From positions 1 to 64,000 of the IMG/VR virus record IMGVR_UViG_3300032218_001677: a stretch of DNA of 64,000 nucleotides, one strand, 5' to 3'. This DNA is from a virus (lineage: Duplodnaviria; Caudoviricetes). The position numbers were made by a program, and so were the translations under genes. Positions 1 through 64,000 of the stretch are shown here, piece after piece (position 1 is the stretch's first letter; each line of letters starts with the position of its first letter). The notes under the pieces were generated by a model. The model was not told where the DNA came from. It saw only the letters and a program-made list of their open reading frames with translations, and ran no database searches.

Positions 1-691
1 AAATGTCATCAACAGTTACAACTGTGCTGTTTACGGTAGTAGTTGTACCATTAACGGTTAAGTTACCTTGAACAACTGCGTCGTTATTAATAGTAGTTGT
101 ACCACTACCAGCACCAATGCTTACGGTAGTAGCCGCACCAGCAAAGTTGACCGTTGTGGCAGTTGTGTTAACAAGGGCAAAAGTAGTACTACCGGTGGTA
201 AGTGAGGTGGTAATTGCCGGACTGGTACCAAAAACAAGTGCTCCAGAACCAGTTTCGTCTGTAACAGCAGATGCCAAGTTAGATGACGAAGGAGTGGCCA
301 GGAACGTAGCAATACCTGTTCCTAGACCTGAAATACCAGTTGCAACAGGAAGACCAGTTGCATTAGTTAATGTTCCTGATGTGGGAGTACCAAGAATGGG
401 GCTAACAAATGTTGGAGTATTGGCAAAAACCAACGCTCCAGTACCAGTTTCGTCCGAAATAAGGGTTGCTAATTCTGCAGATGTGGTGGCTGCGAACTGA
501 GCCAAAGTACCAGTGTTAGCAACTGTTACCCAGGCACCACTACTGTAATACCGAATTTTATTTGCAGCAGTGTCATAGTAAATAACTCCAGCCGTAGGGG
601 CTGGTGATGTTGGGGCAGTTCCTAAGTTTTGCAACTTAACGTTGCGCAACTCATTGCCATTAAGATCAAGATTATTTAGAAATTTAGACAT
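1..691 (-). CDS. Tail fibre / virion structural protein, truncated by window start
   Basis: Not in the ORF track. ATG at 691 after GAGG; translates MSKFLNNLDLNGNELRNVKLQNLGTAP...SAVTDETGSGALVFGTSP..., a Thr/Gly/Ala-rich fibre-like sequence that stays open to the window edge. Confidence 0.75.
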   Translation of the reverse strand, partial: MSKFLNNLDLNGNELRNVKLQNLGTAPTSPAPTAGVIYYDTAANKIRYYSSGAWVTVANTGTLAQFAATTSAELATLISDETGTGALVFANTPTFVSPILGTPTSGTLTNATGLPVATGISGLGTGIATFLATPSSSNLASAVTDETGSGALVFGTSPAITTSLTTGSTTFALVNTTATTVNFAGAATTVSIGAGSGTTTINNDAVVQGNLTVNGTTTTVNSTVVTVDDI

Positions 692-697
692 GATACC

Positions 698-1132
698 TCA
701 CGATAAGTAAGCAAAACCCCCAAATGGGGCTGAAAATGAAATGGTTAAAGCACTGACTGATACATAGTTTACATCACCTACGACATAGTTACCTCCGCTA
801 TCCACTACTGATACAGCAGGTCTGTAACCTAAATTATGAGTTATTGTCCAAGTTGCTGATGCCACGCTTTGTGTATGTGCATAACTACCTGAAATTGGTA
901 GTACAAAATTAAGAACTTGAGCAGGCGTAGTTCCTGTAATAGTTACTGCGGGTGTACCTGAGGTAACAGTTCCTACTGATAGAACATTAGCTGGCCCAGC
1001 TACACCAGCTACACCAGGATCATGTATTTCAAGTATATTAGAACCAGTAGTCTTATCAATAGTAGATACTGTAGTGGTTTTAGTTACTGTTACATACTTA
1101 CTACTCGGTTTTGTAACTTCTACAGTGCTCAT
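698..1132 (-). CDS. Virion structural protein (fibre-associated)
   Basis: Short GxxGxxG run plus C-terminal HTQSVASATWTITHNLGYRPAVSVVD motif typical of phage fibre proteins. Confidence 0.6.
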   Translation of the reverse strand: MSTVEVTKPSSKYVTVTKTTTVSTIDKTTGSNILEIHDPGVAGVAGPANVLSVGTVTSGTPAVTITGTTPAQVLNFVLPISGSYAHTQSVASATWTITHNLGYRPAVSVVDSGGNYVVGDVNYVSVSALTISFSAPFGGFAYLS

Positions 1133-1866
1133 GTTGGTGGTGCCGATACTGCTGCTTCAACCACTACCGTTCCAGAAGCTAGACAATCCCAATCTCCTGC
1201 TGAATCCTTTACAAACATGTCAAATGGGTATATACCTGCAGGTACAGTGTTTTTATCTGATATATGAAGTTCTAGTGTTGCACCAGCTATTGGGGCTATA
1301 TAGCCACGACGATTACCAGTTAGGGCTATTACAGTTGCTTCTGAGGGTGTTGTAGCATACCAACGAAGGTCAAGTACAGTAGTTCCAGTACTATCTTTTG
1401 CCTGCATAAAAGCGTCTTGAACAGTCAAAATGTTGTCATTTGCATCACGCCAGGTAAAGTTACGACGGAAATCAACATGCTGCTTAAATCTGATTTCCAT
1501 AGCTTGTGTATCCTCCAAAGGCGTAATATTATCAAGTGCTGTAACAGTAATTGTACCTGCTGCAACAAGTCTTGTTACCTCACCACTTGCACCAGAGTAT
1601 GGAGCATTTCTAGCGTAGGTAGCTAAAACATCGTAATTTAGATTTCCCACTGGCAAATCTGCAGTATCTTCTTCAGTTAGGGCTATCATAATGCCACCTT
1701 CTGAAGTAATAATGGTGGTCATTTCTTTACGACCAGTTGTGCTAGTTTGAACACTTGCACGTGCACTAATAGGATGGATAACACGGTGTGTGCGCTTATC
1801 ACGCACAATAATAAGCCTTTCCCACGCCAGACCCTTATACATAGAATAGTTAACTTTGTTTATCAT
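1129..1866 (-). CDS. Virion structural protein with two tandem beta-rich (BppU-like) repeats
   Basis: The two halves end in similar motifs (LPVGNLNYDVL...VAAGTITV and VPAGIYPFDMF...LASGTVVV). Confidence 0.55.
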   Translation of the reverse strand: MINKVNYSMYKGLAWERLIIVRDKRTHRVIHPISARASVQTSTTGRKEMTTIITSEGGIMIALTEEDTADLPVGNLNYDVLATYARNAPYSGASGEVTRLVAAGTITVTALDNITPLEDTQAMEIRFKQHVDFRRNFTWRDANDNILTVQDAFMQAKDSTGTTVLDLRWYATTPSEATVIALTGNRRGYIAPIAGATLELHISDKNTVPAGIYPFDMFVKDSAGDWDCLASGTVVVEAAVSAPPT

Positions 1867-1943
1867 AAGACCATTCTACCTCGTGGAGTACAGGGTGGGC
1901 CACCCTCAGATAGCCCACCCTTAACCGGATTCCGTTCTAATAA

Positions 1944-2216
1944 TTATACACTGCGCTTGGAGCGTGGTTTAGTAACTTTTAACTCAGGAAGCGCTTTAGC
2001 ATTTTCAATGCTAGTAACTCGAGAATCTATTCGATCTACTTTCCCATCTATTTTGTCTATTTTCCAATTCATCTGGTCAACCTTGATATCGAGTTTATCA
2101 AGTACATGCATGTTTCTATCGTGTTGTTCGGTATTGCGTTTATCAAAACGACTAAGGAACCACATTACAGGGCCTCCAATTAACGCAACTACGACGGGAA
2201 TGTAGATCGGTTCCAT
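1944..2216 (-). CDS. Small membrane protein, holin/XhlA-like
   Basis: One N-terminal TM segment followed by a heptad-like coiled coil and a basic tail. Confidence 0.5.
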   Translation of the reverse strand: MEPIYIPVVVALIGGPVMWFLSRFDKRNTEQHDRNMHVLDKLDIKVDQMNWKIDKIDGKVDRIDSRVTSIENAKALPELKVTKPRSKRSV

Positions 2217-2513
2217 TTACTCGTCGCCTTCCTTTTTGCCAGAAGACATAGCACGACCAGCAGCCAAACCAGTAAGGGCACCACCAATGCTAAACATAAG
2301 AGGCTCAAGGATTTTAAGAAATGCCGCATCATTTGGTGATTGCTCCGATGGTTGGTAAACAAAAATTAAAGAATATAGTAGAGCTCCAACACTTCCTAGA
2401 AGCACACTTACTAAACATATAATAACAATTGCTCGTGTTCTGGCTTCAATTTCCTCAGGGGAGAGGCGTTTGCGTGATGGGACTGACCGTTGTGGTCTGG
2501 TTTCTTGGGTCAT
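2217..2513 (-). CDS. Two-TM membrane protein
   Basis: Hydrophobic segments AIVIICLVSVLLGSVGALLYSLIFV and ILEPLMFSIGGALTGLAAG. Confidence 0.7.
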   Translation of the reverse strand: MTQETRPQRSVPSRKRLSPEEIEARTRAIVIICLVSVLLGSVGALLYSLIFVYQPSEQSPNDAAFLKILEPLMFSIGGALTGLAAGRAMSSGKKEGDE

Positions 2514-2610
2514 CTGCTGGGTTCCTGTATCTATCAGAGCAAGCCGAAAATAGCGTTGCGGATATCATGGTAATGGCAACTATAGTAAATAGTCTACTAG
2601 ATATTTTCAT
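2455..2610 (-). CDS. Small predicted lipoprotein (51 aa)
   Basis: Manual translation MKISSRLFTIVAITMISATLFSAC-SDRYRNPADDPRNQ...; basic N-terminus, hydrophobic core, lipobox-like LFSAC; start overlaps the upstream stop (ATGA). Confidence 0.65.
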   Translation of the reverse strand: MKISSRLFTIVAITMISATLFSACSDRYRNPADDPRNQTTTVSPITQTPLP

Positions 2611-2786
2611 TCTGATTCTTCTTCATCTTCACTAAATAAGATGCCTAGAAAGTGTACAACTAGAGAAATTGCTGAAATCCAAAGACCAAGGGCTCTTGTA
2701 GGCCCACTTAGTGTAATAAGCACCAAACAAGTACCACCAAGAGTCCAGGATAGGGCGGATGTTTCTTTAAAGAATTTCTTAATCAT
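2607..2786 (-). CDS. Small two-TM membrane protein (59 aa)
   Basis: Manual translation MIKKFFKETSALSWTLGGTCLVLITLSGPTRALGLWISAISLVVHFLGILFSEDEEESE; ATGA-coupled on both sides. Confidence 0.7.
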   Translation of the reverse strand: MIKKFFKETSALSWTLGGTCLVLITLSGPTRALGLWISAISLVVHFLGILFSEDEEESE

Positions 2787-4114
2787 TTTTGCTTCCTTGA
2801 GGAGCTAGAAGGGGCGGGCATGGCAAAAGAAGCTGCTGCGGCAGCCACTAGTACGCGTCGTGCCTGAACTGATACTGCAGAACCAGTTGGAACGTAAGTG
2901 TCAAACTTTCCACCAAATACGTCAACTTGCTGCTCAAATTCTTGTTTTACGTTGTCTGGGGCGTTAGTTAGTGCTTCTGAAAGAGCCAAAGCTTGTTCAT
3001 CCGACAATTCACTTGGGACGATTGCATCAATAAGTTCTGTAACCTGGTCGTCAGATAGTTCGTTAAGTACTTCTTCGCTAAAAACTGCAGCGATTGATTC
3101 CTCGGTTAGTTTACTTACATTTATAGATTCTACTAGGTTGGTGATCTCTTCGTCAGATAACTCTGTAATTGATGAGACCAATTCATCTGCTAACTGGTTT
3201 ATTTCTTCTGAAGTAGGGCTATCAGGTATTATTAAGTCTGTTTCAGGTGGTACTTCACTTGTTTTAGGTATTCCATCTGTTTCAGGTACTTCAGGTGCGG
3301 TCGTTATAGGAGGGTCTGTACTCTCCGGAATCGTTGTATCTTCTGGCAACGTCGTCAAGGGTGTCGGGAAAAAGGGACTTAAAGTAGTTGTAGGAGCTAG
3401 AGAAGTCTGCGGGGGCTCCACAATAGTCACAGATGGGCTCGTCGTAGGCGTTGTAGAAGTAGCCACAGTGTCCACAACAGTAGTTGTGGTAGTTACTTCG
3501 ATTACAGGGACAGTCGTCGTTGGGGCAATAGTAGTAGTCGTCGTCGTCGGTGGTGTGGATTCCGTAGTTGGCGGCCATATTGGTTCCTCTGGTAGCGTTG
3601 TCGTAGGCGGTATGATGGGGATCGTCGTTGTAGGGGCTTCTGTAGATGTGGATACTATCACCTCAGTCGTTGTAGTAGTGGTTGTTTCGGGTATTGTAGT
3701 GGTTGGTGGGTCACTTTGTATTCCATTGTATGACAACTCGTATTGAATATTCCAAGCAACTCCATCACGCCAAGCATTCGGATCACCACAACAAGTTGCC
3801 GCTCGTAAACGGTAGTTACCTGCAGGTACTTCTAAGTCAATCTTAGATTGAAGACCTATGTAGTCATCATTGCTTGCAATTTCCTGACCTGTGTCAGCAT
3901 TATATAACCAAAGTTGTGGGTCTGATGGTAGGTCAGCAGATTGATATGTTTGTGCTAAGAATTGTGTAGGTTCTTCAAAAGTAAGCCAATAATCAGTTGG
4001 CTCGGTAACTGTAATTCGCCCATAAGCATGTGCTATGGATATTGGAAATATTGATAAAGCTATAAGGGACCATCTTGAGATACTTATGATATTCCAAAAA
4101 GCTTTTTTAATCAA
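2783..4114 (-). CDS. Secreted/surface protein: PPC-like N-terminal beta domain, Thr/Pro mucin-like stalk, acidic helical repeats
   Basis: Signal peptide ending AHA; DPQLWLYNADTGQEIASNDDY...GNYRLRA resembles pre-peptidase C-terminal domains; long PTTTT tracts; hydrophobic C-terminus. Confidence 0.7.
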   Translation of the reverse strand: MIKKAFWNIISISRWSLIALSIFPISIAHAYGRITVTEPTDYWLTFEEPTQFLAQTYQSADLPSDPQLWLYNADTGQEIASNDDYIGLQSKIDLEVPAGNYRLRAATCCGDPNAWRDGVAWNIQYELSYNGIQSDPPTTTIPETTTTTTTEVIVSTSTEAPTTTIPIIPPTTTLPEEPIWPPTTESTPPTTTTTTIAPTTTVPVIEVTTTTTVVDTVATSTTPTTSPSVTIVEPPQTSLAPTTTLSPFFPTPLTTLPEDTTIPESTDPPITTAPEVPETDGIPKTSEVPPETDLIIPDSPTSEEINQLADELVSSITELSDEEITNLVESINVSKLTEESIAAVFSEEVLNELSDDQVTELIDAIVPSELSDEQALALSEALTNAPDNVKQEFEQQVDVFGGKFDTYVPTGSAVSVQARRVLVAAAAASFAMPAPSSSSRKQK

Positions 4115-4166
4115 TATTCTCCTTATAAGGTGGTCAAGTACACACGATCCTTATAAGTATAGCAAG

Positions 4167-4240
4167 TGCCGGATACGGGAGTTGAACCCGTCTACGGGTG
4201 TTTATAAGACACCTTGTATCAACCGGACGCATCATCCGGC
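4167..4240 (-). tRNA. tRNA-Ile(UAU), no encoded CCA
   Basis: Acceptor GCCGGAT/ATCCGGC, anticodon arm GGTGT-CT TAT AA-ACACC, T arm ACGGG-TTCAACT-CCCGT, discriminator A; weak D stem. Confidence 0.8.
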
Positions 4241-4257
4241 GTCGGTTATTAGGTATT

Positions 4258-4767
4258 TTATATTTTTATAGCAATCCAGCGAATATCAGTATTAAGATTA
4301 TTAATAATTATATTTTTAAAGTTGTTAGCTTCAAGTACAGTACGTAGTTCATTTTCTTTTACATTTGCGTAGTACTCCCAATCACGTATTGGGTTTTCGT
4401 CAATAGCTGAATGTGGGGCACGTCCTTCTCCAGCAGCAGTCCCAATCAGTATTCCATTAATATTAAGGTTTTTATAGCTAGTTTCAAGTATTTGGGGCCA
4501 TTCGCCAGTGTGTTCAAATACCTCACAACACACAATTACATCAACTAACTCATCTGTAATAAAAGTTGCTGCATTTGTAACTAGGTCTACTCCAGGGCCT
4601 TCTTGCATGTCAATTCCCAAGTAAGACTCAGCATCATTAAAAATAGATCTTATAGATCCGTTAATATCAAGACTTCCTATTTCTAGTACCTTATAGGGGC
4701 TATTTCCCCTATCTTGACGCCAATTATCAATTGCATCTTTTGTCCAGTTAAATACTTCAGCATGCAT
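4258..4767 (-). CDS. Class I SAM-dependent methyltransferase
   Basis: VLEIGSLDINGS motif I, YLGIDM, DVIVCCEVFEH. Confidence 0.85.
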   Translation of the reverse strand: MHAEVFNWTKDAIDNWRQDRGNSPYKVLEIGSLDINGSIRSIFNDAESYLGIDMQEGPGVDLVTNAATFITDELVDVIVCCEVFEHTGEWPQILETSYKNLNINGILIGTAAGEGRAPHSAIDENPIRDWEYYANVKENELRTVLEANNFKNIIINNLNTDIRWIAIKI

Positions 4768-5420
4768 TATTTATTACCCCATTTTTCTTTGTATAGTTTT
4801 TCATCAATAATTACTGCAGATAAAAAGTCTGGTGGTGGATCACCATTAACTGTATGAGATATATTACCAGTTGCATGACACTTTCCTGTTATTCCTATTC
4901 TTTTATTTGCAACTTTACTAACCCAGGTTTTTACATCATCATCTCCATACCACCACTTCATTCTTTCATCAAAACGCCACTTACTAACTAACTCAGAGGG
5001 CATAATCATGCAAAATCCAGCAAATTCTGAGGTAGGAGTAAAATACTCTTGAAAAGTAGTGTCTGACCATGGACATAACAACCCAATAGTGTTATCGTTT
5101 TCTAGTATTTCACAAGAAATAGACAGTGCATTTTCTGATAGCACAACATCATCATTAATTATGGCTATGTGGCGATTGTTTGGTTGAACTTGGTCCATTC
5201 CCATATTCCACATCTTGTGAATGCCTATTCCAAGAGGAACTTGCAGCAAAACAAAGTTATAAGTCTTGGATAGGGGCTCTAACGTAGCGTAAGCAGCATC
5301 TCCATCCGCAATTATTACAATTTGTCCTAAAACTGGATCGTTTTTTATGCTATCCAGTAGATTAGCCAGTCCTTCAAAGTTAGACTTAGTTGGAATTACA
5401 ACATCAATTTTAGTTTCCAT
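4767..5420 (-). CDS. Glycosyltransferase, GT-A fold (GT2-like)
   Basis: Start reassigned to METKIDVVIPTK; IAIINDDV motif, FAGFCM, WWYGDDD. Confidence 0.8.
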   Translation of the reverse strand: METKIDVVIPTKSNFEGLANLLDSIKNDPVLGQIVIIADGDAAYATLEPLSKTYNFVLLQVPLGIGIHKMWNMGMDQVQPNNRHIAIINDDVVLSENALSISCEILENDNTIGLLCPWSDTTFQEYFTPTSEFAGFCMIMPSELVSKWRFDERMKWWYGDDDVKTWVSKVANKRIGITGKCHATGNISHTVNGDPPPDFLSAVIIDEKLYKEKWGNK

Positions 5421-5478
5421 ATGGGCATCCCGTAGTATAATATTGATTGTAACAAATATAGCACTATAGGAGCACAAA

Positions 5479-6057
5479 ATGGGCAATGGAGTTACTGTTT
5501 GTATCCCATCAATACAAAAACGATCACAATATTTAGTAAATCGTGCAATACCCAGTGTTTTAACGCAAACATCACCTGTAGACGCTATATCAGTAGTGTT
5601 AGATACAGAAAAAATGGGAGCATGGGAGACACGAAACCGTGCAGTGTCTATGGCCACCACTGAATGGATAGGCTTTTTAGATGACGATGATGAATTAATG
5701 CCCCAGCATTTTGAAGTATTGCTAAATACCGCAAAAACCAATGATGCAGATGTGGTTTGGGGTTGGTTTGAGGTAATTGGAGGGACTGACCCGTTTCCAA
5801 TGCACCGAGGAAGACAATGGGATGTTAACCAACCACATATTTTTCCAATAACTTGCCTAGTTAAAAGACAATTAATACTAGATTCTAATGCAAAGTTTTG
5901 TCCAGACACCATTAATAGTGGTAATTGGGGAGTGCAAGATTTCCCATTTTGGAAAAACTTGCATGATTCAGGTGCAAAGTTCTTTGGAATACCAGATATT
6001 ACGTGGAAATGGTATCATCACGGACAAAACACTTCCGGATTACCTAGTTTGGCTTAG
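5479..6057 (+). CDS. Glycosyltransferase, GT-A fold (GT2-like)
   Basis: VTVCIPS, GAWETRNRAV, WIGFLDDDDEL, QDFPFW; RBS GGAG and upstream TATAAT. Confidence 0.85.
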   Translation: MGNGVTVCIPSIQKRSQYLVNRAIPSVLTQTSPVDAISVVLDTEKMGAWETRNRAVSMATTEWIGFLDDDDELMPQHFEVLLNTAKTNDADVVWGWFEVIGGTDPFPMHRGRQWDVNQPHIFPITCLVKRQLILDSNAKFCPDTINSGNWGVQDFPFWKNLHDSGAKFFGIPDITWKWYHHGQNTSGLPSLA

Positions 6058-6609
6058 TTAAATACCAGGACAGTTGTGGGGATCGCTACAATCTGGGTAC
6101 TTTTGGGCGTGTGATTGCACTTTTTTCATTGCATCTGCTTCAATTTTTCTAACAGTATCCTTACTAACACCATGTTTTTCAGACATTTCTTCCAAAGTTT
6201 GGTCTTGTCCTCGTTTTACACCAAATCTTGACATAACAATGTCTCTTTCACGGTCATCTAAGACGTGTAAAAGTATGTTCATGTCCTGATTATTTGTTGG
6301 TTTTTTAAGATTTGGCTTACGATCAGGTTGTGCAGCATCACTATATGCCTGGTATTTAGTACCAGCTGCAGCACTTCCTTCATTTTTTTCAAGTATGTCC
6401 CCTTCATGGAACATACTTCTAAGCATATTAAACGTTTCTTCAGGAAACGGTGGGATGCCCGCATTATTAGGGTTGTCTCGCATAGCAGCTAGGCGTGAAC
6501 TAGGGTCACTAAACTCAGAAATTGGCTTAAAACGTTGCCTATCAACCTTACGAGCAGGGTCGTTTGCTCTATTAGGCTTGCTTTCTGATGATGCGGGAAC
6601 GTCTGACAT
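6058..6609 (-). CDS. Protein with only a sigma70 region-4 HTH, carrying an N-terminal RxxDPxRK motif
   Basis: C-terminal LDDRERDIVMSRFG...QTLEEMSEKHGVSKDTVRKIEADAMKKV; no recognisable region 2. Confidence 0.75.
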   Translation of the reverse strand: MSDVPASSESKPNRANDPARKVDRQRFKPISEFSDPSSRLAAMRDNPNNAGIPPFPEETFNMLRSMFHEGDILEKNEGSAAAGTKYQAYSDAAQPDRKPNLKKPTNNQDMNILLHVLDDRERDIVMSRFGVKRGQDQTLEEMSEKHGVSKDTVRKIEADAMKKVQSHAQKYPDCSDPHNCPGI

Positions 6610-6611
6610 GA

Positions 6612-7013
6612 TTACTTCTTCTTTTTAAAAGTGTCTTTAGCAAACTTTCCTGCTGCTCCAATAGCAGCCCCAGCTACTGCACCTGCTGCAGACATTGGTC
6701 CATTAACTATGGGAGCATCAGGATTTTCCAAATTAAGGCCACCTAAAGCTGCTGCGCCAATAACGGCTCCTGTTGTTGAAGCTTGTACATATTCATTATT
6801 TGCAGCGTTAATAGCTGTTTGCTTGATACCGTCCATAGTCATCAACGGTGGCACACTTCCAGTTTTATAACCCATGATCTCGTTGGCCCGAGCCTCATCA
6901 GCTCTACTATTGTCTATTGGCGTTCTGCCATTTTTCATAGAGTATGAAGTCCTTGCACTACCATGTGCATGCTCTCCGTCCATTCCGCCTTTTATCGTGG
7001 ATTTAATAGCCAT
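6612..7013 (-). CDS. Hypothetical protein with C-terminal glycine-zipper-like segments
   Basis: GAVIGAAALGG and GAVAGAAIGAAG; RBS AAGGAG. Confidence 0.65.
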   Translation of the reverse strand: MAIKSTIKGGMDGEHAHGSARTSYSMKNGRTPIDNSRADEARANEIMGYKTGSVPPLMTMDGIKQTAINAANNEYVQASTTGAVIGAAALGGLNLENPDAPIVNGPMSAAGAVAGAAIGAAGKFAKDTFKKKK

Positions 7014-7056
7014 AGCTACTCCTTAAGTTGTTTACCCTATTATAGTCTAAGTTGAC

Positions 7057-7761
7057 TTAACCTTCTCGGCCTCTTCGGCGCTCCAGTAATTCAGGATTGA
7101 GTATTTTAGTTTCAATGTGTTCCATAAATGGGTTTTTCTCGTTTATGGCACCTCTTACCCCAGCTTTTGGAACAACATAGGAAATATTCCCTGAATCTTC
7201 CATAAGATTACGATAAGCCAGTACTTTGTTTTCTCGCATAGATTTCCATGGGCTTACCGGAAAGCTTTCCCATAAATTAGCGGCAACATTATCCCTATCG
7301 GGTGGTATCCACAAGGAATCTCTGTATATTTCTGGGTTTATGTGCTCTACCGGTATTCTATAAGTATGTAGTGCCCCTGTACCTCTACGTGAAGCAGCTT
7401 GTCTAGTTCCAACATGGAAAACACCAGGATGGTTGTTTATACCTTTACCGGGTTCATTAACATGAACTGCATCGGTATCTTCTCTATCTTGTGCATAGTT
7501 TTTTAAGAAATCATGATCTAAGAGTTGCTCATGTGTTGGTGTTTCAAGTTCTTTAAATTTCTTTAAGTCAGAATCAAAGCGGTCGTAATATCCCAAATTA
7601 GAACTAGAAAACATGTCTGTACGCATGGGCAATAAATGCGGAGGGGTTTCATCACTAGATCCATGGTGCACAATTATTTCTTTAACACCAGGTTTTAAAA
7701 ATAATGGACTAAACTGCTTACTTAATGTAGCTTGGTTGCGAGTTACTTTGTCTCTATTCAT
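7057..7761 (-). CDS. ADP-ribosyltransferase-fold protein (putative)
   Basis: VHHGS...VFHVGTRQAA...YRNLMEDSGNISYVV pattern. Confidence 0.5.
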   Translation of the reverse strand: MNRDKVTRNQATLSKQFSPLFLKPGVKEIIVHHGSSDETPPHLLPMRTDMFSSSNLGYYDRFDSDLKKFKELETPTHEQLLDHDFLKNYAQDREDTDAVHVNEPGKGINNHPGVFHVGTRQAASRRGTGALHTYRIPVEHINPEIYRDSLWIPPDRDNVAANLWESFPVSPWKSMRENKVLAYRNLMEDSGNISYVVPKAGVRGAINEKNPFMEHIETKILNPELLERRRGREG

Positions 7762-8194
7762 CTGGGTTGTAACCGTCTTCAGACGCTCTTTTCTTGTTCT
7801 TATCAGTTATATCGTCTGCATCATTGGGCCATTCAAACTTTTCATTTTCCATTTTTTTAAGATCTCTACGAATTGGGCCTCTATTTGCCACAGACGCGTT
7901 AATCATAGCTGAAGTTTTGTCGTGCATATCTAGTACGCCTGATTCTGTGTCAGCATAATGTTGCTGAATATCTTCCGATTGTTCACGAACCATTGGAAGC
8001 ATATCTTGAAGCTCAAACAAAGCAGCTCTAGCCTTTCTGTGTGCATTAACTACTGCAGGACCAGGATTGTCTATAGAAGGAACTCCTATAGTATTATTAA
8101 TTAAAGCGTTAAGCCTTGGGGTAGGACGACCAAATGTTCTACGATTTGGGTCTCTACTTCTGTCTGGAAAATTATCAGGGTGTCCGTGTGTCAT
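7754..8194 (-). CDS. Hypothetical protein with N-terminal RSRDPNRR motif
   Basis: ORF with RBS AAGGA; helical middle region. Confidence 0.65.
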   Translation of the reverse strand: MTHGHPDNFPDRSRDPNRRTFGRPTPRLNALINNTIGVPSIDNPGPAVVNAHRKARAALFELQDMLPMVREQSEDIQQHYADTESGVLDMHDKTSAMINASVANRGPIRRDLKKMENEKFEWPNDADDITDKNKKRASEDGYNPDE

Positions 8195-8204
8195 GTTTAA
8201 ATCC

Positions 8205-8975
8205 TTAATCTGGAAAGTAACCTTCAGGATCTATTTTAGCCCAATTTCCTGTTTCAAGGTCAATATGATCTTTAGCAACTTCGTCATTTTCCCGATCTCG
8301 TTGCCAATGTCTAACGCTTAAAAACTGAGGACCAAGTTCAAACGGATTTTTCCTACTAGTATTTCTTAAACTTTCTTCATTTGGATGTGCAATAGACCGA
8401 TTAACCATTTCAAGTTGTCTAGTACTTGGTGTAGTTCTATTACGATTTCTGTTTGCAAACTCAGTTCTTATTGACTTATCAGCATCTTTAAAAGACTGAG
8501 GGCCATGTGACCCCCAAGGCTCTGACGTACTTATATGCAAGCCACCATCAGATATTTCTTTCATTATACTTCCATGTATACCCCCTACAGGGTAGGTCTC
8601 CGCACGGATCTTAAAGGGCCCACGGTGTTGTAATTCAAATAATGCTTCATCCATGTCTATAATATGGTCAAGTGAATTGTTTCTTGGCTCACTATCTTCA
8701 TGCTCCACCATAGAATCACCACTTGCTGTAAGATGCCCTACAGAAAACTGTAATCCCTCATCATGACTATTAACTGAGAAGAGGTCTCTGGAACCATCCG
8801 GTGACCTGGCAATATGCTTCCTACTAAACTGAGGATGTGTAGAAGATAAATCAACACCCATACCTTTGCCAAAATGTTCAAGCCTTCTAATGTGGAATTC
8901 AGGATCATCTGCCCTGCCTAAACGTCCTGTAGAATCAGGGATCATCAATCCACTTGCGTTACGTAACAGTCCCAT
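8205..8975 (-). CDS. Hypothetical protein
   Basis: 256-aa ORF with RBS AAGGA. Confidence 0.65.
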   Translation of the reverse strand: MGLLRNASGLMIPDSTGRLGRADDPEFHIRRLEHFGKGMGVDLSSTHPQFSRKHIARSPDGSRDLFSVNSHDEGLQFSVGHLTASGDSMVEHEDSEPRNNSLDHIIDMDEALFELQHRGPFKIRAETYPVGGIHGSIMKEISDGGLHISTSEPWGSHGPQSFKDADKSIRTEFANRNRNRTTPSTRQLEMVNRSIAHPNEESLRNTSRKNPFELGPQFLSVRHWQRDRENDEVAKDHIDLETGNWAKIDPEGYFPD

Positions 8976-9050
8976 AATTTAATCCTTTATCATGTGACAT
9001 CCGTCACTATATAAAATCAGCAGTAGATCTATTTTACATCAATTTTAATG

Positions 9051-9539
9051 TTACTTTACAATAGCTCCGGTAAGCTTAACTGCGTCTGGGTCCCACACTG
9101 CAACAGTGCTGTAAGGCTTACCTTCTTTATTCACCCCAGAATTTTTATAGCCATGAAACCCGCGAGATTTTAGATGTTCGTGTAAGGCAGTTCCATCACT
9201 GAGAAACTCCCCATCACGATTCGCTTTGACGGTTGCGCCATGGTCATCTGAGGTGGCCAAACGGGCGTCAGGCGACAATTCTGCGGTAACCACAGCACCA
9301 GGCTCCAGCGGGGCTTTAACGCCGGTATATGGGTCATCATGGTGACCGCCCGTACGGGGAACTACATCAGTGGCGTAGTCTGAAGCTTCGGCAGGGTCTT
9401 CAGTAAAGTACATGGCCTGGCCGTACCGTTTGCCATTAATAGACGGTCTAGTGGTATCAAACCCGTCAGTAAGTATGCTGTTAGCACTGGCCAGTGATGT
9501 GCCATGGTACAAAGCAAACTGTTTAGGATTTAATGTCAT
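9051..9539 (-). CDS. ADP-ribosyltransferase-fold protein (H-Y class)
   Basis: LYHGTS...ILTDGF...YGQAMYFTED...ASDYA and terminal GFHGY...VAVWDPDAVK. Confidence 0.7.
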   Translation of the reverse strand: MTLNPKQFALYHGTSLASANSILTDGFDTTRPSINGKRYGQAMYFTEDPAEASDYATDVVPRTGGHHDDPYTGVKAPLEPGAVVTAELSPDARLATSDDHGATVKANRDGEFLSDGTALHEHLKSRGFHGYKNSGVNKEGKPYSTVAVWDPDAVKLTGAIVK

Positions 9540-9550
9540 TGTTTAATATA

Positions 9551-9871
9551 TTAAAGATCAGGGCGATTAGGTGACAGAAAGGGATAGTACATTGGAGTAG
9601 AATAATTATCGTCATGGCGATTCTTAAATGCACTATCAATAACCTGAGCATCCCACTTGGTGGCGATGTCATCTGGACCAAGGGTATCTCGGTTGTCACG
9701 ATATTCATCTAGGTATTTTTGGTTGTCTTCTGGGGTTACATCTCTTCCATCTGCAGGATAATAACCTTCGTATCTCCAGGCCTTGTTTGTTTGATTAGCC
9801 AGCAAGTGGGCTAACCTGGTAACTTTACGTCGTGGATCTCTTGATGTGTCTTCACCATATGGACGTGGCAT
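9551..9871 (-). CDS. Hypothetical protein with N-terminal TSRDPRRKV motif
   Basis: ORF with RBS AAGGAG and upstream promoter-like repeat. Confidence 0.65.
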   Translation of the reverse strand: MPRPYGEDTSRDPRRKVTRLAHLLANQTNKAWRYEGYYPADGRDVTPEDNQKYLDEYRDNRDTLGPDDIATKWDAQVIDSAFKNRHDDNYSTPMYYPFLSPNRPDL

Positions 9872-9890
9872 AAGTAACTCCTTAGTTATG

Positions 9891-9906
9891 GAATAGGTCT
9901 ATTATA
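9891..9906 (-). promoter_or_regulatory. Promoter-like 16-mer TATAATAGACCTATTC, copy 1
   Basis: Identical to 10549-10564; begins with a consensus -10 and lies about 20 nt upstream of a start codon. Confidence 0.65.
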
Positions 9907-9908
9907 TC

Positions 9909-10532
9909 TCAGTTTAGAATATGATCGTCAAACTCACCGGTATACATATTAAAATACCTAGGGTTTTCTAGTGGTCCGGAACTTGTGCTTCCTACCTTCA
10001 AGTGGCTTGTTGAACCATCTAAAAAATGAGCTTTACGTCCAAGCATCGCGTCTGTATCAACTCCACGTTCTTTGATAAAATCCATAGTTCTTTCACGGTC
10101 TGCTTCTTCACCTATTACATCCCCTATATGAGGATCTGCACCTGGTCTATCTCTTAGTACTTTGTCAACATGCTCTTTAGCACCTTCTTCATTTAAACCT
10201 ATTTCGTTTCCTTCATTCCATGTCTTGCCACCACTATATAACCCCCATGGAGCAGCACTAACTGTAGCTTCGTGACCTTTTTCTTTAGCACTACCGACTT
10301 GACCAATAGAAAGAGTAGCTGGTATTTTTCTATTTTTTAAAGGTATATTTGCACGTAAGTTACTACCATAATGTTCATCATAAGGGGTATGCCTATACTC
10401 TGGCTGACCTATTGGAACTATATGACCAGTTGGCAGGTGGGCAAACCCCGGGGTAATATCAACACCTGTATTTTCTTTCATACTTTGGAGTATACCTCGC
10501 ATCTGTTCACCAGTTAGATGTTCATGTGACAT
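9909..10532 (-). CDS. Hypothetical protein (start MSHEH)
   Basis: RBS GGAGG precedes the ATG at 10532. Confidence 0.65.
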   Translation of the reverse strand: MSHEHLTGEQMRGILQSMKENTGVDITPGFAHLPTGHIVPIGQPEYRHTPYDEHYGSNLRANIPLKNRKIPATLSIGQVGSAKEKGHEATVSAAPWGLYSGGKTWNEGNEIGLNEEGAKEHVDKVLRDRPGADPHIGDVIGEEADRERTMDFIKERGVDTDAMLGRKAHFLDGSTSHLKVGSTSSGPLENPRYFNMYTGEFDDHILN

Positions 10533-10548
10533 AAGATCCTCCAATTAA

Positions 10549-10564
10549 GAATAGGTCTATTATA
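10549..10564 (-). promoter_or_regulatory. Promoter-like 16-mer TATAATAGACCTATTC, copy 2
   Basis: Exact repeat of 9891-9906 at the head of the minus-strand block. Confidence 0.65.
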
Positions 10565-10799
10565 ACCCATTTGACGGTTGGGCCGCTTTACGTTGTAACC
10601 GGTTAAGTTGCGGAATAGGGCTATATGGGGGGTAGTGGTTCCTTGGCAGCTGGCCTCTACCCCCTGTGCTTGGTGGCGTTCGGCATAATGGTATAGGTGG
10701 TCGGTGAACGACGACAGCGAGTGCTACAAGGCACTGGCGGAAAGTTCTGCAACTGCACCATTTAGGGAAATCACTCCCGCTTACCGAAAGGAAACTCAA

Positions 10800-11402
10800 T
10801 TGTCCACGACAACCAAAGCCCCCAATGTATATGAGCAACTCAGGACGGGTATCACCCTGATGGGCACTGCTGTATCTGCGCAGGTGAAAGCAGAGACATT
10901 CTTTGCGGAATTGTCCTCGCGAGCCACGGCGATCAAGAACAGTATCCCAGCAGAAATCGAACGCGAACTCTCCGATACTTGGAAGAACGCTATCGGTCCC
11001 GTCCCCGCAGGTTTCGGGCGTCTCATTCAGGCGTTCGGAGAGTTCTGCTTGTTGGATAACAACAGCAAGTTCACCGATTACTATCGGGCTTTCACCACAA
11101 TCATGCGGGTCGATGCCACGAAAGTGGCTGATGTGTTTACCAAGTTCAAAACACAGCGTGGTGCTTTCAATGCGTTCGTCGCATTGACCAAGCCTGCCGC
11201 CGCTGTTGCGACTGTTCAAACACCCGCTGAAGTGTCTGCCGAACTGCAGAAGAAAGCCCTTGCCACCAGCAAGGGTGTCAATGCGGTGCTTGCCTCAGTT
11301 CAAACTGAAATCATCGCTGGTCGTATGACCGACGATGGCAAGGCATATCTTGAGAGCCTCGTCGCCGCTGGTAAGACCGCGGCAATGCTGCTTCAAGCCT
11401 GA
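10800..11402 (+). CDS. Alpha-helical hypothetical protein, first gene of the plus-strand early block
   Basis: TTG start after AAAGGAAA, in frame with the track ORF 10704; visibly GC-richer codons; own terminator. Confidence 0.75.
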   Translation: MSTTTKAPNVYEQLRTGITLMGTAVSAQVKAETFFAELSSRATAIKNSIPAEIERELSDTWKNAIGPVPAGFGRLIQAFGEFCLLDNNSKFTDYYRAFTTIMRVDATKVADVFTKFKTQRGAFNAFVALTKPAAAVATVQTPAEVSAELQKKALATSKGVNAVLASVQTEIIAGRMTDDGKAYLESLVAAGKTAAMLLQA

Positions 11403-11413
11403 GTTGCTCACCC

Positions 11414-11460
11414 GTGACCCTCACGCTACCTAGTGTAGTGTGAGGGTCACTTTTTTTTTT
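11414..11460 (+). terminator. Rho-independent terminator
   Basis: 16-bp stem GTGACCCTCACGCTAC/GTAGTGTGAGGGTCAC (one G-U) followed by 10 T. Confidence 0.9.
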
Positions 11461-11604
11461 ACTTTTTTTCTCTCTGCCCTGCCCCCTCTGCTCTGGGTGC
11501 GTTTATCGCCCAGTGTGTGAGGAGGACAGCGCTGGACGAATTAGCGTCGCAAGTGTGATTGCGTCAAGGGTGACGTCCTATAGGGCCGTTCCATGTGTCG
11601 TTTG

Positions 11605-11661
11605 CGTGTGACATATGTGACACCCTATGACAATTGTCACATGATGTGGCATTTGTCACAT
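11605..11661. repeat. Cluster of TGTCACA/TGTGACA direct and inverted repeats around the palindrome TGACAATTGTCA
   Basis: gtgtgacatatgtgacaccctatgacaattgtcacatgatgtggcatttgtcacat in a non-coding block. Confidence 0.7.
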
Positions 11662-11962
11662 AGATTTGGCCTATGAGTGGGCCTATGGCGTGGTTGAGCA
11701 CCAAAATTGCGGTGCACGCCCTGCTATAGCCACTACTACCCCCATTCAGTAGTTGCTATTCACTGTATTTCCCAGTGAGTCCACTGCATAGGTGAGTCAG
11801 TGAGTGTGTTGCGCATACCATTGCTTGCACCACCACTGACAAGATCATCACTGTCTCTATCACCATTGGCTAGAGCAGTGTATATACCATCTCCTTATAT
11901 AAAGGGGAAGGTTAATAGGTTTGGGCGAAAAAAGTCGTCCATTGAGTGCCTAAGGAGGCATA

Positions 11963-12358
11963 ATGTCAGTAATGCAGTTAGAAAGGGAATACTTCCAGTT
12001 GCAAGCAGATCATGGGGTTGGCAACCCCTTGTGGGAAAACTGGGAGTGGAAAACCTATAAGGGTAATCACTACTCATATAGTGGTTATAGTCAGAGACTG
12101 TACCAAAAGTACCCGTCACTGAACCGCATTGAAATCCTCATGGATGAAGTGCTACAACTGTGGTTCCCTGAGAAGATTGGGTTTCGCCCCTTGTTTGTAG
12201 CAGCAACTGAGTCAGGTGAGAAGAAGTACTTCAATACTGAACGAGTTGTTTCATACACCTCTATTGATTGGCCAATGATCCGATCAGATGAGGGCGATTT
12301 ACAAACGTGGGTCACTCTCAAAGATGGTAAGTGGGTCATGGAATTAGTGGCCAAGTAA
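11963..12358 (+). CDS. Hypothetical early protein
   Basis: RBS AAGGAGG; 131 aa. Confidence 0.7.
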   Translation: MSVMQLEREYFQLQADHGVGNPLWENWEWKTYKGNHYSYSGYSQRLYQKYPSLNRIEILMDEVLQLWFPEKIGFRPLFVAATESGEKKYFNTERVVSYTSIDWPMIRSDEGDLQTWVTLKDGKWVMELVAK

Positions 12359-12397
12359 TCGAATAGGACCTGGGACAAGTCATGAAACTGTCCTCAC

Positions 12398-12474
<77 letters not shown>

Positions 12475-12505
12475 TAATCTTACATAACAAACGAAAGGAT
12501 AGATT

Positions 12506-12913
12506 ATGACACCAGAGTTAAGCCATGAAACCAAAAATGCCGTTGTGAGGCAAGGTAAAGAGCGTTTAATCGCTCACCTTATGAACGACGGTATCCTAGA
12601 ACCTAATCAGGCTCTAGAATTGCTTATGTTAGAAATTGGGTTTACCCCAGTAGAAACAGAAGCGTTCATCAAGCAGATTGCCGACTTCTACAACAAGATA
12701 GAAGGCAAGCCCCGCTGGACGGAATGGGATGACGCTAACATCGTCACCATGTACGAAGAGGGTTATCTCCCCAAAGATATAGCAAAGCGTCTTGGGCGAA
12801 CTGTTGCTGCGATCAACCAGCGGATATTTAGACTCCGCCAATTAGGGCATAGTCTGCCCTCCCGTCGTCCAAGGATGATTGGAAACTCTTATGCGCACAA
12901 GGAGGTGTCATGA
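12506..12913 (+). CDS. HTH DNA-binding protein
   Basis: WTEWDDANIVTMYEEGYLPKDIAKRLGRTVAAINQRIFRLR. Confidence 0.75.
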   Translation: MTPELSHETKNAVVRQGKERLIAHLMNDGILEPNQALELLMLEIGFTPVETEAFIKQIADFYNKIEGKPRWTEWDDANIVTMYEEGYLPKDIAKRLGRTVAAINQRIFRLRQLGHSLPSRRPRMIGNSYAHKEVS

Positions 12914-13137
12914 ACCCTTTAGATAACCTGGGCGATAAACTCTACCGACGACTCACTAACAATGAGTCAGTTGAGGTAGAGGAATACGTCATTAAAACGT
13001 ACGGCCAAAAGGTTGGCATGCGGATTATCCGTTTGGCTGACAACATTGGCTGGAGTGATGGTGAAGAGTTGATTACGGCAGTAGCCGCTTACAACCGTGC
13101 GGTTCAGTATTACCGCAGACAACGGCTTGCTATCTAA
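12910..13137 (+). CDS. Hypothetical protein
   Basis: ATGA overlap and RBS AAGGAGG. Confidence 0.65.
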   Translation: MNPLDNLGDKLYRRLTNNESVEVEEYVIKTYGQKVGMRIIRLADNIGWSDGEELITAVAAYNRAVQYYRRQRLAI

Positions 13138-13553
13138 GCCCCTGATGTGTGGGCTAGTAGATGACACTGTGCTATCTGTGAATAGTAGAAGAAATTTACG
13201 AAAGCGTTGGGTAAGGCAGTTTTGGCTTAGATGCCGGGTTTGCCCTTTAGCAGCATCGCTGTCTTACCCCCTAATACATCCCCAGGAAGAAGCGGCTGGG
13301 TATCAAGTGAGCTGATGGGCGAAAGTGTAGGCCCTAGTATCCCGAGTACCTCATCGGGCAAATTACACTACGAGGATATGGTCTGCTCGACCTTAAAACT
13401 GGCAAATTTACAAGACTTGCACATTTGCTTGTATCTTATAAAATGTGTCGTGATTAGAAAGCCAACGTAACGGATTTATCTCGGAATACTGCTTCCGTCA
13501 ACTGTGCAGTAGGCTTTTTGTGTGTTTTTGGCCGTATAACAAAAACACACACT

Positions 13554-13626
13554 GCACCAGTAGCTCAATGGATAGAGCAACAGACTTCTAATCTGTAGGT
13601 TGTAGGTTCGACCCCTACCTGGTGCG
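13554..13626 (+). tRNA. tRNA-Arg(UCU)
   Basis: Acceptor GCACCAG/CTGGTGC, ACAGA-CT TCT AA-TCTGT, T arm GTAGG-TTCGACC-CCTAC. Confidence 0.92.
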
Positions 13627-13649
13627 CCCACCAAAAGAAAGGAATAGTA

Positions 13650-13982
13650 ATGACCGTATCAATAGTTATATATACAAATGGGGATATAACCAAAGAAAAC
13701 TTAGTTGGGTATCAACCATTGTCTAAAGCAATTGGTGGACTTATTGAGTCCGTTCCAGCAAACCCAGAAGTAACAATCTGGTGTAATGAAGAAGGCAAGA
13801 TACTCAATCTTAACTACAACTCAGTCGCTACAGACTTTTGGGAAGTGTTCGACGACTACGGTTGCGTAGCAGCTGGTGATGTGTTAGTTGGGACAGTTGT
13901 TATTCAGGGCCCAATTGATGAAGAAGGTGAAACAACAGATGTTGATCAAGCGATTCTGAAATTGTTGGGCCTCGATGAGTAA
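13650..13982 (+). CDS. DUF3846-like protein
   Basis: AIGGLIESV...IWCNEEGKILNL..N..AT...DVLVGTVVI pattern. Confidence 0.75.
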   Translation: MTVSIVIYTNGDITKENLVGYQPLSKAIGGLIESVPANPEVTIWCNEEGKILNLNYNSVATDFWEVFDDYGCVAAGDVLVGTVVIQGPIDEEGETTDVDQAILKLLGLDE

Positions 13983-14126
13983 AACAAGAGTACAACACCA
14001 ATACACCCACTTCTTAGGGTGTGGTCACATAATTCTTATGCTGGCTAAAGTCAGCAGAAGTAACAGGGATGTTGTAAAGCGCAACCCCTGCTGTTGCCCC
14101 AAGTGTGGGGCGGAATGGAGGAAACA

Positions 14127-14333
14127 ATGATCCAAACCCCAATATCGCTGAGAGCAACCTTACGGTTTCTCTTGGCCAACTATGACATCCCACTTGACAG
14201 GCGGGACATGTCAGATGATAACAATCTCAAATGGTTACAACGTAACCTTTTGATTAACAATGCTAATGATGACTTTATATCAGTAGCACTCACATACATA
14301 GCACGGATCTTATCCGGAGAGGAATGGGCATGA
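14127..14333 (+). CDS. Hypothetical protein
   Basis: RBS GGAGG, ATG at 14127. Confidence 0.6.
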   Translation: MIQTPISLRATLRFLLANYDIPLDRRDMSDDNNLKWLQRNLLINNANDDFISVALTYIARILSGEEWA

Positions 14334-14487
14334 TTTATCTATTGGGTTGGGGCATTTATTTGTCCTTCATTGGATTGGCCGTGTGGCCAATCAAAGTAAT
14401 TGTACAAGAAATACGTCAAAGGTCATTAAATAATGACTTTGACGAGTTTGACCAAGAGTTTCCATTTATGTGGGAAGAGGAGTAAAC

Positions 14488-14841
14488 ATGAAACTCAAGA
14501 AATTTAAATCAGTGGAAGAGATTGGTGAATGGGTTGCACCCGACAATTACTTCCCAGGGCAAGAACTGGCTATAGCCGGGACTTTAAAATGCCCAACTTG
14601 TAATACACAGGATTGGATAACAATCCCATACGACGATGTGACCATGCTTATGGCACTTCGTTTCGAAATGCAAGACTACCCTGAGAAAGCGGGGGAGATT
14701 ATACATACTCTTAAAGAGTTTGTTGATAATCTTGGCTACTTCACAGCTGAAGAGAAGCATCAGTTTATGTGGGGATTCTGTAGCAATGATTGCATTGCTA
14801 CTTGGCTAATTGCCAATCCTCCGGAGGACAGTGATGAATGA
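14488..14841 (+). CDS. Hypothetical protein with CxxC motifs
   Basis: CPTC and CSNDC; RBS GAGGAG. Confidence 0.6.
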   Translation: MKLKKFKSVEEIGEWVAPDNYFPGQELAIAGTLKCPTCNTQDWITIPYDDVTMLMALRFEMQDYPEKAGEIIHTLKEFVDNLGYFTAEEKHQFMWGFCSNDCIATWLIANPPEDSDE

Positions 14842-15046
14842 GCCAATCGGTGTCAGTGCATGGATTCACCCCCCTGTAAAGGGGCGTGATGTTTGGTTAG
14901 TTGAATTAACAACCAAAGAGGGAGTGGGTAGCAAAAAGTTTGCAACCTCAGTCCAAGCCTTTAAGTTCCTTGAACAAGCGGCAGAAACGTTGACCGCACG
15001 TCTTGGGCCAATGAAAGTTGAAATGTTCTCAAACAAGGAGAGATAA
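14834..15046 (+). CDS. Hypothetical protein
   Basis: RBS GGAGG; overlaps the upstream stop. Confidence 0.55.
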   Translation: MNEPIGVSAWIHPPVKGRDVWLVELTTKEGVGSKKFATSVQAFKFLEQAAETLTARLGPMKVEMFSNKER

Positions 15047-15048
15047 AC

Positions 15049-15300
15049 ATGTTTCCAGAATCATTTGGAGCATTACAAATACCACTAAACGAAGAGAAAG
15101 GAGCACACGTTTACGTACGACAAGATGGCCATACAAAGTGTTTGGCCGTTTTAGTTGACGGAGCATTTATACCAGCACAGTGTTGGACTCACCATCCATC
15201 TGATGTGTCAAAAACTTGGGTTGTCTTTCAAGATACCCAAGGATTAATTGAATTACTCGACGAAGCAGCTATCTACTTTGAGGAGGAAGATAATGCGTAA
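15049..15300 (+). CDS. Hypothetical protein
   Basis: RBS AAGGAG. Confidence 0.6.
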   Translation: MFPESFGALQIPLNEEKGAHVYVRQDGHTKCLAVLVDGAFIPAQCWTHHPSDVSKTWVVFQDTQGLIELLDEAAIYFEEEDNA

Positions 15301-15532
15301 ACATAAGGTATGCGTAAGCATATGTGTTGAGTTGGATGGGGATATGTATTTCCCCGAACGCTTTCAGCTTGACCCACAGGATGTGTTAAGCATTCGATCA
15401 AAGATGGCCGATGATGCTGAACCGTACATGATAGAGATTTTTGTACAAAAGGTTCTGCAATCATCTGTAGAAGATCTGGGGGCCAAGTGCGGAAGCATGT
15501 GGTCAACCAGTGAGTCATGGGAGGAACCGTGA
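15293..15532 (+). CDS. Hypothetical protein
   Basis: RBS GAGGAGG; tightly packed. Confidence 0.55.
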   Translation: MRKHKVCVSICVELDGDMYFPERFQLDPQDVLSIRSKMADDAEPYMIEIFVQKVLQSSVEDLGAKCGSMWSTSESWEEP

Positions 15533-15726
15533 AAACGTGTGTTTATTGTGGGTGCAACATGCATCCAGAACGACAGTTCGATTACTGCATGAGCAGTGAT
15601 TGTTATAAGAAAGGCTTCAAGCAAGCCGAGTATTACGTATTAGGAGTACATAAAAGTACTCCTATTGTGTGTGGTCCAAACTCTAGCGAAGTGAAGGCAC
15701 AAGTGTCCTTCATGAATACCAAATAA
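15529..15726 (+). CDS. Small Zn-finger-like protein
   Basis: CVYCG...CMSSDC; GTGA overlap. Confidence 0.55.
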   Translation: MKTCVYCGCNMHPERQFDYCMSSDCYKKGFKQAEYYVLGVHKSTPIVCGPNSSEVKAQVSFMNTK

Positions 15727-15761
15727 CAAACAAACAACAACGTCCAAGGAGGACAAGCATC

Positions 15762-17042
15762 ATGGCAAGTGTAAAAGAAATCAGAGTGGGAATGAGAGTG
15801 GTGGGTAAGTACCCGCCGTTCAAAGATGCTGAAGGTGAGATCACTCGCAGTACTCTTGTACCAGGTGGACCTGGTAGCAAGATTGCTGTGCGATTTGACG
15901 ATCCGTTATTGGGTGACGTGGAAATCTTACCTAAGGGTATTGAATTGGTTGGACGTGCTGTCGTTGCAAACGCCGCCCCGTCCAGCAATACAGTTTCACA
16001 AGTCGGAAATGTGATCATCAGCGATATGCGTATCGAATCGCTAGACGATCCTGCTTTGGACGACTTCCGTCCGAACATCAATCCTGCTAACTACGTATCA
16101 CGTACGCTTGCAGGCGGTAAAACAGACTTGGAAGTCATGGAAGCATACTTCAATCGTCGTGATGAGAACGACGGTTATCCAGTCTCGGTTGCCTTGGTAG
16201 GCGATACCCAGTCGGGTAAGACATACTTGATCCAAGTTCAAGCGTTCCGTATTGCGAAGTTGCTCGGCCTTCAGAAGCCATTGCCGTTGTTCCTGCTTGC
16301 AGGTTCATCAGCAATTACAGATCACGACTTGTTCGGCCAGTATCGTCCGATCATTGTCAATGGTCAGGAACGACTCGTATGGATGGAGGGCATCGTTGCT
16401 CTAGCCGCTCGTCTTGGTGGCATCTTGTACCTTGACGAGGTTAACGCTATGTCAGGTTCAGTAACAGCGGCTATTCACCCACTGCTTGACAATCGTCACC
16501 AGTTCGTGAACATCCGTAAGCCTGTTTGGAAAGGAACGGTTGAAACTGATCCAGTGACTGGCGTTGAGACACATCATGGTGCTTATCGTCCTGAGACAGT
16601 CATGGCCAACAAAAACCTGTGGATCATGGCAAGCTGGAACCCCGGCTACGCAGGTATGGCTAAGACCAACGAAGCGTTTGCTAACCGCTTCAAGCTCCTT
16701 GAATGGGGATATGACGAAGAGGTTGAGAAGAAACTCATCAAATCTCCTGCTGTTCGTTTGCTTGGCCAAGCATTACGTAATGCTCGTGCACAACGTAGCA
16801 TTACTACCCCTGTTGGTACTAGAGCATTACAGTTGCTTGAGGGTGACTTGGTTCACCTTGGAGTTGACTACAGCCTTTGGGCTTTCATGGGCCAGTTTGT
16901 GTCATCACAAGAAAAAATTGTAGTGAACGAGATCATCAAGGATCGTGGAATTGCAATCATGATGAAAGACGAATTCGAGCCTGACGTACCTGCGTCAGCA
17001 GTTGACCTCACATCGCTTATTGGCGATAACGAGCCTTACTGA
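15762..17042 (+). CDS. MoxR/CbbQ-like AAA+ ATPase with N-terminal SH3-like extension
   Basis: Walker A GDTQSGKT, Walker B LYLDEVN, ASWNPGYAG, AFANRF. Confidence 0.9.
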   Translation: MASVKEIRVGMRVVGKYPPFKDAEGEITRSTLVPGGPGSKIAVRFDDPLLGDVEILPKGIELVGRAVVANAAPSSNTVSQVGNVIISDMRIESLDDPALDDFRPNINPANYVSRTLAGGKTDLEVMEAYFNRRDENDGYPVSVALVGDTQSGKTYLIQVQAFRIAKLLGLQKPLPLFLLAGSSAITDHDLFGQYRPIIVNGQERLVWMEGIVALAARLGGILYLDEVNAMSGSVTAAIHPLLDNRHQFVNIRKPVWKGTVETDPVTGVETHHGAYRPETVMANKNLWIMASWNPGYAGMAKTNEAFANRFKLLEWGYDEEVEKKLIKSPAVRLLGQALRNARAQRSITTPVGTRALQLLEGDLVHLGVDYSLWAFMGQFVSSQEKIVVNEIIKDRGIAIMMKDEFEPDVPASAVDLTSLIGDNEPY

Positions 17043-17059
17043 TCCTGAGGAGGAATCAC

Positions 17060-19279
17060 ATGGTAAAGAAACAAAAAATGAACGAGGATGCCCTTGACCG
17101 ACGGTCAAAGGCACGCTCCATGAATCGCCGTGAGGCACTAAAGATTCGGGAGGAATACAATAAGGAAGTCTTAAACTTGATTTACTCGAATGACGATCAA
17201 GTTGAGAAAGGTTTCCTTAGCTACAAAAGTAAGCATGACCCACGTGCTATCAGAGCTACTGCTTATGTATTAGCTGAACGAGCACGTAAGGTTCTTACTT
17301 CTATGGGTATCAACCCACCCCTATCGTTGGATGTTGCGTATCACCGCAATGAAGTTAAGACAGTCAGTGCCATTACTGACTACAACAAGATTTCAATCCA
17401 GTTTGATATGGGTATGGTTGATCCATCAGATACAACAAAGATTGCAGAGTTGTTATCTGCTCTCAAAGCAGTGGTTTACCACGAAGGTGGGCACATCATG
17501 CTCACTTTGCCTTGGAAAGTGCTGTTTGACTGTTCATTGATGGATAACGGAATGAATCCAATTTCGTTTAACCCGTATCAAACTAAATGGGGTGACAACT
17601 TTGCAGAAACTTACCCCGCTTATATTGGTATGCGCAGTGACTTGAGATCAATTACAGACACCGTTCCTACTCCCACCGACCATAGCATTGTTTTGAGCAA
17701 TGATTCCAAATGGCAACAACACCACAATCATTATTATGGTGTAGCTGAGGTTTTGCAACCCAGTTGGAACCTATTAGAAGATGGGCGTATGGAGAGTGAG
17801 ATGACTATCAATAACCCTCCCATGATTAACTACTTCACTTCCTTAGTACTTAACTACATCGTTGATGAGGAAGAGCCAGGCTATGCTTGGCCGTTTGTTA
17901 TCACTAGATTGCATTTAGATGAAGAGCTCATAGATAACATTAGACAATTGGCATATAAGTTTGCAGAAGATAAGAACTTAGATGTTACTCTTGTTGATCA
18001 AATCGAAGAGCAAATACATGTGTATCGTCAAGCTAAGACAGCAACAGATGTTGTTGTTGCTACTTGGCAAATGCACAACCTTATCACTCAGTGGATGGCC
18101 GGGGGTAAAGGTAATGATGGTAAGCAACCACAACCTGAAGATGGACGTGGACGACAAGGTAAAGGTTCACCTAATCCTGGCGGTACTAATGAGGGTAATA
18201 ACCCTGGTAAAACCATAGTCCACGAACAACCAACCTTTGGTGATGAAGGTAAAGGTTGGGAGACAAAGCCTGGTGAACAACCTGATAATGGTGAGAAACC
18301 TGGTGAGGGCAAGAACCCTGGTAAAGGTAATCAACCTGGTGAGGATAAGCAACCTGGTAAGGGTGATGGAAAAGAAGAAGGTGGGGATAGCACAACTATT
18401 AGCCCTACTGGTGGCACAAAAGGTACTGGTGGTAAGGTCAAGCAAAACATTAACTACCAAGAGATTCGTGAGAAACTCAAAGAAAAAACCAAAGAAGCGA
18501 TAGAACGTATTGTTTCTAACGACGAAGCGGAACAGCTCATCTCTGAAATCAATACAGAGTTGATGCGGGACATGCCACATAATGGTGCTGTATCAAATAT
18601 GGACGGTGCTCTTATGGCCGATGCAATGTCTGTAGCTAGTCAAATGTTATCGGCGCTTGAACCGTTAGCATTGACAGCTGATCCTGCTTGGCGTTTCCGT
18701 CAGGAACATGGTGTGCTTGACCCCACGTCATACAAAATGCACGAGCCTGGTGACTCAGACTATTGGGTTGACTACGAAGGTGAAGGTGCCCATGGCCATA
18801 GTCTTGCTGTGTCTGTTATGTTAGACACTTCAGGTTCTATGCAAGGTTGGATGGATCAACTATCAGTTGCGGCGTATGGTATACGTAGTGCTTGTGATAG
18901 CTTAGAAATTCCATGCACAGTGTCTACCTTTGACACAGAGCCGTACATGATTTGGGATCATGATGAGGTTGCACAACCAGTGCTTATACATGATGGTGGT
19001 GGTACAAATCCGCTTGATGGTTTGCGCCAAATTAAAAATCAGGTTGCTGGTAAAAAGCGCCACCTTGTTGTTATACTCACCGATGGCGAGTGGTCACAAG
19101 TAAATTCAATCAAGCCATTTGTAGAACCCGGCCAGTACTGGTTACTAGTTGGCCTTGGTAACGCTCATTACGCCAAGGATCTTGTATCCAAGAAAGGTGG
19201 TGACGTGGCAATAGGTATTGATAACGTAATGGATCTCCCCAAGGAGATTGAGAAAGCTCTTATCGGATTCCTAGCCTAG
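17060..19279 (+). CDS. vWA-domain protein with N-terminal HExxH region and Gly/Pro/Lys linker (MoxR partner)
   Basis: YHEGGH, NLLEDGRME, MIDAS DTSGSM, GGTNP, VVILTDGE. Confidence 0.88.
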   Translation: MVKKQKMNEDALDRRSKARSMNRREALKIREEYNKEVLNLIYSNDDQVEKGFLSYKSKHDPRAIRATAYVLAERARKVLTSMGINPPLSLDVAYHRNEVKTVSAITDYNKISIQFDMGMVDPSDTTKIAELLSALKAVVYHEGGHIMLTLPWKVLFDCSLMDNGMNPISFNPYQTKWGDNFAETYPAYIGMRSDLRSITDTVPTPTDHSIVLSNDSKWQQHHNHYYGVAEVLQPSWNLLEDGRMESEMTINNPPMINYFTSLVLNYIVDEEEPGYAWPFVITRLHLDEELIDNIRQLAYKFAEDKNLDVTLVDQIEEQIHVYRQAKTATDVVVATWQMHNLITQWMAGGKGNDGKQPQPEDGRGRQGKGSPNPGGTNEGNNPGKTIVHEQPTFGDEGKGWETKPGEQPDNGEKPGEGKNPGKGNQPGEDKQPGKGDGKEEGGDSTTISPTGGTKGTGGKVKQNINYQEIREKLKEKTKEAIERIVSNDEAEQLISEINTELMRDMPHNGAVSNMDGALMADAMSVASQMLSALEPLALTADPAWRFRQEHGVLDPTSYKMHEPGDSDYWVDYEGEGAHGHSLAVSVMLDTSGSMQGWMDQLSVAAYGIRSACDSLEIPCTVSTFDTEPYMIWDHDEVAQPVLIHDGGGTNPLDGLRQIKNQVAGKKRHLVVILTDGEWSQVNSIKPFVEPGQYWLLVGLGNAHYAKDLVSKKGGDVAIGIDNVMDLPKEIEKALIGFLA

Positions 19280-19287
19280 GAGGTTAT

Positions 19288-19563
19288 ATGGAATGGTCAG
19301 ATGTTTCTGACGTTGAAATAGAGGAAGAACTGCCTAAGGTTATTCAGGTAGTTAAGATAATCAGATATGACGTTGAACGTGTTTTATCTGCTATGCAAAT
19401 TAATGGTGAGTTTCCTAGCCCAACCATCGAGGATGTTTTAAACGTTGTCGCTGGTTGGGCTTCGGAAGACTTTGGGTGTCAGTGGGGCCATCCCACTGAC
19501 GCATCAAAGTTAATGTACTTAGATGACTTAGGTGATCCATTGTACATGCCGGAGGAAGAATGA
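19288..19563 (+). CDS. Hypothetical acidic protein
   Basis: RBS AGGAGG. Confidence 0.65.
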   Translation: MEWSDVSDVEIEEELPKVIQVVKIIRYDVERVLSAMQINGEFPSPTIEDVLNVVAGWASEDFGCQWGHPTDASKLMYLDDLGDPLYMPEEE

Positions 19564-21032
19564 ATGGACAACTCAGTTCGGCAAACGTGCCGGCGTCCAA
19601 TTCGCTGTACCTGCCTAGTCTCGATCTAAATCTATTTGATTATCAAGTAGAAGCGTTTGAATGGGCTGTTGATAAACAACAGTCTTATTTAGCGTTAGAC
19701 ATGGGACTAGGCAAGACAGCAATAGCAATTGCGGTTGCTTCAGCGTTAGTTGAACAGCTGCAGCAAAAAGTACTTATCGTAGTTCCCCCCAGTCTTATAT
19801 TAAACTGGGTAACAGAATTTGGTAAGTTTAATAAGAATGTAAAAGTTGCAGTTCTGCGGGGCAAATCTCCAGTTAATTTGCCAGATGCCAATGTTTATAT
19901 AATTGGTAACGCAGTTTTAGCACAATGGGTTTTATTACTTATGGGCGAGATAGATGCCATCATAGTTGATGAAGCTCATTTCTTTAAAAACAACTCCAAG
20001 CGTACTAAAGCTTTGATAAGCCTTAGTCAGTACATGCCCGCTAATGCAATACGTGTTCTTATGTCAGGAACACCTGCTCCTAACGGGCGTAATATGGAGT
20101 TGGTTACACAAATAGATACGCTTGGCCCCAATGCATGGCAAGGCGTGGGTGGCATTGGCCATTTTTGGCAACACTATGCTCCCTGGTCTGGAGTGATTGT
20201 TAATGGTAAGAAAGTAGGAAGAATATCCACCAATGATCTAGACCTTAAAAACCGTATGCATAACTCTTTTATGTTTAGACGTAAAAGAGATGAAGTAATA
20301 GACTTACCTTCAAAAACAAGAACTACAGTTGTTCTAGAGGGCACAGGTACTGCTGTTGATGATTACATAGCATGCGAAAACGATTTGATTGCATGGCTTG
20401 AGTCGTTAGACAAAGATACAACTGGGGCCGAAAGAGCGTATGCATTAGTACGACTTGGTTTTTTGCGTAAGCATGTAGGTAAGGCTAAAGTTGAATCAAT
20501 CATTAAGTTTGTATCTGAAATACTAGATAATGAACCTGGTGGGGTGTTTATAGTTGCAGAACATGTAGACACTATGGATTCTTTAGTTGCTGGACTTAGC
20601 AAATATAAAGTTTGTGAAGTTCGTGGTGGTATGTCAGAGTCTGCTAAACATAAAGCAGTCAATGACTTTAATAGTGGCGCTTCAAGAGTTATGGTAGGTC
20701 AGATAATATCTGCTGGTACGGGCTTGACTCTTACTGGCAACGGTATTAATGTGAACCACCGAACAATCATTGCGCAGTTGCCGTGGAACCCTGCCTCGCT
20801 CAAACAAGCAGAGGATAGAGTACACAGAATTTCACAGTCAATGGATGTATGCGTTACCATTCCACTGTGTCATATAGAGGGTCGCCAAACAATTGATGAA
20901 AGATTGTGGGGTGTCCTTGAAGATAAAGCGTTCTCAACAGGAATACTTATTGATGGGGAAGCTGAAGTGTTACTTGAAACAATCCAAAACGGAGTGCTTG
21001 ACTCCTACAAACGAAAGAAGGTAAATCCATGA
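19560..21032 (+). CDS. SNF2-family helicase
   Basis: LALDMGLGKT, VVPPSL, DEAH, MSGTP, AGTGLTL, QAEDRVHRI. Confidence 0.92.
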   Translation: MNGQLSSANVPASNSLYLPSLDLNLFDYQVEAFEWAVDKQQSYLALDMGLGKTAIAIAVASALVEQLQQKVLIVVPPSLILNWVTEFGKFNKNVKVAVLRGKSPVNLPDANVYIIGNAVLAQWVLLLMGEIDAIIVDEAHFFKNNSKRTKALISLSQYMPANAIRVLMSGTPAPNGRNMELVTQIDTLGPNAWQGVGGIGHFWQHYAPWSGVIVNGKKVGRISTNDLDLKNRMHNSFMFRRKRDEVIDLPSKTRTTVVLEGTGTAVDDYIACENDLIAWLESLDKDTTGAERAYALVRLGFLRKHVGKAKVESIIKFVSEILDNEPGGVFIVAEHVDTMDSLVAGLSKYKVCEVRGGMSESAKHKAVNDFNSGASRVMVGQIISAGTGLTLTGNGINVNHRTIIAQLPWNPASLKQAEDRVHRISQSMDVCVTIPLCHIEGRQTIDERLWGVLEDKAFSTGILIDGEAEVLLETIQNGVLDSYKRKKVNP

Positions 21033-21385
21033 AGGTTAACTCATTCAATCTAGGTAAAGAATGGTTAGAAAAGAAGAAAGCTCTTGCTGAGTTACAGGCA
21101 GAGTTTGACGAGTTGGATGCAAAACTCAAAGAGTTCATGTTTTCAACCGGCCTTAAGACCATTGAAGTAGATAAGAATGTCATTGAGTTGCAAGTTAACG
21201 CTCGCAGATCATTCGATGCAACTGCATTGAAAGACATGATAAGTGCTTCAGTCTTTAACAAGATAACAAAGCCAACTGTTGATACAGCATTGATTGACGC
21301 CGCAGTTAAGTTGGGCACAATCAAGCCTGATGTGGTTGAGCAAGTAACCAAGAAAACCGAATACAAACAACTACGAGTGAAGTGA
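21029..21385 (+). CDS. Hypothetical coiled-coil protein
   Basis: ATGA overlap; N-terminal heptad pattern. Confidence 0.65.
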   Translation: MKVNSFNLGKEWLEKKKALAELQAEFDELDAKLKEFMFSTGLKTIEVDKNVIELQVNARRSFDATALKDMISASVFNKITKPTVDTALIDAAVKLGTIKPDVVEQVTKKTEYKQLRVK

Positions 21386-21391
21386 GGAACA

Positions 21392-21664
21392 ATGAGTACA
21401 TCAACAAATGTACATTTAAATGGTTGTTACAACCCAAAGGTAAGCATAGAGTTTAATGACTACCTTGATTGCGGAGCTCCATTTAGGACACTAAAGCTAT
21501 GCGCAGGAGAACATGAGGTAAATGTGTTTTTCATGGAGCACAATGAACCAAACTTAATTGAGGTTCTTAATCAAATCATTGAGTCAGCAACTAATAAGTT
21601 GAATGAGTTGTCTGTCTCGGCATGGGTAAATGCAGTCAAAGAATTATCAGAAAGTGAGGTATAA
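21392..21664 (+). CDS. Hypothetical protein
   Basis: RBS GAGGA. Confidence 0.6.
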   Translation: MSTSTNVHLNGCYNPKVSIEFNDYLDCGAPFRTLKLCAGEHEVNVFFMEHNEPNLIEVLNQIIESATNKLNELSVSAWVNAVKELSESEV

Positions 21665-21666
21665 GC

Positions 21667-21876
21667 ATGCCTGGATACAATATGCCTGATGGTTGTTACG
21701 AGAGTGACATACCTGGTTGGGATGACGAAGACACCACTGCAATGGTTTACTGTGATGACTGCCAAATCGACTTTGAAGCAGAAGTTACATATAACCGTGG
21801 TACAGAAAGCGGGGATGTAACCTGCCCCGAATGTAATAAAGAATGGTATTACGAACATGAAACCGACAACAACTAA
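21667..21876 (+). CDS. Small acidic Zn-ribbon protein
   Basis: CDDC...CPEC. Confidence 0.65.
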   Translation: MPGYNMPDGCYESDIPGWDDEDTTAMVYCDDCQIDFEAEVTYNRGTESGDVTCPECNKEWYYEHETDNN

Positions 21877-21896
21877 ACCAACAACAAGGAGCAATA

Positions 21897-22481
21897 ATGT
21901 TTAACTATCACGAAATATTTGAAGAGCACGGAAAGTCACCTGCCACCCCACAAGAGTGGCAGACTTGTGACACAACCCATGATTATGTTTGGATGTTCAA
22001 TGTAACTTCCGGATTTACTGAAAGAATGATGATCAGCTACCTCAATGACCACAAGAACCCAAAGGTTGTTGAGAAAGAAATGGATCAGTTTATGGAAGAG
22101 CTTCAACGTCAGACAGGTTTGTCTGTTGAGGACACAGCCATGTACGCAAAATTGGGACAATACATTTCCCAAGACCGTGAGTATAGGGATGATCCTGAAG
22201 CTGCTCGACAAGCTGCTTACAAATGTTTCGAACAACATATGGAAGTACATGACAAGCTTGAGAATGCTGAAACTCTTGAAGACTTGGAAATGCCTGAAGA
22301 GTTAGTACGTATGGCAGAAGAGTTCAACAACATGCTCGAAGAGCGTCATGAAAAGAATAACAAGATTGAATCCGAGCTTGCAGTTTTGGAAGCAGAGATG
22401 AAGGCCGATGAATTGGCTGGAGTGTTCACTGAACTTGAGAACCTTCTCAAAAAGATCAATGAAGAGGAGGGGGACAAGTGA
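21897..22481 (+). CDS. Acidic helical hypothetical protein
   Basis: RBS AAGGAG; 194 aa. Confidence 0.7.
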   Translation: MFNYHEIFEEHGKSPATPQEWQTCDTTHDYVWMFNVTSGFTERMMISYLNDHKNPKVVEKEMDQFMEELQRQTGLSVEDTAMYAKLGQYISQDREYRDDPEAARQAAYKCFEQHMEVHDKLENAETLEDLEMPEELVRMAEEFNNMLEERHEKNNKIESELAVLEAEMKADELAGVFTELENLLKKINEEEGDK

Positions 22482-23017
22482 TTACTGTTGACACTCTAAG
22501 AGACATGCTTGTGGATCTTAAAAGTAAGACTCGTAAAGATATCCACGATGAACTAATGCCATTCCTTATCCCTATAAAAGATATGGAGAAGGAGTTGTTT
22601 GGTGCACCAATTTCTACCGTACCGTTTGGTGATGGAGATACTTACAAGTTATTTAATTTCCTTTCACAGAACCTGCTTATGCTAGAGGGGTATGCTCAGT
22701 TTGTTTTGATTGCTCCAGGAAGAGGGTTTAACCCCGAAAATAATGAACGAAAGAAAGTGTTCTTGTTGTTCGTTGTTGAAAGCCATGACGTTATAACCGT
22801 TGGTACTTGGGATCATGAATCTGGTGAATACCTTCAAGAACCCCAGCTGATACATCCAGACGAAGTGGCAGGTGATCTGCTTTTAGCAATCAAATTCTTT
22901 GCGTACCTTTTAGAATGCGCTAAGAATGGTATACATAAGCCTGGTGAGTTTGCTCAAGCAACTAGGTTGGTACAAGAAACAATGGATATTCTTGTGTCAA
23001 GAAATGCAGGTGAGTAA
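22478..23017 (+). CDS. Hypothetical protein
   Basis: GTGA overlap. Confidence 0.65.
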   Translation: MITVDTLRDMLVDLKSKTRKDIHDELMPFLIPIKDMEKELFGAPISTVPFGDGDTYKLFNFLSQNLLMLEGYAQFVLIAPGRGFNPENNERKKVFLLFVVESHDVITVGTWDHESGEYLQEPQLIHPDEVAGDLLLAIKFFAYLLECAKNGIHKPGEFAQATRLVQETMDILVSRNAGE

Positions 23018-23415
23018 TGAGACCGGGACTCGAAGACCTAGCAAAAACTATGCACCCCAGCTTTGGTGCATCTTTCCCTGACCAAGGTTGGGATAAGATT
23101 ATCATTGACTGCCATAACAAACTGAAGACCATTGATCCTGATTATGTTATATATCAGGTCAAAGAAAAGTTTGGAACACTTAGGTTTTACTTCTACAGTA
23201 ATAGTAAGAGTCAAGCTGATATGGCTAAGTGTGTTGAGGAAGCAGAAGAACTAAGTGCAGTGACTTGTGAACTATGCGGTAATCCTGGTAGTTTAGATCG
23301 CGAAGCGTACTGGGTTAAAACCCTGTGCCCTGAGTGCACAACTACTAGAAAGGTTAGACGTGATGCCACGCCAGCACCAATCAACGTCAATGAGGAAACT
23401 CTTGAAAGAAATTAA
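23017..23415 (+). CDS. Conserved-looking phage hypothetical protein with C-terminal Zn ribbon
   Basis: QVKEKFGTLRFY...TCELCGNPG...LCPEC. Confidence 0.7.
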   Translation: MRPGLEDLAKTMHPSFGASFPDQGWDKIIIDCHNKLKTIDPDYVIYQVKEKFGTLRFYFYSNSKSQADMAKCVEEAEELSAVTCELCGNPGSLDREAYWVKTLCPECTTTRKVRRDATPAPINVNEETLERN

Positions 23416-23572
23416 AGACTTAGGGTTTGACATAACCCAAAAGAAATCAGGAACATATTTGATTGTACCGCCGGCTCACATTGATGGGCCGGCGTATACA
23501 ACTCATGCAACTGAGTCTGCGTTTCACCCAATAAAAAGAGACTTCAAAAAGCTATACAAGATAGAACTGTGA
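23390..23572 (+). CDS. HicA-like (dsRBD-fold) small protein
   Basis: MRKLLKEIKDLGFDITQKKSGTYLIVPP...YTTHATES. Confidence 0.5.
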   Translation: MRKLLKEIKDLGFDITQKKSGTYLIVPPAHIDGPAYTTHATESAFHPIKRDFKKLYKIEL

Positions 23573-23578
23573 GGAACT

Positions 23579-23842
23579 ATGAAAAACAGCGAATGGCGTA
23601 ACAAAGCGGCATGCTTAGGTATGCCAACGAATGTGTTCTTCCTTGAAAGAGGGGACTCAAGCAAAGAAGCCAAGACAATATGTAATACATGCTCAGTTAA
23701 AACAGATTGTTTAAACGAAGCTGTACACATTAACCCTATATACGACAGCTACGGAATTTATGGTGGTAAGTCATCTAGGGAACGCAACAAGATCCGTAAG
23801 CAACTAGGTCTTGTGTTTACACCAATAACTCATAGGAATTAA
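23579..23842 (+). CDS. whiB: WhiB-family Fe-S transcription regulator
   Basis: WRNKAAC...FF...AKTICNTCSVKTDCL...YGIYGG. Confidence 0.9.
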   Translation: MKNSEWRNKAACLGMPTNVFFLERGDSSKEAKTICNTCSVKTDCLNEAVHINPIYDSYGIYGGKSSRERNKIRKQLGLVFTPITHRN

Positions 23843-23845
23843 ATA

Positions 23846-23901
23846 GAACCCCGAGTGGGAGTCACGTAATCAGTGACCCCGCTCGGGGTTCCTTTTTTTT
23901 T
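23846..23901 (+). terminator. Rho-independent terminator
   Basis: GAACCCCGAGTGGGAGTCAC-loop-GTGACCCCGCTCGGGGTTC followed by a T tract. Confidence 0.9.
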
Positions 23902-23981
23902 GTTTTTATTCCTACCCAAATTTTGTGGCTGGTGTAAACTTGTACTCGTCGCAAACGTGATGCTGTCCAAAGGAGAAAACC

Positions 23982-24452
23982 ATGAGCCTATGTCGTGGCC
24001 CATTATGTAGTGAAAAAACTGTGGCTAAAGGATTGTGCGCTGCCCATTACAAGCAATTGAAGCGTGATGGTAAGTTGCATGTCATTGAGAAGTCACAACT
24101 TCCAGAAGATAAGTTCTGGAAGAACATCAAGAAAGAAGAGAATGGTTGCTGGACATGGACAGGGACCGTTGACAAAGGTTATGGCCGTATGTATGTTGGA
24201 AACAAAGCATTCCAATCTCACAGATGGTCATATGAACAACACAGACATGTGTCTTTGACTAAGGCCGAAACACTTGACCACTTATGCAGAAACACTTTGT
24301 GTTGTAATCCTGAGCATCTTGAAAAAGTTGCTTTAATTGAGAATATTGAAAGACAGCACTTGTATCATGCACTTAACGCAGAAATTAAAAGACTGCGTGA
24401 GTTCCTTACTGACATTGGTTACGATCCCGATACTTTACAAAAGGAGTTGTGA
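23982..24452 (+). CDS. HNH endonuclease with N-terminal Cys/His motif
   Basis: GCWTWTG...GYG...HRWSYE...LDHLCRNTLCCNPEHLE. Confidence 0.9.
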   Translation: MSLCRGPLCSEKTVAKGLCAAHYKQLKRDGKLHVIEKSQLPEDKFWKNIKKEENGCWTWTGTVDKGYGRMYVGNKAFQSHRWSYEQHRHVSLTKAETLDHLCRNTLCCNPEHLEKVALIENIERQHLYHALNAEIKRLREFLTDIGYDPDTLQKEL

Positions 24453-24527
24453 TATGTGGTTAATCATGGTAATTATTCTGTACGTAATTTTGTACTTTGT
24501 AGCAAACGAAATAGATGAGGATAAATA

Positions 24528-24971
24528 ATGCAAACATTTGTACCACACGGAAGTGATTTTACCAGTAATGCTTTAGTGCTTGACCGACAGCGGTTGGGTA
24601 AACAAAGAGTTGAAGGTATGCAAATTATTAATACGTTACTTGGATATAGTGAAGGTTGGGTAAATCACCCAGCAGTAAAAATGTGGAAAGGGTATGAACA
24701 AGCCCTTGTTAAATACACCTTAAATATCTGTCAGGAATGGACATTAAGAGGTTACAAAGATACTTGTGCTATAAAGATTTTAGACAAATGTGTTGATTCT
24801 GAATTATTTGCAGATGACATTGTATGGGCAGATATCAAGTTACCTGCATGGTTAGATGACCCTGAAGTAATGGAATCACATAAGTCAAATTTACTTCGTA
24901 AGTTACCTAATCATTATTCACAGTATTGGCCTGAGGTGTCACCTGACCTTCCTTACAAGTGGCCAGTTTGA
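24528..24971 (+). CDS. Pyrimidine-dimer DNA glycosylase / MSMEG_6728-like protein
   Basis: MQTF...LDRQRLGKQRVE..QI...GWVNHPAVKMWKGYE..L...HKSNLLRK. Confidence 0.8.
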   Translation: MQTFVPHGSDFTSNALVLDRQRLGKQRVEGMQIINTLLGYSEGWVNHPAVKMWKGYEQALVKYTLNICQEWTLRGYKDTCAIKILDKCVDSELFADDIVWADIKLPAWLDDPEVMESHKSNLLRKLPNHYSQYWPEVSPDLPYKWPV

Positions 24972-25010
24972 CATAACCATGTTGTAATCGTGGCTTCGTC
25001 CAAAACACAA

Positions 25011-25064
25011 AACCCTGAGTGGGGTGTCTTAATTGACAATCCCACTCAGGGTTCTTTTTTTTTT
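25011..25064 (+). terminator. Rho-independent terminator ending the early block
   Basis: AACCCTGAGTGGGGTGTC-TTAATT-GACAATCCCACTCAGGGTT followed by 10 T. Confidence 0.9.
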
Positions 25065-25078
25065 GTTTTTATTTCTAC

Positions 25079-26143
25079 CTACAAATTTTTGATTAAATCT
25101 GTAAGTCTTTCCAATCCTATGTTTATGTCTCTTGAAGCAATTTGCTCACGCATAGGTTTCCCTAGTTCTTCTCGAACTTTTGGATCACATAATTTTTTTA
25201 TTGATTTAATCCAATCCATAGGATTTTTAGCTATTACACCTACACCCAAAGTCTTATATAAGTTTACGTAAGAGTCCAGGTCTTGTGCAATAAATGGAAT
25301 TCCTGAAGCAGCATATTCCAATCCTTTAATATCAGATTTGGCCATATTAAAAGGTGTTTTATTTAGAGGCACTATTCCAATATCCATTGTCAGTAAACTA
25401 GGGTAATCCTCTGCATGTGCCATCGGCTTAGTATCCACCATTGAGTGCTCTACACCTAGTCTGCTGGCAAAGGAAGGTGCAGATAAGTGGTCACCCCCGT
25501 GATAAAGACTGACCTTACCAGCATTAACTAATGGTGGCAATATCCCCTTTAAAGTTTCAATATCTTTACTTCTATGTGCTGTTGACCCTACCCACCCAAC
25601 TACTGGAGTGACTGTATCACTGTAGGTCACTTGGTTAAACCTATGAATGTCTACCGTGTTTTCTATTACATGAATTGGGCATCTGACAAACTTAGATATT
25701 CTGTCCCTAATGTAGGGGGTACTTACTGTGACAATATCAGATTTTGACAAAATTGTTTTATAAAAGTTTGTATTTTCAACTTTATTAAACTGTGGGTGAT
25801 TGTGGTTGAATGCCATATTTGAAGTGTCTAGACCCCAATACCAATCGTCAAGATCATTGATAATTTTTTGGCCATTTGCTCTAGCCATTGGGACGTGTTT
25901 AGTGAGGCCTTCATGCATTAATCGTTGCATATACACAACGTCAACTTCACTGACCTCACCATCAACTGAAATAATGACAAATCTGTCATGCATCCAAGTG
26001 AGTACACCAACACTTACATCAAATGGAAGTGTTGAAACGTACTGACCCAACCGGGCCCATCCGCTTCCTCCCCATTTGGCTTCATCTAAACCTGTTTTGT
26101 TTGGGTGTAACCAGTCACCCGATGCTATGCCTAGACGAAGCAC
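25079..26143 (-). CDS. Glycosyltransferase, GT-B fold (GT4-like)
   Basis: VVGWVGS..H, DIGIVPL...FNMAKSDIKGLEYAASGIPFIA. Confidence 0.88.
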   Translation of the reverse strand: MLRLGIASGDWLHPNKTGLDEAKWGGSGWARLGQYVSTLPFDVSVGVLTWMHDRFVIISVDGEVSEVDVVYMQRLMHEGLTKHVPMARANGQKIINDLDDWYWGLDTSNMAFNHNHPQFNKVENTNFYKTILSKSDIVTVSTPYIRDRISKFVRCPIHVIENTVDIHRFNQVTYSDTVTPVVGWVGSTAHRSKDIETLKGILPPLVNAGKVSLYHGGDHLSAPSFASRLGVEHSMVDTKPMAHAEDYPSLLTMDIGIVPLNKTPFNMAKSDIKGLEYAASGIPFIAQDLDSYVNLYKTLGVGVIAKNPMDWIKSIKKLCDPKVREELGKPMREQIASRDINIGLERLTDLIKNL

Positions 26144-26300
26144 GTGAACTCCCTCTATATTCCATTTTGTGAACCTTCTTACCTACACCACAATGGTGAG
26201 TGGGGTGCTCGTTCAAAGGAACAAACACCTCCACTCCCTCATTGCATTTTGGGCATGCATAATACCCTTTGGGGTATTGTGCTCTCTCTGTATCAGACAT
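26115..26300 (-). CDS. Small Zn-ribbon protein
   Basis: YACPKC...HHCG; start estimated at MSDTE. Confidence 0.5.
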   Translation of the reverse strand: MSDTERAQYPKGYYACPKCNEGVEVFVPLNEHPTHHCGVGKKVHKMEYRGSSRASSRHSIG

Positions 26301-26320
26301 GAGAAACATTGTACTACTCA

Positions 26321-26560
26321 TCAGACTGATTTGCGGCGCTTCCAAGTGATAGCAAAGAACTTAATATCCATTGCGTTCCATAATGGGGTAGCGGCCAAGG
26401 TTGTGATTGGCTTGGGAAAGTCAGCTCGCTTGCGAAGAGCATGAATCTGTTGCTTTGGGCAACTTAGGATCTCTGCTACTTCTGATGTTCCAACAATGTC
26501 ATTAATTTTAATAAGCAACATATCGGAATCTAATTGAACTGTTATGGTGTTTTCATTCAT
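26321..26560 (-). CDS. AlpA/excisionase-like HTH protein
   Basis: VGTSEVAEILSCPKQQIHALRKRADFPKPI...TPLWN. Confidence 0.7.
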   Translation of the reverse strand: MNENTITVQLDSDMLLIKINDIVGTSEVAEILSCPKQQIHALRKRADFPKPITTLAATPLWNAMDIKFFAITWKRRKSV

Positions 26561-26643
26561 GTTGTGCTCCTTGTGTAGTGCCCATACCGGGCTTTATTTA
26601 TATATTACAACACATTATTAACAATTACAACTACCGTTGTATA

Positions 26644-27189
26644 CTATTTGCACTTACGTGTCCACGGAATAAACCCGCAACCTTTGTGGGCATCAAACCA
26701 ACGGTATATTTCCCAACCCATTTTAAAGTTGGTCAATGGATCATCAATCATTGTCCAATCACCAAATAGGTCTTCAACTTCATTTTTCCAAACAAAGTTA
26801 ATTTGTAATGGCCCATGGTCTGAACCATTGAATTGTGGGTGTCCTGGAATTACGTTTTGGCAACGACTTTCTGACCAGGCTTCTTCAAGAACATCTACTA
26901 AAAGTTCTTGTGGCCAACCAGCTTGCAAAGCAATGGGAGCCAACTCTTCACATTTTGAACCAACTGGAACCAACGTAGTGGTTGTTGTGGTCTCGGGAAT
27001 TGTGGTTGTCGTTTCAGGAACGACAATTGTTGTAGTTGTTTCTGGGATGGTGACCACAACAGTAGTTGTGATCGGGGTTTCTTGGATTTTTACTTTCTGT
27101 GATTCTGTACCTTTGGCCAGTGGTGCGACGATTGCGATACTTGCGGCTAGTGCTACGAGTATCACTGGTTTAGAGTATTTAATTTTCAA
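26644..27189 (-). CDS. Secreted lytic transglycosylase (SLT/lysozyme-like) with Thr-rich stalk
   Basis: Signal/TM segment, PETTTT repeats, AWSESRC...DHGPLQIN...W..W; TTG start. Confidence 0.75.
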   Translation of the reverse strand: MKIKYSKPVILVALAASIAIVAPLAKGTESQKVKIQETPITTTVVVTIPETTTTIVVPETTTTIPETTTTTTLVPVGSKCEELAPIALQAGWPQELLVDVLEEAWSESRCQNVIPGHPQFNGSDHGPLQINFVWKNEVEDLFGDWTMIDDPLTNFKMGWEIYRWFDAHKGCGFIPWTRKCK

Positions 27190-27212
27190 AAGCTAGCTCC
27201 TTGATAGGGGAT

Positions 27213-27249
27213 AAAAACAATGCCCAGCCTGAACTGTATTGGCTGGGCA
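27213..27249 (-). terminator. Terminator-like hairpin downstream of the second whiB
   Basis: TGCCCAGCC/GGCTGGGCA 9-bp stem followed by TTGTTTTT on the minus strand. Confidence 0.6.
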
Positions 27250-27287
27250 CTATCTATATTACCAAAGTGTTACGAGTACTAGCTACA

Positions 27288-27671
27288 TCACATGCTAGAA
27301 AGTTTAAAAACTAAAGATTCTATGTCAAAATCTTGCCCTCTAGCAGGGAAAATGTCCCGTGTGACATGTTTCCTAACTACTACAGAAGCTTCTCGGCACT
27401 TAGGGCATCTACATCCTGAGCGGTACATTTCAAGAGATCCGTGGTGCATTCTTGCTGTACCACGTCTCTCTTGTGGTGTCAAGCCACCCCACAAACCCCA
27501 GTGTTCTTCAATACCATAATCAAGACATTCTTGCCAAACCGGGCAAGTATTGCACACTGCTTTACCTGCTTTGTAGTAAGCGTTGTGGTTAGTCTCTTCT
27601 AACGGAGGGAAAAACAAGTTTGGGTGTAATCCCTTGCATGGGGATTCATCCATCCAAGGTTTAGAAGTCAT
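27288..27671 (-). CDS. whiB: WhiB-family regulator with C-terminal Cys/His extension
   Basis: WMDESPC...FFP...GKAVCNTCPVWQECL...WGLWGG plus HHG...YRSGCRCPKC. Confidence 0.88.
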   Translation of the reverse strand: MTSKPWMDESPCKGLHPNLFFPPLEETNHNAYYKAGKAVCNTCPVWQECLDYGIEEHWGLWGGLTPQERRGTARMHHGSLEMYRSGCRCPKCREASVVVRKHVTRDIFPARGQDFDIESLVFKLSSM

Positions 27672-27985
27672 TCAGCTTCCCGACGAAATAAACACAACGC
27701 AATTATTGCATATGTAGCAATATCCAAAAGGCTGTCCTCAACACCTTCATTTTGAAGGGTTGAACCTTTGGCATATGATTGTAGTCTTACAACTTTGTCA
27801 TTTGCTCTGACCATGGCACCCACCCATGGTGGGATACCCCATTCTTGAGAAGCACTAACGTTGGCAAAGAAGTCCTCATCTGTTCCGTAATCTGCACCCT
27901 TACGGCGATGCATTTCCATAACTTCATAAAGAGCCTTTTCAAATTCCGGATCACCAGTCATGGTACACAGCTCCTTCAAATTCAT
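27668..27985 (-). CDS. DUF1599 / nucleotide-modification-associated domain protein
   Basis: RKGADYG...RANDKVVRL...EGVEDSLLDIATYAII. Confidence 0.7.
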   Translation of the reverse strand: MNLKELCTMTGDPEFEKALYEVMEMHRRKGADYGTDEDFFANVSASQEWGIPPWVGAMVRANDKVVRLQSYAKGSTLQNEGVEDSLLDIATYAIIALCLFRREAE

Positions 27986-28150
27986 CTAAAAGTCTCCCTC
28001 CAATTAATGGGCTCGTAGTTAGAAATGTAAAGAAACTCCAAGTAACTAAAAATGGCCAATCTATTCCGTTACTAGAGATAAGGTTAGTAAGTGTAGCTAT
28101 GGTTGAAATTACAAGGGCCATAAAAACACGACGTCTAGTTTGATATACGG

Positions 28151-28450
28151 TCATTCTGAATCTTCTTGTGAAGAAAACAAAAGTACGTTATATACTTCGT
28201 TGGTTAGCCATTCAGCTGCCTTGCGAAGGCCTTCTTCTGAAGAAATGTCCCAATTGACCCAAAGGGTACAACCTTTAGTTGAAAGGTATTCCATTACTTC
28301 TTCTACCCCAACTACAGTTGTCTCAATTGTTGCACCATTTACCATGCTTCCACCAGAGATATTTCCCGATTGGTAAGCATTTTTCCCAACAACAACGTTG
28401 TTGTTACTAGGGGTAACTTGCTTATTGTCTCTCCACCATGTCTTTGTCAT
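28151..28450 (-). CDS. Hypothetical protein
   Basis: RBS AAGGAGG. Confidence 0.6.
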   Translation of the reverse strand: MTKTWWRDNKQVTPSNNNVVVGKNAYQSGNISGGSMVNGATIETTVVGVEEVMEYLSTKGCTLWVNWDISSEEGLRKAAEWLTNEVYNVLLFSSQEDSE

Positions 28451-28490
28451 GATTCCTCCTTGTTGTGTTACTTGTATTCTACTGACTATC

Positions 28491-29918
28491 TTAACTTAAA
28501 TCAATTACATCTTGAATAAACTGGTCAGTTTGATTTGGGCCCAATCCTCCACTAGGAAGTTGTCTGGCTGTTTCTCCAGCTTTGCTACCAAACAATCTAG
28601 AAAGTACCCCTGCGTTACCTCTTGCTTCCACTTCAATACGCATAAGATCACGGGTGTCAGAGATATTCTTGAACTTGTCAATGAGGGAGAATAACCTATC
28701 CATCTCTGATGACAAGGCTGGGTCAAGACCTTGGCCTTCCAGTTCTTCGGCAAATCTTGCAAACAAAACTCGGCTAGCTTGCATCTCAATCATTGCCTGC
28801 AACACGGCATTTAACTGATCTTTAGAACGTATTTCTACAGGTAGTTTAAACCCACAATCTGAATGTTCCTTGAATGCAGGACAACGTGATGCAAGATAGC
28901 AACTATCGCATTGTCGCAAAGGGCCACTTTGGTACCTAATGACAGGGGTCTCTGTAGGGGCAATTTCTATGTGTTCTCCCTGCTCAGAACCACTTTGTGT
29001 ACCCATTGAGATGATGTGTTCTATGCCCATGACCGGTAGCAATAGACGCTCACTTTCGTGCCGCTTCTCTAGGTGGGAGATAGCAATATTACCCCCCTTG
29101 GAAACCGGTTTATCTGCATTAGGTGACATAGGGGGTATATCAACTATACCCCCCTCTTCTACCTCTCCAAACTCGGACTCATCATCAGTAACTTGGGGGT
29201 CATAGCCCAAAAACGTGGACTGTTCCCAAGCCTTCCAAGACTTGATTGCAAGTGACCCAACCGCTGTCACATTATCTTCTAAGATTGCTTCGTAATCAAT
29301 ACCTAATCTTAAAATGTCTGCTCTGTGCTTCTTGCGAGAAGATTCTTTCTGCTGCGCAGGGTATCTGTGAAGACCATGCCCGTCCCATACTTGGGTCTCA
29401 CCATAGCGTATGGATGAGGTCCATGACCCCACCACAACAGCTTCCCAAGGTAATGCTTGGATAACGTCAGGTTTACTTGTTAAACCATAAAGCTTTGCTC
29501 CCCAACGCTGCGAGAGGGACCGGATACGCGGAAGTGTTTTAGAGTTTATAGCCTTGTCTGATATGGCAGCTCTACCATAACGTTGACATAACCATGCCAA
29601 TCTTTCTAAATCGTCGTCATCTGACCATACCGGGACATACTTGTCTCCAAGCCAGTCGCCATCCATATCGGGGCGGCCAATAACAACAGATAGAGAGTCA
29701 GCATGGTCTCTTACGAAGGTTTCGTACTTATTGAGGTCTTCATCCCCCTCTGACGTGTACACCAGTATTTCAGCAGAGGCAAATACTTCTTCAGGGTTAA
29801 ACTCTTTGCGCTTTGGAATAGGCAAATGGGTCACATTCACAGCTACTCTTGTTATTTCATTAGCTATGAGTAGGTTTCTATGAGTGCCCTTTTCAGCACC
29901 ACCAAAGAATATGTGCAT
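28491..29918 (-). CDS. Hypothetical protein: alpha/beta N-terminal domain, CxxC-x5-C-x8-C cluster, helical C-terminus
   Basis: 475-aa ORF; CDSCYLASRCPAFKEHSDC. Confidence 0.7.
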   Translation of the reverse strand: MHIFFGGAEKGTHRNLLIANEITRVAVNVTHLPIPKRKEFNPEEVFASAEILVYTSEGDEDLNKYETFVRDHADSLSVVIGRPDMDGDWLGDKYVPVWSDDDDLERLAWLCQRYGRAAISDKAINSKTLPRIRSLSQRWGAKLYGLTSKPDVIQALPWEAVVVGSWTSSIRYGETQVWDGHGLHRYPAQQKESSRKKHRADILRLGIDYEAILEDNVTAVGSLAIKSWKAWEQSTFLGYDPQVTDDESEFGEVEEGGIVDIPPMSPNADKPVSKGGNIAISHLEKRHESERLLLPVMGIEHIISMGTQSGSEQGEHIEIAPTETPVIRYQSGPLRQCDSCYLASRCPAFKEHSDCGFKLPVEIRSKDQLNAVLQAMIEMQASRVLFARFAEELEGQGLDPALSSEMDRLFSLIDKFKNISDTRDLMRIEVEARGNAGVLSRLFGSKAGETARQLPSGGLGPNQTDQFIQDVIDLS

Positions 29919-30388
29919 TACTCTCTCCAGGTCTTTTCCGCGGCTTTTAACGCTTGATTATCCATTTCCTCAACTAAGGAACCCCATTCTCTTATTACCT
30001 TCATGTTGGACCATTCTGGGCGCACCAGGTATGGAGAAGCTATTAAAAGAGTAGGCATTCCTAATTTAAGGGTTTCTGCACAAGTTCTAGGGTCGTTGTC
30101 TACATACCATTCGGGCTTGCCAAATACCGCTCCAATGCGGTGTACCTTTTCTGCACGTAAAACAGGGTCAGGTTCATCTAGCATCTCATAAAATGAAGGT
30201 TTTATTCCTTCTTTTTTAAGCCAATCTTCGATGATCATTTTGCTATAGTCTTCGTTGACTACTAAGCATATACGACCAATGGACTGGTCATGCATCATGC
30301 GCCAAATATACAGCCCTTGTGGGTCTGGCTGGCGTAATGCTATGGAGTCTGCTGGACGAGCCAATACAGAAAAGTTAAAGAGTATCAC
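29918..30388 (-). CDS. Degenerate HAD-like protein
   Basis: ILFNFSVLA in place of DxD motif I; WYVDND motif IV-like. Confidence 0.45.
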   Translation of the reverse strand: MILFNFSVLARPADSIALRQPDPQGLYIWRMMHDQSIGRICLVVNEDYSKMIIEDWLKKEGIKPSFYEMLDEPDPVLRAEKVHRIGAVFGKPEWYVDNDPRTCAETLKLGMPTLLIASPYLVRPEWSNMKVIREWGSLVEEMDNQALKAAEKTWRE

Positions 30389-30843
30389 TAGTCATACATC
30401 TTTTTAGCAATACGATTCTTGTGAGTTACAAACTCTTGTGCTGGGCAGTAGTGGCAAAGGTATTGTCGGTTTTCTCTAGGAACACCAATCTTGCGGCCAA
30501 TGGTCTTACTCTCGTCTTCATAGTCAATACACATACCTGATGGTCGATTATGCCTACTAAAACACTTAAGAGCTTCAACTTTTAGGTCATCTTTTAGTTC
30601 ACGAACTTCCCATTCATTCTTAGCAAGTTCTTTTTTGATTTGTGTCTCATCACCAAGCTTTTCCCAGGTGTTCTGATCACACCTAATGATGAGAGACTTA
30701 TGGGCGTCTGGATCAGGGTTTGCGGCCTGACCAAGATGCCTATTGCATAGTTCAATAAGTTCCATGTCGTATTGAACAGGACCTTCATAATCCTTCATTC
30801 TGTACATGGTTCCACAGGTTTGACACGTCAAAAGACGGGGCAT
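30388..30843 (-). CDS. Cys-rich hypothetical protein
   Basis: CQTC, HYCPA and LCHYC motifs. Confidence 0.65.
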   Translation of the reverse strand: MPRLLTCQTCGTMYRMKDYEGPVQYDMELIELCNRHLGQAANPDPDAHKSLIIRCDQNTWEKLGDETQIKKELAKNEWEVRELKDDLKVEALKCFSRHNRPSGMCIDYEDESKTIGRKIGVPRENRQYLCHYCPAQEFVTHKNRIAKKMYD

Positions 30844-30869
30844 GTTGTACTCCTAGTTGTTTATACTAC

Positions 30870-31091
30870 TCAGTCGTCTGCGTAGCCGTATTCATAATCG
30901 TTATCCGATTTTACATTAACTCCACGCTTCTTGTCAACGATATTGTACTGCGTTTGAAGCATTTTTGCTCGGTCAAATGCATGACTCTCTTCAAGAACAC
31001 CACCACGATCTGGGGCAATGCTCTTCATTGTACCGTCATCTTCTCCAAGCTTACGGTCACCATTCATTGATCTTGATGTATTAACTGCCAT
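30870..31091 (-). CDS. Small hypothetical protein
   Basis: RBS AAGGAG. Confidence 0.6.
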   Translation of the reverse strand: MAVNTSRSMNGDRKLGEDDGTMKSIAPDRGGVLEESHAFDRAKMLQTQYNIVDKKRGVNVKSDNDYEYGYADD

Positions 31092-31109
31092 TTGGGGGCT
31101 CCTTATCTA

Positions 31110-33008
31110 TCAGTAGTTATAATCTTGCGGACGACCATAGTCGTCACTCTCAACACCAAATCTTCGACTTGCCTCAACACCTTGGGAAGGGTAAGCTTGT
31201 CCGGGTCTAGGGTGACGTGAGGGACCTACATAAGGGCTTGAACCCGCAGGAAGTGGTGGTCTAGGGTGACGTGAAGGGCCTACATAAGGTGTTCTTGGTC
31301 CACCGGGTCTAGGGTGACGTGAGGGGGCAGTTTGTGGACCACTTGCGTCATAGTCTTCGCCCATACCCTCATACTGTGGTGGCATTCCACCATTAGGAAC
31401 AGAACCTTGCATAGGAACACCCATGCCCATATCACCAAAACGTGTAGTTTGTGGTGCACCTCTGGTTGGTCCACGTCCACCAAAAGCACCATTCATGGGG
31501 TGACCATAGGTACCTCTTGGGTTTACCTGCTGAATAGGTGCACTAGCAGGACTATCTCCTGCACCAATTTCACCCATAACTCTAGAACCAGGTCCAATTC
31601 CTCTTGGTCCGGGACCTATTTCACCCATTACTTGTGGTCCTGCCGGTAAACCACGATCTGGAGTACGTGTGTACTCTGCTCCTGGACCATAGTTAATTGG
31701 CCCACCACCAGGTGCGGTCATTACACGGTCAGCAGCTTTGTTCCACATTCTTCCAAAGAAACCGGGGCCTTTTGGGGCACCTGTAGAGTTATCCACAGTA
31801 GGAGGTGCTCCAGTGGTGGGAGTTTGCCCAGTACCTGCAGGTACACCACCACGGAACTTCTCTATGTCAGTCCCTGAAGGGGTTGTTGGAAGGCCAGTCG
31901 TAGGAGTTCCTTCAGTTGAAGTACCTTCAATTGCATCAGGAAACTTTTTAGCAAGAGAACCCTCATCTCCTTGTTCCCAAGAAGGACCCTGCCCACCTAC
32001 TCTGCGCTTACCTGGCATTGGATAAGGTTGTTCAGCTTGCCCTGGTGTACCAGTACGTCGTGTCTTCTTTACAACACGTCCTGAACCACCACCAAAGTTA
32101 TCTCCTTGATCAGGAGGAGTCATGGATGACCCTGGTGTTGAGCCAGTTGGAGGGGTTGAACCAGTGCCGGTCGCATCATAGTCCCCACCCATACCTTCGT
32201 ATTGACTAGGCATTCCACCAGTGTTTGAACCGGGCTCACCCTTTCTGGGTAGACCCATGTCTCTTTCACCCATATCTACGGGTTTAAACTTTTGTTTCTT
32301 TTTATCATCTTTAGGTTTATCGGCTTTAGGAGTTTGATCACCACCACCATTCCATGCTGGGTGATTGGGGTCAAACATAAACTGGTTATGGGTCTGCCTT
32401 GAGTTGGCACCACCAATTTGCTGTACGCCACCGTTGTTAGTGGCGCCAAAGCCAACTGACTTATCTGCACTAATGTCTCCACCTGCATTGATAGTTGCAC
32501 CACCAGATTGATTACCAGACTGTTTTGCGTTCATTCCAACTTTTACGTTGTTATTAGATGCTATTGCCATGGCTCCATCACTTCCTTGATCACCTGATGT
32601 ACCTCCACCAGTTTTTGAATTCTTATCTTTTTTATTTTTGTTTTTTAAAGGACCAGCAGCACCCACAAACCTTTTTAAGGTGTTTTCTTCACTAGACCCA
32701 GTTACTCCATATCTAGTACTATTATAGCTTGCACCACTACCAGGCACTTTTACAGTACCACTAACACCACTAGCATTATAAGTGGATGTATTACCACCTA
32801 AACGTCCGCTTACATCTCTGGAGTAAGTAGTTTGAAAACCTGGAGTGGTTGGGTTGCTACCTTCTGTTCTACCAGAACCATTAGCATATGCTTGACGCAG
32901 TTGCCAAGAGCCTGGAAGGATACCTTTATTTTGCAGATTTTGAGTGTAAAAGTCATGTGAAGGTGCTTTACCTTCGTCTTGAGTATAGAAATCTCCGTTA
33001 AAAGGCAT
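31110..33008 (-). CDS. Gly/Pro-rich, largely disordered protein with internal repeats
   Basis: Repeats GGMPxQYEGMGxDYDA x2, PSRHPRP x3, VMGEIG x2. Confidence 0.75.
   Translation of the reverse strand: MPFNGDFYTQDEGKAPSHDFYTQNLQNKGILPGSWQLRQAYANGSGRTEGSNPTTPGFQTTYSRDVSGRLGGNTSTYNASGVSGTVKVPGSGASYNSTRYGVTGSSEENTLKRFVGAAGPLKNKNKKDKNSKTGGGTSGDQGSDGAMAIASNNNVKVGMNAKQSGNQSGGATINAGGDISADKSVGFGATNNGGVQQIGGANSRQTHNQFMFDPNHPAWNGGGDQTPKADKPKDDKKKQKFKPVDMGERDMGLPRKGEPGSNTGGMPSQYEGMGGDYDATGTGSTPPTGSTPGSSMTPPDQGDNFGGGSGRVVKKTRRTGTPGQAEQPYPMPGKRRVGGQGPSWEQGDEGSLAKKFPDAIEGTSTEGTPTTGLPTTPSGTDIEKFRGGVPAGTGQTPTTGAPPTVDNSTGAPKGPGFFGRMWNKAADRVMTAPGGGPINYGPGAEYTRTPDRGLPAGPQVMGEIGPGPRGIGPGSRVMGEIGAGDSPASAPIQQVNPRGTYGHPMNGAFGGRGPTRGAPQTTRFGDMGMGVPMQGSVPNGGMPPQYEGMGEDYDASGPQTAPSRHPRPGGPRTPYVGPSRHPRPPLPAGSSPYVGPSRHPRPGQAYPSQGVEASRRFGVESDDYGRPQDYNY
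31204..31322. repeat. Three 17-bp direct repeats ggtctagggtgacgtga (coding)
   Basis: Starts at 31204, 31258 and 31306; spacings 54 and 48 are in frame and encode SRHPRP. Confidence 0.8.
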
Positions 33009-33009
33009 A

Positions 33010-33303
33010 CTATACGTTCCCTAATGAGTTCATTGAGTACCTTCCGGTACCTTCAAATTCTCCGGTATTCATCTCTGGCATAACTGGCATACCTGAAACC
33101 CATGAACGATTATTTACACCATAACGACTCATACTAAAGATATCCATAAGAGTAGGTGACTGCTTCATAAACCCACGGGTTTGTGGAAATAACTGTTGAG
33201 GAACAGTGGGGCGGATTGCACGTATGGTATCGGGGTCACTAATGGCGGCTTGTAAAGCCTGATCCACTAAAAACTCTTGACGTGACTGCCATGGACGTGC
33301 CAC
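33010..33303 (-). CDS. Hypothetical protein
   Basis: Coupled to neighbours; RBS GGAGG. Confidence 0.65.
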   Translation of the reverse strand: MARPWQSRQEFLVDQALQAAISDPDTIRAIRPTVPQQLFPQTRGFMKQSPTLMDIFSMSRYGVNNRSWVSGMPVMPEMNTGEFEGTGRYSMNSLGNV

Positions 33304-33509
33304 TATTCCTCCGTTTGAGTCTTGAGAACTGGACGCTGTGTGGGTTGGTTACCAAACTTACTGTGGACAACATCTTTGATTGCTTCACCTACTGCTTTGA
33401 AGTCATCACTGATTTCATCAGCAGGGGTAGCTTTAAGGCGTGGACGAACATGAGGGTTGTCCCCACGACCTGCGTCTGCTCCACCTCTGGTGGTCCCAAC
33501 AATTGCCAT
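33303..33509 (-). CDS. Small hypothetical protein (MAIVGTTRGG start)
   Basis: 68-aa ORF packed between neighbours. Confidence 0.55.
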   Translation of the reverse strand: MAIVGTTRGGADAGRGDNPHVRPRLKATPADEISDDFKAVGEAIKDVVHSKFGNQPTQRPVLKTQTEE

Positions 33510-33510
33510 T

Positions 33511-33777
33511 TTAATAACTTATGCCGAGGTTGTTAGTTTGTGGCTCAGGATCTTTATTGTTTCTTTCAGGTTTAACATTAAGTGCAGTACTATCCCATCT
33601 AGGTTGATCTAACGGGGGCTTATTATGTGAAGCGGGTGCTTTATTGGGATCGTTAGGATCATCGGGAGGTCCTTTTCCACCACCAGCAGCTGCGACTTGG
33701 GGGTGTGGAAAATCCTGACGACCTGTGGCAGCATGGGTGCCACCAGAGCCACCTCGCATAGTGTCTTTAATTCCCAT
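33511..33777 (-). CDS. Small disordered hypothetical protein (MGIKDTMRGG start)
   Basis: RBS AAGGAG. Confidence 0.6.
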   Translation of the reverse strand: MGIKDTMRGGSGGTHAATGRQDFPHPQVAAAGGGKGPPDDPNDPNKAPASHNKPPLDQPRWDSTALNVKPERNNKDPEPQTNNLGISY

Positions 33778-34113
33778 AACTTACTCCTTAAATTTAGTAG
33801 GCTTAACCTGTGTAGTCTTTATAGCTTCTTCGGTTACCTAACTTGTTTCTCATTTTTTCAGCTGCAGCAATTACATCTTTGTATTGCTCTCTGAGTTTTG
33901 CATGACTCTTACGTGCTTCTTCTAGTGTTAATCCTGGATTCATATTGATATCTCCTTATTGTTTTCAGTGTTATTAAGTGCTTTTAGGCGCTCAACTTCT
34001 TTTTCAAGTTCTTCAGTACTCAATTTTTCAACGTAAATCTTATGCCAAGCTTCTGCAATAGATACAAAATTCTGCAACAACATTGTATTCTCCTCTGTTT
34101 GTATACAAGTTTA

Positions 34114-34617
34114 TCATCTCCACGGGGGAGCAAGTGACTTTAATAGACTTCTTCGTTGCATGTCTATAACTTCTTCTTGAGGGCGGTCTAGGCCCCTAGG
34201 AATGCCTCTAGGACCAGCTTTGCCATCATTAGTTAATCTTACCGGTTCAGCCCCTGGAGGGGCAAATTTGAGGCCCTGTGACTGAAGCACCAAGCCTGTT
34301 TGTAAGTTAAACTCATCTGGCCAGAGATAGTCACCAGCATTGATCCTCTCACCTTTGTGGACACCACGGGTGTAAGGACGGGTATTAGTACGTTGTACAG
34401 CATTTAGAATCTTATCTTGTCGGCGGTTAGACGACATAGTGCCCAAATAACCATCTGGATACTGAGTGTCCGGAGAACCACCCCATGCTGAAAGTTGTGC
34501 GTCTTTAGCATTACGAAAGGTAGGTGTGGGACCTAATAGTGGTTGGCTCTCTGGGGTGTACGGATCGTACCCTCCACCCCAATCAGTAAATGTCTGCTGG
34601 TTTGGACTAGCGGCCAT
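34114..34617 (-). CDS. Hypothetical protein
   Basis: 167-aa ORF; RBS GGAG. Confidence 0.7.
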   Translation of the reverse strand: MAASPNQQTFTDWGGGYDPYTPESQPLLGPTPTFRNAKDAQLSAWGGSPDTQYPDGYLGTMSSNRRQDKILNAVQRTNTRPYTRGVHKGERINAGDYLWPDEFNLQTGLVLQSQGLKFAPPGAEPVRLTNDGKAGPRGIPRGLDRPQEEVIDMQRRSLLKSLAPPWR

Positions 34618-34756
34618 TTACTCCACCAAACGCTCCAAGAATACCACCTTGTCCTCCACCAACATTAGAAATTGGTTTTGGGCGTGGTGTAACCTTCTTA
34701 ACTACTTTTTTAGTAACCTTTTTCTTAGAAGTTGAAGAAGTCTTCTTTGAGGCCAT
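34607..34756 (-). CDS. Small Lys-rich protein (49 aa)
   Basis: Manual translation MASKKTSSTSKKKVTKKVVKKVTPRPKP...GGILGAFGG; RBS AAGGA. Confidence 0.5.
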   Translation of the reverse strand: MASKKTSSTSKKKVTKKVVKKVTPRPKPISNVGGGQGGILGAFGGVNGR

Positions 34757-34936
34757 GACGGTCCTTTTCTTTACGTTTCTGTTTGCGTTCTAGCTTATCT
34801 TGTTCTTCGTATATATCGTCAAACTCATCATCTAAATGTGGTGAATTAGCTAGCTTGCGCCAATCATCATTGTTATACTTACGCATAATTAAATAGCATA
34901 CCTTTACCTAGTGTTAGTGTGTACCATTATAGGTTA

Positions 34937-37900
34937 TTAATTTCCAATGGTAGCTCCGGTTGCTCTTGAACGCAACAACTGACCAGCTACCGTGCTTATG
35001 GCACTGTTTCTATCTGCTGTTAACTTTTCGTGTTGCTTTCTCTGTCGACCAAGTTCTCTTGCATTAGTAACTGGGCCTTCATCAGTTGTGGAGTGTATCA
35101 TTTCTCCAACTTCGGATTCTGTGGGCTTATAATCTGGATTTGCTATTATTTTTCTACCAGCTTCCCCACTTTTACCAACTGCATAACTATCATCTATAGT
35201 TTTGCTCATAGGTGTTCTGCTCATTCCACTTTCAGGAATGCCTGATACTGAGCTCATTGTAGGTGCTGGTGGTATTTCCATACTTGGAGCACCAGTACCA
35301 AATATTGCTCCCATTGCATTCAAAGTTCCTTGCATAACTTGAGGAGCAAATTGTTTTGCTTGGGTTACACGTGCATAAGACTCATTTGGGGTAGTTCTAA
35401 GTACATGTGCATGACGTTGTATTGCAGTTTGGTGTTCTGGCGATACAACTGCATTCTTTACAAGAGATCCATAACCAGCAGGCATTGGTGCCGGTGTTGG
35501 GTCTTTTTCAAAGAAAGTTTCAGGTTTTGAATAGTTTTGTGGACTTGGCCCAGATACAGCCGGTGGTTTTCTTCCACCAGTTAAATCTGTAAACTGCGGT
35601 GCATTTTGTCTAGCTAATCTACCGCGCATAACAGCTAACTTAGTAGTGTTTTTAGTGTTGAGTTGTGTTCCAATTGAAGTTTGTGCTGAAAGGCTACGAG
35701 GAGTAACAATGCTTTGGTTAATGCCAAGTGCTTTTGCTAAGTTAGCTCTATCCACTGACGCTTCTGGAATAGTAAATCTTTGGTTAGCTCTTGATGGAGC
35801 GGTAGTGTCGTCACCAACAACAGTAACATCCCCATACTCTCTTTCGGTTGATGTTCCTTCAGCAACAGGGGTATTTTGATCCATTCGATCACCGGCTGTT
35901 GCTACTTCCCCAAATTGTAAACTGGTTAAACCAGATATTCTAGCTGATGGTGATACTGGTGTAAACCTACCAGTTGCGTTTAAGGCCAAGTGAATAATGT
36001 CTTCTGGAGCAAACCCAGCTAAGTTTACTCTATTTGCAATTTCACGTCGTTGTCCTGGTGCTATCTTTTCAGTTACTCTGGGAAGTCCTTGTATTCTTAC
36101 ATATTCACCTGTTCCAGTTTTTGTATTAAAGGTGTTGCCTAAAACATCAAGTGCCGAAACTGGTGTAGCACCAAGACTTTTAGCGTTTTCTTCTGTTGCA
36201 GCAAAAACTTCTGCTTGACCAGTTGGAGCAGTTATTACATCTCCAGTTTCTGGGTGTCGTGCTAGGGTTCCTGGATCTTTTGGAACAGTTCTAGTAAGTT
36301 GTTTACCATCTTCTCCTAGTTCTGGGACTTTATTACCGTCTTTATCAAGAACATGTAGTTTGGACGTTCCCACATGCTTACCATCTGCGTTATACCTCTT
36401 AACTTCTTGCATTTTAAATACAGGTTCTTCTACGGTTTCTTCTGAAGGCGGGGTTTCCCATACTGGCATTTGTTTTTGTTGTAATACAGGTACCTTTTTT
36501 GGAAGTGAAGTTCTACCAAAGAAGCCTCTAGGTGCAGGGCCACCACGAACTGCTCGACTTTCACCAACTTTTGGTGTGTCTGGTCCTTGTTGAAGTACCC
36601 GTTCCGTTGGGTCTTCTGTCATTGTAGTTGTTGTTGCAGCTCTTGGGTTAATGTAATGCCCTTCAAATTTTGAAGGAACCATAGAAGCAATATGGCTTTC
36701 CAAGGACGCAATGGCGTCTTCATTCAGGCCTTGCTCATCTTTAGCGGCATCATAGTCTGCGTTTTCACGAAGGTCACCCATTTGAGCGGCTGTACCAATT
36801 TGTTCAGAGATGCGTTGTCTTTCGCTTTTTCTCCATTCAAGCTCGTTCTTATGACCTGTTAATTGCTCTTCACTAACGAAGTTATCAGGATGGGTTTCAG
36901 GAGTACCTACTGGTTCACGTCCAACTTTGTTATAAGCTATTTGTCCTCTTTCACGCGTTTTTGGAGCAGAGGAAATTGGGTTAACAATACTCTTATGAAG
37001 AGCTTTAAGAACATCTACTCTAGTGTTAATATCTAATTCATCATTAATTGAATCCTCTAACTCTAGGGGGATGGGTGCACCCTCAGCGTCTGTTACAGGG
37101 TTTTGTCGTATATCTTTTTTTAGACCGGCTTTAGCTTCAAGAGCAGCAATATGCTCTTCCATCGCTTTCTTTCCAGCTTTAGTAATTTCTCTCTTATGAG
37201 TAAGCTTCGTTAATCTATGTTGTTCTTTTTCTTCTTTAGTAGCATTACTTCTAAGTACTCCTAATTTAGTGTAACTAGGGTTTATCATGCCGGTTTTTGC
37301 ATCAACTGCTTTTGGATGTTGCATAAGTGGGTCGTCACTATTAAGCAACGTGTGCATTTCTTGTTCTGCTTTTTTACGAACACTCTGAAGTTCCGAAAAG
37401 TCACGTAAAGCTTGTTCAACATGAGGCTTACGCTCATTTAAGGCATTAACCTGAGTTAATAGCCGTTCACCTTCTTCTTTGTGAGCGATACTGTCGTACT
37501 CATCAGTAAGAGCATGCTCTTCAGCTCTTTCTTTTGACATCTTTCCAGCAGCAACTTGTTGTGCATCAAACTGATTACGACTTAATAATGCTGGTTTATA
37601 ACCAGCTGCTTTTTCTGCTATACGCTGTCTTGCAGCTGGTTCTACTGCTGATGCAGAAATGGCTCCTAGCCATGCAGGCAATCCACTGTTCTTTATTATA
37701 TCTTGACCAACTTCTTGTGTGGTCTTGCCTGTAGCAATTATGCCTCCTGCGGTAGCTTTCATTTTACGAAGAACACCAGGTTCAGTCAATTCACCTTTTT
37801 CATCCACTTTTACAGAAGGTGCAAAGTCAAGAGCATCATCCATACTGTCTGCGTTGTTACTTATTAAATCCCCAAGTTTTGCTTTAATACCATCTGGTAA

Positions 37901-40315
37901 AGCTTCGCTACCACCGGCTGTTAGGTTGCTTCGGCCTGAACCAATTCTATAATCATTTCCTTGAACGTAGTATGCAGGTACAGACATTGAACGCTCAGAT
38001 GCGTCTTGAGCCATTTCCTGTAGAACTATGTTATTTTCTCCACTTACAAAAGAACTAGGGCGTCTAAGAATAGTTCTCTTAGGCTTACCTCTACCAGTAC
38101 TCTTTTGTTGGAGTGTGCTACCTTTTGGAGCAGCAACTACTGCTACTGGGTCTAATCCAATATCAGTTGAAGTTCTACCAATTCGACTTGGAGATTCACT
38201 TCTAAGTCCGGCACTTCCAAGACCAGCTTTCCTTGCCTCTGTGATTGACTTTACGTTAAACTCAGCTTCAGATATTTGTGCGTCTAGAGCATCATGATCT
38301 TCTTGAGAAAAGTTTGTTCTATCTGTACTATGTAGTTCTTCTAACTTATTTTGTGCATCAAAAACACGACTTTCGGTTAACTCAGGGTTATTCTTTTCAA
38401 ACTCGAGTACTTTACCCTTGTTAACTTGTAACAGTTTCGAATCTGATTTTGCTTCAGCATTTACTATAGCTTCTTCAGCTACGTTATTACCTTTTTCAGT
38501 GTTACCGGTTATAACACTGTTTGGGGGGACACTATTGTAGGTTTCATCAGTAGCTTTTGTTAAATCATTTGTTTGTACTTCCTGTGTGTCTTTTTTCCAT
38601 ACTTTTTTAGCTTTTCCACTACTATCTGTTTTAGTTCTTTGCTGACCAGTAACTGGGTCAATGTCCGGAACTCTTTTAATGATAGTTTTTCCTCTTCTTG
38701 TATAGAATGTTCTGTCTTTATAAACAGGTGCCGGGGCTCCTCTAGTTTCTTCTCCTGCCCGAAGTCTGAGGGCGTTTAAGTCAAACTGTGATGATAGAGC
38801 TCCAGCTCTACGAATACGTTCTCTATCTTCTGGGGCTACTTTATCTAATTCTTTTTCAGAACGTGTGCGCTCTTCATCTGAAAGTTGGGTGCCTTCTTCG
38901 GCTAGGGCTTCAGATACAGGGTTGGCCGTTGGGGGATTTACAATTTCATTACCTTGAAGCATGTATTGTGATAATGCTTCTGCATTTAAAGCGTTTAAAG
39001 CAATTTCTGATCGTACAGTACCACCTTTTCTAGCTCTGTCAAGAACATCTGCTGCGGCTGTTTCACCTTTAACTCTTTCAGCTAACACGTTATTAGCAGT
39101 ATCTGTTCGTTTAGCAAGATCTTGGGTACCGGTCCACATACCAACTGATGCTTCTGTGGTAGCGGGGGTATCACTACGTTGTTCAATTGGGAGATCTGAC
39201 TCATCTCTTTGGGGACCTTCTTGCATGTTTGTTGGTGCAAGCTCTTCATCTGGGGTATCTCCCCAGCCTTCCATATACAGAATATGGGAAACATAATCTT
39301 TATTATTTGGTTTACCATCATTACCATGCCCCGTACGACTATACCTATCTCCACGGGCTTTACTTGGAATAAACCCACTGCCTCGTAAACTACTTAAAAT
39401 TTCTTGCACATGTGGAAGAGCTGCGTCTTCTTGATGTACTTCTGGTTTTTGAGATTTTTTAGGGTCATTTGTAGGATTTGAGTGACCCTCTTCTCCAGGT
39501 CGTACAATACGAATATGGCCTGCATCAACTGCTGCTTTAAGTAACCAATCTGCTCGTTGCCTTCTTGGAGTAAGGCCAGTACCTTTTTGGATCATAGGTA
39601 TGGTGTTACCAAGAGCACTATTTTCTCCTAAATCTTTAGCAAGATCAGTAGCGTCTGAAAACTTAGAGTCATCACTTTTACGTATGTTTGCCTCAATAGG
39701 CAGTACCGGACTCTCTTTACCGGCTTTCCCAGTAGGAGTTGTTTTAGTTACTTTCTTTGTCTTTTTTGCACCTTTACGAACAGGAACATCAGTTGTTACA
39801 GTTTGCTTTGTACCACCAACAACTCGGGTAGTACCATCAGCATCTGTAACTTTTTCACGACCTTGTGAGGCAAGGACTACTCTTTCCTTAACTTCAGCAA
39901 TATCAGTGCTAGTTGGAAAGTTTTTCATAAAAGTTTTTTTATTTTTTGCTACTTTTCTGAGTTCTCTTTCAGTACCAAGTTGTTGTATTTCAGATTCAGC
40001 TACAGCTGCTCCTCTATCAGCAGCTCTTGCAGAACCACGCTTTTCTCGGTCCGGGTTATCCCTATTTCGCTTAATTTCTGCTTCAATAGCAGAAGCTGCC
40101 ACATCCTTATGCCTTCCCATAAGGGCTCGTACAGCTTTACTAGCCTGTCCAAGTAAAGGTCTGTAGCTGGGGTCTGCTTCTACCGCGCTCTTTTTACCAC
40201 TTTCACCAATTTCATAAAAACCTTTAGATGCCTCAAGCAACTTTTTGTAGATTGCTTGGTCTTCTGCAGACAATAGTTCAATTTCGGCCTGTGTGGGGGC
40301 GGTTTGCTTTGCCAT
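34937..40315 (-). CDS. Giant (1792 aa) multidomain, largely low-complexity protein with an embedded GreA-like coiled coil
   Basis: Uninterrupted ORF with RBS GGAGA; contains RISEQIGTAAQMGDLRENADYDAAKDEQGLNEDAIASLE. Confidence 0.85.
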   Translation of the reverse strand: MAKQTAPTQAEIELLSAEDQAIYKKLLEASKGFYEIGESGKKSAVEADPSYRPLLGQASKAVRALMGRHKDVAASAIEAEIKRNRDNPDREKRGSARAADRGAAVAESEIQQLGTERELRKVAKNKKTFMKNFPTSTDIAEVKERVVLASQGREKVTDADGTTRVVGGTKQTVTTDVPVRKGAKKTKKVTKTTPTGKAGKESPVLPIEANIRKSDDSKFSDATDLAKDLGENSALGNTIPMIQKGTGLTPRRQRADWLLKAAVDAGHIRIVRPGEEGHSNPTNDPKKSQKPEVHQEDAALPHVQEILSSLRGSGFIPSKARGDRYSRTGHGNDGKPNNKDYVSHILYMEGWGDTPDEELAPTNMQEGPQRDESDLPIEQRSDTPATTEASVGMWTGTQDLAKRTDTANNVLAERVKGETAAADVLDRARKGGTVRSEIALNALNAEALSQYMLQGNEIVNPPTANPVSEALAEEGTQLSDEERTRSEKELDKVAPEDRERIRRAGALSSQFDLNALRLRAGEETRGAPAPVYKDRTFYTRRGKTIIKRVPDIDPVTGQQRTKTDSSGKAKKVWKKDTQEVQTNDLTKATDETYNSVPPNSVITGNTEKGNNVAEEAIVNAEAKSDSKLLQVNKGKVLEFEKNNPELTESRVFDAQNKLEELHSTDRTNFSQEDHDALDAQISEAEFNVKSITEARKAGLGSAGLRSESPSRIGRTSTDIGLDPVAVVAAPKGSTLQQKSTGRGKPKRTILRRPSSFVSGENNIVLQEMAQDASERSMSVPAYYVQGNDYRIGSGRSNLTAGGSEALPDGIKAKLGDLISNNADSMDDALDFAPSVKVDEKGELTEPGVLRKMKATAGGIIATGKTTQEVGQDIIKNSGLPAWLGAISASAVEPAARQRIAEKAAGYKPALLSRNQFDAQQVAAGKMSKERAEEHALTDEYDSIAHKEEGERLLTQVNALNERKPHVEQALRDFSELQSVRKKAEQEMHTLLNSDDPLMQHPKAVDAKTGMINPSYTKLGVLRSNATKEEKEQHRLTKLTHKREITKAGKKAMEEHIAALEAKAGLKKDIRQNPVTDAEGAPIPLELEDSINDELDINTRVDVLKALHKSIVNPISSAPKTRERGQIAYNKVGREPVGTPETHPDNFVSEEQLTGHKNELEWRKSERQRISEQIGTAAQMGDLRENADYDAAKDEQGLNEDAIASLESHIASMVPSKFEGHYINPRAATTTTMTEDPTERVLQQGPDTPKVGESRAVRGGPAPRGFFGRTSLPKKVPVLQQKQMPVWETPPSEETVEEPVFKMQEVKRYNADGKHVGTSKLHVLDKDGNKVPELGEDGKQLTRTVPKDPGTLARHPETGDVITAPTGQAEVFAATEENAKSLGATPVSALDVLGNTFNTKTGTGEYVRIQGLPRVTEKIAPGQRREIANRVNLAGFAPEDIIHLALNATGRFTPVSPSARISGLTSLQFGEVATAGDRMDQNTPVAEGTSTEREYGDVTVVGDDTTAPSRANQRFTIPEASVDRANLAKALGINQSIVTPRSLSAQTSIGTQLNTKNTTKLAVMRGRLARQNAPQFTDLTGGRKPPAVSGPSPQNYSKPETFFEKDPTPAPMPAGYGSLVKNAVVSPEHQTAIQRHAHVLRTTPNESYARVTQAKQFAPQVMQGTLNAMGAIFGTGAPSMEIPPAPTMSSVSGIPESGMSRTPMSKTIDDSYAVGKSGEAGRKIIANPDYKPTESEVGEMIHSTTDEGPVTNARELGRQRKQHEKLTADRNSAISTVAGQLLRSRATGATIGN

Positions 40316-40377
40316 GTGGAAGGTCTCCTAGATAGTGAAAGACAAGATAAACAATAATACCACTTTATATGTATGTA

Positions 40378-40659
40378 TTATCGTTCGACAGGCCTAAAAG
40401 CAATAGCTGATATGGTCTCTCCATTGTCACCTTCAATATCATCAAAGCCAATGACAAAGCATAGGTCTACGCCTCGAGGGGCTACAAAACCTCGGGCAAT
40501 TGCACAAGCTTTAACAGCTTGGTTTACAGCACTTGCACCGATAGCTCGCATCTTTGGGTGCTGTCCAGCAATTACTGCTCGGGCTACGATAGAGCCAACA
40601 CTCTGGGGGTTGCTGCTACCGGAAACTTTTACAACATCGTCTACATTATCTTGTGACAT
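40378..40659 (-). CDS. spoVS: Stage V sporulation protein S (SpoVS) family, Alba-like fold
   Basis: VVKVSGSSNPQSVGSIVA...MRAIGASAVNQAVKACAIARGFVAPRGVDL...GF.DI.G...ISAI. Confidence 0.9.
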   Translation of the reverse strand: MSQDNVDDVVKVSGSSNPQSVGSIVARAVIAGQHPKMRAIGASAVNQAVKACAIARGFVAPRGVDLCFVIGFDDIEGDNGETISAIAFRPVER

Positions 40660-40703
40660 GGTTTACTCCATATAGTTAAAGGGTTGTTATCAACCCTTTA
40701 ATT

Positions 40704-41066
40704 TTACGAGTAACCACCCTCTTGTAGCAGTGTAACGAAATCATCTAACCTCATCACAACGTAAGTATCACCTAATGCTTTTTCGCCTTTACCAGCGCGT
40801 TTAACAACTAAGGCAGGCATCGACTTTCCTAGCCTATTAGCTTGCTCTACTGTAGCATCTAACCAACCACTTAAGTTTAACTTACGTTGGTTTTTACATT
40901 GTATAGCAAGCTCTCGTTCTTGCCCCTCGTTCCGGATACCATTGATATCGCCGGTGTCTTCTCCACCCTTTAAGACTGTGCGGGATGCTTTAAGGAAGCC
41001 TTTAGAGTTAAGGTATTTACGTATGGCTGTTTCAAAGGAAGTTCCTTTTTGTTTAGCCGCTGACAT
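40704..41066 (-). CDS. Holliday junction resolvase, Hjc-like PD-(D/E)xK
   Basis: KQKGTSFET...DTGDI...IQCKN. Confidence 0.8.
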   Translation of the reverse strand: MSAAKQKGTSFETAIRKYLNSKGFLKASRTVLKGGEDTGDINGIRNEGQERELAIQCKNQRKLNLSGWLDATVEQANRLGKSMPALVVKRAGKGEKALGDTYVVMRLDDFVTLLQEGGYS

Positions 41067-41238
41067 TCTTGGTGTCCTTTATTACATTTCTAATTTCTAT
41101 AAGAAGCGCTTTAATTTCTTTAAGGGTTTCATTAACTTCGTTAATTGGCCCAACTGACGCACGAGCATTAGCGGCTTGACGCATACGTTCATTTGCTTCT
41201 CTAGCGTTCTGAGCTCCAATTTCATTCCATGTTGGCAT
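41053..41238 (-). CDS. Small coiled-coil protein
   Basis: Start reassigned to MPTWNE after GGAG. Confidence 0.55.
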   Translation of the reverse strand: MPTWNEIGAQNAREANERMRQAANARASVGPINEVNETLKEIKALLIEIRNVIKDTKNVSG

Positions 41239-41239
41239 A

Positions 41240-41746
41240 TCATGCTCCAAATCTTGATGTACGTTGTTCTTTACTGTGCAAACCAATTCTACGACTAAGC
41301 TCTCGTGAAAGCAACTGTGCTCCACGTTCGCATGAATCAAACAATGCTTCTAATAGCTTTCTGTACGCTCTAGAAACTTGGTATTTCTCTTGTTGAGACA
41401 AGACGCGGGAATCTACATCTCTTTTTGCTTTTGCGATAGTAACGCGATCCCCCTTGGCATCTGCTCCCCACTGCTCTATTAAAACCTTTGCCTCTGTAAC
41501 CCGACATTGATTACCCTCTCTGTCTTCTTCAATCTCTGCTTGAACTAGTTGCCCTTTAAGGTACGAAACCCATGCCATAAATTCTGTATATACGTTCATG
41601 AGATCTCTATCATCCATGTCGTCTAGATCATTAGGTAGATCTGGTGGAGAATCTGATGGGCGCGTTGGCAACGTAAACTTAGTTTTAAATCGTGTAAGTG
41701 CTGGGCCTTCATCTTCAACTTTAGGGATTACTCTCATTTCCAGCAT
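41240..41746 (-). CDS. Helical hypothetical protein in the recombination module
   Basis: 168-aa ORF; RBS AAGGA. Confidence 0.65.
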   Translation of the reverse strand: MLEMRVIPKVEDEGPALTRFKTKFTLPTRPSDSPPDLPNDLDDMDDRDLMNVYTEFMAWVSYLKGQLVQAEIEEDREGNQCRVTEAKVLIEQWGADAKGDRVTIAKAKRDVDSRVLSQQEKYQVSRAYRKLLEALFDSCERGAQLLSRELSRRIGLHSKEQRTSRFGA

Positions 41747-42603
41747 TCCTTTTTATATGGACAGAACTTACATCCACTAGAGTTTTTGTCATATGCCCAA
41801 TCTGGTGTATCAGGAAGGGTGTCTTCTTCTAAATGATACATAACTGTTTTACAGTTGTCCAGAATTGGTTGCATAATTTCTTCTTGGTAGTTTACCGTGA
41901 ATTCTTTTACCTCTTGGGTAGGTTTCCATTCGTAAATAAACACAATACTGTCGTGGCCTGTGCAGTACATATATACATGTCCTTGTCGAACATGAGAAGC
42001 AAAAGGTTTTTTAATGTTTTTCCATAGACCATCAAGAGTAAGTTCACCACTTGAGTAGGCCTTAAAAAGAGTTGGGTGATCCCATCTAACAGTTCCTAAC
42101 CCTACGCTTTTTATCTCAATAAGGGCTCTACCTTCCGCATCCACCACTTCTCCATCGGCGTGACCGAGTATTCGGTGTGCATCGTTACGTACAGGTACCT
42201 CCCTATAACGAAAGGCATCACTAGAACAAACAGGACAACACTCAGGAGAAACGCCTTCCCAGCGTTCATGGCAAGCTTCACATTCCCAGGTGCCACCAAG
42301 AATGCCAGCTTGCTGAATCCACTTTTGCCATTTTGCATGTATCGCATGGCCCTCCTCAAATATGTTAAGGCGGCTAAAAGCTAGTGATTCATCTGCCGCA
42401 GGGTGTTGTTTAATTTTATACCATGCGGCTCTGGCACACCAGTCTTTTTTGGAAAGTTCTGATGGGTGTAGATGTTCTGTGTCTCTAGTGCTATTGCGCT
42501 CTTTGCTATTAAGAGCCACTTGAGTTTGAATTGCTGGGAGGATTCTTCCCTTAACCTTGGCTAAGTCTTTGTAGTTCTTTGTGTACCACGGGGTATCAGT
42601 CAT
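41734..42603 (-). CDS. Cas4/RecB-like PD-(D/E)xK exonuclease with Fe-S cysteines
   Basis: HPSELSKKDWC, GHADG, LIEIKS, QGHVYM, C-terminal CKFCPYKKEC. Confidence 0.88.
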   Translation of the reverse strand: MTDTPWYTKNYKDLAKVKGRILPAIQTQVALNSKERNSTRDTEHLHPSELSKKDWCARAAWYKIKQHPAADESLAFSRLNIFEEGHAIHAKWQKWIQQAGILGGTWECEACHERWEGVSPECCPVCSSDAFRYREVPVRNDAHRILGHADGEVVDAEGRALIEIKSVGLGTVRWDHPTLFKAYSSGELTLDGLWKNIKKPFASHVRQGHVYMYCTGHDSIVFIYEWKPTQEVKEFTVNYQEEIMQPILDNCKTVMYHLEEDTLPDTPDWAYDKNSSGCKFCPYKKECWK

Positions 42604-42929
42604 TGTTCTCCAAGTAGCATTTGAAAGTCGGCTTCGTTTAGTACTACATAATGACGACCACCTAGGTCAAACTGCAAAACCGGTAGTCTGTCTTCTAGTA
42701 CTGCACGTTGTGTTAACTCTACCAGCTCTTGGGATTTAACTGAGTATGATTTAACATTATTTGTAAGTTTGTTTTCAATAAGAAGTTCATGGGTACGCAC
42801 GTCATTCTTGCGCATCCAACCTGACCCTGATCCTGCATTACGACTACCTTTATATATTTTTGCAGAACGGTTTTCCTGTTTCTTAGAAGCTTTCATTATT
42901 GAACGCTTTTCTTCTTTACCAAACATCAT
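42600..42929 (-). CDS. PD-(D/E)xK nuclease / resolvase-like protein
   Basis: KQENRSAK...GSGSGWMRKNDV...LIENK. Confidence 0.7.
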   Translation of the reverse strand: MMFGKEEKRSIMKASKKQENRSAKIYKGSRNAGSGSGWMRKNDVRTHELLIENKLTNNVKSYSVKSQELVELTQRAVLEDRLPVLQFDLGGRHYVVLNEADFQMLLGEQ

Positions 42930-43945
42930 AGGAAATACTCCGTAGCTTTCTGTCGTAGCTCTGCTTGCATGTCTAGATCTTCACGAACAGCATTGAGTAA
43001 TGCTTCCTTACCTTGCCACTTCTGCCCGTTATAGTTGTAGTACGCCCCACCTCGTGTAATGATTTCTACTGAGATGCAGATGTTAACAATGTCTTTTATT
43101 GTGTCAAATTCTCCAAGTTTAAACCCATTTGCCTCTGAAAAGTAGAAGTCTACGACGGCAACCTGCTGTGGGCGGTATGTCTTATTTTTCATTGTACGAG
43201 CACGGATGGTTTGACCTACTGGCTCATCTTTCTCTTTAATCCACTCGTCACGCTTAACTTCTACTCTGGCAAAGTAGTGGAAGTTCTTGGCCTTACCACC
43301 TGGGGTAGTTCGTGGGTCACCATACATGACGCCAATCTTTTCACGCCATTGATTAATGATCAATCCTGTGCATCCACGGTCTTCTACAACCATTGAGCGT
43401 TTCTGTGCTTTGCTACTCTTACGAAAGAACTTACCTGTAAGACGTGCACCTAAGCCCATTGTGAATTCATCCATCATCTTTTCGGCCTCATCACCTGGTA
43501 CTAGTGCAGGTAAAGAGTCAAGAACAATGCAGTCAACCGCACGGTTTTCCATCGCACGAATAATCAAGTCATATACTTGTTCCATAACGTTGGTTTCAAC
43601 AACCCAAAGGCGGTCAAGATCAACACCGATTGCTTTGGCATAATCAGGTACAAACTCTTCAGCTGCAATCCACATTGCTACCCAATCTGGATCTAATGCT
43701 TGGTTAGCCGCAATGGTTTTATAAGCAAGTGCAGTCTTGCCTGAGGATTCATCTCCAATAATTTCAGACCACTGGTTTGCTGGCCACCCTCCTCCAAGCA
43801 TTAAGTCATAGGCAAGAATACCTGTAGTAATACGAGGTACTTCTTCTTTGACTTGATTACCTTGGACAATTATGTTTTCGCCGTACTTTTTATTGATTGC
43901 GGAGATGATTGAATCAAGGCTCTCGCGTGTTGCATCAATGCGCAT
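42926..43945 (-). CDS. recA: RecA recombinase
   Basis: Start MRIDA after AAGGA; GDESSGKT, IVLDSLPAL, INQWREKIGVMYGDPRTTPGGKA. Confidence 0.95.
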   Translation of the reverse strand: MRIDATRESLDSIISAINKKYGENIIVQGNQVKEEVPRITTGILAYDLMLGGGWPANQWSEIIGDESSGKTALAYKTIAANQALDPDWVAMWIAAEEFVPDYAKAIGVDLDRLWVVETNVMEQVYDLIIRAMENRAVDCIVLDSLPALVPGDEAEKMMDEFTMGLGARLTGKFFRKSSKAQKRSMVVEDRGCTGLIINQWREKIGVMYGDPRTTPGGKAKNFHYFARVEVKRDEWIKEKDEPVGQTIRARTMKNKTYRPQQVAVVDFYFSEANGFKLGEFDTIKDIVNICISVEIITRGGAYYNYNGQKWQGKEALLNAVREDLDMQAELRQKATEYFL

Positions 43946-43959
43946 TTGTTTCCTTTTTG

Positions 43960-44364
43960 TTAGACGCCCCAGGAAGTCTGGGAAGCTTGGTCGTACATAC
44001 CATTCCAGCCACACTCAAAACATCTTGGTGCTGGTGACTTACCTTGAATACTTGTACTTGCTGCTCTAGAACTTCGTGTAAACACGTTAGGGCTACCACA
44101 TTCGGGGCAAGTAACGTCCCCTTGTTTCTTGGCAGCTTCTCCACCCTTCCATAGTCTTAACGCTTCACCCATTGTAATTTGTGCTTGTGAATCTAAATCT
44201 GGGCGTAAAACTCGTTGTGGTTCGTCAGGACCTTGTTGGGGGATTACTGGTTGTGGGAATCTAATAGCACCAGAGGTAGGGGGTATCACTGGGTTAAAGC
44301 TACGGTTATTTGATGTAACAGGTTTTTCTCCACTTAGTTTTTTTGACCACCAATCACTACTCAT
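43960..44364 (-). CDS. Hypothetical protein with C-terminal Zn ribbon
   Basis: CPECGS...CFECGW; start MSSDW after GAGGA. Confidence 0.7.
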   Translation of the reverse strand: MSSDWWSKKLSGEKPVTSNNRSFNPVIPPTSGAIRFPQPVIPQQGPDEPQRVLRPDLDSQAQITMGEALRLWKGGEAAKKQGDVTCPECGSPNVFTRSSRAASTSIQGKSPAPRCFECGWNGMYDQASQTSWGV

Positions 44365-44815
44365 AGTCCTCGTCTTCCTCCTCGTCTTCGTCATAGTCTA
44401 GATCATCTAATGCTGCTGCAAGCATCAATCCAACTAAAGATTCCATAGTTTTTTCGGTAACTGAGGAATCTACTGCTGTTTCATCAATGGATATTATATC
44501 TTGGTCTATTAGATGTGCAATGGTTGCTACACCAAATGATGTAATAATATTTTCAGTTGCTTTTAATGTAGCTTCGTCAAAGTCATTGTTTTCTCTAAGA
44601 ACAGTAATCATCCATGATGCACACTCTTTTAAATGGTGTAATACGCCGGTATTAGACAGTACAAACCATTTTTGCATGGTATCTATAATTTCATGTTGTT
44701 GAACATCAGAAGATGGTACAGAAAAACCAGCAGCGTGAGCTAACTTTTGACCCTCCAATATAGATAGAGTCAGATAGAAGTTGCGTTCTTCTACTGGGTT
44801 TGAAGCCATGATCAT
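44357..44815 (-). CDS. Hypothetical protein with acidic tail
   Basis: ATGA overlap with the polymerase stop. Confidence 0.65.
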   Translation of the reverse strand: MIMASNPVEERNFYLTLSILEGQKLAHAAGFSVPSSDVQQHEIIDTMQKWFVLSNTGVLHHLKECASWMITVLRENNDFDEATLKATENIITSFGVATIAHLIDQDIISIDETAVDSSVTEKTMESLVGLMLAAALDDLDYDEDEEEDEDYE

Positions 44816-46899
44816 CCTTTCGCCTCCGACCAGTTATAAGCTGAGTGACAGGACACTCTCAATGGTATTCCATTAATAATGTTACCATCACCCATAGCAT
44901 TTATAAACAATGGCTGAATTATGTCAACTGAGTCTTCTGGAACCATTGCCACTAGTTCGTCATGTACCTGAACAAGTATGTTAGAGTCTGTATACTTGAG
45001 TACTTCATAAACGTCAATCATAGCTTTTTTACAGATATCAGCTGCTGATCCTTGTACTACCGCGTTTACAGCCTGACGCTCTGCCCTAGACCGCAACATG
45101 TAATCGTCTGATCGTAAGTCAGGAAGTCTACGACGACGACCTGAAATAGTTTTTACATACCCCATTTTGATGCCCTCATCAATAATGGATTTTTTCCACT
45201 TAGTTATTCCCGAAAATTGCTTGTAGTACTGATCGATAACGAATCGCGCGTGCTCTTCATCAACACCAGTTGTTCGTGCCAATTTTTGGGGGCCTCCACC
45301 ATAAGCAGTTAAGAAGTTAACGCCTTTTCCAAGTTGTCGTTCTTCTGAAGTAACTTCCTCAACTGGTTTACCCAAGATAAGAGCAGCTGCTCCAGAATGA
45401 ATGTCATCCCCATTAAGAAAGAACTCACTCATTTTCTTATCTCCTGAGAACATACACATAACACGAAGTTCAATCTGGTCATAGTCAGCAACTAGCAGGA
45501 CATTTCCAGGGGTGGCCACAAACAAACTACGAACGCTACTGTCTCTTGGGATGTTCTGTAGGTTAGGGTTACTTGAGGATAAGCGACCAGTGGCAGTTCT
45601 GTGTAGGTGAAATGACGGATGTAATGACCCCTTGTTCAGTTTTGTGAGTAACCCATCAACATAGGTTGACTTAACTTTTTTTGTTTCTGCCCAGTCAATC
45701 AACATTGGAACAATTGGGTGTTTAGCTTCAAGGTTATGAAGTGCTTCTTCATCTACTGAAGCTGATCCCTTTTCCGTAAACTTGGTTGGTTTTAACCCCA
45801 AGCCACCTTCTTGTTTCTTGGTGAACAGAAGTTGTTGTTTGTGCTTAGGGCTATCTGGGTTAAATCCAGGGGGAGCGTAGTCCATCATATTTAAAAGCAA
45901 ATTATTTAGATCTTTGTCTAGTTCAACACCTAGCTTTTTCATAGATCTGTGGTCAACAGGAATGCCTGTATCTTCCATTTCCATAAGAACACGTATAACT
46001 TCCATGTCCTGTCGTAAACACGATAGTAGTTCTTCTTTATTTTGAATCTTCTGCCAAAGAATTTTGTACAAATGCCATGTCCACTTGGCGTCTAGGTGAA
46101 CATACTTTGTTGCTTTTGAAAAAGGAACCTGAGTGATGATTGCACCAAGCTTACCATCCTGATGGTAGGGGTTAAAACCACCAAAGTTATGAGCTATAAG
46201 CTTGTCAAGACTATATTCTGATAGGTTCTCATTTAGAATATGCTGAGCAATCATAGTGTCAATAAACGGACCTTCTGGCAACTCGTTATCAAAATACTTA
46301 CGAACAGATCTTGCGTCAAATTTTATGTTATGTCCGACCTTGACAAGATCACCAAAGAATATGGGTTCAAGTTCCTTAAAAACTTCAGTTCGAGACAGCT
46401 GTTCCGGGGCAGGGGAAAATACTGCTGGGATATAGTATCTACCCTTAGCCATTGACTCCTTACCATTAGCCAGGAGTTTACGGTAACCACTTGGTGGGAT
46501 TGTAGATCCATCACCGCGTTCTTCAGGGATGATGATTTCACCGTTGGGATGCCCCATTGGAATTGCCCATGAGTGCCCCTCTGTAGCAAGCCCAAGCCAA
46601 AAGACTTCATTACGCATTGGGTCTAACGCAAGAGTATTGGCCCATTTGTTTACAAGTATTTCTTTTGATCGGGCAATTACATCTTCAGAGGTTGTTTTAA
46701 TAGTTGTAGCGTGTGTTTCCCATTCTTGGTCAATCCAAGCCATAACATCGGAATGTCGTTCTACAATACCGCGGGTTTCAACGTCAAATGCAAAAGCTCC
46801 TACCTCACAAATTGTAGCTACAATTTCTTTTAATTCTTCAATTGTAGATACAACACGGGGGGCCGTTAAGCCCCCCGTGTAACCATTTGACTGGTTCAT
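44812..46899 (-). CDS. polA: DNA polymerase, family A (3'-5' exonuclease + polymerase)
   Basis: FDVET, GHNIKFD, TGRLSSSNPNLQNIP, ADYDQIELR, RQLGKGVNF, YG, QGSAADI, QVHDEL. Confidence 0.96.
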   Translation of the reverse strand: MNQSNGYTGGLTAPRVVSTIEELKEIVATICEVGAFAFDVETRGIVERHSDVMAWIDQEWETHATTIKTTSEDVIARSKEILVNKWANTLALDPMRNEVFWLGLATEGHSWAIPMGHPNGEIIIPEERGDGSTIPPSGYRKLLANGKESMAKGRYYIPAVFSPAPEQLSRTEVFKELEPIFFGDLVKVGHNIKFDARSVRKYFDNELPEGPFIDTMIAQHILNENLSEYSLDKLIAHNFGGFNPYHQDGKLGAIITQVPFSKATKYVHLDAKWTWHLYKILWQKIQNKEELLSCLRQDMEVIRVLMEMEDTGIPVDHRSMKKLGVELDKDLNNLLLNMMDYAPPGFNPDSPKHKQQLLFTKKQEGGLGLKPTKFTEKGSASVDEEALHNLEAKHPIVPMLIDWAETKKVKSTYVDGLLTKLNKGSLHPSFHLHRTATGRLSSSNPNLQNIPRDSSVRSLFVATPGNVLLVADYDQIELRVMCMFSGDKKMSEFFLNGDDIHSGAAALILGKPVEEVTSEERQLGKGVNFLTAYGGGPQKLARTTGVDEEHARFVIDQYYKQFSGITKWKKSIIDEGIKMGYVKTISGRRRRLPDLRSDDYMLRSRAERQAVNAVVQGSAADICKKAMIDVYEVLKYTDSNILVQVHDELVAMVPEDSVDIIQPLFINAMGDGNIINGIPLRVSCHSAYNWSEAKG

Positions 46900-46900
46900 A

Positions 46901-47629
46901 TCAGTCTGCCAAATCTTCTAAGGCAATCTGAGTAAGGTCCTTGCGGGTTGGGATTTGAATAATTTCAGGGGTGTAAGCATCCTTACGGAAAACCCTTATG
47001 TCATCTTCGGTAAGACCGTCAATGTTCCACTCTTCAAGATCTCGTTCCTTAACCAACTGATGATTGGTTGCGGAAGTTGCTCCCTTACCTGAACGGCTGA
47101 CCGCCCAGTAGTGCTTGGAAAGTGGTCCCTGTCGTGGATCAATGTGGAAGTTCTTAAGTTGGTCAATAACTCTTGGACCGACTTCATAGGACTTGTGCAT
47201 TGGTTCAGCATCTGAAGATAGCAACACTACGTTAAACGCAAAACGTGTTGAGGGTCGGCTACCTGCATCACAAAGAGGACAACCCTTGGGGTCTAGGTCG
47301 GCAATGCAAGTAAAGGACTTCTGACCAGTACGCTCTACCCAGTGTTGGCGGTAAGTAGCGTACGGCTCATCTTCAAGAAACTTGATAATTGTTGTATCTT
47401 CTGAAATACGCAGTCTCTGTGCATATGGTGAGTCTGCTGATTTAGCTTGCTCTACAGCACCCCAACCACTACGGATTACTTTAGAGGTAGAAACTGGTCG
47501 TTCTTCTTCTTCAGTATCTTCAACTAGTAGTTTAACTTTGTCAACTACTACCAACTTGCTTGTCTTGGGCGACCGTACTGGTGCATCCTCAAGAATTTCT
47601 GTTTCGTCGTCGTCATCGTATCTGCTCAT
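46901..47629 (-). CDS. Single-stranded DNA-binding protein (gp32-like)
   Basis: IIKFLEDEP..YRQHW...CIAD..GCPLC...RFAFNV; lies next to polA. Confidence 0.7.
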   Translation of the reverse strand: MSRYDDDDETEILEDAPVRSPKTSKLVVVDKVKLLVEDTEEEERPVSTSKVIRSGWGAVEQAKSADSPYAQRLRISEDTTIIKFLEDEPYATYRQHWVERTGQKSFTCIADLDPKGCPLCDAGSRPSTRFAFNVVLLSSDAEPMHKSYEVGPRVIDQLKNFHIDPRQGPLSKHYWAVSRSGKGATSATNHQLVKERDLEEWNIDGLTEDDIRVFRKDAYTPEIIQIPTRKDLTQIALEDLAD

Positions 47630-47649
47630 GATTTTTTCCTTTGTGTTTG

Positions 47650-48090
47650 TTAGTTGGGCCATTTTTGTTTTATGTATTTTCTGAATCCATCCCAGTTGGC
47701 CTTTGCTGGATTGGAAATTTGAAACTGATTAACAGCTTCAATCAGAAATTCTACCTGCTCCAAACTGTAAAGTCTACGACCTTTCAAAGTTTTTCCAGGA
47801 ATTTGTTGGCCACGGGGTGTGGGGGTTCTAAAGGTGGCTCTAGGTATCCACCCTTGTTGCTCCCACATCCTAATGGTCACCGGCTTTCTATCTAATGCTT
47901 TAGCAAGTTCTCCAACAGAAAAGAACATACGTTCTTCTCCAGACATATGGAAAACTTTACCACGTGCACCATTCAGTCTATCTTCAAGTCTTGAATCTTT
48001 TTTCTTGGAACTCTCCCTATTCTTGGGTGGAGTTTTACCAGGATAGTCAGGTAAGTCATTGAAAAAGTCTAATGGGTCTCTGGGCATCAT
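47650..48090 (-). CDS. MerR-like HTH protein
   Basis: FSVGELAKALDRKPVTIRMWEQQGWIP...RRLYSLEQVE. Confidence 0.75.
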   Translation of the reverse strand: MMPRDPLDFFNDLPDYPGKTPPKNRESSKKKDSRLEDRLNGARGKVFHMSGEERMFFSVGELAKALDRKPVTIRMWEQQGWIPRATFRTPTPRGQQIPGKTLKGRRLYSLEQVEFLIEAVNQFQISNPAKANWDGFRKYIKQKWPN

Positions 48091-48515
48091 TCGTCTCCGT
48101 AGTTCTTACCTTCTACAACTTTAAATGCCCAAGATTCTTTCTTGACGTAGAGTTCATCAAGCTCAAGCTTCAAGTCTGGGTTATCCCATACTTTACCTAG
48201 AAGCTTATCTTCGCTTACAACTCTTATCTCTTCAGAGATTTCGTCCCACATATTTTTATCCTTGGCCCACTGTTCTGCAATGCGGTTATCCAAGTTAATA
48301 GATACGCGGCGTTCTCTCTTTAGCTGGTGTTCCCCAGCAGGAAGCCATTTGTGTCCTTTATCATCGACATCACCAAACCAATCAACTTGGTTGCTTAATT
48401 CTTTTTTAATGTCGTCTAAACGGCTTTGGTACTTGTCAATTAAATTCTTTAGATTTACGTACTCAGTAACTATCCGACCTAAATCAATTTCGTGAATCTT
48501 TGGGGTAGTACTCAT
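48087..48515 (-). CDS. Hypothetical protein (N-terminal coiled coil)
   Basis: Start MSTTP after AGGAG. Confidence 0.65.
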   Translation of the reverse strand: MSTTPKIHEIDLGRIVTEYVNLKNLIDKYQSRLDDIKKELSNQVDWFGDVDDKGHKWLPAGEHQLKRERRVSINLDNRIAEQWAKDKNMWDEISEEIRVVSEDKLLGKVWDNPDLKLELDELYVKKESWAFKVVEGKNYGDE

Positions 48516-48522
48516 GGTGCTC

Positions 48523-50070
48523 CTATACATGTGAGTCACGCAGGAATTGCGTGAGACTTCCTAGTGTTATATCAAACCCACCACGAATATCATGGTGTTT
48601 GCCATCCACAAATGCTTCATTAATTGAACGTTTTTGTTGGAGCATTTCGTATTGGCGTTCCTCAATACTACCCTGCATAACAAAAGTTGCAATAGTAACG
48701 TGAGGAAATTCTGAGGAAAGTCTAATAATTCTTGCTTCTCTTTGTTCGAGCTTTCCACTACTCCATGGGAGGTCATATGAGATTAAATAGTTGGCCATAG
48801 GTAAGTCAACACCATATCCACCAGCATCTGAGGATAGGAATAAACGAGTGTCTGGGTCGGTACCAAACTGCTGTTTAGAATTGTCACGATCTTCCGCTGA
48901 CATCCCGCCCATAAATAAAACACTCTTTGTTAACTTAGAGGTGGCTTCTTTAATCAATCTTAGGTTTTCTTTAAAGAAAGAAAATAGCACTACCTTATTT
49001 TTTGGGTCTGCACTAAGGACTTCTTCAATGTACTCAACTACTGCATTAAGTTTTGGGGTGTCTATTGCTTTAGATAAGTAGCCTCTTGAGTCAATATCAA
49101 ATGCGTAGGCGCTTCCCTCGTTAGGGCGTTTTGGGTCTGCATATATTGCAGCGGATCTTGATACCAGATTTGGGTTATCACATAGCATTCTAAGGACAGT
49201 TAATCTAGACATGATCTGCCCTTGTGCTTCATTGGAGGCTGGGTCATTGTAATGCTTCCATAGATTGAAAGAACCACCGTGTTTGGACATGGCTTGCTGA
49301 AGCTGGTGCAGCAGGTCAGTTGCAATAGTTCTGTATAATGTTGCCCCGTGGGTATCAAATGGTACAGGAATTAACTGGTGAATAATTTCAGGAAGCTGAT
49401 CAGCAATGTCTTCTCTAGTTTTTCTGATCATGCAGTCTTCCATTGAGTAATGGAGATTGTTTAAGTTTCGGTAGCGGACTGGTTTACCATAGTAATCACG
49501 AACTATGAAGGTCCTATCAAAGGCATCAAATGGACCCAGTACCGTTGGGTCAACAAACTCCATGATAGAAAACAGTTCTTCTGGTCGGTTTTCAATTGGC
49601 TGGCCAGTTAGAGCGTACCTATAGACCATAGGTTTGGATATTCTTTTTACCATTTTAGAACGCTTACTTGAACGGGATTTAAGCATTGTTGCTTCGTCCA
49701 CTACAATTGCTTGACAAGGTATACGTTTAAAGAACTCTAAGTCTCTAATAAGACATTCAGTATTAACAATTACGTACTGTGATGAGATAGCTGCTTTCCA
49801 AAGTTTTTCTCTTGTTTTTGCAGGACCATCAATAACAGTTACTCTTGAATTTGTAAACCTCTGTATTTCACGTTTCCACTGATACTTGAGCGATGCTGGG
49901 ACAACAATTAAACAACGATCAATGTCTCTGTTGGTTAGTAAGGTCTCTATGCAAGAGATAGTTGTGACAGTTTTACCTGCTCCCATGACAAGGCCAAGAA
50001 GCACCTGACCACGGTCAAGCATCTTTTCAACTGATTCTTCTTGGTATGGGTAAAGGGAACCTGTAAACAT
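48523..50070 (-). CDS. SNF2-family helicase
   Basis: LVMGAGKT, VVDEAT, LTGQP, SSDAGGYGVDL, YDLPWS, QREARIIR. Confidence 0.92.
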   Translation of the reverse strand: MFTGSLYPYQEESVEKMLDRGQVLLGLVMGAGKTVTTISCIETLLTNRDIDRCLIVVPASLKYQWKREIQRFTNSRVTVIDGPAKTREKLWKAAISSQYVIVNTECLIRDLEFFKRIPCQAIVVDEATMLKSRSSKRSKMVKRISKPMVYRYALTGQPIENRPEELFSIMEFVDPTVLGPFDAFDRTFIVRDYYGKPVRYRNLNNLHYSMEDCMIRKTREDIADQLPEIIHQLIPVPFDTHGATLYRTIATDLLHQLQQAMSKHGGSFNLWKHYNDPASNEAQGQIMSRLTVLRMLCDNPNLVSRSAAIYADPKRPNEGSAYAFDIDSRGYLSKAIDTPKLNAVVEYIEEVLSADPKNKVVLFSFFKENLRLIKEATSKLTKSVLFMGGMSAEDRDNSKQQFGTDPDTRLFLSSDAGGYGVDLPMANYLISYDLPWSSGKLEQREARIIRLSSEFPHVTIATFVMQGSIEERQYEMLQQKRSINEAFVDGKHHDIRGGFDITLGSLTQFLRDSHV

Positions 50071-50988
50071 CTAAGCAATCCATGGGGGCATAATCTTGGC
50101 TGTTTCTAAACCAACCTCAATTTCAACGTCCGTCATATCTCCTATATCTTTAGCATCAGTATTTTTGTAGTTCCACCAGTACAACCCTTTGCGAGGTGTG
50201 CCAAGTGCGTGGTAAAGTTTCTTACTAGATTCTACACCAGCTTTATCGTTATCCATTGCTACTATAACTTTATCAGCTAAATGTAGTATAAGGTCTATTT
50301 GCTCTTGAGATACATATGCACCAAAAGTTCCAAGTGCTTGGGCTTTATCCGTTACCTTGGCAAACCTAATAACATCTAATGGTGACTCTACAATAACTGC
50401 TGTTGAGCTGCGAAAACGTTCAACTCCAAATAGAGTCTTAGATTTCTTTACCCCAGTTGGAAAGTTTAATACACTACCTAGTCTTTTTTCCTGCCAACCA
50501 TCTAACCGTCCGGTGGCAGACATGATGGGTATGGCCCAAGCTTTGTTCTTTGGGTTCCAACGTACACCATAGCGGTGTGTTATCTCAGGGTCTAAATTGC
50601 GAGAGTTGCATAACCGTTCTGGAACTCGGTCAAACCCAAAGAAGGCGTCGCGATCTACAAATACATCTTCTTGTGGGGCTTTGCCCTCTATCAAAGTTTT
50701 GTAGCTTGCATCTACAATCATTTTCTGTATTTCAATCCCAGAGTCACCCCCTGAGAGCTCATACAATAAAGATGAGAGCGACCCACGTGCTCCACATGAG
50801 AAGCAAATCCATAACCCAGTTGTGGAATTCATACTCCAAGATGGGGAGTTATCGGGTTTACCAACTGTTCTAATATGTACTGGACATTTGCCAGTTATTT
50901 CTTTGTCTCCAACTCTTTTAACCTCTACTCCTAGTGATTCTAGGACTTGGGCCAAGTTAGTCGAATGAGGGGTTGATATGGTCGTCAT
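50071..50988 (-). CDS. DNA primase (Zn finger + TOPRIM)
   Basis: CPVH...CFSCGARG; IVESPLD; AMDNDKAG; DAKDIGD; start after GGAGG. Confidence 0.9.
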   Translation of the reverse strand: MTTISTPHSTNLAQVLESLGVEVKRVGDKEITGKCPVHIRTVGKPDNSPSWSMNSTTGLWICFSCGARGSLSSLLYELSGGDSGIEIQKMIVDASYKTLIEGKAPQEDVFVDRDAFFGFDRVPERLCNSRNLDPEITHRYGVRWNPKNKAWAIPIMSATGRLDGWQEKRLGSVLNFPTGVKKSKTLFGVERFRSSTAVIVESPLDVIRFAKVTDKAQALGTFGAYVSQEQIDLILHLADKVIVAMDNDKAGVESSKKLYHALGTPRKGLYWWNYKNTDAKDIGDMTDVEIEVGLETAKIMPPWIA

Positions 50989-52213
50989 AATCTGATACCT
51001 CCTCAAATTCCATAGTAGTCCAATCCCACTTAACGTGCACTTCACCAGTAGGGGCTGTTCGGGCTAGGACAACTCTAATGATTGCCTGATCTTCCATATC
51101 TGGGTTTCGCTCAACACCAAGAATCAAGTCTGCATCTTGTGCAAATGATGATGTGTACCCAATTGCATCTGCCGTAACCGCACGAGTCTTTTTGTTGCCT
51201 AACTTCCAAGAAAGAACCTGGGTAGTTGCAACCACAGGAATGTCAAAACGCTGTGCGAGTCTTTTCAAAGATCTTGTGATGTTGGTTAGGGCTTGGGGGC
51301 TTCCCTTTGCTTCACCCTCCTCATCATCCATCAAGTACACACCATCAACAAACAACACGTCAGGTTGGTACTCCTGGACTTTTCCAGCAAGAGCTGTAAC
51401 TGTTGTAAGTGATGAGGTATCTTCACTGAAAACAAATGGGTGCATGTTTTTGCGGATGCTCAGGGCTTTGCGGATCTTTACCATGTCATCGTTGTTTAAG
51501 TCACCTGACAAGATGCGGGTATACGGTACTTTGGAAATCAATGAGTCATACCGTGCTTCTTGTTCTTCAATGCTCATTTCAAAAGAAACAAAGAGTGGGC
51601 GCTTGCCGTGGATGTGTGCAGAGTTGGCAAGGATCAAAGCAAACAAAGACTTACCACGCTTTGGTTCACCAGCAAACACAATGAATTGCTGTGGACGTAA
51701 TCCGTGTGTGATTTTGTCAAGACCATGAAAGCCAGTTGGAATACCACGAAGAGCATTTGGGGTATTCCGCATTACTTCATAGCGGGCCATTCTGTTTTCC
51801 CAGTTTTTAATAATGTCAATGTCTCTAAGGCGGGCAGCATCAACCGATGCTTTTTGTAAACCTACGGATAGAGCGGCCATTGCCTCTTCAAGGTTGTTTG
51901 CGTCAATCGCAGGAATTGCATGAGACAAAGAATCCATGATGGTTCTTCTTCTAAACCCTGCTACCACTTCTTCAATCAACCTAGAGAAAGTTTCTCCAGA
52001 CGCATCCTCTAATGTGACATCCCCAAATTCTTGGTTGAACACACGTTCGGTAGGTACCGCACCATGAACGCGGTTGAACTCTAATAACCATGACCATATC
52101 TCAGGCCATGAACCAGTAAAGTGATCAACTTTTAAACCAGCTTTGATTGGAGTATTCAAGTCTTTTTCTTGAATGATTTTTGAAACTAGGTATAACTCGC
52201 TGGACGCCATCAT
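50957..52213 (-). CDS. dnaB: Replicative DnaB-like helicase
   Basis: GIPTGF..LD, GEPKRGKS, SFEMS, LFVDG, VVATTQ, IGYTSSFAQDAD. Confidence 0.92.
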   Translation of the reverse strand: MMASSELYLVSKIIQEKDLNTPIKAGLKVDHFTGSWPEIWSWLLEFNRVHGAVPTERVFNQEFGDVTLEDASGETFSRLIEEVVAGFRRRTIMDSLSHAIPAIDANNLEEAMAALSVGLQKASVDAARLRDIDIIKNWENRMARYEVMRNTPNALRGIPTGFHGLDKITHGLRPQQFIVFAGEPKRGKSLFALILANSAHIHGKRPLFVSFEMSIEEQEARYDSLISKVPYTRILSGDLNNDDMVKIRKALSIRKNMHPFVFSEDTSSLTTVTALAGKVQEYQPDVLFVDGVYLMDDEEGEAKGSPQALTNITRSLKRLAQRFDIPVVATTQVLSWKLGNKKTRAVTADAIGYTSSFAQDADLILGVERNPDMEDQAIIRVVLARTAPTGEVHVKWDWTTMEFEEVSDYDDHINPSFD

Positions 52214-52653
52214 ATTCTCCATGCAGTGTTGGGTTTAACAACGTGGGCTCTAAACCCTATCGTAAACGCTTCTTCATCAGTTGATACATACACCGTTCGT
52301 ATGCCTCTGTTGTATCGCAAATCTATTTCGTAATCTTTTGGTGAGTCGTACCACAACACTGTTGTGCGGACTCCTTTACGTAGTAACCATTCGTAAATTG
52401 GATCAACTGCATCGGGGTGCAGGAAGGTAATTACATCAGTACCAATTCCCAACCGATTAACGCAGTCAGCTAGGGAGCGTACAGCAAGATCATTTGGTTT
52501 CCACATTGGAATTGCAGTTTCCCAATTATTTGCTCGTTCATAAAATTTGTACTTGGTCTTAGCTGTAATTCCTTCTGGAGGTGTTGCTAGGACCCCTTCC
52601 CATATACAGGATTGTCCAAGAATGGAATACTCTGCTATGTCACCACGTTCCAT
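52210..52653 (-). CDS. Hypothetical protein, possibly degenerate HAD-like
   Basis: IWEGVLA at the motif-I position. Confidence 0.55.
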   Translation of the reverse strand: MERGDIAEYSILGQSCIWEGVLATPPEGITAKTKYKFYERANNWETAIPMWKPNDLAVRSLADCVNRLGIGTDVITFLHPDAVDPIYEWLLRKGVRTTVLWYDSPKDYEIDLRYNRGIRTVYVSTDEEAFTIGFRAHVVKPNTAWRI

Positions 52654-53288
52654 TAGGAAACCCTTATTTCAGTCATCTCTGTTGTAGATACCTTGACCCG
52701 ATCACCATACCGACGATTAAAGTCCATAGTTCCTAGGGTTGTAGTAATAATCATTGAGCGGGTGTCTTCATAACGTCTGCGGATAAGGCTGCCAACTTCA
52801 TGGGTTGAGAAGTCTGTTTCACGCTCTTGTCCAACTCCATCCAGTAACACAACATCAAATACTCCTTGGATGTATTTAAGCAAATATGGCATTGAGTACA
52901 TCTCTGGGAGAAGGCCACCATCTTGTTCAAACGTATCTTTGAGCATGTCTATGTATCGGTCACTGCTTACAAAACGGCCAGATGCACCGTTGCGCAAAAC
53001 AAGTTCTTGGAGAACTGCTTGACCAACAATACTTTTTCCTGATCCAGTCTTGCCGTACAAAAACAAACTGTCACCTTGCTGGTAATTGTTAACCCAGTTG
53101 GTAACTTCTTCAATACAGCGATCACTTACCGTAAGTGACTCTAACGACCATTCTGCCCAGCGTGTGGGAATTCGTGTATGGAATAGGCGTTCTTCAACAG
53201 AGCGGTTTCTCCACCACTTCTCTGATTTCCAATCAGTCGGAACCTGGAATGTCTGTGTCATGATTCTCCGTGTAGTAGCCATTTTCAA
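52653..53288 (-). CDS. DnaC/IstB-like helicase-loader ATPase
   Basis: LFLYGKTGSGKS, VLLDGVGQE, IITTTL. Confidence 0.85.
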   Translation of the reverse strand: MKMATTRRIMTQTFQVPTDWKSEKWWRNRSVEERLFHTRIPTRWAEWSLESLTVSDRCIEEVTNWVNNYQQGDSLFLYGKTGSGKSIVGQAVLQELVLRNGASGRFVSSDRYIDMLKDTFEQDGGLLPEMYSMPYLLKYIQGVFDVVLLDGVGQERETDFSTHEVGSLIRRRYEDTRSMIITTTLGTMDFNRRYGDRVKVSTTEMTEIRVS

Positions 53289-53448
53289 TTATGCTCCAAA
53301 AGTCTGAGTCAATAGTTGAAGCTTCTGAGGTGCGCAACTCTAGCCACTCTTCAAACTCTTCGTGTGTTTCAAATGAGGTTGTGACCCAATTCACAAAACG
53401 TATTAGTTCTTCAAAACTTGTAAATGCAAATACTCCATCAATTTCCAT
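53233..53448 (-). CDS. Small acidic hypothetical protein
   Basis: RBS GGAG; overlaps the neighbour. Confidence 0.5.
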   Translation of the reverse strand: MEIDGVFAFTSFEELIRFVNWVTTSFETHEEFEEWLELRTSEASTIDSDFWSIIENGYYTENHDTDIPGSD

Positions 53449-54703
53449 GGGTCACTCTCCGATAGTTATAAATCGCTGAAACAATCGTATCAGCGGCGGG
53501 TCGGAGGGTAGTACGAGTTTTTGCAAGCAGTTCTTTTGGAAGTGTGATACCAACAAGATCTTCCTGTAATTCTTTAAGGTCTGCCTCTTCTTCTCCAATA
53601 TGCCACTTGACCAGGGAGTTTAAAGAACTAATTTGGTTTCTAAACAATGATGATGAGAAATCATCAGCTAGCTCGATAACTTGTGCTACTAGCTCTGGGT
53701 ACCTATAGCACACGTCCATTCCTGAGATAATAATAACCTTACGTAAGGCTTCATCAGAAGATTTATCCCAAGGTAAATCCAGCCCCTCACGATTAAAGTC
53801 ATTGAGCATCAAACTCAGAATTGGACTGGTGTTATCTAACACTGTGTCAAGTGTTTCCATTAGGGATGCTTGAACACCTTTGCTAGAAAACATAAGAACT
53901 GGGGATTCTGCTCCACGCATACGGTCGGTGCTAAAGAACTTGTCAATCATTTGACGAACGGTTGTTCGTGAAACACCAGCGTCTAGTAGAAGTTTGATTG
54001 TTCTGCGGAGAATGTTCATGTCCTGAAAGGAGTACGAACAAACCATTACTGATCTGGGATGGTAAACAAAGTAACTAGCTAAGTCGTTTACCTCTGGTCG
54101 GGGTTTACGTTTTACTGGTTCTTCAACCTTTGCTTTTTCGTTTACGTCTGCTCCAAGAATCATATCCTCTACCTTATCACGAGGGCCATCGGCCTTCTTT
54201 ACGGTTTTATTACTATTACTCTCTATTATTACTATTTCTCTAGAGATCAGCGCTTTTGTTACTTGTGCTGGTGTTATGTTCATTTTGATAGGGTCATGGG
54301 TGACCCCATTGGGGGTAGTGGGTAGGGTCATGGGTGACCCTATTAAGGGTGTTGTGTTGGTGGTTGATAGGGTCATGGGTGACCCTATTGCTGGTTGTGT
54401 GTAGTTAATAATGTAAGTGTTTGGTTTTGGTTTTTGTCGTAATTTTGTTGTGATTATTTGTTGCTCTGAGAGCCATTTGAGTGATCGTTTTACAGTTTCT
54501 TTTGAAGTGTACGATGCATCAGCAATCTCTTGAATAGACGCCGAAACAGATTTATTATGGATGTGCATCATTGAAACAAGGCATGTTAAAACCTGCAGAT
54601 CGCGTGGTTGACCATGCTTAAAAATGAGGGGCACTGCCCACTCAGGGACTGCTAAAAAGCGTCCACCAAAAACGTTACTGGTTCCCATTGGACTAGTGAT
54701 CAT
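53438..54703 (-). CDS. Replication initiator with N-terminal winged HTH
   Basis: ASIQEIADASYTSKETVKRSLKWLSEQQII; sits upstream of loader, helicase and primase; internal DNA repeats. Confidence 0.75.
   Translation of the reverse strand: MITSPMGTSNVFGGRFLAVPEWAVPLIFKHGQPRDLQVLTCLVSMMHIHNKSVSASIQEIADASYTSKETVKRSLKWLSEQQIITTKLRQKPKPNTYIINYTQPAIGSPMTLSTTNTTPLIGSPMTLPTTPNGVTHDPIKMNITPAQVTKALISREIVIIESNSNKTVKKADGPRDKVEDMILGADVNEKAKVEEPVKRKPRPEVNDLASYFVYHPRSVMVCSYSFQDMNILRRTIKLLLDAGVSRTTVRQMIDKFFSTDRMRGAESPVLMFSSKGVQASLMETLDTVLDNTSPILSLMLNDFNREGLDLPWDKSSDEALRKVIIISGMDVCYRYPELVAQVIELADDFSSSLFRNQISSLNSLVKWHIGEEEADLKELQEDLVGITLPKELLAKTRTTLRPAADTIVSAIYNYRRVTHGN
54288..54389. repeat. Three iteron-like palindromic repeats GGGTCA-TGGG-TGACCC (putative replication origin)
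   Basis: Cores at 54291, 54325 and 54370 inside the initiator gene; spacing 34 is out of frame. Confidence 0.8.
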
Positions 54704-54779
54704 AGCCCACTCCAGCTGTCTCCACAACCAACATTCAAAAATGGTACGATTTAGGGTGGACAAAACAACCGGGAGTTTT

Positions 54780-55214
54780 ATGAAAGATTTAATCAAGTCG
54801 CTCAAAGTGCTAATGTCAGATGTAGTCACTTTCTATTTTATGGCACATGGTTATCATTGGAACGTAGAGGGTCCAGATTTTAGTCAATATCATGAACTAT
54901 TTGAAACAATCTATTCAGATGCTTATAGTTCAATTGACCCAATTGCTGAAAACATCCGTAAGTTAGATGATTATGCCCCGTTTAGTCTTCAGAAGTTTCT
55001 TGATTTAAGAACTATTGAATTTAAAGATGTACAACCTAACCCTAAAGCAATGGCAAATTCTTTACTAACTGCTAATGACGCACTATTGGGTGTTCTTAAA
55101 GATACTTTTGATGTATCTATAAAAGCTGACGAACAGGGCATTGCTAATTTCTTGGCAGAACGTATTGACATGCATCAAAAATGGGCTTGGCAACTCCGAG
55201 CCTCAACCAAGTAA
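54780..55214 (+). CDS. dps: Dps (DNA-binding ferritin-like protein)
   Basis: HGYHWNVEGPDFSQYHELFE...D.IAENIRKL...HQKWAWQL; RBS GGGAG. Confidence 0.95.
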   Translation: MKDLIKSLKVLMSDVVTFYFMAHGYHWNVEGPDFSQYHELFETIYSDAYSSIDPIAENIRKLDDYAPFSLQKFLDLRTIEFKDVQPNPKAMANSLLTANDALLGVLKDTFDVSIKADEQGIANFLAERIDMHQKWAWQLRASTK

Positions 55215-55223
55215 GGAGCCAAC

Positions 55224-55388
55224 ATGGCAGCTAAAAAGAAGCATCCTGGATTTGAAAAAGTACAGGAAGAAATTGCTCGTAAGTCTGGTGTGAGTAAGGA
55301 AAGTGCCGGTGCTATTCTTGCAGCCAGTTCTCGTAAAGCTTCACCAGCAGCTAAAAAGAAAAACCCTAATCTTAAGAAGGTGAAGTGA
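55224..55388 (+). CDS. Small Lys-rich basic protein (54 aa)
   Basis: Manual translation MAAKKKHPGFEKVQEEIARKSGVSKESAGAILAASSRKASPAAKKKNPNLKKVK; RBS AAGGAG. Confidence 0.75.
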   Translation: MAAKKKHPGFEKVQEEIARKSGVSKESAGAILAASSRKASPAAKKKNPNLKKVK

Positions 55389-55687
55389 TGGCAGAAAAGA
55401 AAAAAGCACCAGCTAAAAAGACCGCTGCTTGGTCACGTTCTGAAGGAAAAGACCCTAAGGGTGGACTTAACGAAAAGGGTCGTAAGTCTTATGAACGGGA
55501 GCATCCCGGTAGTGACCTTAAGCCACCGGTAAAGAAAGAACAAGCTGCTAAGTCTGAGAAATCAGCAGCTCGTCGTGATTCTTTTTGTGCTCGTATGGAA
55601 GGTATGAAGAAGAAGAACACTTCTTCTAAAACTGCCAACGATCCTGATTCCCGTATTAATAAATCTCTTCGTGCTTGGGATTGCTGA
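55388..55687 (+). CDS. Basic protein, DUF6321-like
   Basis: WSRSEGKDPKGGLNEKGR...RRDSFCARMEG...SRINKSLRAWDC; TGATG coupling. Confidence 0.75.
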   Translation: MAEKKKAPAKKTAAWSRSEGKDPKGGLNEKGRKSYEREHPGSDLKPPVKKEQAAKSEKSAARRDSFCARMEGMKKKNTSSKTANDPDSRINKSLRAWDC

Positions 55688-55851
55688 TGGTTGCTAAAAA
55701 GAAGGTATGGGAAACCAAAGACCCCACTAAGTCTGATAAGAAACTAACCCCCGAGCAGAAGGCCAAGGCAAAAGCCGCCGCCAAGGCCGCGGGTCGCCCT
55801 TATCCTAATCTTATTGACAATATGAAAGCGTCTAAGAAGGGAGGTAAGTAA
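55687..55851 (+). CDS. Small Lys/Ala-rich basic protein (54 aa)
   Basis: Manual translation MVAKKKVWETKDPTKSDKKLTPEQKAKAKAAAKAAGRPYPNLIDNMKASKKGGK; TGATG coupling. Confidence 0.75.
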   Translation: MVAKKKVWETKDPTKSDKKLTPEQKAKAKAAAKAAGRPYPNLIDNMKASKKGGK

Positions 55852-55853
55852 GT

Positions 55854-55967
55854 ATGTGTGCAGCATGTGGATGTGGTCTCAAAGACAAGAAAGATCCTGG
55901 TTACGGCAAGGGTCCCGCAAAGAAGAAAGCAGCGCCAGCTAAGAAGGCAGCTCCTAAGAAGAAGTGA
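55854..55967 (+). CDS. 37-aa Cys-headed, histone-H1-like peptide
   Basis: Manual translation MCAACGCGLKDKKDPGYGKGPAKKKAAPAKKAAPKKK; RBS GGAGG. Confidence 0.65.
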   Translation: MCAACGCGLKDKKDPGYGKGPAKKKAAPAKKAAPKKK

Positions 55968-56001
55968 ACTCACTAATTTAATAGTAGTTACTATTGAATA
56001 A

Positions 56002-56029
56002 CAAAAGGCCCCCGCAAGGGGGCCTTTTG
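56002..56029. terminator. Bidirectional terminator between convergent operons
   Basis: CAAAAGGCCCCC-GCAA-GGGGGCCTTTTG, GNRA loop. Confidence 0.85.
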
Positions 56030-56061
56030 CTTGGTTTGGGAACCGTATGTGAAGGACAATG

Positions 56062-56835
56062 TTACTCGTCTGATTGACTATCTACAACTAAATTCATAAT
56101 CTTTTTCAAAAGATCTTTGTTCATTCCAAAACCAAGTTCAGTCCCGTCATTAAATAACAACAGTATTGAACCAATTTCAATGTCTTCTTTGACTTTGGTT
56201 GAACCAGTCAAAGCGTCAATTGCTTCTTCTTTGTTCTTTACAAGAAACCCAGCGTTAGCTGCCATTCTTTTTACCGATGCAGCTGGCATAATTTCAAGAG
56301 TTTCTCTATCAAAGCTAGTTACATCTAAATCAAGAACTTTGTCCAGATGGTCTTCCATTTCAGATACCTCTGTTACTGACAGGGTTATTTCATTTTGTTC
56401 TGGCGGGTCAACTACAATTGGGCACAAACCATTAGTAAGTTCTAATGATTCAAGGCCACGATTAATTGTACTATTGGCAAGATTAAGTGAACGCTCAGGA
56501 TTGGTTTCATCCCACATAATTAAAGCAATCCCAGGCTTACAGTCAACCAAAAGATCAATTACTGTAGAATCTACATCCTCTACCAAAGTTACATTTAAAG
56601 CATTTTTACTTAATGCTTTTGGAAGTGGGCGGCCTTCTGAAGAAGCAACTATCTCGTAGTCAATTTCATTATCTAACATCCAGTCATAGACACATTCCAT
56701 TGATGGAGATATTGTCTTTGAACCATACCAGGGGACTACAAAAGCATGTTTTGCAATATCATTAAGTGAAGCATTAATTACTTCCTTAGGGACACTTGCC
56801 CCACCAAGAATTCCGTACGTATTTGTCTTTGCCAT
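56062..56835 (-). CDS. Hypothetical protein
   Basis: Start reassigned to MAKTN after AGGAG. Confidence 0.65.
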   Translation of the reverse strand: MAKTNTYGILGGASVPKEVINASLNDIAKHAFVVPWYGSKTISPSMECVYDWMLDNEIDYEIVASSEGRPLPKALSKNALNVTLVEDVDSTVIDLLVDCKPGIALIMWDETNPERSLNLANSTINRGLESLELTNGLCPIVVDPPEQNEITLSVTEVSEMEDHLDKVLDLDVTSFDRETLEIMPAASVKRMAANAGFLVKNKEEAIDALTGSTKVKEDIEIGSILLLFNDGTELGFGMNKDLLKKIMNLVVDSQSDE

Positions 56836-56842
56836 AACGCTC

Positions 56843-57097
56843 CTATCGAAGACTCTTGCGGTGTGCAGCATCTCCACTAAGAGTCAATAGGCGGAGTGCT
56901 GAATGCACTGTACCAGATAAAGCTGCAATTGCAGCACCATCTACAAGTATATTATCCGTGTCTATGGCAAAACACGAAATGTAGGATAGGGCTATTGAAG
57001 CCAATATTTTGACCCATGGCATTGCCTCTTTTGGCAACAACGAGTCAATAAGTTGTAACACTTTATATACAGCTAGTGAAGCTATTACTAAGTTCAT
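56843..57097 (-). CDS. Small membrane protein, holin-like
   Basis: Two to three hydrophobic segments, basic C-terminus. Confidence 0.55.
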   Translation of the reverse strand: MNLVIASLAVYKVLQLIDSLLPKEAMPWVKILASIALSYISCFAIDTDNILVDGAAIAALSGTVHSALRLLTLSGDAAHRKSLR

Positions 57098-59412
57098 GTA
57101 TCTCCTGGTATCTTATCGTATGTAATAGTGTACTTATAATTTGGTGTTTTTACAGGATTCCCAACTGTTGTTTTATAATAACCATTGCTATAAAGAGTTC
57201 CTGATGAAATAGTTTCTCTAACAGGAAGTAAGTCTTTTAACAACCTAGACACAATTTGTGTAGTTTTTTTCCAGTTAGTTGTATACACAGAAAAAGAGTT
57301 ACTAGGTGACCCTAACCATCTATAGTCAGAAATGCTTCCAGTTGAGCCATTACCACTCAACAACCAACCACCTTCAACAGTATCCCCATCAAAGTATTTA
57401 CCAATGTAGTTTCTTTCCAACAAAATATATTTAAAATCAGAGTATGAAATGCTATTAGAGTTATAGCTAGTATTATACTCAATAGTTAATTTTGCATTAG
57501 TGTAGGTTGTTACCGTGTCTGGTATAACTATTCTCCAATATTTTGTATTACCAAAAGTTTGTGGTGCAGAGTCTAGTGCTATAAGACTTGTACTACCACC
57601 AGCTATTCCAGACGAGTTGTAAATAGCAACATTATCAATTGCTCCTGGAACATCTGGTTCACCACCCGCAATGTTAGGGATGTTTATTGAAAAATAAAAA
57701 ACATCTCCACCAATTACTTTTACATCAGCACCAACTGTTTCTAAGATATCGTGAGAAAAATTATTGGGGCTAGTAAAACTTAACCATTTTTCTGTAGTGG
57801 GTGTGGCAGCACTAGAAACATTATTGTACAAACCACCATCAACTGTAGTTGCTTGTGCTGTACCAACCTCACCAGAGTCATATACAACTGCTGAGTTATC
57901 AGATGGCCCGCCACCTTCTACACCAGCTGCTACTCCCCAAAAGAATTTGGGGTCTTTAATAAGGTTAACTCTTTGTGAATACACTTTTATTGTTTTAGCT
58001 GTGTCGTTTATTTCTACATTTGCACCAACTATTGCTTCTAAAAACTGCTCAATTGAAGAACCGGTACCATTTTTTTTGCGTGAGTTACTAAGAATAGTAA
58101 GAAGGTCTCTTAATCTTTGAGAGCCAAGATCGCTAACAGTTACACCAGCACCTAAATCTGCAGCAATATAATCTAGGGTTTCTTCGTTAGCTACCCATGG
58201 GTCTTTCATTGACATTGAAAAATCTAGAGTAGTTCTAAATTTATCTACGTCCCATCCAAATATTGATAAGTATTTTTTAAGGTCGCCAGTTCCAATTTCA
58301 TCTTGGTACTGGTAATACATTGGTATTTTTGAATACAAACTTTCGGTTGAACCATAGTTTGATGGAACTAGTACTTCTAGTTTTGATACAGGTTCATAAT
58401 AGTCATCACCATTATTAGAGCGGTACCTAATAAACATAGTGTAATATGCCCACTCACCTGTTATCCCAGTATGGATGTATTCTTCAATTGTGCGTGTTTC
58501 TAATAATACAGATCCCTCTGCAATAGTATCTGGGCAACCTATAGGGGAATACACAATGTGTACTGAGTATGGTTCTGCAGTTACCCCAAGTTCGTATAAA
58601 GTAAGGCCCCAAGTTACAGTTACTTGTTGGTAATCAGTAGGTGTAGCATCAAAGAACGCGGCATTTGAAAGAGTATTACCGGCTACAAGAGCAGTACTTA
58701 ATACAGGTGCAGTTTGTACGTTGTCGCCCTTTATGTAAGTAGCAGAAGCACTTGAGGTATTGCTAGATGTATAAACTTCTCCAAACTTTGATATTTTACG
58801 GCGTGCTACACCACCCGATACATAAAGACCATCTGCTTTAGTGGCAACTGTCAAAACCAAGTTATTTGTGCCTGTTACGCCACCAAGACTTGCGCCAGGA
58901 ATAGTAATCGTGTTACCTACGGCGTAATTAGAGCCACCACTGGTTACAGTAACTGTTGTAAATCCACTGTAAACAGTGCCCGAACCAGTTTTTGTAATAG
59001 TAAATACCGCACCACTACCAGTACCACTAGTTGCGCTTTGGGTGACTCCAGTATAAGTTGCCGCTGCCGTGACGCTAGGTTGAGAAGTACCAGCAAAGGT
59101 AAATGTTGTAGAACCATCAGTTCCAAGTGCAGACTTTGGGTTGTTGTTAACATACACAAAAAAGAATGAATTAGTACCAACACCAGATATAACCCCTTTA
59201 TAACTATATGAATTAGGAGTTGTACCAATAATTTCTACAGTGTCACCTGCTACAAAACCGTGAGGTTTATCTGTTGTGTAGCTTTGTGTGACATAACCAG
59301 GAGAATAAACTGCTGCGGTTATATTTAATATGGGAGTTGCTTCAGGTTCATATTGAAGGTATGAACCTCCCTCACCAGTAATTCTTCTTACTGTAAAAGA
59401 TCTACGTGCCAT
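57094..59412 (-). CDS. Baseplate wedge / tail protein I-like with fibre-like N-terminal inserts
   Basis: LYSKIPMYY...LKKYLSIFGWDVD...KNGT..SIEQFLEAI; follows the J-like gene. Confidence 0.7.
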   Translation of the reverse strand: MARRSFTVRRITGEGGSYLQYEPEATPILNITAAVYSPGYVTQSYTTDKPHGFVAGDTVEIIGTTPNSYSYKGVISGVGTNSFFFVYVNNNPKSALGTDGSTTFTFAGTSQPSVTAAATYTGVTQSATSGTGSGAVFTITKTGSGTVYSGFTTVTVTSGGSNYAVGNTITIPGASLGGVTGTNNLVLTVATKADGLYVSGGVARRKISKFGEVYTSSNTSSASATYIKGDNVQTAPVLSTALVAGNTLSNAAFFDATPTDYQQVTVTWGLTLYELGVTAEPYSVHIVYSPIGCPDTIAEGSVLLETRTIEEYIHTGITGEWAYYTMFIRYRSNNGDDYYEPVSKLEVLVPSNYGSTESLYSKIPMYYQYQDEIGTGDLKKYLSIFGWDVDKFRTTLDFSMSMKDPWVANEETLDYIAADLGAGVTVSDLGSQRLRDLLTILSNSRKKNGTGSSIEQFLEAIVGANVEINDTAKTIKVYSQRVNLIKDPKFFWGVAAGVEGGGPSDNSAVVYDSGEVGTAQATTVDGGLYNNVSSAATPTTEKWLSFTSPNNFSHDILETVGADVKVIGGDVFYFSINIPNIAGGEPDVPGAIDNVAIYNSSGIAGGSTSLIALDSAPQTFGNTKYWRIVIPDTVTTYTNAKLTIEYNTSYNSNSISYSDFKYILLERNYIGKYFDGDTVEGGWLLSGNGSTGSISDYRWLGSPSNSFSVYTTNWKKTTQIVSRLLKDLLPVRETISSGTLYSNGYYKTTVGNPVKTPNYKYTITYDKIPGDT

Positions 59413-60897
59413 TTAGGAAACTACCATCCCTCCAGAAAAGGTAATAGATACAGAACCTTTTCTTATCAGGTGTGTTGGGTCTAACACAGTAATTTCTGTA
59501 CCAACTGAGTTTACAACTTTAAATTCTGATATTTCAATATAATCAACCCCATTTATAGCCATTACAGCTTTATAAACGTCAGCTTTTCTTATTTGTTTAC
59601 CAAAATCAGTAGCATCAAAATCTAGTAGACCATCTATTGCATTATATACGTTACTAGCCACAGCACTACTTACAAACCCATCAGATACATACACTGCAGC
59701 AATTATATTTAGTTTGTCTAATACTATTGTGCTTGCTGCAATAGGTTTTACACCAAGCATAGAACGTGGAGTAATACGATCAACTATGGCTGTTTTTATA
59801 GAACTAGGTACGGTAATTGAATTAGTATTAGTATCTTGTAGTGTTAAAAAGTTACTTATGTAAGGCAAACCATACAGAATTACTGAAGCACCACCACTAG
59901 CCGAACCTACTCCTGGAGTGTATGTAGCTACTGCTTTATATACACCATTGACAGCGCGCGTAAGGTCTTCATAATCTTTTAAGGTAACAGCTCTATCTTG
60001 TGTGCGAATATACGAAATAATATTAGATTTTAGTGTTTCTGCAGTTTCGCCATTAGTACCACCAGTAGCTGCCGTTGAGGAAGCTATAGTTATATAGGAT
60101 GGAGTAGAGCTAGTTAATGTTTTTATTAAGTTGCTTCCAATATTCCCATTGGCACCAGAACTTCTAGTGTAGTTAGTTGTTATAGTAGACCCAGCAGGAG
60201 GAATAAACCCATTAATTCTGTTACCAAAGTTTATTTGTACTTTGCCAGATGCAGCAAGAAGTACACTAAATCCTCTTGAGTTTTGTGGGATATCTTGAAT
60301 AGTTTCGTATCTAACCCAGGTTGTTGCAGTACCTTCTTCAGTAACGCTCACTCCTATTGTAGACAAATCAGCATCCGAATTAGCTAGTAAATAAGTTTGG
60401 TTAGGCAAACCAGATGCAGATGACACTAAGGTCTCATCAAATATTTGAGTACCTTCACGAAGTTCAATAGTAGTTGATTGACCTGGGTAAACAATATTTT
60501 CAGCAACTGAATAAAAATTGTAAGTAACTCCACCAGAGGACGCAGTAAACTTTGAACCTTCATCAAATGTATACATATTTGTAGACGCACCAGATTGGTT
60601 ACTTACGTCAACATAAGCTGTTGAGGACACTCTGCCACTTGGGCGGTACCCAAACATATTTGCGTATGCTAAAAGGCTTTCTCGTTGAGTAGCAGTAGTA
60701 ATAAAAGACTCCCTACCAGCTCTGTCAATGTAGTAGTTCATAATGTCACCCATGTATGACCACAAATCTACAAATAACATACCAAAATCTGATGGATCTC
60801 TGTCTGTCCATTCAGGTGCTACATTTGCAGCACGATTAAGAAGGTCTTGTCTAATAGTGCTGTATGTTCTACTAGCGTAGTTAAATGACTGATCCAT
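59413..60897 (-). CDS. Baseplate wedge protein (J / T4 gp6-like)
   Basis: NYASRTYSTIRQDLL...WTDRDPSDFG...RAVTLKDYE. Confidence 0.9.
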   Translation of the reverse strand: MDQSFNYASRTYSTIRQDLLNRAANVAPEWTDRDPSDFGMLFVDLWSYMGDIMNYYIDRAGRESFITTATQRESLLAYANMFGYRPSGRVSSTAYVDVSNQSGASTNMYTFDEGSKFTASSGGVTYNFYSVAENIVYPGQSTTIELREGTQIFDETLVSSASGLPNQTYLLANSDADLSTIGVSVTEEGTATTWVRYETIQDIPQNSRGFSVLLAASGKVQINFGNRINGFIPPAGSTITTNYTRSSGANGNIGSNLIKTLTSSTPSYITIASSTAATGGTNGETAETLKSNIISYIRTQDRAVTLKDYEDLTRAVNGVYKAVATYTPGVGSASGGASVILYGLPYISNFLTLQDTNTNSITVPSSIKTAIVDRITPRSMLGVKPIAASTIVLDKLNIIAAVYVSDGFVSSAVASNVYNAIDGLLDFDATDFGKQIRKADVYKAVMAINGVDYIEISEFKVVNSVGTEITVLDPTHLIRKGSVSITFSGGMVVS

Positions 60898-60905
60898 TAC
60901 CCAAC

Positions 60906-61304
60906 CTACACAATCGTGTCTTCAGTAACTATACCTGGTATAGCTATTTTTACTTTACCACCTAGTATAGTCCCAATAGGTAGTCTATATGAAAGGTAAA
61001 CATTAAGAGTTGGGTCAGCAGAAGTAATAGATTCAGTGTCAAACCTCATATCCAGGATGGACGCATTAGATATACTGTCTTTCAAATCCATAAGAGCATC
61101 TACTTTTGCATCCATTAATATTAGTTCATCTGGAATTTCATTAATTAACTTTGTAATTGTACTCCCATAGGATGGATGTAATATGCGGTCTGATTTTAGA
61201 GTGTTTAAAACATTCTCAATTTTTTGATTAATAATAGTACCAATGTCGCTAGTTGATTGAGTTTTACCACCTACAAAACTAAACGGTGTTTTAATTGACT
61301 TCAT
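60906..61304 (-). CDS. Baseplate wedge subunit, gp25-like
   Basis: IKTPFSF...IENVLNTLKSDRILHPSYGS. Confidence 0.85.
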   Translation of the reverse strand: MKSIKTPFSFVGGKTQSTSDIGTIINQKIENVLNTLKSDRILHPSYGSTITKLINEIPDELILMDAKVDALMDLKDSISNASILDMRFDTESITSADPTLNVYLSYRLPIGTILGGKVKIAIPGIVTEDTIV

Positions 61305-61316
61305 ACATCCTCCTAA

Positions 61317-61580
61317 TTAAGCGTTTCCACCATTAATACTATTAAGTATAGTAGCATTAGTAATATTGCTTATTAAATACACTTTATTAAAATGTTCACC
61401 TTCAATAGCTACCAATAGTTGATCGCCTTCAGAAGGTGGCCAATCTGCACCAACACTAGTTGGTCTATACATAGATATAGTTTCATTAGATCCAAGGATT
61501 GACGGTATTTTTACGTAAACTTCTTGGTCTAATGCTCTGACTACAAGTGCTCTATGAATGGTTATGTCTGAACTAGGCAT
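61317..61580 (-). CDS. Short baseplate spike OB-fold-like protein
   Basis: IHRALVV...VYVKIPSILG...PPSEGDQLLVAIEG. Confidence 0.65.
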   Translation of the reverse strand: MPSSDITIHRALVVRALDQEVYVKIPSILGSNETISMYRPTSVGADWPPSEGDQLLVAIEGEHFNKVYLISNITNATILNSINGGNA

Positions 61581-62733
61581 ACTCTAATACCTCAGATGTT
61601 TCTGCTACCCACTTATCATTAATAAGTTTGGACGTAGGTGGATTAGTAAAGCGTTTTGAAAGTACATTACTTTGAGATTTTTCATATTTGTTATCTTTAG
61701 ATACTAATAAATCTGTTACATAATTTTCTGATTTTACCATGTGTTTAACATCTGTTATATACCACAAACCATCAAAATCTGATGAATATCCATCTAAGTC
61801 TATTACTCCACCTGGTACTGCACCTGCTCCATAAAGAACTTTAATAGAAGCGTTGTACACATAATTGTATTTATCAGTTGAGTCAACCATACGTAAACCT
61901 TCCTCTAAGGAAGAAGCTGAATAATACAATGGCTTTTTAAATAGTTTAATTAATGAAGGGTCACCAGGGTTATACTCAGTACCATCAGAAGTAACTGTAT
62001 GTATGTTATTTTGGTTATCTAGTATTGTAATAGTGGATTTACTAGCATTAGTAGAAGATGAAACACGTCCAAGTGTTCCTTCAAAATTTATAACTGAGAA
62101 TGGTTGGTTAGACTGTGTTCTAGAACTAGTTATAGCCTTATGATAACTAGTTAGTCTTCCATTAGCTTTATCCCTATTCCAAATATGTAAATGTGTTCCA
62201 TGTAGTGTAAAACTTAAACCAAAAGTTTTACATACTCTGTTCAAAAAGGCCCAATCACTTTCCATAGATTGTACAAGTCTTACTGGACGATAGGTTTCTT
62301 TAGGGTAGTCAACACTGAACCTATATCTTGATGTTATATCATTTATAATATCAGTTAATGACGGATAATCCCAAACTTTAGATCTTATTTCTTTCATTGA
62401 GTATGAGGCCCCTATACAGTACAACCTAGCTAACTGTACTGGACTTTTATTAACAAAGCCGTCTTTGTTATTAATTAGTGGTTCAGTGTAGGATACGTAC
62501 CCATTAAACTCTTGATTACGCCCGGAAGAAGAACCAACAAAAAATCTAACTGGTGCACCTATATATTCTGTTAATGATTTAGGTGGAACACCCGTCATAG
62601 TTATAATTAACAAATCATGCTTGTTTTCTGACAAAGATAATTCATACTCAATTACAGAGTTATATAAAACTTGCATGTTATTAATGATCAATTCAGTTTT
62701 ACCTGCAAAATTGTTTAAAGATTTAACTATCAT
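61573..62733 (-). CDS. Baseplate hub (gpD / gp27-like)
   Basis: QSMESDWAFLNRVCKTFG; PGGVIDLDGYSSDFDGLWYITDVKH. Confidence 0.85.
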   Translation of the reverse strand: MIVKSLNNFAGKTELIINNMQVLYNSVIEYELSLSENKHDLLIITMTGVPPKSLTEYIGAPVRFFVGSSSGRNQEFNGYVSYTEPLINNKDGFVNKSPVQLARLYCIGASYSMKEIRSKVWDYPSLTDIINDITSRYRFSVDYPKETYRPVRLVQSMESDWAFLNRVCKTFGLSFTLHGTHLHIWNRDKANGRLTSYHKAITSSRTQSNQPFSVINFEGTLGRVSSSTNASKSTITILDNQNNIHTVTSDGTEYNPGDPSLIKLFKKPLYYSASSLEEGLRMVDSTDKYNYVYNASIKVLYGAGAVPGGVIDLDGYSSDFDGLWYITDVKHMVKSENYVTDLLVSKDNKYEKSQSNVLSKRFTNPPTSKLINDKWVAETSEVLEYA

Positions 62734-62975
62734 AATGGTATCCTAATTAAAGTTCCAACTGGTATTTCATCAGCCCATTGCACTTGAGGATTTATATCTG
62801 CAATTTCCCAATACCTTGATTGATCATTAAGTAGCCTCATACTAAGTTTCATAAAAGTGTCACCTTGTACAGAGGTATACACATCATAGGCACCACCAAC
62901 AAACTTGTTTCTAGAAGCTGTTTGTCCAGAGGCGTCAAGTGCATACCGATCCGTTGATAAATAAGTAGTTTTCAT
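62730..62975 (-). CDS. LysM / tail-X-like baseplate protein
   Basis: YTSVQGDTFMKLSMRLLNDQSRYWEIADINP...IPVGTLIRIP. Confidence 0.85.
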   Translation of the reverse strand: MKTTYLSTDRYALDASGQTASRNKFVGGAYDVYTSVQGDTFMKLSMRLLNDQSRYWEIADINPQVQWADEIPVGTLIRIPL

Positions 62976-64000
62976 ACTGGTAGTGGCCTCGCTCCCTTAT
63001 AAACAATGTCAACATTAGCTACATAACCCACTTCACTTCCTTTAAGAACATCCACTTTTATTCCAAGTCCCTCAGAATAACCAGTACTCTGTGCGTCAGT
63101 TCCTAATAGATCATACTGAACTTGTACTACAGTTGTTACAACAAAGTACTTACTAGATAAACCATGAACATCATCTACTAACTGAAGTAAAGAGTCAGGT
63201 GTATAAGTGTACAAATCTAATGGAACACTATTAAGTTGTGTAGATGCATAACGACTGCTTGTACGATTTGAGTCCCACTCGGGGTTACTGTTTTCTTGAT
63301 TTGTTTTATCTGTTTGATAAAATAAAGAAAAAGCTTGTGTGGTATCTAACGGATTTGCATTTAAATTAATATTTTGACGTAACTGAGTAAAAACACTAAC
63401 ACCGTTAGTTTTTTTAGTAGAAGGTCCAATTGCTTTACTAGCTGTGTTTGAACTATTATATTGAGAATCCCAATTATCTGCACCAATGCTCCAATTTAAT
63501 GGATCTTTTGCAGTGTCATTCCAATTATCTTCATTTTCTATTCTAGATCCAAAACTATATTTACCAATAAAATCACTTGGTGCCTTAGCACCTGGAGTTG
63601 TTGAAATTGTTTTACTAAAAGTAGTTGCTTCTGTTTGCGTGTTATATGGCCCGTATACATACATTCTTGTTTTAATATCAACATAAGGAGAGCTACTATC
63701 CAAGTCTTGGAAAACTTTTGTTTTTATACTTTCAAACTCTACTTTTGATGGGCATACTTGAACACAGAATGTTGGAGAACCATACGGAGTATCAATTGGG
63801 TTATCAATATCTAGTCTGTATGTAGGATCATATAGAGTCCCATCATCTGATGATTGTGGTTTTACCCAAGGGGTAGGAGTTCCTTTAACTAAATATGGTC
63901 TTTTATATAAAAAGTCTTTTGTTGCGTACAACCATATAGGTTGATAAATATACCCAAAATCACCTTTAGAGTTAGATGTTCCTTTTGTTTGAAAAACATC
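62972..64000 (-). CDS. Tail/baseplate-associated protein, 5' end beyond the window
   Basis: The frame of track ORF 62972..63931 stays open to position 64000 (DVFQTKGTSNSKGDFGYIYQPIWL...). Confidence 0.65.
   Translation of the reverse strand, partial: DVFQTKGTSNSKGDFGYIYQPIWLYATKDFLYKRPYLVKGTPTPWVKPQSSDDGTLYDPTYRLDIDNPIDTPYGSPTFCVQVCPSKVEFESIKTKVFQDLDSSSPYVDIKTRMYVYGPYNTQTEATTFSKTISTTPGAKAPSDFIGKYSFGSRIENEDNWNDTAKDPLNWSIGADNWDSQYNSSNTASKAIGPSTKKTNGVSVFTQLRQNINLNANPLDTTQAFSLFYQTDKTNQENSNPEWDSNRTSSRYASTQLNSVPLDLYTYTPDSLLQLVDDVHGLSSKYFVVTTVVQVQYDLLGTDAQSTGYSEGLGIKVDVLKGSEVGYVANVDIVYKGARPLPV

Follow-up and report, generated by a model that had tools for sequence, protein, structure and literature searches.

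Two separately controlled sets of host-takeover genes, with products made inside the infected cell, are tentatively proposed, at slightly less than an even chance, for a freshwater actinobacterial myovirus that is uncultured and of which 64 kb of an 89.8-kb contig (the window) were analysed. The best reading of the gene products is as takeover effectors that are directed at RNA polymerase (RNAP), with putative targets, and that carry modular address peptides. The parts, a swap-prone operon, tagged proteins and a giant protein with a Gre finger, are real and unusual; their packaging into the virion is a candidate reading. Low-GC freshwater Actinobacteria are among the most abundant bacteria of lakes and, to our knowledge, the means by which these hosts are taken over by their phages are not known.

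The virus is probably an actinophage with an actinobacterial host, on the basis of its two WhiB genes and of relatives that come from metagenomes only. One WhiB-like protein is encoded at 27288-27671 on the minus strand (PF02467, E 7e-15) and a paralogous copy at 23579-23842 on the plus strand. When 50,697 deposited phage records were searched at the DNA and protein level with the giant gene and its protein and with the ADP-ribosyltransferase (ART), no close relative and no detectable homolog of the ART were found. For the operon termed block A, scans of IMG/VR and JGI returned no relatives or just two short contigs. Plus-strand genes are nearly confined to 10.7-25.3 kb. The co-orientation of the minus-strand blocks with the structural genes, stressed in the preliminary description, is trivially true, almost all genes outside that interval being on the minus strand, and is uninformative because approximately 85% of the genome is coded in this direction.

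Block A is an operon of its own, running on the minus strand from 10532 down to 6058 between a divergent and a convergent plus-strand gene. The divergent gene (10704-11402, followed by a terminator at 11414-11450) was preferred over a minus-strand ORF at 10560-11219, which was rejected as spurious. The convergent gene that closes the block (5479-6057) encodes a family-2 glycosyltransferase (PF00535, E 1e-13), an arrangement also seen in relatives. A pattern scan placed a divergent control region, conserved in relatives, at 10533-10703 (minus). It holds the promoter-like GGGTTATAAT, with its TATAAT at 10559-10564, and then the leader AGACCTATTC, 27 nt ahead of the first block A ATG; a non-coding stretch, GC-rich and conserved, is found upstream, and no Rfam family matched the region. 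This promoter-leader is near-identical in three relatives (L005, L006 and L008). A second copy, GATATAAT with AGACCTATTC, is present at 9901-9908 (minus), 30 nt before the gene at 9551-9871, and these two are the only copies of the TATAAT-AGACCTATTC unit in the genome. The relatives have a single copy of this unit, directly ahead of the ortholog of 9551; in the window the unit is duplicated.

The genes of block A, all on the minus strand, begin with a 207-aa hydrophilic orphan (9909-10532) that has no Pfam or PHROG match and, in the gene-content comparison, is missing from this position in relatives. It is followed by a 106-aa protein with an N-terminal SRDPRRKV..RL motif (9551-9871), a predicted 162-aa stand-alone ART of PARP/ExoA type with the N-terminal tag MTLNPKQF (9051-9539), a 256-aa orphan that is kept in relatives and has a weaker DDPEFHIRRL motif near its N-terminus (8205-8975), and a 146-aa protein headed by the module HPDNFPDRSRDPNRR..TPRL (7754-8194). 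The last three encode a 234-aa protein proposed as a second ART, the fold of which is not confirmed (7057-7761), a 133-aa protein that starts with the tag MAIKSTIKGGMDGEHAHG and ends in a glycine-zipper-like stretch rich in Gly and Ala (6612-7013), found in every relative seen, and a 183-aa protein with sigma region 4 only (6058-6609). Gene content varies among relatives, making this a hypervariable locus.

T4-type phages have hyperplastic early regions with mobile promoter cassettes (PMC2839356, PMC4122927). Block A is like these PeSL cassettes in its repeated promoter-leader unit ahead of variable accessory genes and in a gene content that differs between close relatives; it is unlike them in that the sequences are unrelated, no stem-loop terminator part was seen and there are two copies only. 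The likeness favours the preferred explanation, although consensus -10 elements are no proof of early expression. In block A and in the surroundings of the giant gene, consensus scans for sigma-70 promoters and for terminators scored at, or close to, the level of shuffled sequence and were therefore left out of the timing argument.

The sigma-region-4-only protein described earlier is upheld. Pfam places Sigma70_r4 (PF04545) at aa 113-165 with an E of 2e-12; region 2 was not found, the PHROG and PDB matches spanning aa 85-171 only. Because region 2 is absent, the protein is not a sigma factor. The best PDB matches are to region 4 of primary sigma factors (4g6d, 1.5e-8; 6ono), and several of the residues that make -35 contacts are unlike those of primary sigma. 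The chain consists of a disordered N-terminal half with NDPARKVDR, region 4 at aa 110-167 and a Cys/His tail (CSDPHNC); residues 1-105 are hydrophilic with few order-promoting residues. As a mimic of primary-sigma region 4 it could tie up the partners that region 4 of sigma A engages, namely the beta-flap tip and WhiB-type factors. Docking of WhiB on the mimic is a candidate reading; the His-Pro pair that is critical in mycobacterial sigma A is out of register in the alignment. T4 AsiA and phage G1 ORF67, the latter bound to S. aureus sigma A region 4 in PDB 4g6d, concern the same interface of the transcription machinery; unlike these, the window phage encodes a copy of region 4 itself and not a region 4 binder.

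Two ART-fold proteins had been claimed, and one of them stands. The product of 9051-9539 matches PF00644 in Pfam with 37.4 bits against a cut-off of 26.7, and its YHGT and YF align as H and Y motifs with HGS and YF of tankyrase in a PDB alignment. From its sequence, it is an ART of the PARP/ExoA type, H-Y clade. The third catalytic position was assigned by eye to the strand YSTVAVWD, before which the printed profile alignments end, and appears to have no Glu. Its sole near-full-length match is a sub-threshold one to ART-PolyVal, a family named for injected polyvalent proteins. By comparison, 7057-7761 has no Pfam or PHROG match, an hhalign probability of 0.1 against the confirmed ART and an AF2 model with a pLDDT of 35, and the sole support for reading it as an ART is a weak language-model lead to clusters of ART toxins (0.87-0.89). 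Like T4 Alt, ModA and ModB, the confirmed enzyme is a phage ART located among genes acting on host transcription. Its 162 aa put it in the size class of ModA and ModB, which are early and unpackaged, the packaged Alt having 682 aa, and this size fits products that stay in the cell. Unlike the T4 enzymes, which are of the R-S-E clade, it belongs to the H-Y (PARP/exotoxin A) clade and its third catalytic position appears not to be Glu.

Short N-terminal motifs are indeed common to several unrelated small proteins, as the preliminary description had noticed. In the predicted proteome of 29,129 aa, DPxR[KR] occurs only three times, always at aa 12-17 of block A proteins, and a profile of the 'MAIK..GG' tag matches two block B proteins at residue 1 (E 6e-5 to 2e-4). 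The bodies that carry the tags are mutually unrelated. Two tandem small genes at 33303-33777 (minus) encode 88 and 68 aa that start with an MxIKxTxRGG tag as in 6612-7013; at this position relative L001 has one such gene and L012 has three with unrelated tails. Clearly different bodies are thus found behind one tag, among them ParB-like and ART ones, a protein with HExxH, a glycine zipper and tails rich in Pro. The MTLNPKQF tag of the ART is common to two unrelated proteins in L006, and tags have been exchanged between different protein bodies in the relatives. A module like HPDNFPDRSRDPNRR..TPRL heads the sigma-4 proteins of L010 and L011, with weak profile matches (E 0.09-0.6); BLASTP saw no similarity between the 7754 N-terminus and the L010 sigma-4 protein.

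The tag peptide is preserved although its codons carry synonymous differences, between paralogous positions as well as between orthologs, and this shows selection on the peptide. Conservation at the RNA level was rejected on the same variation, and Tat or Sec signals were rejected for want of a hydrophobic h-region. The DNA similarity of tagged genes begins at the ATG and not upstream. There are at least three tag classes, not one; a motif scan of the proteome found none of the tags on structural proteins. Genome-wide, the N-termini are no more alike than interior windows. The signal resides in specific motif families and not in N-termini at large. The modularity of the gene set, short N-terminal peptides on unrelated bodies in a hypervariable locus, is borne out. 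Such exchangeable peptides could be a general addressing code, the address being the capsid or a host hub, and this would make it easier to assign functions to numerous orphan proteins of phages. Were the capsid the address, the peptides might be used to load cargo into actinophage particles.

The giant protein with a Gre finger is likewise confirmed. Its 1792 aa (34937-40315, minus) are hydrophilic and mostly disorder-like, order-promoting residues making up 22% where the proteome median is 33%, in a long chain with many conserved short segments. The single Pfam domain is GreA_GreB_N (PF03449, E 2e-15) at aa 1147-1211 (36683-36877, minus), a complete N-terminal coiled-coil hairpin. The segment matches 1grj in phmmer at 1.6e-5. 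At its tip, GDLRENADY corresponds to GDLKENAEY of E. coli GreA; both acidic residues (D41 and E44 in E. coli GreA) are kept, and the tip is invariant in five orthologs. The AF2 hairpin (pLDDT 87-93) superposes, as a prediction, on RNAP-bound GreA/Gfh1 (4wqt_X; VIA Z 7.3, rmsd 2.0 A, 66 residues), a Z that alone is unspecific for hairpins; Foldseek against the PDB with this segment gave no significant row, GreA entries appearing only at E 2.7-7. Residues past the hairpin are low-confidence coil in the model, and the Gre C-terminal globular domain (PF01272), which docks on the beta-prime rim helices, has no Pfam match in the giant at E 0.1 or better. There is no PHROG match and an atlas search gave no usable match. 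Homologs are restricted to a small metagenomic clade, the only one returned when further long proteins containing a Gre module were sought by a word-based search. In a distant ortholog, P0020, synteny is kept and the Gre finger is absent.

A complete antiparallel coiled-coil finger with two acidic tip residues is shared with GreA/GreB, Gfh1, DksA and TraR/lambda Orf73 (PMC9239242). Unlike in the Gre factors, the finger is embedded in a long disordered protein that lacks the C-terminal domain, and no description of a phage Gre-like module was found in the literature searched. Polyvalent proteins carry at least two disparate effector domains per polypeptide, commonly with MuF or a zincin peptidase (Iyer et al. 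2017; PMC5512222). The giant is like them as a very large phage protein with a host-directed module, and the ART is related, below threshold, to their ART-PolyVal family; the giant differs in having one recognisable domain, with no MuF, zincin peptidase or other hallmark, and in a gene that is not beside portal or terminase. The earlier proposal that the set is aimed at transcription holds, with a sigma region 4 mimic, a Gre finger and two WhiB genes. A sigma region 4 copy and a Gre finger encoded by a phage would each be a new way of acting on bacterial RNAP.

Block A and the giant had been proposed as a single kit expressed late, and neither point is supported. Block A stands behind its own TATAAT promoter and ends at the convergent gene. 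The giant gene comes after those for primase, helicase, DNA polymerase and RecA and before DpdA-like and WhiB genes, in a run with no terminator before about 27.2 kb; a strong bidirectional terminator at 56002-56029 (12-bp stem, 8 GC) closes the structural operon and separates it from this run. An extended -10-like element, TGGTATTAT, lies at 40354-40362 (minus), 47 nt ahead of the giant gene; its class recurs upstream of 81745, 34617 and 27189, and the promoter-like elements of block A are different. In Streptomyces phages, homologs of the giant's neighbour at 34114-34617 belong to the non-structural arm, and the same hydrophilic run includes a 632-aa low-complexity protein rich in Gly, Pro, Ser and Thr, with internal repeats (31110-33008, minus). 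The codon usage of block A and the giant, with low GC3 and many ATA and AGA codons read by the phage's own tRNAs, resembles that of baseplate and tail genes (r 0.94 and 0.88) and is unlike that of replication or plus-strand genes.

In the preferred explanation, the first set (10532 to 6058) would be a hypervariable accessory operon transcribed from a consensus host-type promoter-leader present once or twice. Its small, hydrophilic, disorder-rich products would include, beside the sigma-4 mimic, a Mod-sized PARP-like mono-ART, a glycine-zipper protein and several orphans, and the peptides traded among unrelated bodies may be address or adaptor modules for a common partner. The second set would be the giant disordered protein of the replication run, one sub-lineage of which may have gained the intact Gre finger; this could enter the secondary channel of RNAP and relieve backtracking or exclude host factors. 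The place of the giant gene in the replication run, beyond the end of the structural operon, the Streptomyces phage homologs of its neighbour and the fingerless P0020 all favour this explanation. Set against it are the tail-like codon usage, the cost of a 200-kDa protein as an intracellular regulator, the ART-PolyVal match of the ART and the occurrence of tags on unrelated proteins in a variable locus, which is exactly the pattern of the T4 CTS internal proteins (PMC3012670).

These same points bear on packaging. In the model of the preliminary description, which is considered rather unlikely, the tagged proteins and the giant would be late products that enter the prohead by way of their N-terminal peptides and leave it together with the DNA, to reprogramme RNAP at the next infection. 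The context argues against one late, packaged kit, and it is codon usage, together with the analogy to the T4 CTS, that keeps virion packaging alive as a doubtful but credible option. As in T4, diverse small proteins of a variable locus have only a short conserved N-terminal peptide in common. The candidates all share an unusual hydrophilicity and a low content of order-promoting residues, which may suit passage through the tail, and a giant of this size, typical of virion cargo, recalls the packaged N4 vRNAP and P1 DarB (PMC5512222). However, there are three or more tag classes, unlike in T4; the class DPxRK lies inward of the extreme N-terminus, and one class occupies aa 12-30 and not residue 1. 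No prohead protease, scaffold-core, MuF, portal-linked or peptidase domain was recognised with Pfam and PHROGs, several head-module ORFs being without assignment; structural proteins are untagged, the two transcription units both lie outside the morphogenesis operon and the co-orientation argument is void. A T4-like cargo system that evolved independently in an actinobacterial myovirus, with several peptide classes loading exchangeable RNAP-directed effectors into the capsid for injection, is unlikely. Its cargo would comprise the PARP-like ART and the sigma region 4 mimic, together with small proteins active on membranes and, at 200 kDa, a disordered carrier of the Gre finger.

A hub is very improbable. 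The giant would dock on RNAP via its finger and recruit small effectors by their N-terminal peptides, thereby concentrating the ART and the sigma-4 mimic. Its disordered chain with conserved short segments and the motif-like segments inside it (..SSQFD.., RNRDNPDREKR) agree with such a role, and the finger is without the Gre C-domain, the usual anchor of the factor, so other contacts are needed; yet family members exist without the finger and the internal motif matches are at chance level. It is also improbable that the peptides are footprints of gene entry, with the ART, the sigma-4 protein and the giant having no common function and acting independently. Recombination within the first few codons, downstream of a promoter/RBS cassette that is used again, might conceivably produce the pattern, as might paralogs that have disordered tails and diverge fast. 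The duplicated promoter-leader and variable gene content are consistent with this, as are the genes 33511 and 33303, tandem copies of one L001 gene, low-complexity tails that could diverge beyond recognition and the genome-wide N-terminal similarity at control level. The start of DNA similarity at the ATG, the synonymous differences in tag codons and the same tag on clearly different bodies speak against this reading. Under it, the ART might even be a 'Trojan horse' toxin directed at predators, a role put forward for actinophages of fresh water (PMC6802176), but the window ART belongs to the H-Y clade and is not of the VIP2 type described there.

The phage genome is a single contig of 89,790 bp, and the window covers its initial 64 kb. 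Matches to PHROG and Pfam identify a contractile-tailed phage, with a terminase (81804-83363), portal (77820-79514), major head protein (75816-76958), sheath (69788-71314), tape measure (65170-68193), and T4-type tube and baseplate proteins. There are two WhiB genes and the best matches of the DNA polymerase are in Streptomyces phages, at approximately 32% identity, which together point to an actinobacterial host. The GC content is approximately 42%. All of the close relatives are metagenomic; none was found among deposited phages. Freshwater actinophages with WhiB and ADP-ribosyltransferase (ART) genes are known from metagenomes (PMC6802176).

Outside a block at 10.7-25.3 kb nearly all genes lie on the minus strand, so the co-orientation of the candidate genes with the structural genes, used in the preliminary description to argue for a virion-packaged kit, is not informative. 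Structural genes form an operon that extends from about 89.7 kb to 56.06 kb and is closed by a strong bidirectional terminator (56002-56029), after which there is a small plus-strand ferritin/Dps unit. A second minus-strand run, beginning at 54829, opens with the genes for primase, helicases, DNA polymerase I, and RecA. It then leads through SpoVS (40378-40659, minus strand) to the gene for the giant 1792 aa protein (34937-40315, minus strand), past which lie small hydrophilic genes, a 632 aa low-complexity protein, a DpdA/TGT-like protein (28491-29918), and WhiB, and it ends in a hairpin and T-run at about 27.21-27.25 kb. Block A, the minus-strand operon of small proteins from 10532 to 6058, is isolated between a divergent plus-strand gene (10704-11402) and a convergent family-2 glycosyltransferase gene (5479-6057, plus strand). 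The divergent gene has orthologs in all relatives and is followed by a strong terminator with a 16 bp stem and T10 tail (11414-11450). An overlapping minus-strand ORF (10560-11219) looks spurious, being Cys/Arg/Gly-rich with a TTG start and no RBS.

The 183 aa product of 6058-6609 has Sigma70_r4 at residues 113-165 (E 2e-12) as its sole Pfam domain, bearing out the sigma-region-4 protein first noticed from the sequence alone. Its region 4 is nearest to those of primary sigma factors, among them the constructs in the crystal structures with phage G1 ORF67 and with WhiB1. Several of the -35-contact residues are changed (VTRERIRQIE in sigma A, VSKDTVRKIE here). Residues 1-105 are hydrophilic with few order-promoting residues, and region 4 leads into a conserved Cys/His tail. 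The predicted product is therefore a region-4-only protein and no sigma factor. Of the two ART-fold proteins proposed, the product of 9051-9539 is a stand-alone, Mod-sized ART of the H-Y clade; the other, 7057-7761, has a sub-threshold language-model lead to ART toxin clusters and was not confirmed by sequence, profile, or structure tests.

Across the genome, a comparison of the 25-residue N-termini of 139 ORFs gives no more similarity overall than interior or shuffled windows do. Despite this, specific N-terminal motif families are clearly non-random. Among the 29,129 residues of the proteome there are three instances of DPxR[KR], all at residues 12-17 of block A proteins (the sigma-4 protein and the products of 7754-8194 and 9551-9871), and the best non-self profile matches of these N-termini are other block A N-termini, each match being weak. 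The MAIK..GG..G.H tag of 6612-7013 is kept in ten orthologous clusters, and a profile of 24 residues built on it matches 33511-33777, 33303-33509, and the ortholog in L001, one of the relatives' loci, at residue 1 (E 6e-5 to 2e-4). In L012, from a more distant phage, this type of tag heads three tandem genes with unrelated tails. The ART's own tag, MTLNPKQF, is also found at the start of ParB-like (DGHHR) and HExxH proteins in the relative L006. The short N-terminal motifs seen earlier on unrelated small proteins are thus upheld, and strengthened by the cases in relatives. At L006 1838-3823, octapeptides of the MTLNPKQF type begin three adjacent genes, for the ParB-like protein, the ART, and a 316 aa protein with a zincin-like HELGH; the presence of the latter two gene types varies among relatives. 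In L010 and L011 the sigma-4 proteins have an N-terminus like that of 7754-8194 and unlike that of the window's sigma-4 protein, which weakly suggests module exchange. Two adjacent small proteins at L011 1187-1882 begin MA[TS]DHRG..[VI]HAGKRT[TS]DE but differ thereafter, and may represent a further tag class.

Upstream of the first block A gene, GGGTTATAAT is followed by AGACCTATTC, near-identical in three relatives, and a second copy of the element is before 9551-9871. In relatives a single copy of the promoter-leader immediately precedes the 9551-9871 ortholog, which suggests that the 207 aa first gene of block A was inserted, bringing in or duplicating the promoter cassette. Gene content is variable among the phages: each of the ART, ParB-like, and HExxH genes is found in some and missing from others, and the sigma-4 gene can be replaced by 108 aa and 40 aa genes. 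Such turnover behind a promoter cassette resembles the hyperplastic accessory regions of T4-type phages, with their mobile promoter cassettes (PMC2839356, PMC4122927). A GC-rich, non-coding stretch of approximately 170 nt (10570-10760), located upstream of the block A promoter, is near-identical in the otherwise differing loci L005, L006, and L008, has hairpins (GGGGGTAG...CTACCCCC; AGTGC...GCACT), and matches no Rfam family. In L008 the conserved stretch reaches past the point where the divergent gene is annotated to start.

Only one module could be recognised in the giant protein: a Gre N-terminal domain spanning residues 1147-1211 (E 2e-15), with no Gre C-terminal domain. The acidic tip of the finger is kept and the confidently predicted hairpin superposes on RNAP-bound GreA/Gfh1, in agreement with the Gre finger of the preliminary description. 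No description of a phage Gre-like module was found in the literature searched. An exhaustive phmmer search with residues 1-1140 against 1.84 billion representatives matched nothing beyond the protein's own clade except a single distant ortholog, P0020 (L012 10001-15058, 1685 aa, 28-37% identity), which keeps the N-terminal 166 residues at 37% and the central region at 28% identity within the same SpoVS-giant-53-46-167 aa synteny. Neither a Gre motif nor a Pfam domain was found in P0020. Since the distant ortholog is without it, the Gre finger is an inserted, lineage-specific module on an older disordered scaffold. Order-promoting residues make up 22% of the giant, against a proteome median of 33%, and are likewise low in its small neighbours and block A proteins. 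The -10-like element of the giant gene, TGGTATTAT, is unlike that of block A, and its class is also found intergenically before three other genes.

Just past the giant gene, two overlapping tiny genes (34607-34886) are conserved in L001 and L012, one encoding a very acidic/basic protein of 53 residues and the other a protein of 49 residues (pI 12) with a Lys-rich stretch and then a Gly-rich tail. The 632 aa product of 31110-33008 is Gly/Pro/Ser/Thr-rich, with only 18% order-promoting residues, and has repeats of GGMP.QYEGMG.DYDA (two) and VGPSRHPRP (three); it shares a 31 aa segment at 58% identity with the 99 aa product of 28151-28450. The protein encoded by 28491-29918 is DpdA/queuine-tRNA-ribosyltransferase-like (phrog_887, E 5e-38), and nearby 27668-27985 has a weak, sub-threshold match to DUF1599, 'nucleotide modification associated' (E 1e-3). 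The phage probably carries a 7-deazaguanine-type DNA modification, and transcription of modified DNA could be one reason to retain Gre activity.

The domains and tags that make up the proposed kit are real; its packaging is a hypothesis that the genome layout does not favour. Loading of the tagged proteins and the giant into the virion has a parallel in T4, where diverse internal proteins have only a capsid-targeting sequence in common (PMC3012670), and the hydrophilic, disorder-like composition of the candidates and the large size of the giant are consistent with it. So is codon usage: in block A and the giant GC3 is low and ATA and AGA are frequent, a pattern shared with the baseplate/tail genes (r 0.94 and 0.88) but not with the replication, plus-strand, or head genes. 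This likeness may come from expression level or origin rather than timing. Use of ATA and AGA is highest in block A, the giant, and baseplate/tail genes and lowest in head genes; the genome encodes tRNA-Ile(UAU) (4166-4240), tRNA-Met (12398-12474), and tRNA-Arg(UCU) (13553-13630). Against packaging, block A and the giant both lie outside the morphogenesis operon, Pfam and PHROG searches gave no prohead protease, MuF, or peptidase, and no structural protein bears any tag. In addition, there are several tag classes, the ART is of Mod size, and the non-structural arm of Streptomyces phages holds homologs of one of the giant's neighbours. Packaging is considered unlikely.

That block A and the giant act within the cell in host takeover is the reading tentatively preferred, being plausible and somewhat short of probable. 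The tags could instead be relics of recombination or paralogy, which is thought quite unlikely. In the MTLNPKQF-tagged genes the likeness sets in precisely at the ATG, with codon differences at synonymous sites, and with the tags removed no mutual similarity was found among the protein bodies. A hub model is given very little probability.

Elsewhere in the window, 15762-19279 (plus strand) encodes a CobS/MoxR-like AAA ATPase (phrog_249) and then a 739 aa protein, outside the head module, with the only HExxH motif of the proteome (VVYHEGGHIM at residue 141); it may be a metallopeptidase partner. The 181 aa product of 26644-27189 has a signal-like N-terminus and orthologs with a weak SLT (lytic transglycosylase) match, and shares a 41 aa segment at 49% identity with the 443 aa product of 2783-4114.

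Follow-up and report, generated by a model that had tools for sequence, protein, structure and literature searches.

The window analyzed here, 64,000 nucleotides in length, derives from the ~90-kb genome (99% complete) of an uncultured, WhiB-encoding myophage of freshwater actinobacteria. An earlier reading made from the sequence only had already taken the DNA to be that of an actinobacterial phage. The score of the phage WhiB protein (55.8 bits) and the nearest cultured relatives of the genome, which are Streptomyces Borockvirus phages, agree with this assignment; a search of genome contigs with the phage WhiB found no relative. In the replication/recombination block of the genome, between the RusA/SpoVS and the DpdA/WhiB genes, lies a giant open reading frame for a protein of 1792 aa. 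The portal, capsid, and terminase genes are located more than 35 kb away from it. The features of the giant gene and its upstream border are as follows:

40378..40659, minus strand: SpoVS-like gene, directly upstream of the giant ORF (PF04232, 74.4 bits)
40325..40329, minus strand: AGGAG, a Shine-Dalgarno-like consensus 9 nt before the ATG of the giant ORF, read from the sequence
34937..40315, minus strand: giant ORF, 1792 aa (ORF call and translation)
40046..40315, minus strand: conserved N-terminal helical domain, aa 1-90 (dN/dS 0.06, pLDDT ~70-84)
37130..37579, minus strand: conserved helical core, aa 913-1062 (long helices, pLDDT 80-95)
36680..36883, minus strand: Gre-factor N-terminal antiparallel coiled coil, aa 1145-1212 (PF03449, our own HMM, AF2, superposition of 1grj)
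36752..36778, minus strand: tip loop of the coiled coil, G1180-Y1188, GDLRENADY (homologue alignment, gap-free alignment with 1grj, PMC3132773)
36443..36679, minus strand: 79-aa segment, aa 1213-1291, with the position and length of a Gre C-terminal domain (CTD), possibly a decayed CTD (AF2, HMM, hhalign, MAFFT)
36281..36436, minus strand: small β-strand unit that follows the Gre cassette, aa 1294-1345 (four strands, pLDDT 85-91)
34976..35359, minus strand: C-terminal segment, aa 1653-1780 (46% identity over ~130 aa to P0009 of locus L005)

The 60-residue string to which the earlier reading had drawn attention is encoded by the minus strand and corresponds exactly to aa 1150-1209 (36689-36868 of the window); translation of this region from the plus strand yields nonsense. 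The giant protein is hydrophilic along its whole length (~22% hydrophobic residues) and contains no cysteine, and its reading frame is open in six homologues. AF2 modeling returned mean pLDDT values of 50.5 for aa 1-900 and of 59.8 for aa 900-1792, with more than 50% of the residues scoring below 50, and depicts the protein as short folded elements set between long disordered linkers. PF03449 is the sole Pfam domain found on the entire protein. The PHROGs collection holds no family for it, megablast and tblastn searches revealed no close relatives among GenBank phages, and a feature search of the ESM Atlas gave no usable match. Sites reported by a promoter and terminator scan around the giant gene were no more common than in shuffled sequence. 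Tape-measure proteins are long helical proteins encoded between the tail tube/sheath and the baseplate genes. Such an identity was considered for the giant protein and rejected, as a separate 1007-aa tape-measure gene adjoins the sheath gene (L007:2170-5193).

A Gre hairpin with a conserved tip

The segment spanning aa 1145-1212 is a genuine GreA/GreB N-terminal coiled coil. The Pfam profile GreA_GreB_N (PF03449) matched aa 1147-1211 over profile positions 3-68 of 71 with 57.1 bits (E 2e-15; cut-off 24.5 bits), and an HMM that we made from 25 bacterial GreA N-domains scored 81.7 bits on the giant protein. An exhaustive HMMER search of 1.84 billion proteins yielded 262 matches, nearly all of them Gre-sized and covering only aa ~1144-1219. 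AF2 predicts two helices (aa 1149-1178 and 1186-1211, pLDDT 90-96) that pack as an antiparallel hairpin, onto which E. coli GreA (1grj_A) superposes with a Z score of 10.6 and an rmsd of 1.2 Å over 74 residues, in a structural comparison in which many unrelated hairpins also reach Z ~9. The Foldseek list for the hairpin is topped by GreA, GreB, and Gfh1. Hence, the sequence-only reading, which had described a GreA-like coiled coil buried in a 1792-aa phage protein and had named a PF03449 search and a structure prediction of the segment alone as ways to examine it, was correct in this respect, and also in regarding the finger as phage-captured: it is a host-derived Gre N-terminal domain.

With GreA and GreB (E. 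coli GreA, 1grj; M. tuberculosis Rv1080c), the phage hairpin has in common the homologous N-terminal coiled coil and the D/E/N/Y residues of its tip. The known factors possess a docking C-domain and are stand-alone proteins of ~160 aa (~155-165 aa for the family), whereas the phage domain is embedded in a 1792-aa protein in which no CTD is recognizable.

The tip loop of the giant protein has the same length as that of GreA/GreB, and 1grj can be aligned across it without gaps. This alignment places D1181 and E1184 on D41 and E44 of GreA, while N1185 and Y1188 correspond to N47 and Y50 of M. tuberculosis Gre. All four residues are invariant in six of six homologues, whose overall identity ranges from 57 to 100%; the retention of the acidic tip that had been noticed from the sequence is therefore borne out, and it extends to the close homologues surveyed, for which none of the three findings that the earlier reading had named as speaking against it was obtained. 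The four have been reported as necessary for Mg2+ coordination and RNA binding, and Rv3788, an inactive homologue from M. tuberculosis, is devoid of the N and the Y (PMC3132773). More distant positional orthologues of the giant gene are without a Gre domain altogether.

Computed against L002, dN/dS amounts to 0.07 for the hairpin versus 0.29 for the whole giant gene and 0.016-0.037 for the flanking genes, the latter at comparable dS. The giant gene evolves about 10 times faster than its neighbors, and the hairpin, which is under purifying selection, forms a constrained island within it. Together with the N-terminal domain (aa 1-90), it represents the most constrained part of the giant protein.

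The hypervariable slot and the Gre C-terminal domain

The SpoVS-like gene adjoins the slot occupied by the giant gene in all related loci and constitutes its conserved left border; in Streptomyces phage BRock, the SpoVS-like gene is present and the site contains no giant gene. The slot itself is hypervariable: in phages whose flanking genes share 95-99.7% identity, the giant alleles found between them are unrelated. The whole giant gene is a hypervariable cassette. Several of its parts recur in other alleles. Residues 1-166 share 36-37% identity with L018, L024, and L027, and the helical core (aa 913-1062) is common to most giant slot alleles (27-34% identity to L010, L012, L018, L020, L023, L024, and L027); a search of PDB sequences with a profile of this core returned nothing significant. 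The β-strand unit is also found in the Gre-less alleles L018 and L027, with aa 1323-1542 aligning to aa 1197-1421 of L027, and the C-terminal segment is the only part held in common with the otherwise unrelated allele P0009.

A complete GreA comprising both domains is present at aa ~1530-1720 of the slot alleles L020 (1953 aa) and L023 (1948 aa), where PF03449 scores 60.5 and 57.8 bits and PF01272, the Gre C-terminal domain, 44.4 and 39.1 bits, respectively. Three further giants with a full Gre (P0157, P0158, and P0160) were found in the protein database. These proteins resemble the giant studied here in their hydrophilic architecture and their conserved Gre tip, and L020 and L023 moreover occupy the same slot after the SpoVS-like gene and possess the helical core (27-30% identity). 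Unlike our giant, they have kept both Gre domains, their cassette is placed ~400 residues further from the core, and the remainder is essentially unalignable; L020 and L023 can barely be aligned to it outside the helical core and the Gre module. Only two of the 19 complete giant ORFs of the IMG/VR loci carry the Gre module, so the phage lineage can do without its function, which counts against the main explanation given below. Eleven other slot alleles contain no Pfam domain whatever.

The giant protein carries a cassette-like insertion of ~200 aa (aa ~1122-1322) that L018, L024, and L027, which have no Gre module, lack; its first 68 + 79 residues match GreA in size and order. A tree of Gre N-domains, calculated from 76 columns to tell a single capture of the two Gre cassettes from two separate ones, had supports of 0.04-0.79. 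The 79 residues that follow the hairpin (aa 1213-1291) are predicted by AF2, in whose alignment GreA sequences were present, to be disordered (pLDDT 28-36). PF01272 gave no match on the giant protein even at E ≤ 10, a CTD-only HMM scored ≤0 bits on aa 1210-1450, and hhalign assigned a probability below 1% to a Gre CTD. A MAFFT alignment shows just collinear motif remnants in this segment, and phmmer alignments to full-length GreA proteins, including 1grj, extend to GreA position ~133. We rejected a degenerate Gre C-domain downstream of the hairpin; given the silence of the CTD-only HMM and of hhalign and the disorder predicted by AF2, the segment is possibly a decayed remnant rather than a domain. 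The sequence-only reading had likewise seen no recognizable C-terminal Gre domain. Its description of the flanks as low-complexity is apt for the disordered downstream flank but not for the upstream one, where aa 913-1062 form the confidently helical, conserved core.

Possible actions on the host RNA polymerase

[quoted passage not shown] Because no gene for a multisubunit RNA polymerase (RNAP) was detected in the 99%-complete phage genome, the phage appears to depend on the RNAP of its host. It also encodes a sigma region-4-only protein and an ART, and these proteins, together with WhiB, point to host RNAP manipulation. Most likely, the Gre segment is a module of host origin which, as part of a modular scaffold for host takeover, docks in the secondary channel of RNAP. 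In the course of its evolution, a whole greA gene would have been captured in frame from the host into the giant hypervariable protein. Its hairpin would still enter the secondary channel of the host RNAP, would promote the cleavage of backtracked transcripts or the relief of arrest on phage DNA, and may also tether the polymerase to the giant scaffold. We regard the promotion of cleavage or arrest relief as the probable direction of the effect since all four tip residues that handle Mg2+ and RNA have been kept; that factors with an inhibitory or recycling action (Gfh1, HelD) have acidic tips as well counts against it.

The globular C-terminal domain of Gre factors (PF01272) docks on the rim coiled coil of the RNAP β′ subunit, and that none is detectable in the giant protein counts against docking on RNAP. 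In M. tuberculosis Gre, a single mutation of the C-domain, S127E, abolishes both RNAP binding and activity (PMC3132773). If this domain has decayed to a linker in the present allele, the binding energy would thus have to come from elsewhere in the giant protein, as in HelD, whose N-terminal secondary channel arm is inserted into the secondary channel while other parts of HelD hold RNAP (PMC12802891). HelD proteins of classes I and II also possess a Gre-like, acidic-tip coiled coil within a larger protein that lacks a Gre C-domain (PMC12802891). Unlike the phage giant, they are cellular, SF1-helicase-like ATPases that measure ~770 aa and carry the arm N-terminally; Pfam and PHROG searches of the whole giant protein found no UvrD/Rep-type SF1 ATPase domain. 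In addition, the HelD arm is a structural look-alike of Gre, whereas the phage hairpin is a Gre homologue at the sequence level. Taken in full, an in-frame captured Gre finger that sits in a giant scaffold, enters the host RNAP channel, and probably favors cleavage is an explanation that we hold to be moderately probable.

The HelD-like layout, i.e., a CTD-less Gre-like arm within a large protein, would also suit an RNAP inhibitor or dislodger, whose arm would plug the channel in the manner of Gfh1 or, like HelD, strip RNAP from nucleic acids, with host shut-off or the clearance of polymerase from replicating phage DNA as the outcome. Gfh1 is found among the structural matches, and the giant gene resides among replication and recombination genes, where the removal of arrested RNAP would help. 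This explanation is nevertheless unlikely: the protein carries neither a helicase/ATPase nor any other Pfam domain besides PF03449, conservation extends to N1185 and Y1188, two residues characteristic of Gre factors capable of cleavage, and the sister alleles contain a canonical two-domain GreA. A blanket inhibition of the host RNAP would moreover be self-defeating for a phage in which no multisubunit RNAP of its own was detected. Should the hairpin have been kept merely as a helical spacer or oligomerization element, it would have no role at RNAP at all. The loss of the RNAP-docking C-domain and the lack of the module in most slot alleles would fit such an exaptation, and helical hairpins are common, many unrelated ones having reached Z ~9. 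However, the tip loop, which is structurally dispensable in a hairpin, is invariant at D, E, N, and Y, dN/dS of the hairpin is low (0.07, compared with 0.29 across the gene), and a complete Gre has been kept in a second group of alleles despite the divergence of the rest beyond alignment. We consider a purely structural coiled coil the least probable of all the readings discussed here.

Delivery as an internal virion protein had been suggested by the sequence-only reading. The giant would then be a head protein that is injected with the DNA, like T4 Alt, the N4 vRNAP, or the polyvalent proteins, and acts on RNAP prior to phage gene expression; a very large, largely disordered protein whose architecture is hypervariable among orthologues would be in keeping with it, and similar diversification has been described for polyvalent proteins (PMC5512222). 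The position of the giant gene, in the replication/recombination block and far from the head, portal, and tail genes, does not support it, and neither does the Pfam and PHROG analysis, which revealed no MuF, portal-associated, peptidase, or other polyvalent hub domain. Furthermore, the survey of polyvalent proteins is without a Gre domain (PMC5512222), and the nearest cultured relative, BRock, is without the giant gene. Packaging into the virion is thus very unlikely. This proposal concerns delivery and is compatible with either a cleavage-promoting or an inhibitory mechanism. Polyvalent proteins resemble our giant as large phage proteins with drastic architectural differences among orthologues, and have been read as effectors of conflict or of host takeover (Iyer et al., 2017; PMC5512222). 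They carry many recognizable enzymatic domains (at least two effector domains) and adjoin packaging genes, being encoded with portal/MuF or conjugation genes (PMC5512222), whereas in the phage giant PF03449 alone was detected and the RusA/SpoVS and DpdA/WhiB genes of a replication module flank it.

If the Gre finger does enter the host RNAP, actinobacterial phages would also target the secondary channel. TraR and lambda Orf73, members of the DksA family, are phage- or plasmid-encoded proteins that act through this channel (PMC9239242); they are DksA-type zinc-finger proteins of ~73 aa from Proteobacteria, whereas the giant is of the Gre type and comes from a phage with an actinobacterial host. 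The DksA/TraR combination of a coiled coil with a four-cysteine zinc finger is absent from it, with no DksA-family Pfam match and no cysteine. The Gre finger would provide a functional handle on otherwise opaque, hypervariable, and disordered giant phage proteins, and its presence points to a previously undescribed way in which a phage may grip or tune the host transcription machine. It is conceivable, though distinctly unlikely, that the slot giants form a new class of RNAP-capturing scaffolds, with a Gre finger in some alleles and unrecognized modules in others, which would concentrate polymerase on replicating phage DNA, possibly in a condensate-like transcription-replication compartment; in an arms race with the host, recombination would exchange entire alleles of these giants. 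Gre is important for mycobacterial survival (PMC3132773). As the sister alleles still carry the docking domain, the giant protein would represent a natural experiment on a Gre N-domain that operates without it.

A GreA-type coiled coil in a phage giant protein

The ORF carrying the coiled coil is preceded by an AGGAG motif 9 nt upstream of its ATG; it lies on an IMG/VR record of 89,790 bp that is rated 99% complete and of which the window covers the first 64 kb.

34937..40315 (-), giant ORF of 1792 residues (ORF call and translation)

The string quoted in the sequence-only reading corresponds exactly to aa 1150-1209 of this giant (36689-36868, -), and its assignment to the N-terminal segment of GreA/GreB was borne out by an HMM search: PF03449 (GreA_GreB_N) matches aa 1147-1211 with an E-value of 2e-15 and 57.1 bits (Pfam cut-off 24.5). 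Our own HMM, built from 25 bacterial GreA N-domains, scored 81.7 bits. With the giant as query, HMMER scanned 1.84 billion representative proteins exhaustively and returned 262 matches, nearly all of them Gre-sized proteins aligning to aa ~1144-1219 only. We judge the Gre N-domain match to lie far beyond chance.

AlphaFold2, supplied with aa 900-1792 and an alignment combining homologues of the giant with GreAs (full-length ones included), predicted the antiparallel hairpin that had been expected, with helices at aa 1149-1178 and 1186-1211 (pLDDT 90-96). Foldseek placed GreA (9a7t_B, 1grj), GreB (2p4v) and Gfh1 at the top ranks (77-84 columns), and the best VIA-align match was 1grj_A (Z 10.6; rmsd 1.2 A over 74 residues). 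Since helical hairpins are common folds, this Z-score by itself is weak evidence, and it is because of the sequence evidence that we regard the hairpin as homologous to GreA. The alignment of the tip with 1grj is gap-free; it places D1181 and E1184 at GreA D41 and E44, the acidic residues already proposed to be retained, and N1185 and Y1188 at the Asn and Tyr that are reported to be required for binding of backtracked RNA and are absent from the inactive homologue Rv3788 (PMC3132773). None of the four residues varies among six homologues of 57-100% overall identity.

A Gre C-domain had not been recognized from the sequence, and our searches agree: PF01272 gave no match in the giant even at E<=10 in Pfam, a CTD-only HMM scored <=0 bits on aa 1210-1450, hhalign of the giant against a CTD alignment gave a probability <1%, and AlphaFold2 left aa 1220-1291 disordered despite the full-length GreAs in its input. 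Some phmmer alignments with whole GreAs extend to GreA position ~133, and MAFFT placed a few collinear C-domain motif remnants downstream of the hairpin, where a segment of 79 residues has the size of a Gre C-domain. We infer that this segment may be a decayed C-domain. Compared with Gre factors, the giant possesses a Gre-family domain but has no C-domain and is not a stand-alone protein, and for these reasons we do not class it as a Gre factor. It resembles HelD, in which a Gre-like arm without the Gre C-domain is likewise part of a larger protein (PMC12802891).

Genomic setting of the giant gene

The phage is a myovirus, and its genes for sheath, tape measure (1007 aa), capsid, portal and terminase all lie away from the giant. 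The latter is found in a minus-strand replication/recombination block with the order DnaC-like loader, DnaB, primase, SNF2 helicase, SSB, PolA, RecA/UvsX, Cas4-like exonuclease, RusA, SpoVS-like, giant, small ORFs, a variable 632-aa ORF, DpdA-like transglycosylase and WhiB. The suggestion that the giant is an internal virion protein found no support; the position of its gene argues mildly against it, as does the absence from the giant of packaging-associated and polyvalent-protein hub domains.

Further genes of the window
6058-6609 (-), sigma-70 region-4-only protein, 46.7 bits
9051-9539 (-), PARP-like ADP-ribosyltransferase, 37.4 bits
19560-21032 (+), SNF2-family helicase
27288-27671 (-), WhiB, 55.8 bits
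28491-29918 (-), queuine-tRNA-ribosyltransferase/DpdA-like, phrog_887; same gene in Streptomyces phage BRock
31110-33008 (-), 632-aa ORF, dN/dS 0.21-0.29
40378-40659 (-), SpoVS-like, directly upstream of the slot, PF04232, 74 bits
48523-50070 (-), SNF2-family helicase
54624-55214 (+), Dps/ferritin-like, PF00210, 54.4 bits

The capsid protein shares 61% identity with those of the Streptomyces phages BRock and GiJojo (genus Borockvirus). Since WhiB occurs together with this Borockvirus-like capsid, we regard the phage as an actinophage; its GC content of 42% and its relatives from lake metagenomes suggest a low-GC freshwater actinobacterium as the putative host. No gene for a multisubunit RNAP was found in the phage genome (99% complete). 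The sigma-70 region-4-only protein, the PARP-like enzyme and WhiB are further candidate modifiers of host transcription. The DpdA-like gene and two glycosyltransferase-like genes (25079-26143 and 4767-5912) suggest that the phage carries a 7-deazaguanine derivative as a modification in its DNA. The Dps/ferritin-like gene is encoded on the other strand, in the interval separating the tail block from the replication block. Next to the plus-strand SNF2 helicase gene are an AAA_5 (dynein-related) ATPase gene (15762-17042) and a 739-aa ORF that includes an HNH-like stretch.

A hypervariable slot behind the SpoVS-like gene

Using the SpoVS-like gene as a handle, we fetched 80 IMG/VR loci of 188 relatives. 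This gene always borders the slot (75-99% identity across the 80 loci) and is also present in BRock. The ORF following it ranged from 48 to 1953 aa, and complete ORFs of 758-1953 aa, found in 19 loci, belong to several families that BLAST cannot link. Around the slot, related contigs are perfectly syntenic with the window. The flanking proteins of contig L005 are 95-99.7% identical to those of the window, while its slot protein (1454 aa) has only the last ~130 residues in common with the giant (46% identity); the corresponding values are 92-98% for the flanks and 69% for the giant in L002, and 74-89% and 28% (over aa 1-1110 only) in L004. A helical core (aa 913-1062 of the window giant; 27-34% identity) is common to most giant alleles; searched against PDB sequences, it gave no relative. 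BRock (NC_048650.1:16325-34570), the nearest cultured relative, has the gene order resolvase, SpoVS, small genes, transglycosylase and queuine tRNA-ribosyltransferase, as in the window, with small genes only at the slot. Since it carries no giant gene, the giant family seems to have arisen as a novelty within the freshwater lineage.

Against L002, the giant has a dN/dS of 0.29 and its neighbors 0.016-0.037 at comparable dS (0.46-0.88), so that its protein sequence changes about tenfold faster. No other part of the window allele is as constrained as the hairpin (0.07) and the N-terminal 90 residues (0.06). The giant lacks cysteine, hydrophobic residues make up ~22% of it, and over half of its residues were predicted below pLDDT 50; it is best pictured as folded beads threaded along a disordered chain. 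Its mosaic dS against L006:10001-15340 (~0.02 at aa 913-1650, 0.51 for the last 140 residues, 0.20 at aa 91-630) indicates recombination within the gene. The family's conserved C-terminal motif occurs twice (~aa 802 and ~aa 1306) in the Gre-less slot protein of L005 (P0009; L005:10001-14365), which hints at internal module duplication. Besides the giant, the block has a second fast-evolving gene, the 632-aa ORF, which shows 69-73% identity where its neighbors exceed 92% and has no match in Pfam or PHROG.

No Gre signal was found in the positional orthologues P0008/L024, L018/L027, P0009/L014, L009 and L010/L012, and eleven slot alleles contain no Pfam domains. The alleles of L020 (1953 aa) and L023 (1948 aa) possess a complete two-domain Gre at aa ~1530-1720 with a conserved tip (PF03449, 60.5 and 57.8 bits; PF01272, 44.4 and 39.1 bits). 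Three further complete-Gre giants are present in the protein database, one of them named GreA by JGI; outside Gre, such giants are barely alignable to the window giant. A six-frame scan found no Gre elsewhere in the 80 loci. An insertion of ~200 residues (aa ~1122-1322) sets the window allele apart from L018, L027 and L024. It lies between the shared core and a beta unit that is also shared, and the stretch at its start corresponds in order and size to a GreA. In an N-domain tree, the window cassette and that of L020/L023 fit either one capture or two.

A possible role at the host RNA polymerase

We argue that the finger is probably used as Gre fingers are and would enter the RNAP secondary channel, given that it belongs to the Gre family, that its four-residue tip is intact, that it is under strong purifying selection inside a fast-drifting protein, that a second, otherwise unrelated group of alleles retains a full two-domain Gre, and that the phage apparently relies on host RNAP. 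In Gre factors, docking to beta' is normally the task of the C-domain. A single mutation in this domain, S127E, abolishes RNAP binding and activity of M. tuberculosis Gre (PMC3132773). Since the docking domain is absent, the window allele would have to gain its RNAP affinity from a source other than the Gre C-domain; in HelD, a Gre-like arm without this domain functions inside a larger protein (PMC12802891). The conserved Asn and Tyr favor a cleavage-competent finger with an anti-arrest role. It is conceivable that the finger instead inhibits or dislodges RNAP, and the replication-block location would fit the removal of arrested polymerases from replicating phage DNA, a link that we offer as speculation; the DNA so cleared would probably itself be modified, given the DpdA-like gene.

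In the literature searched, a Gre domain within a giant phage protein was nowhere described, and none is listed in a survey of polyvalent proteins (PMC5512222); full-text searches for phage-encoded Gre or secondary-channel factors turned up only TraR and lambda Orf73. The finger is an unexpected and testable find, with a function that we infer for a phage of an uncultured host. A narrow pattern scan of IMG/VR revealed only four canonical stand-alone two-domain GreA genes (154-160 aa), on the other viral contigs L091, L092, L094 and L095, one of them located centrally on an 89.7-kb contig of 27% GC; these may be true phage-borne Gre factors or host flanks.
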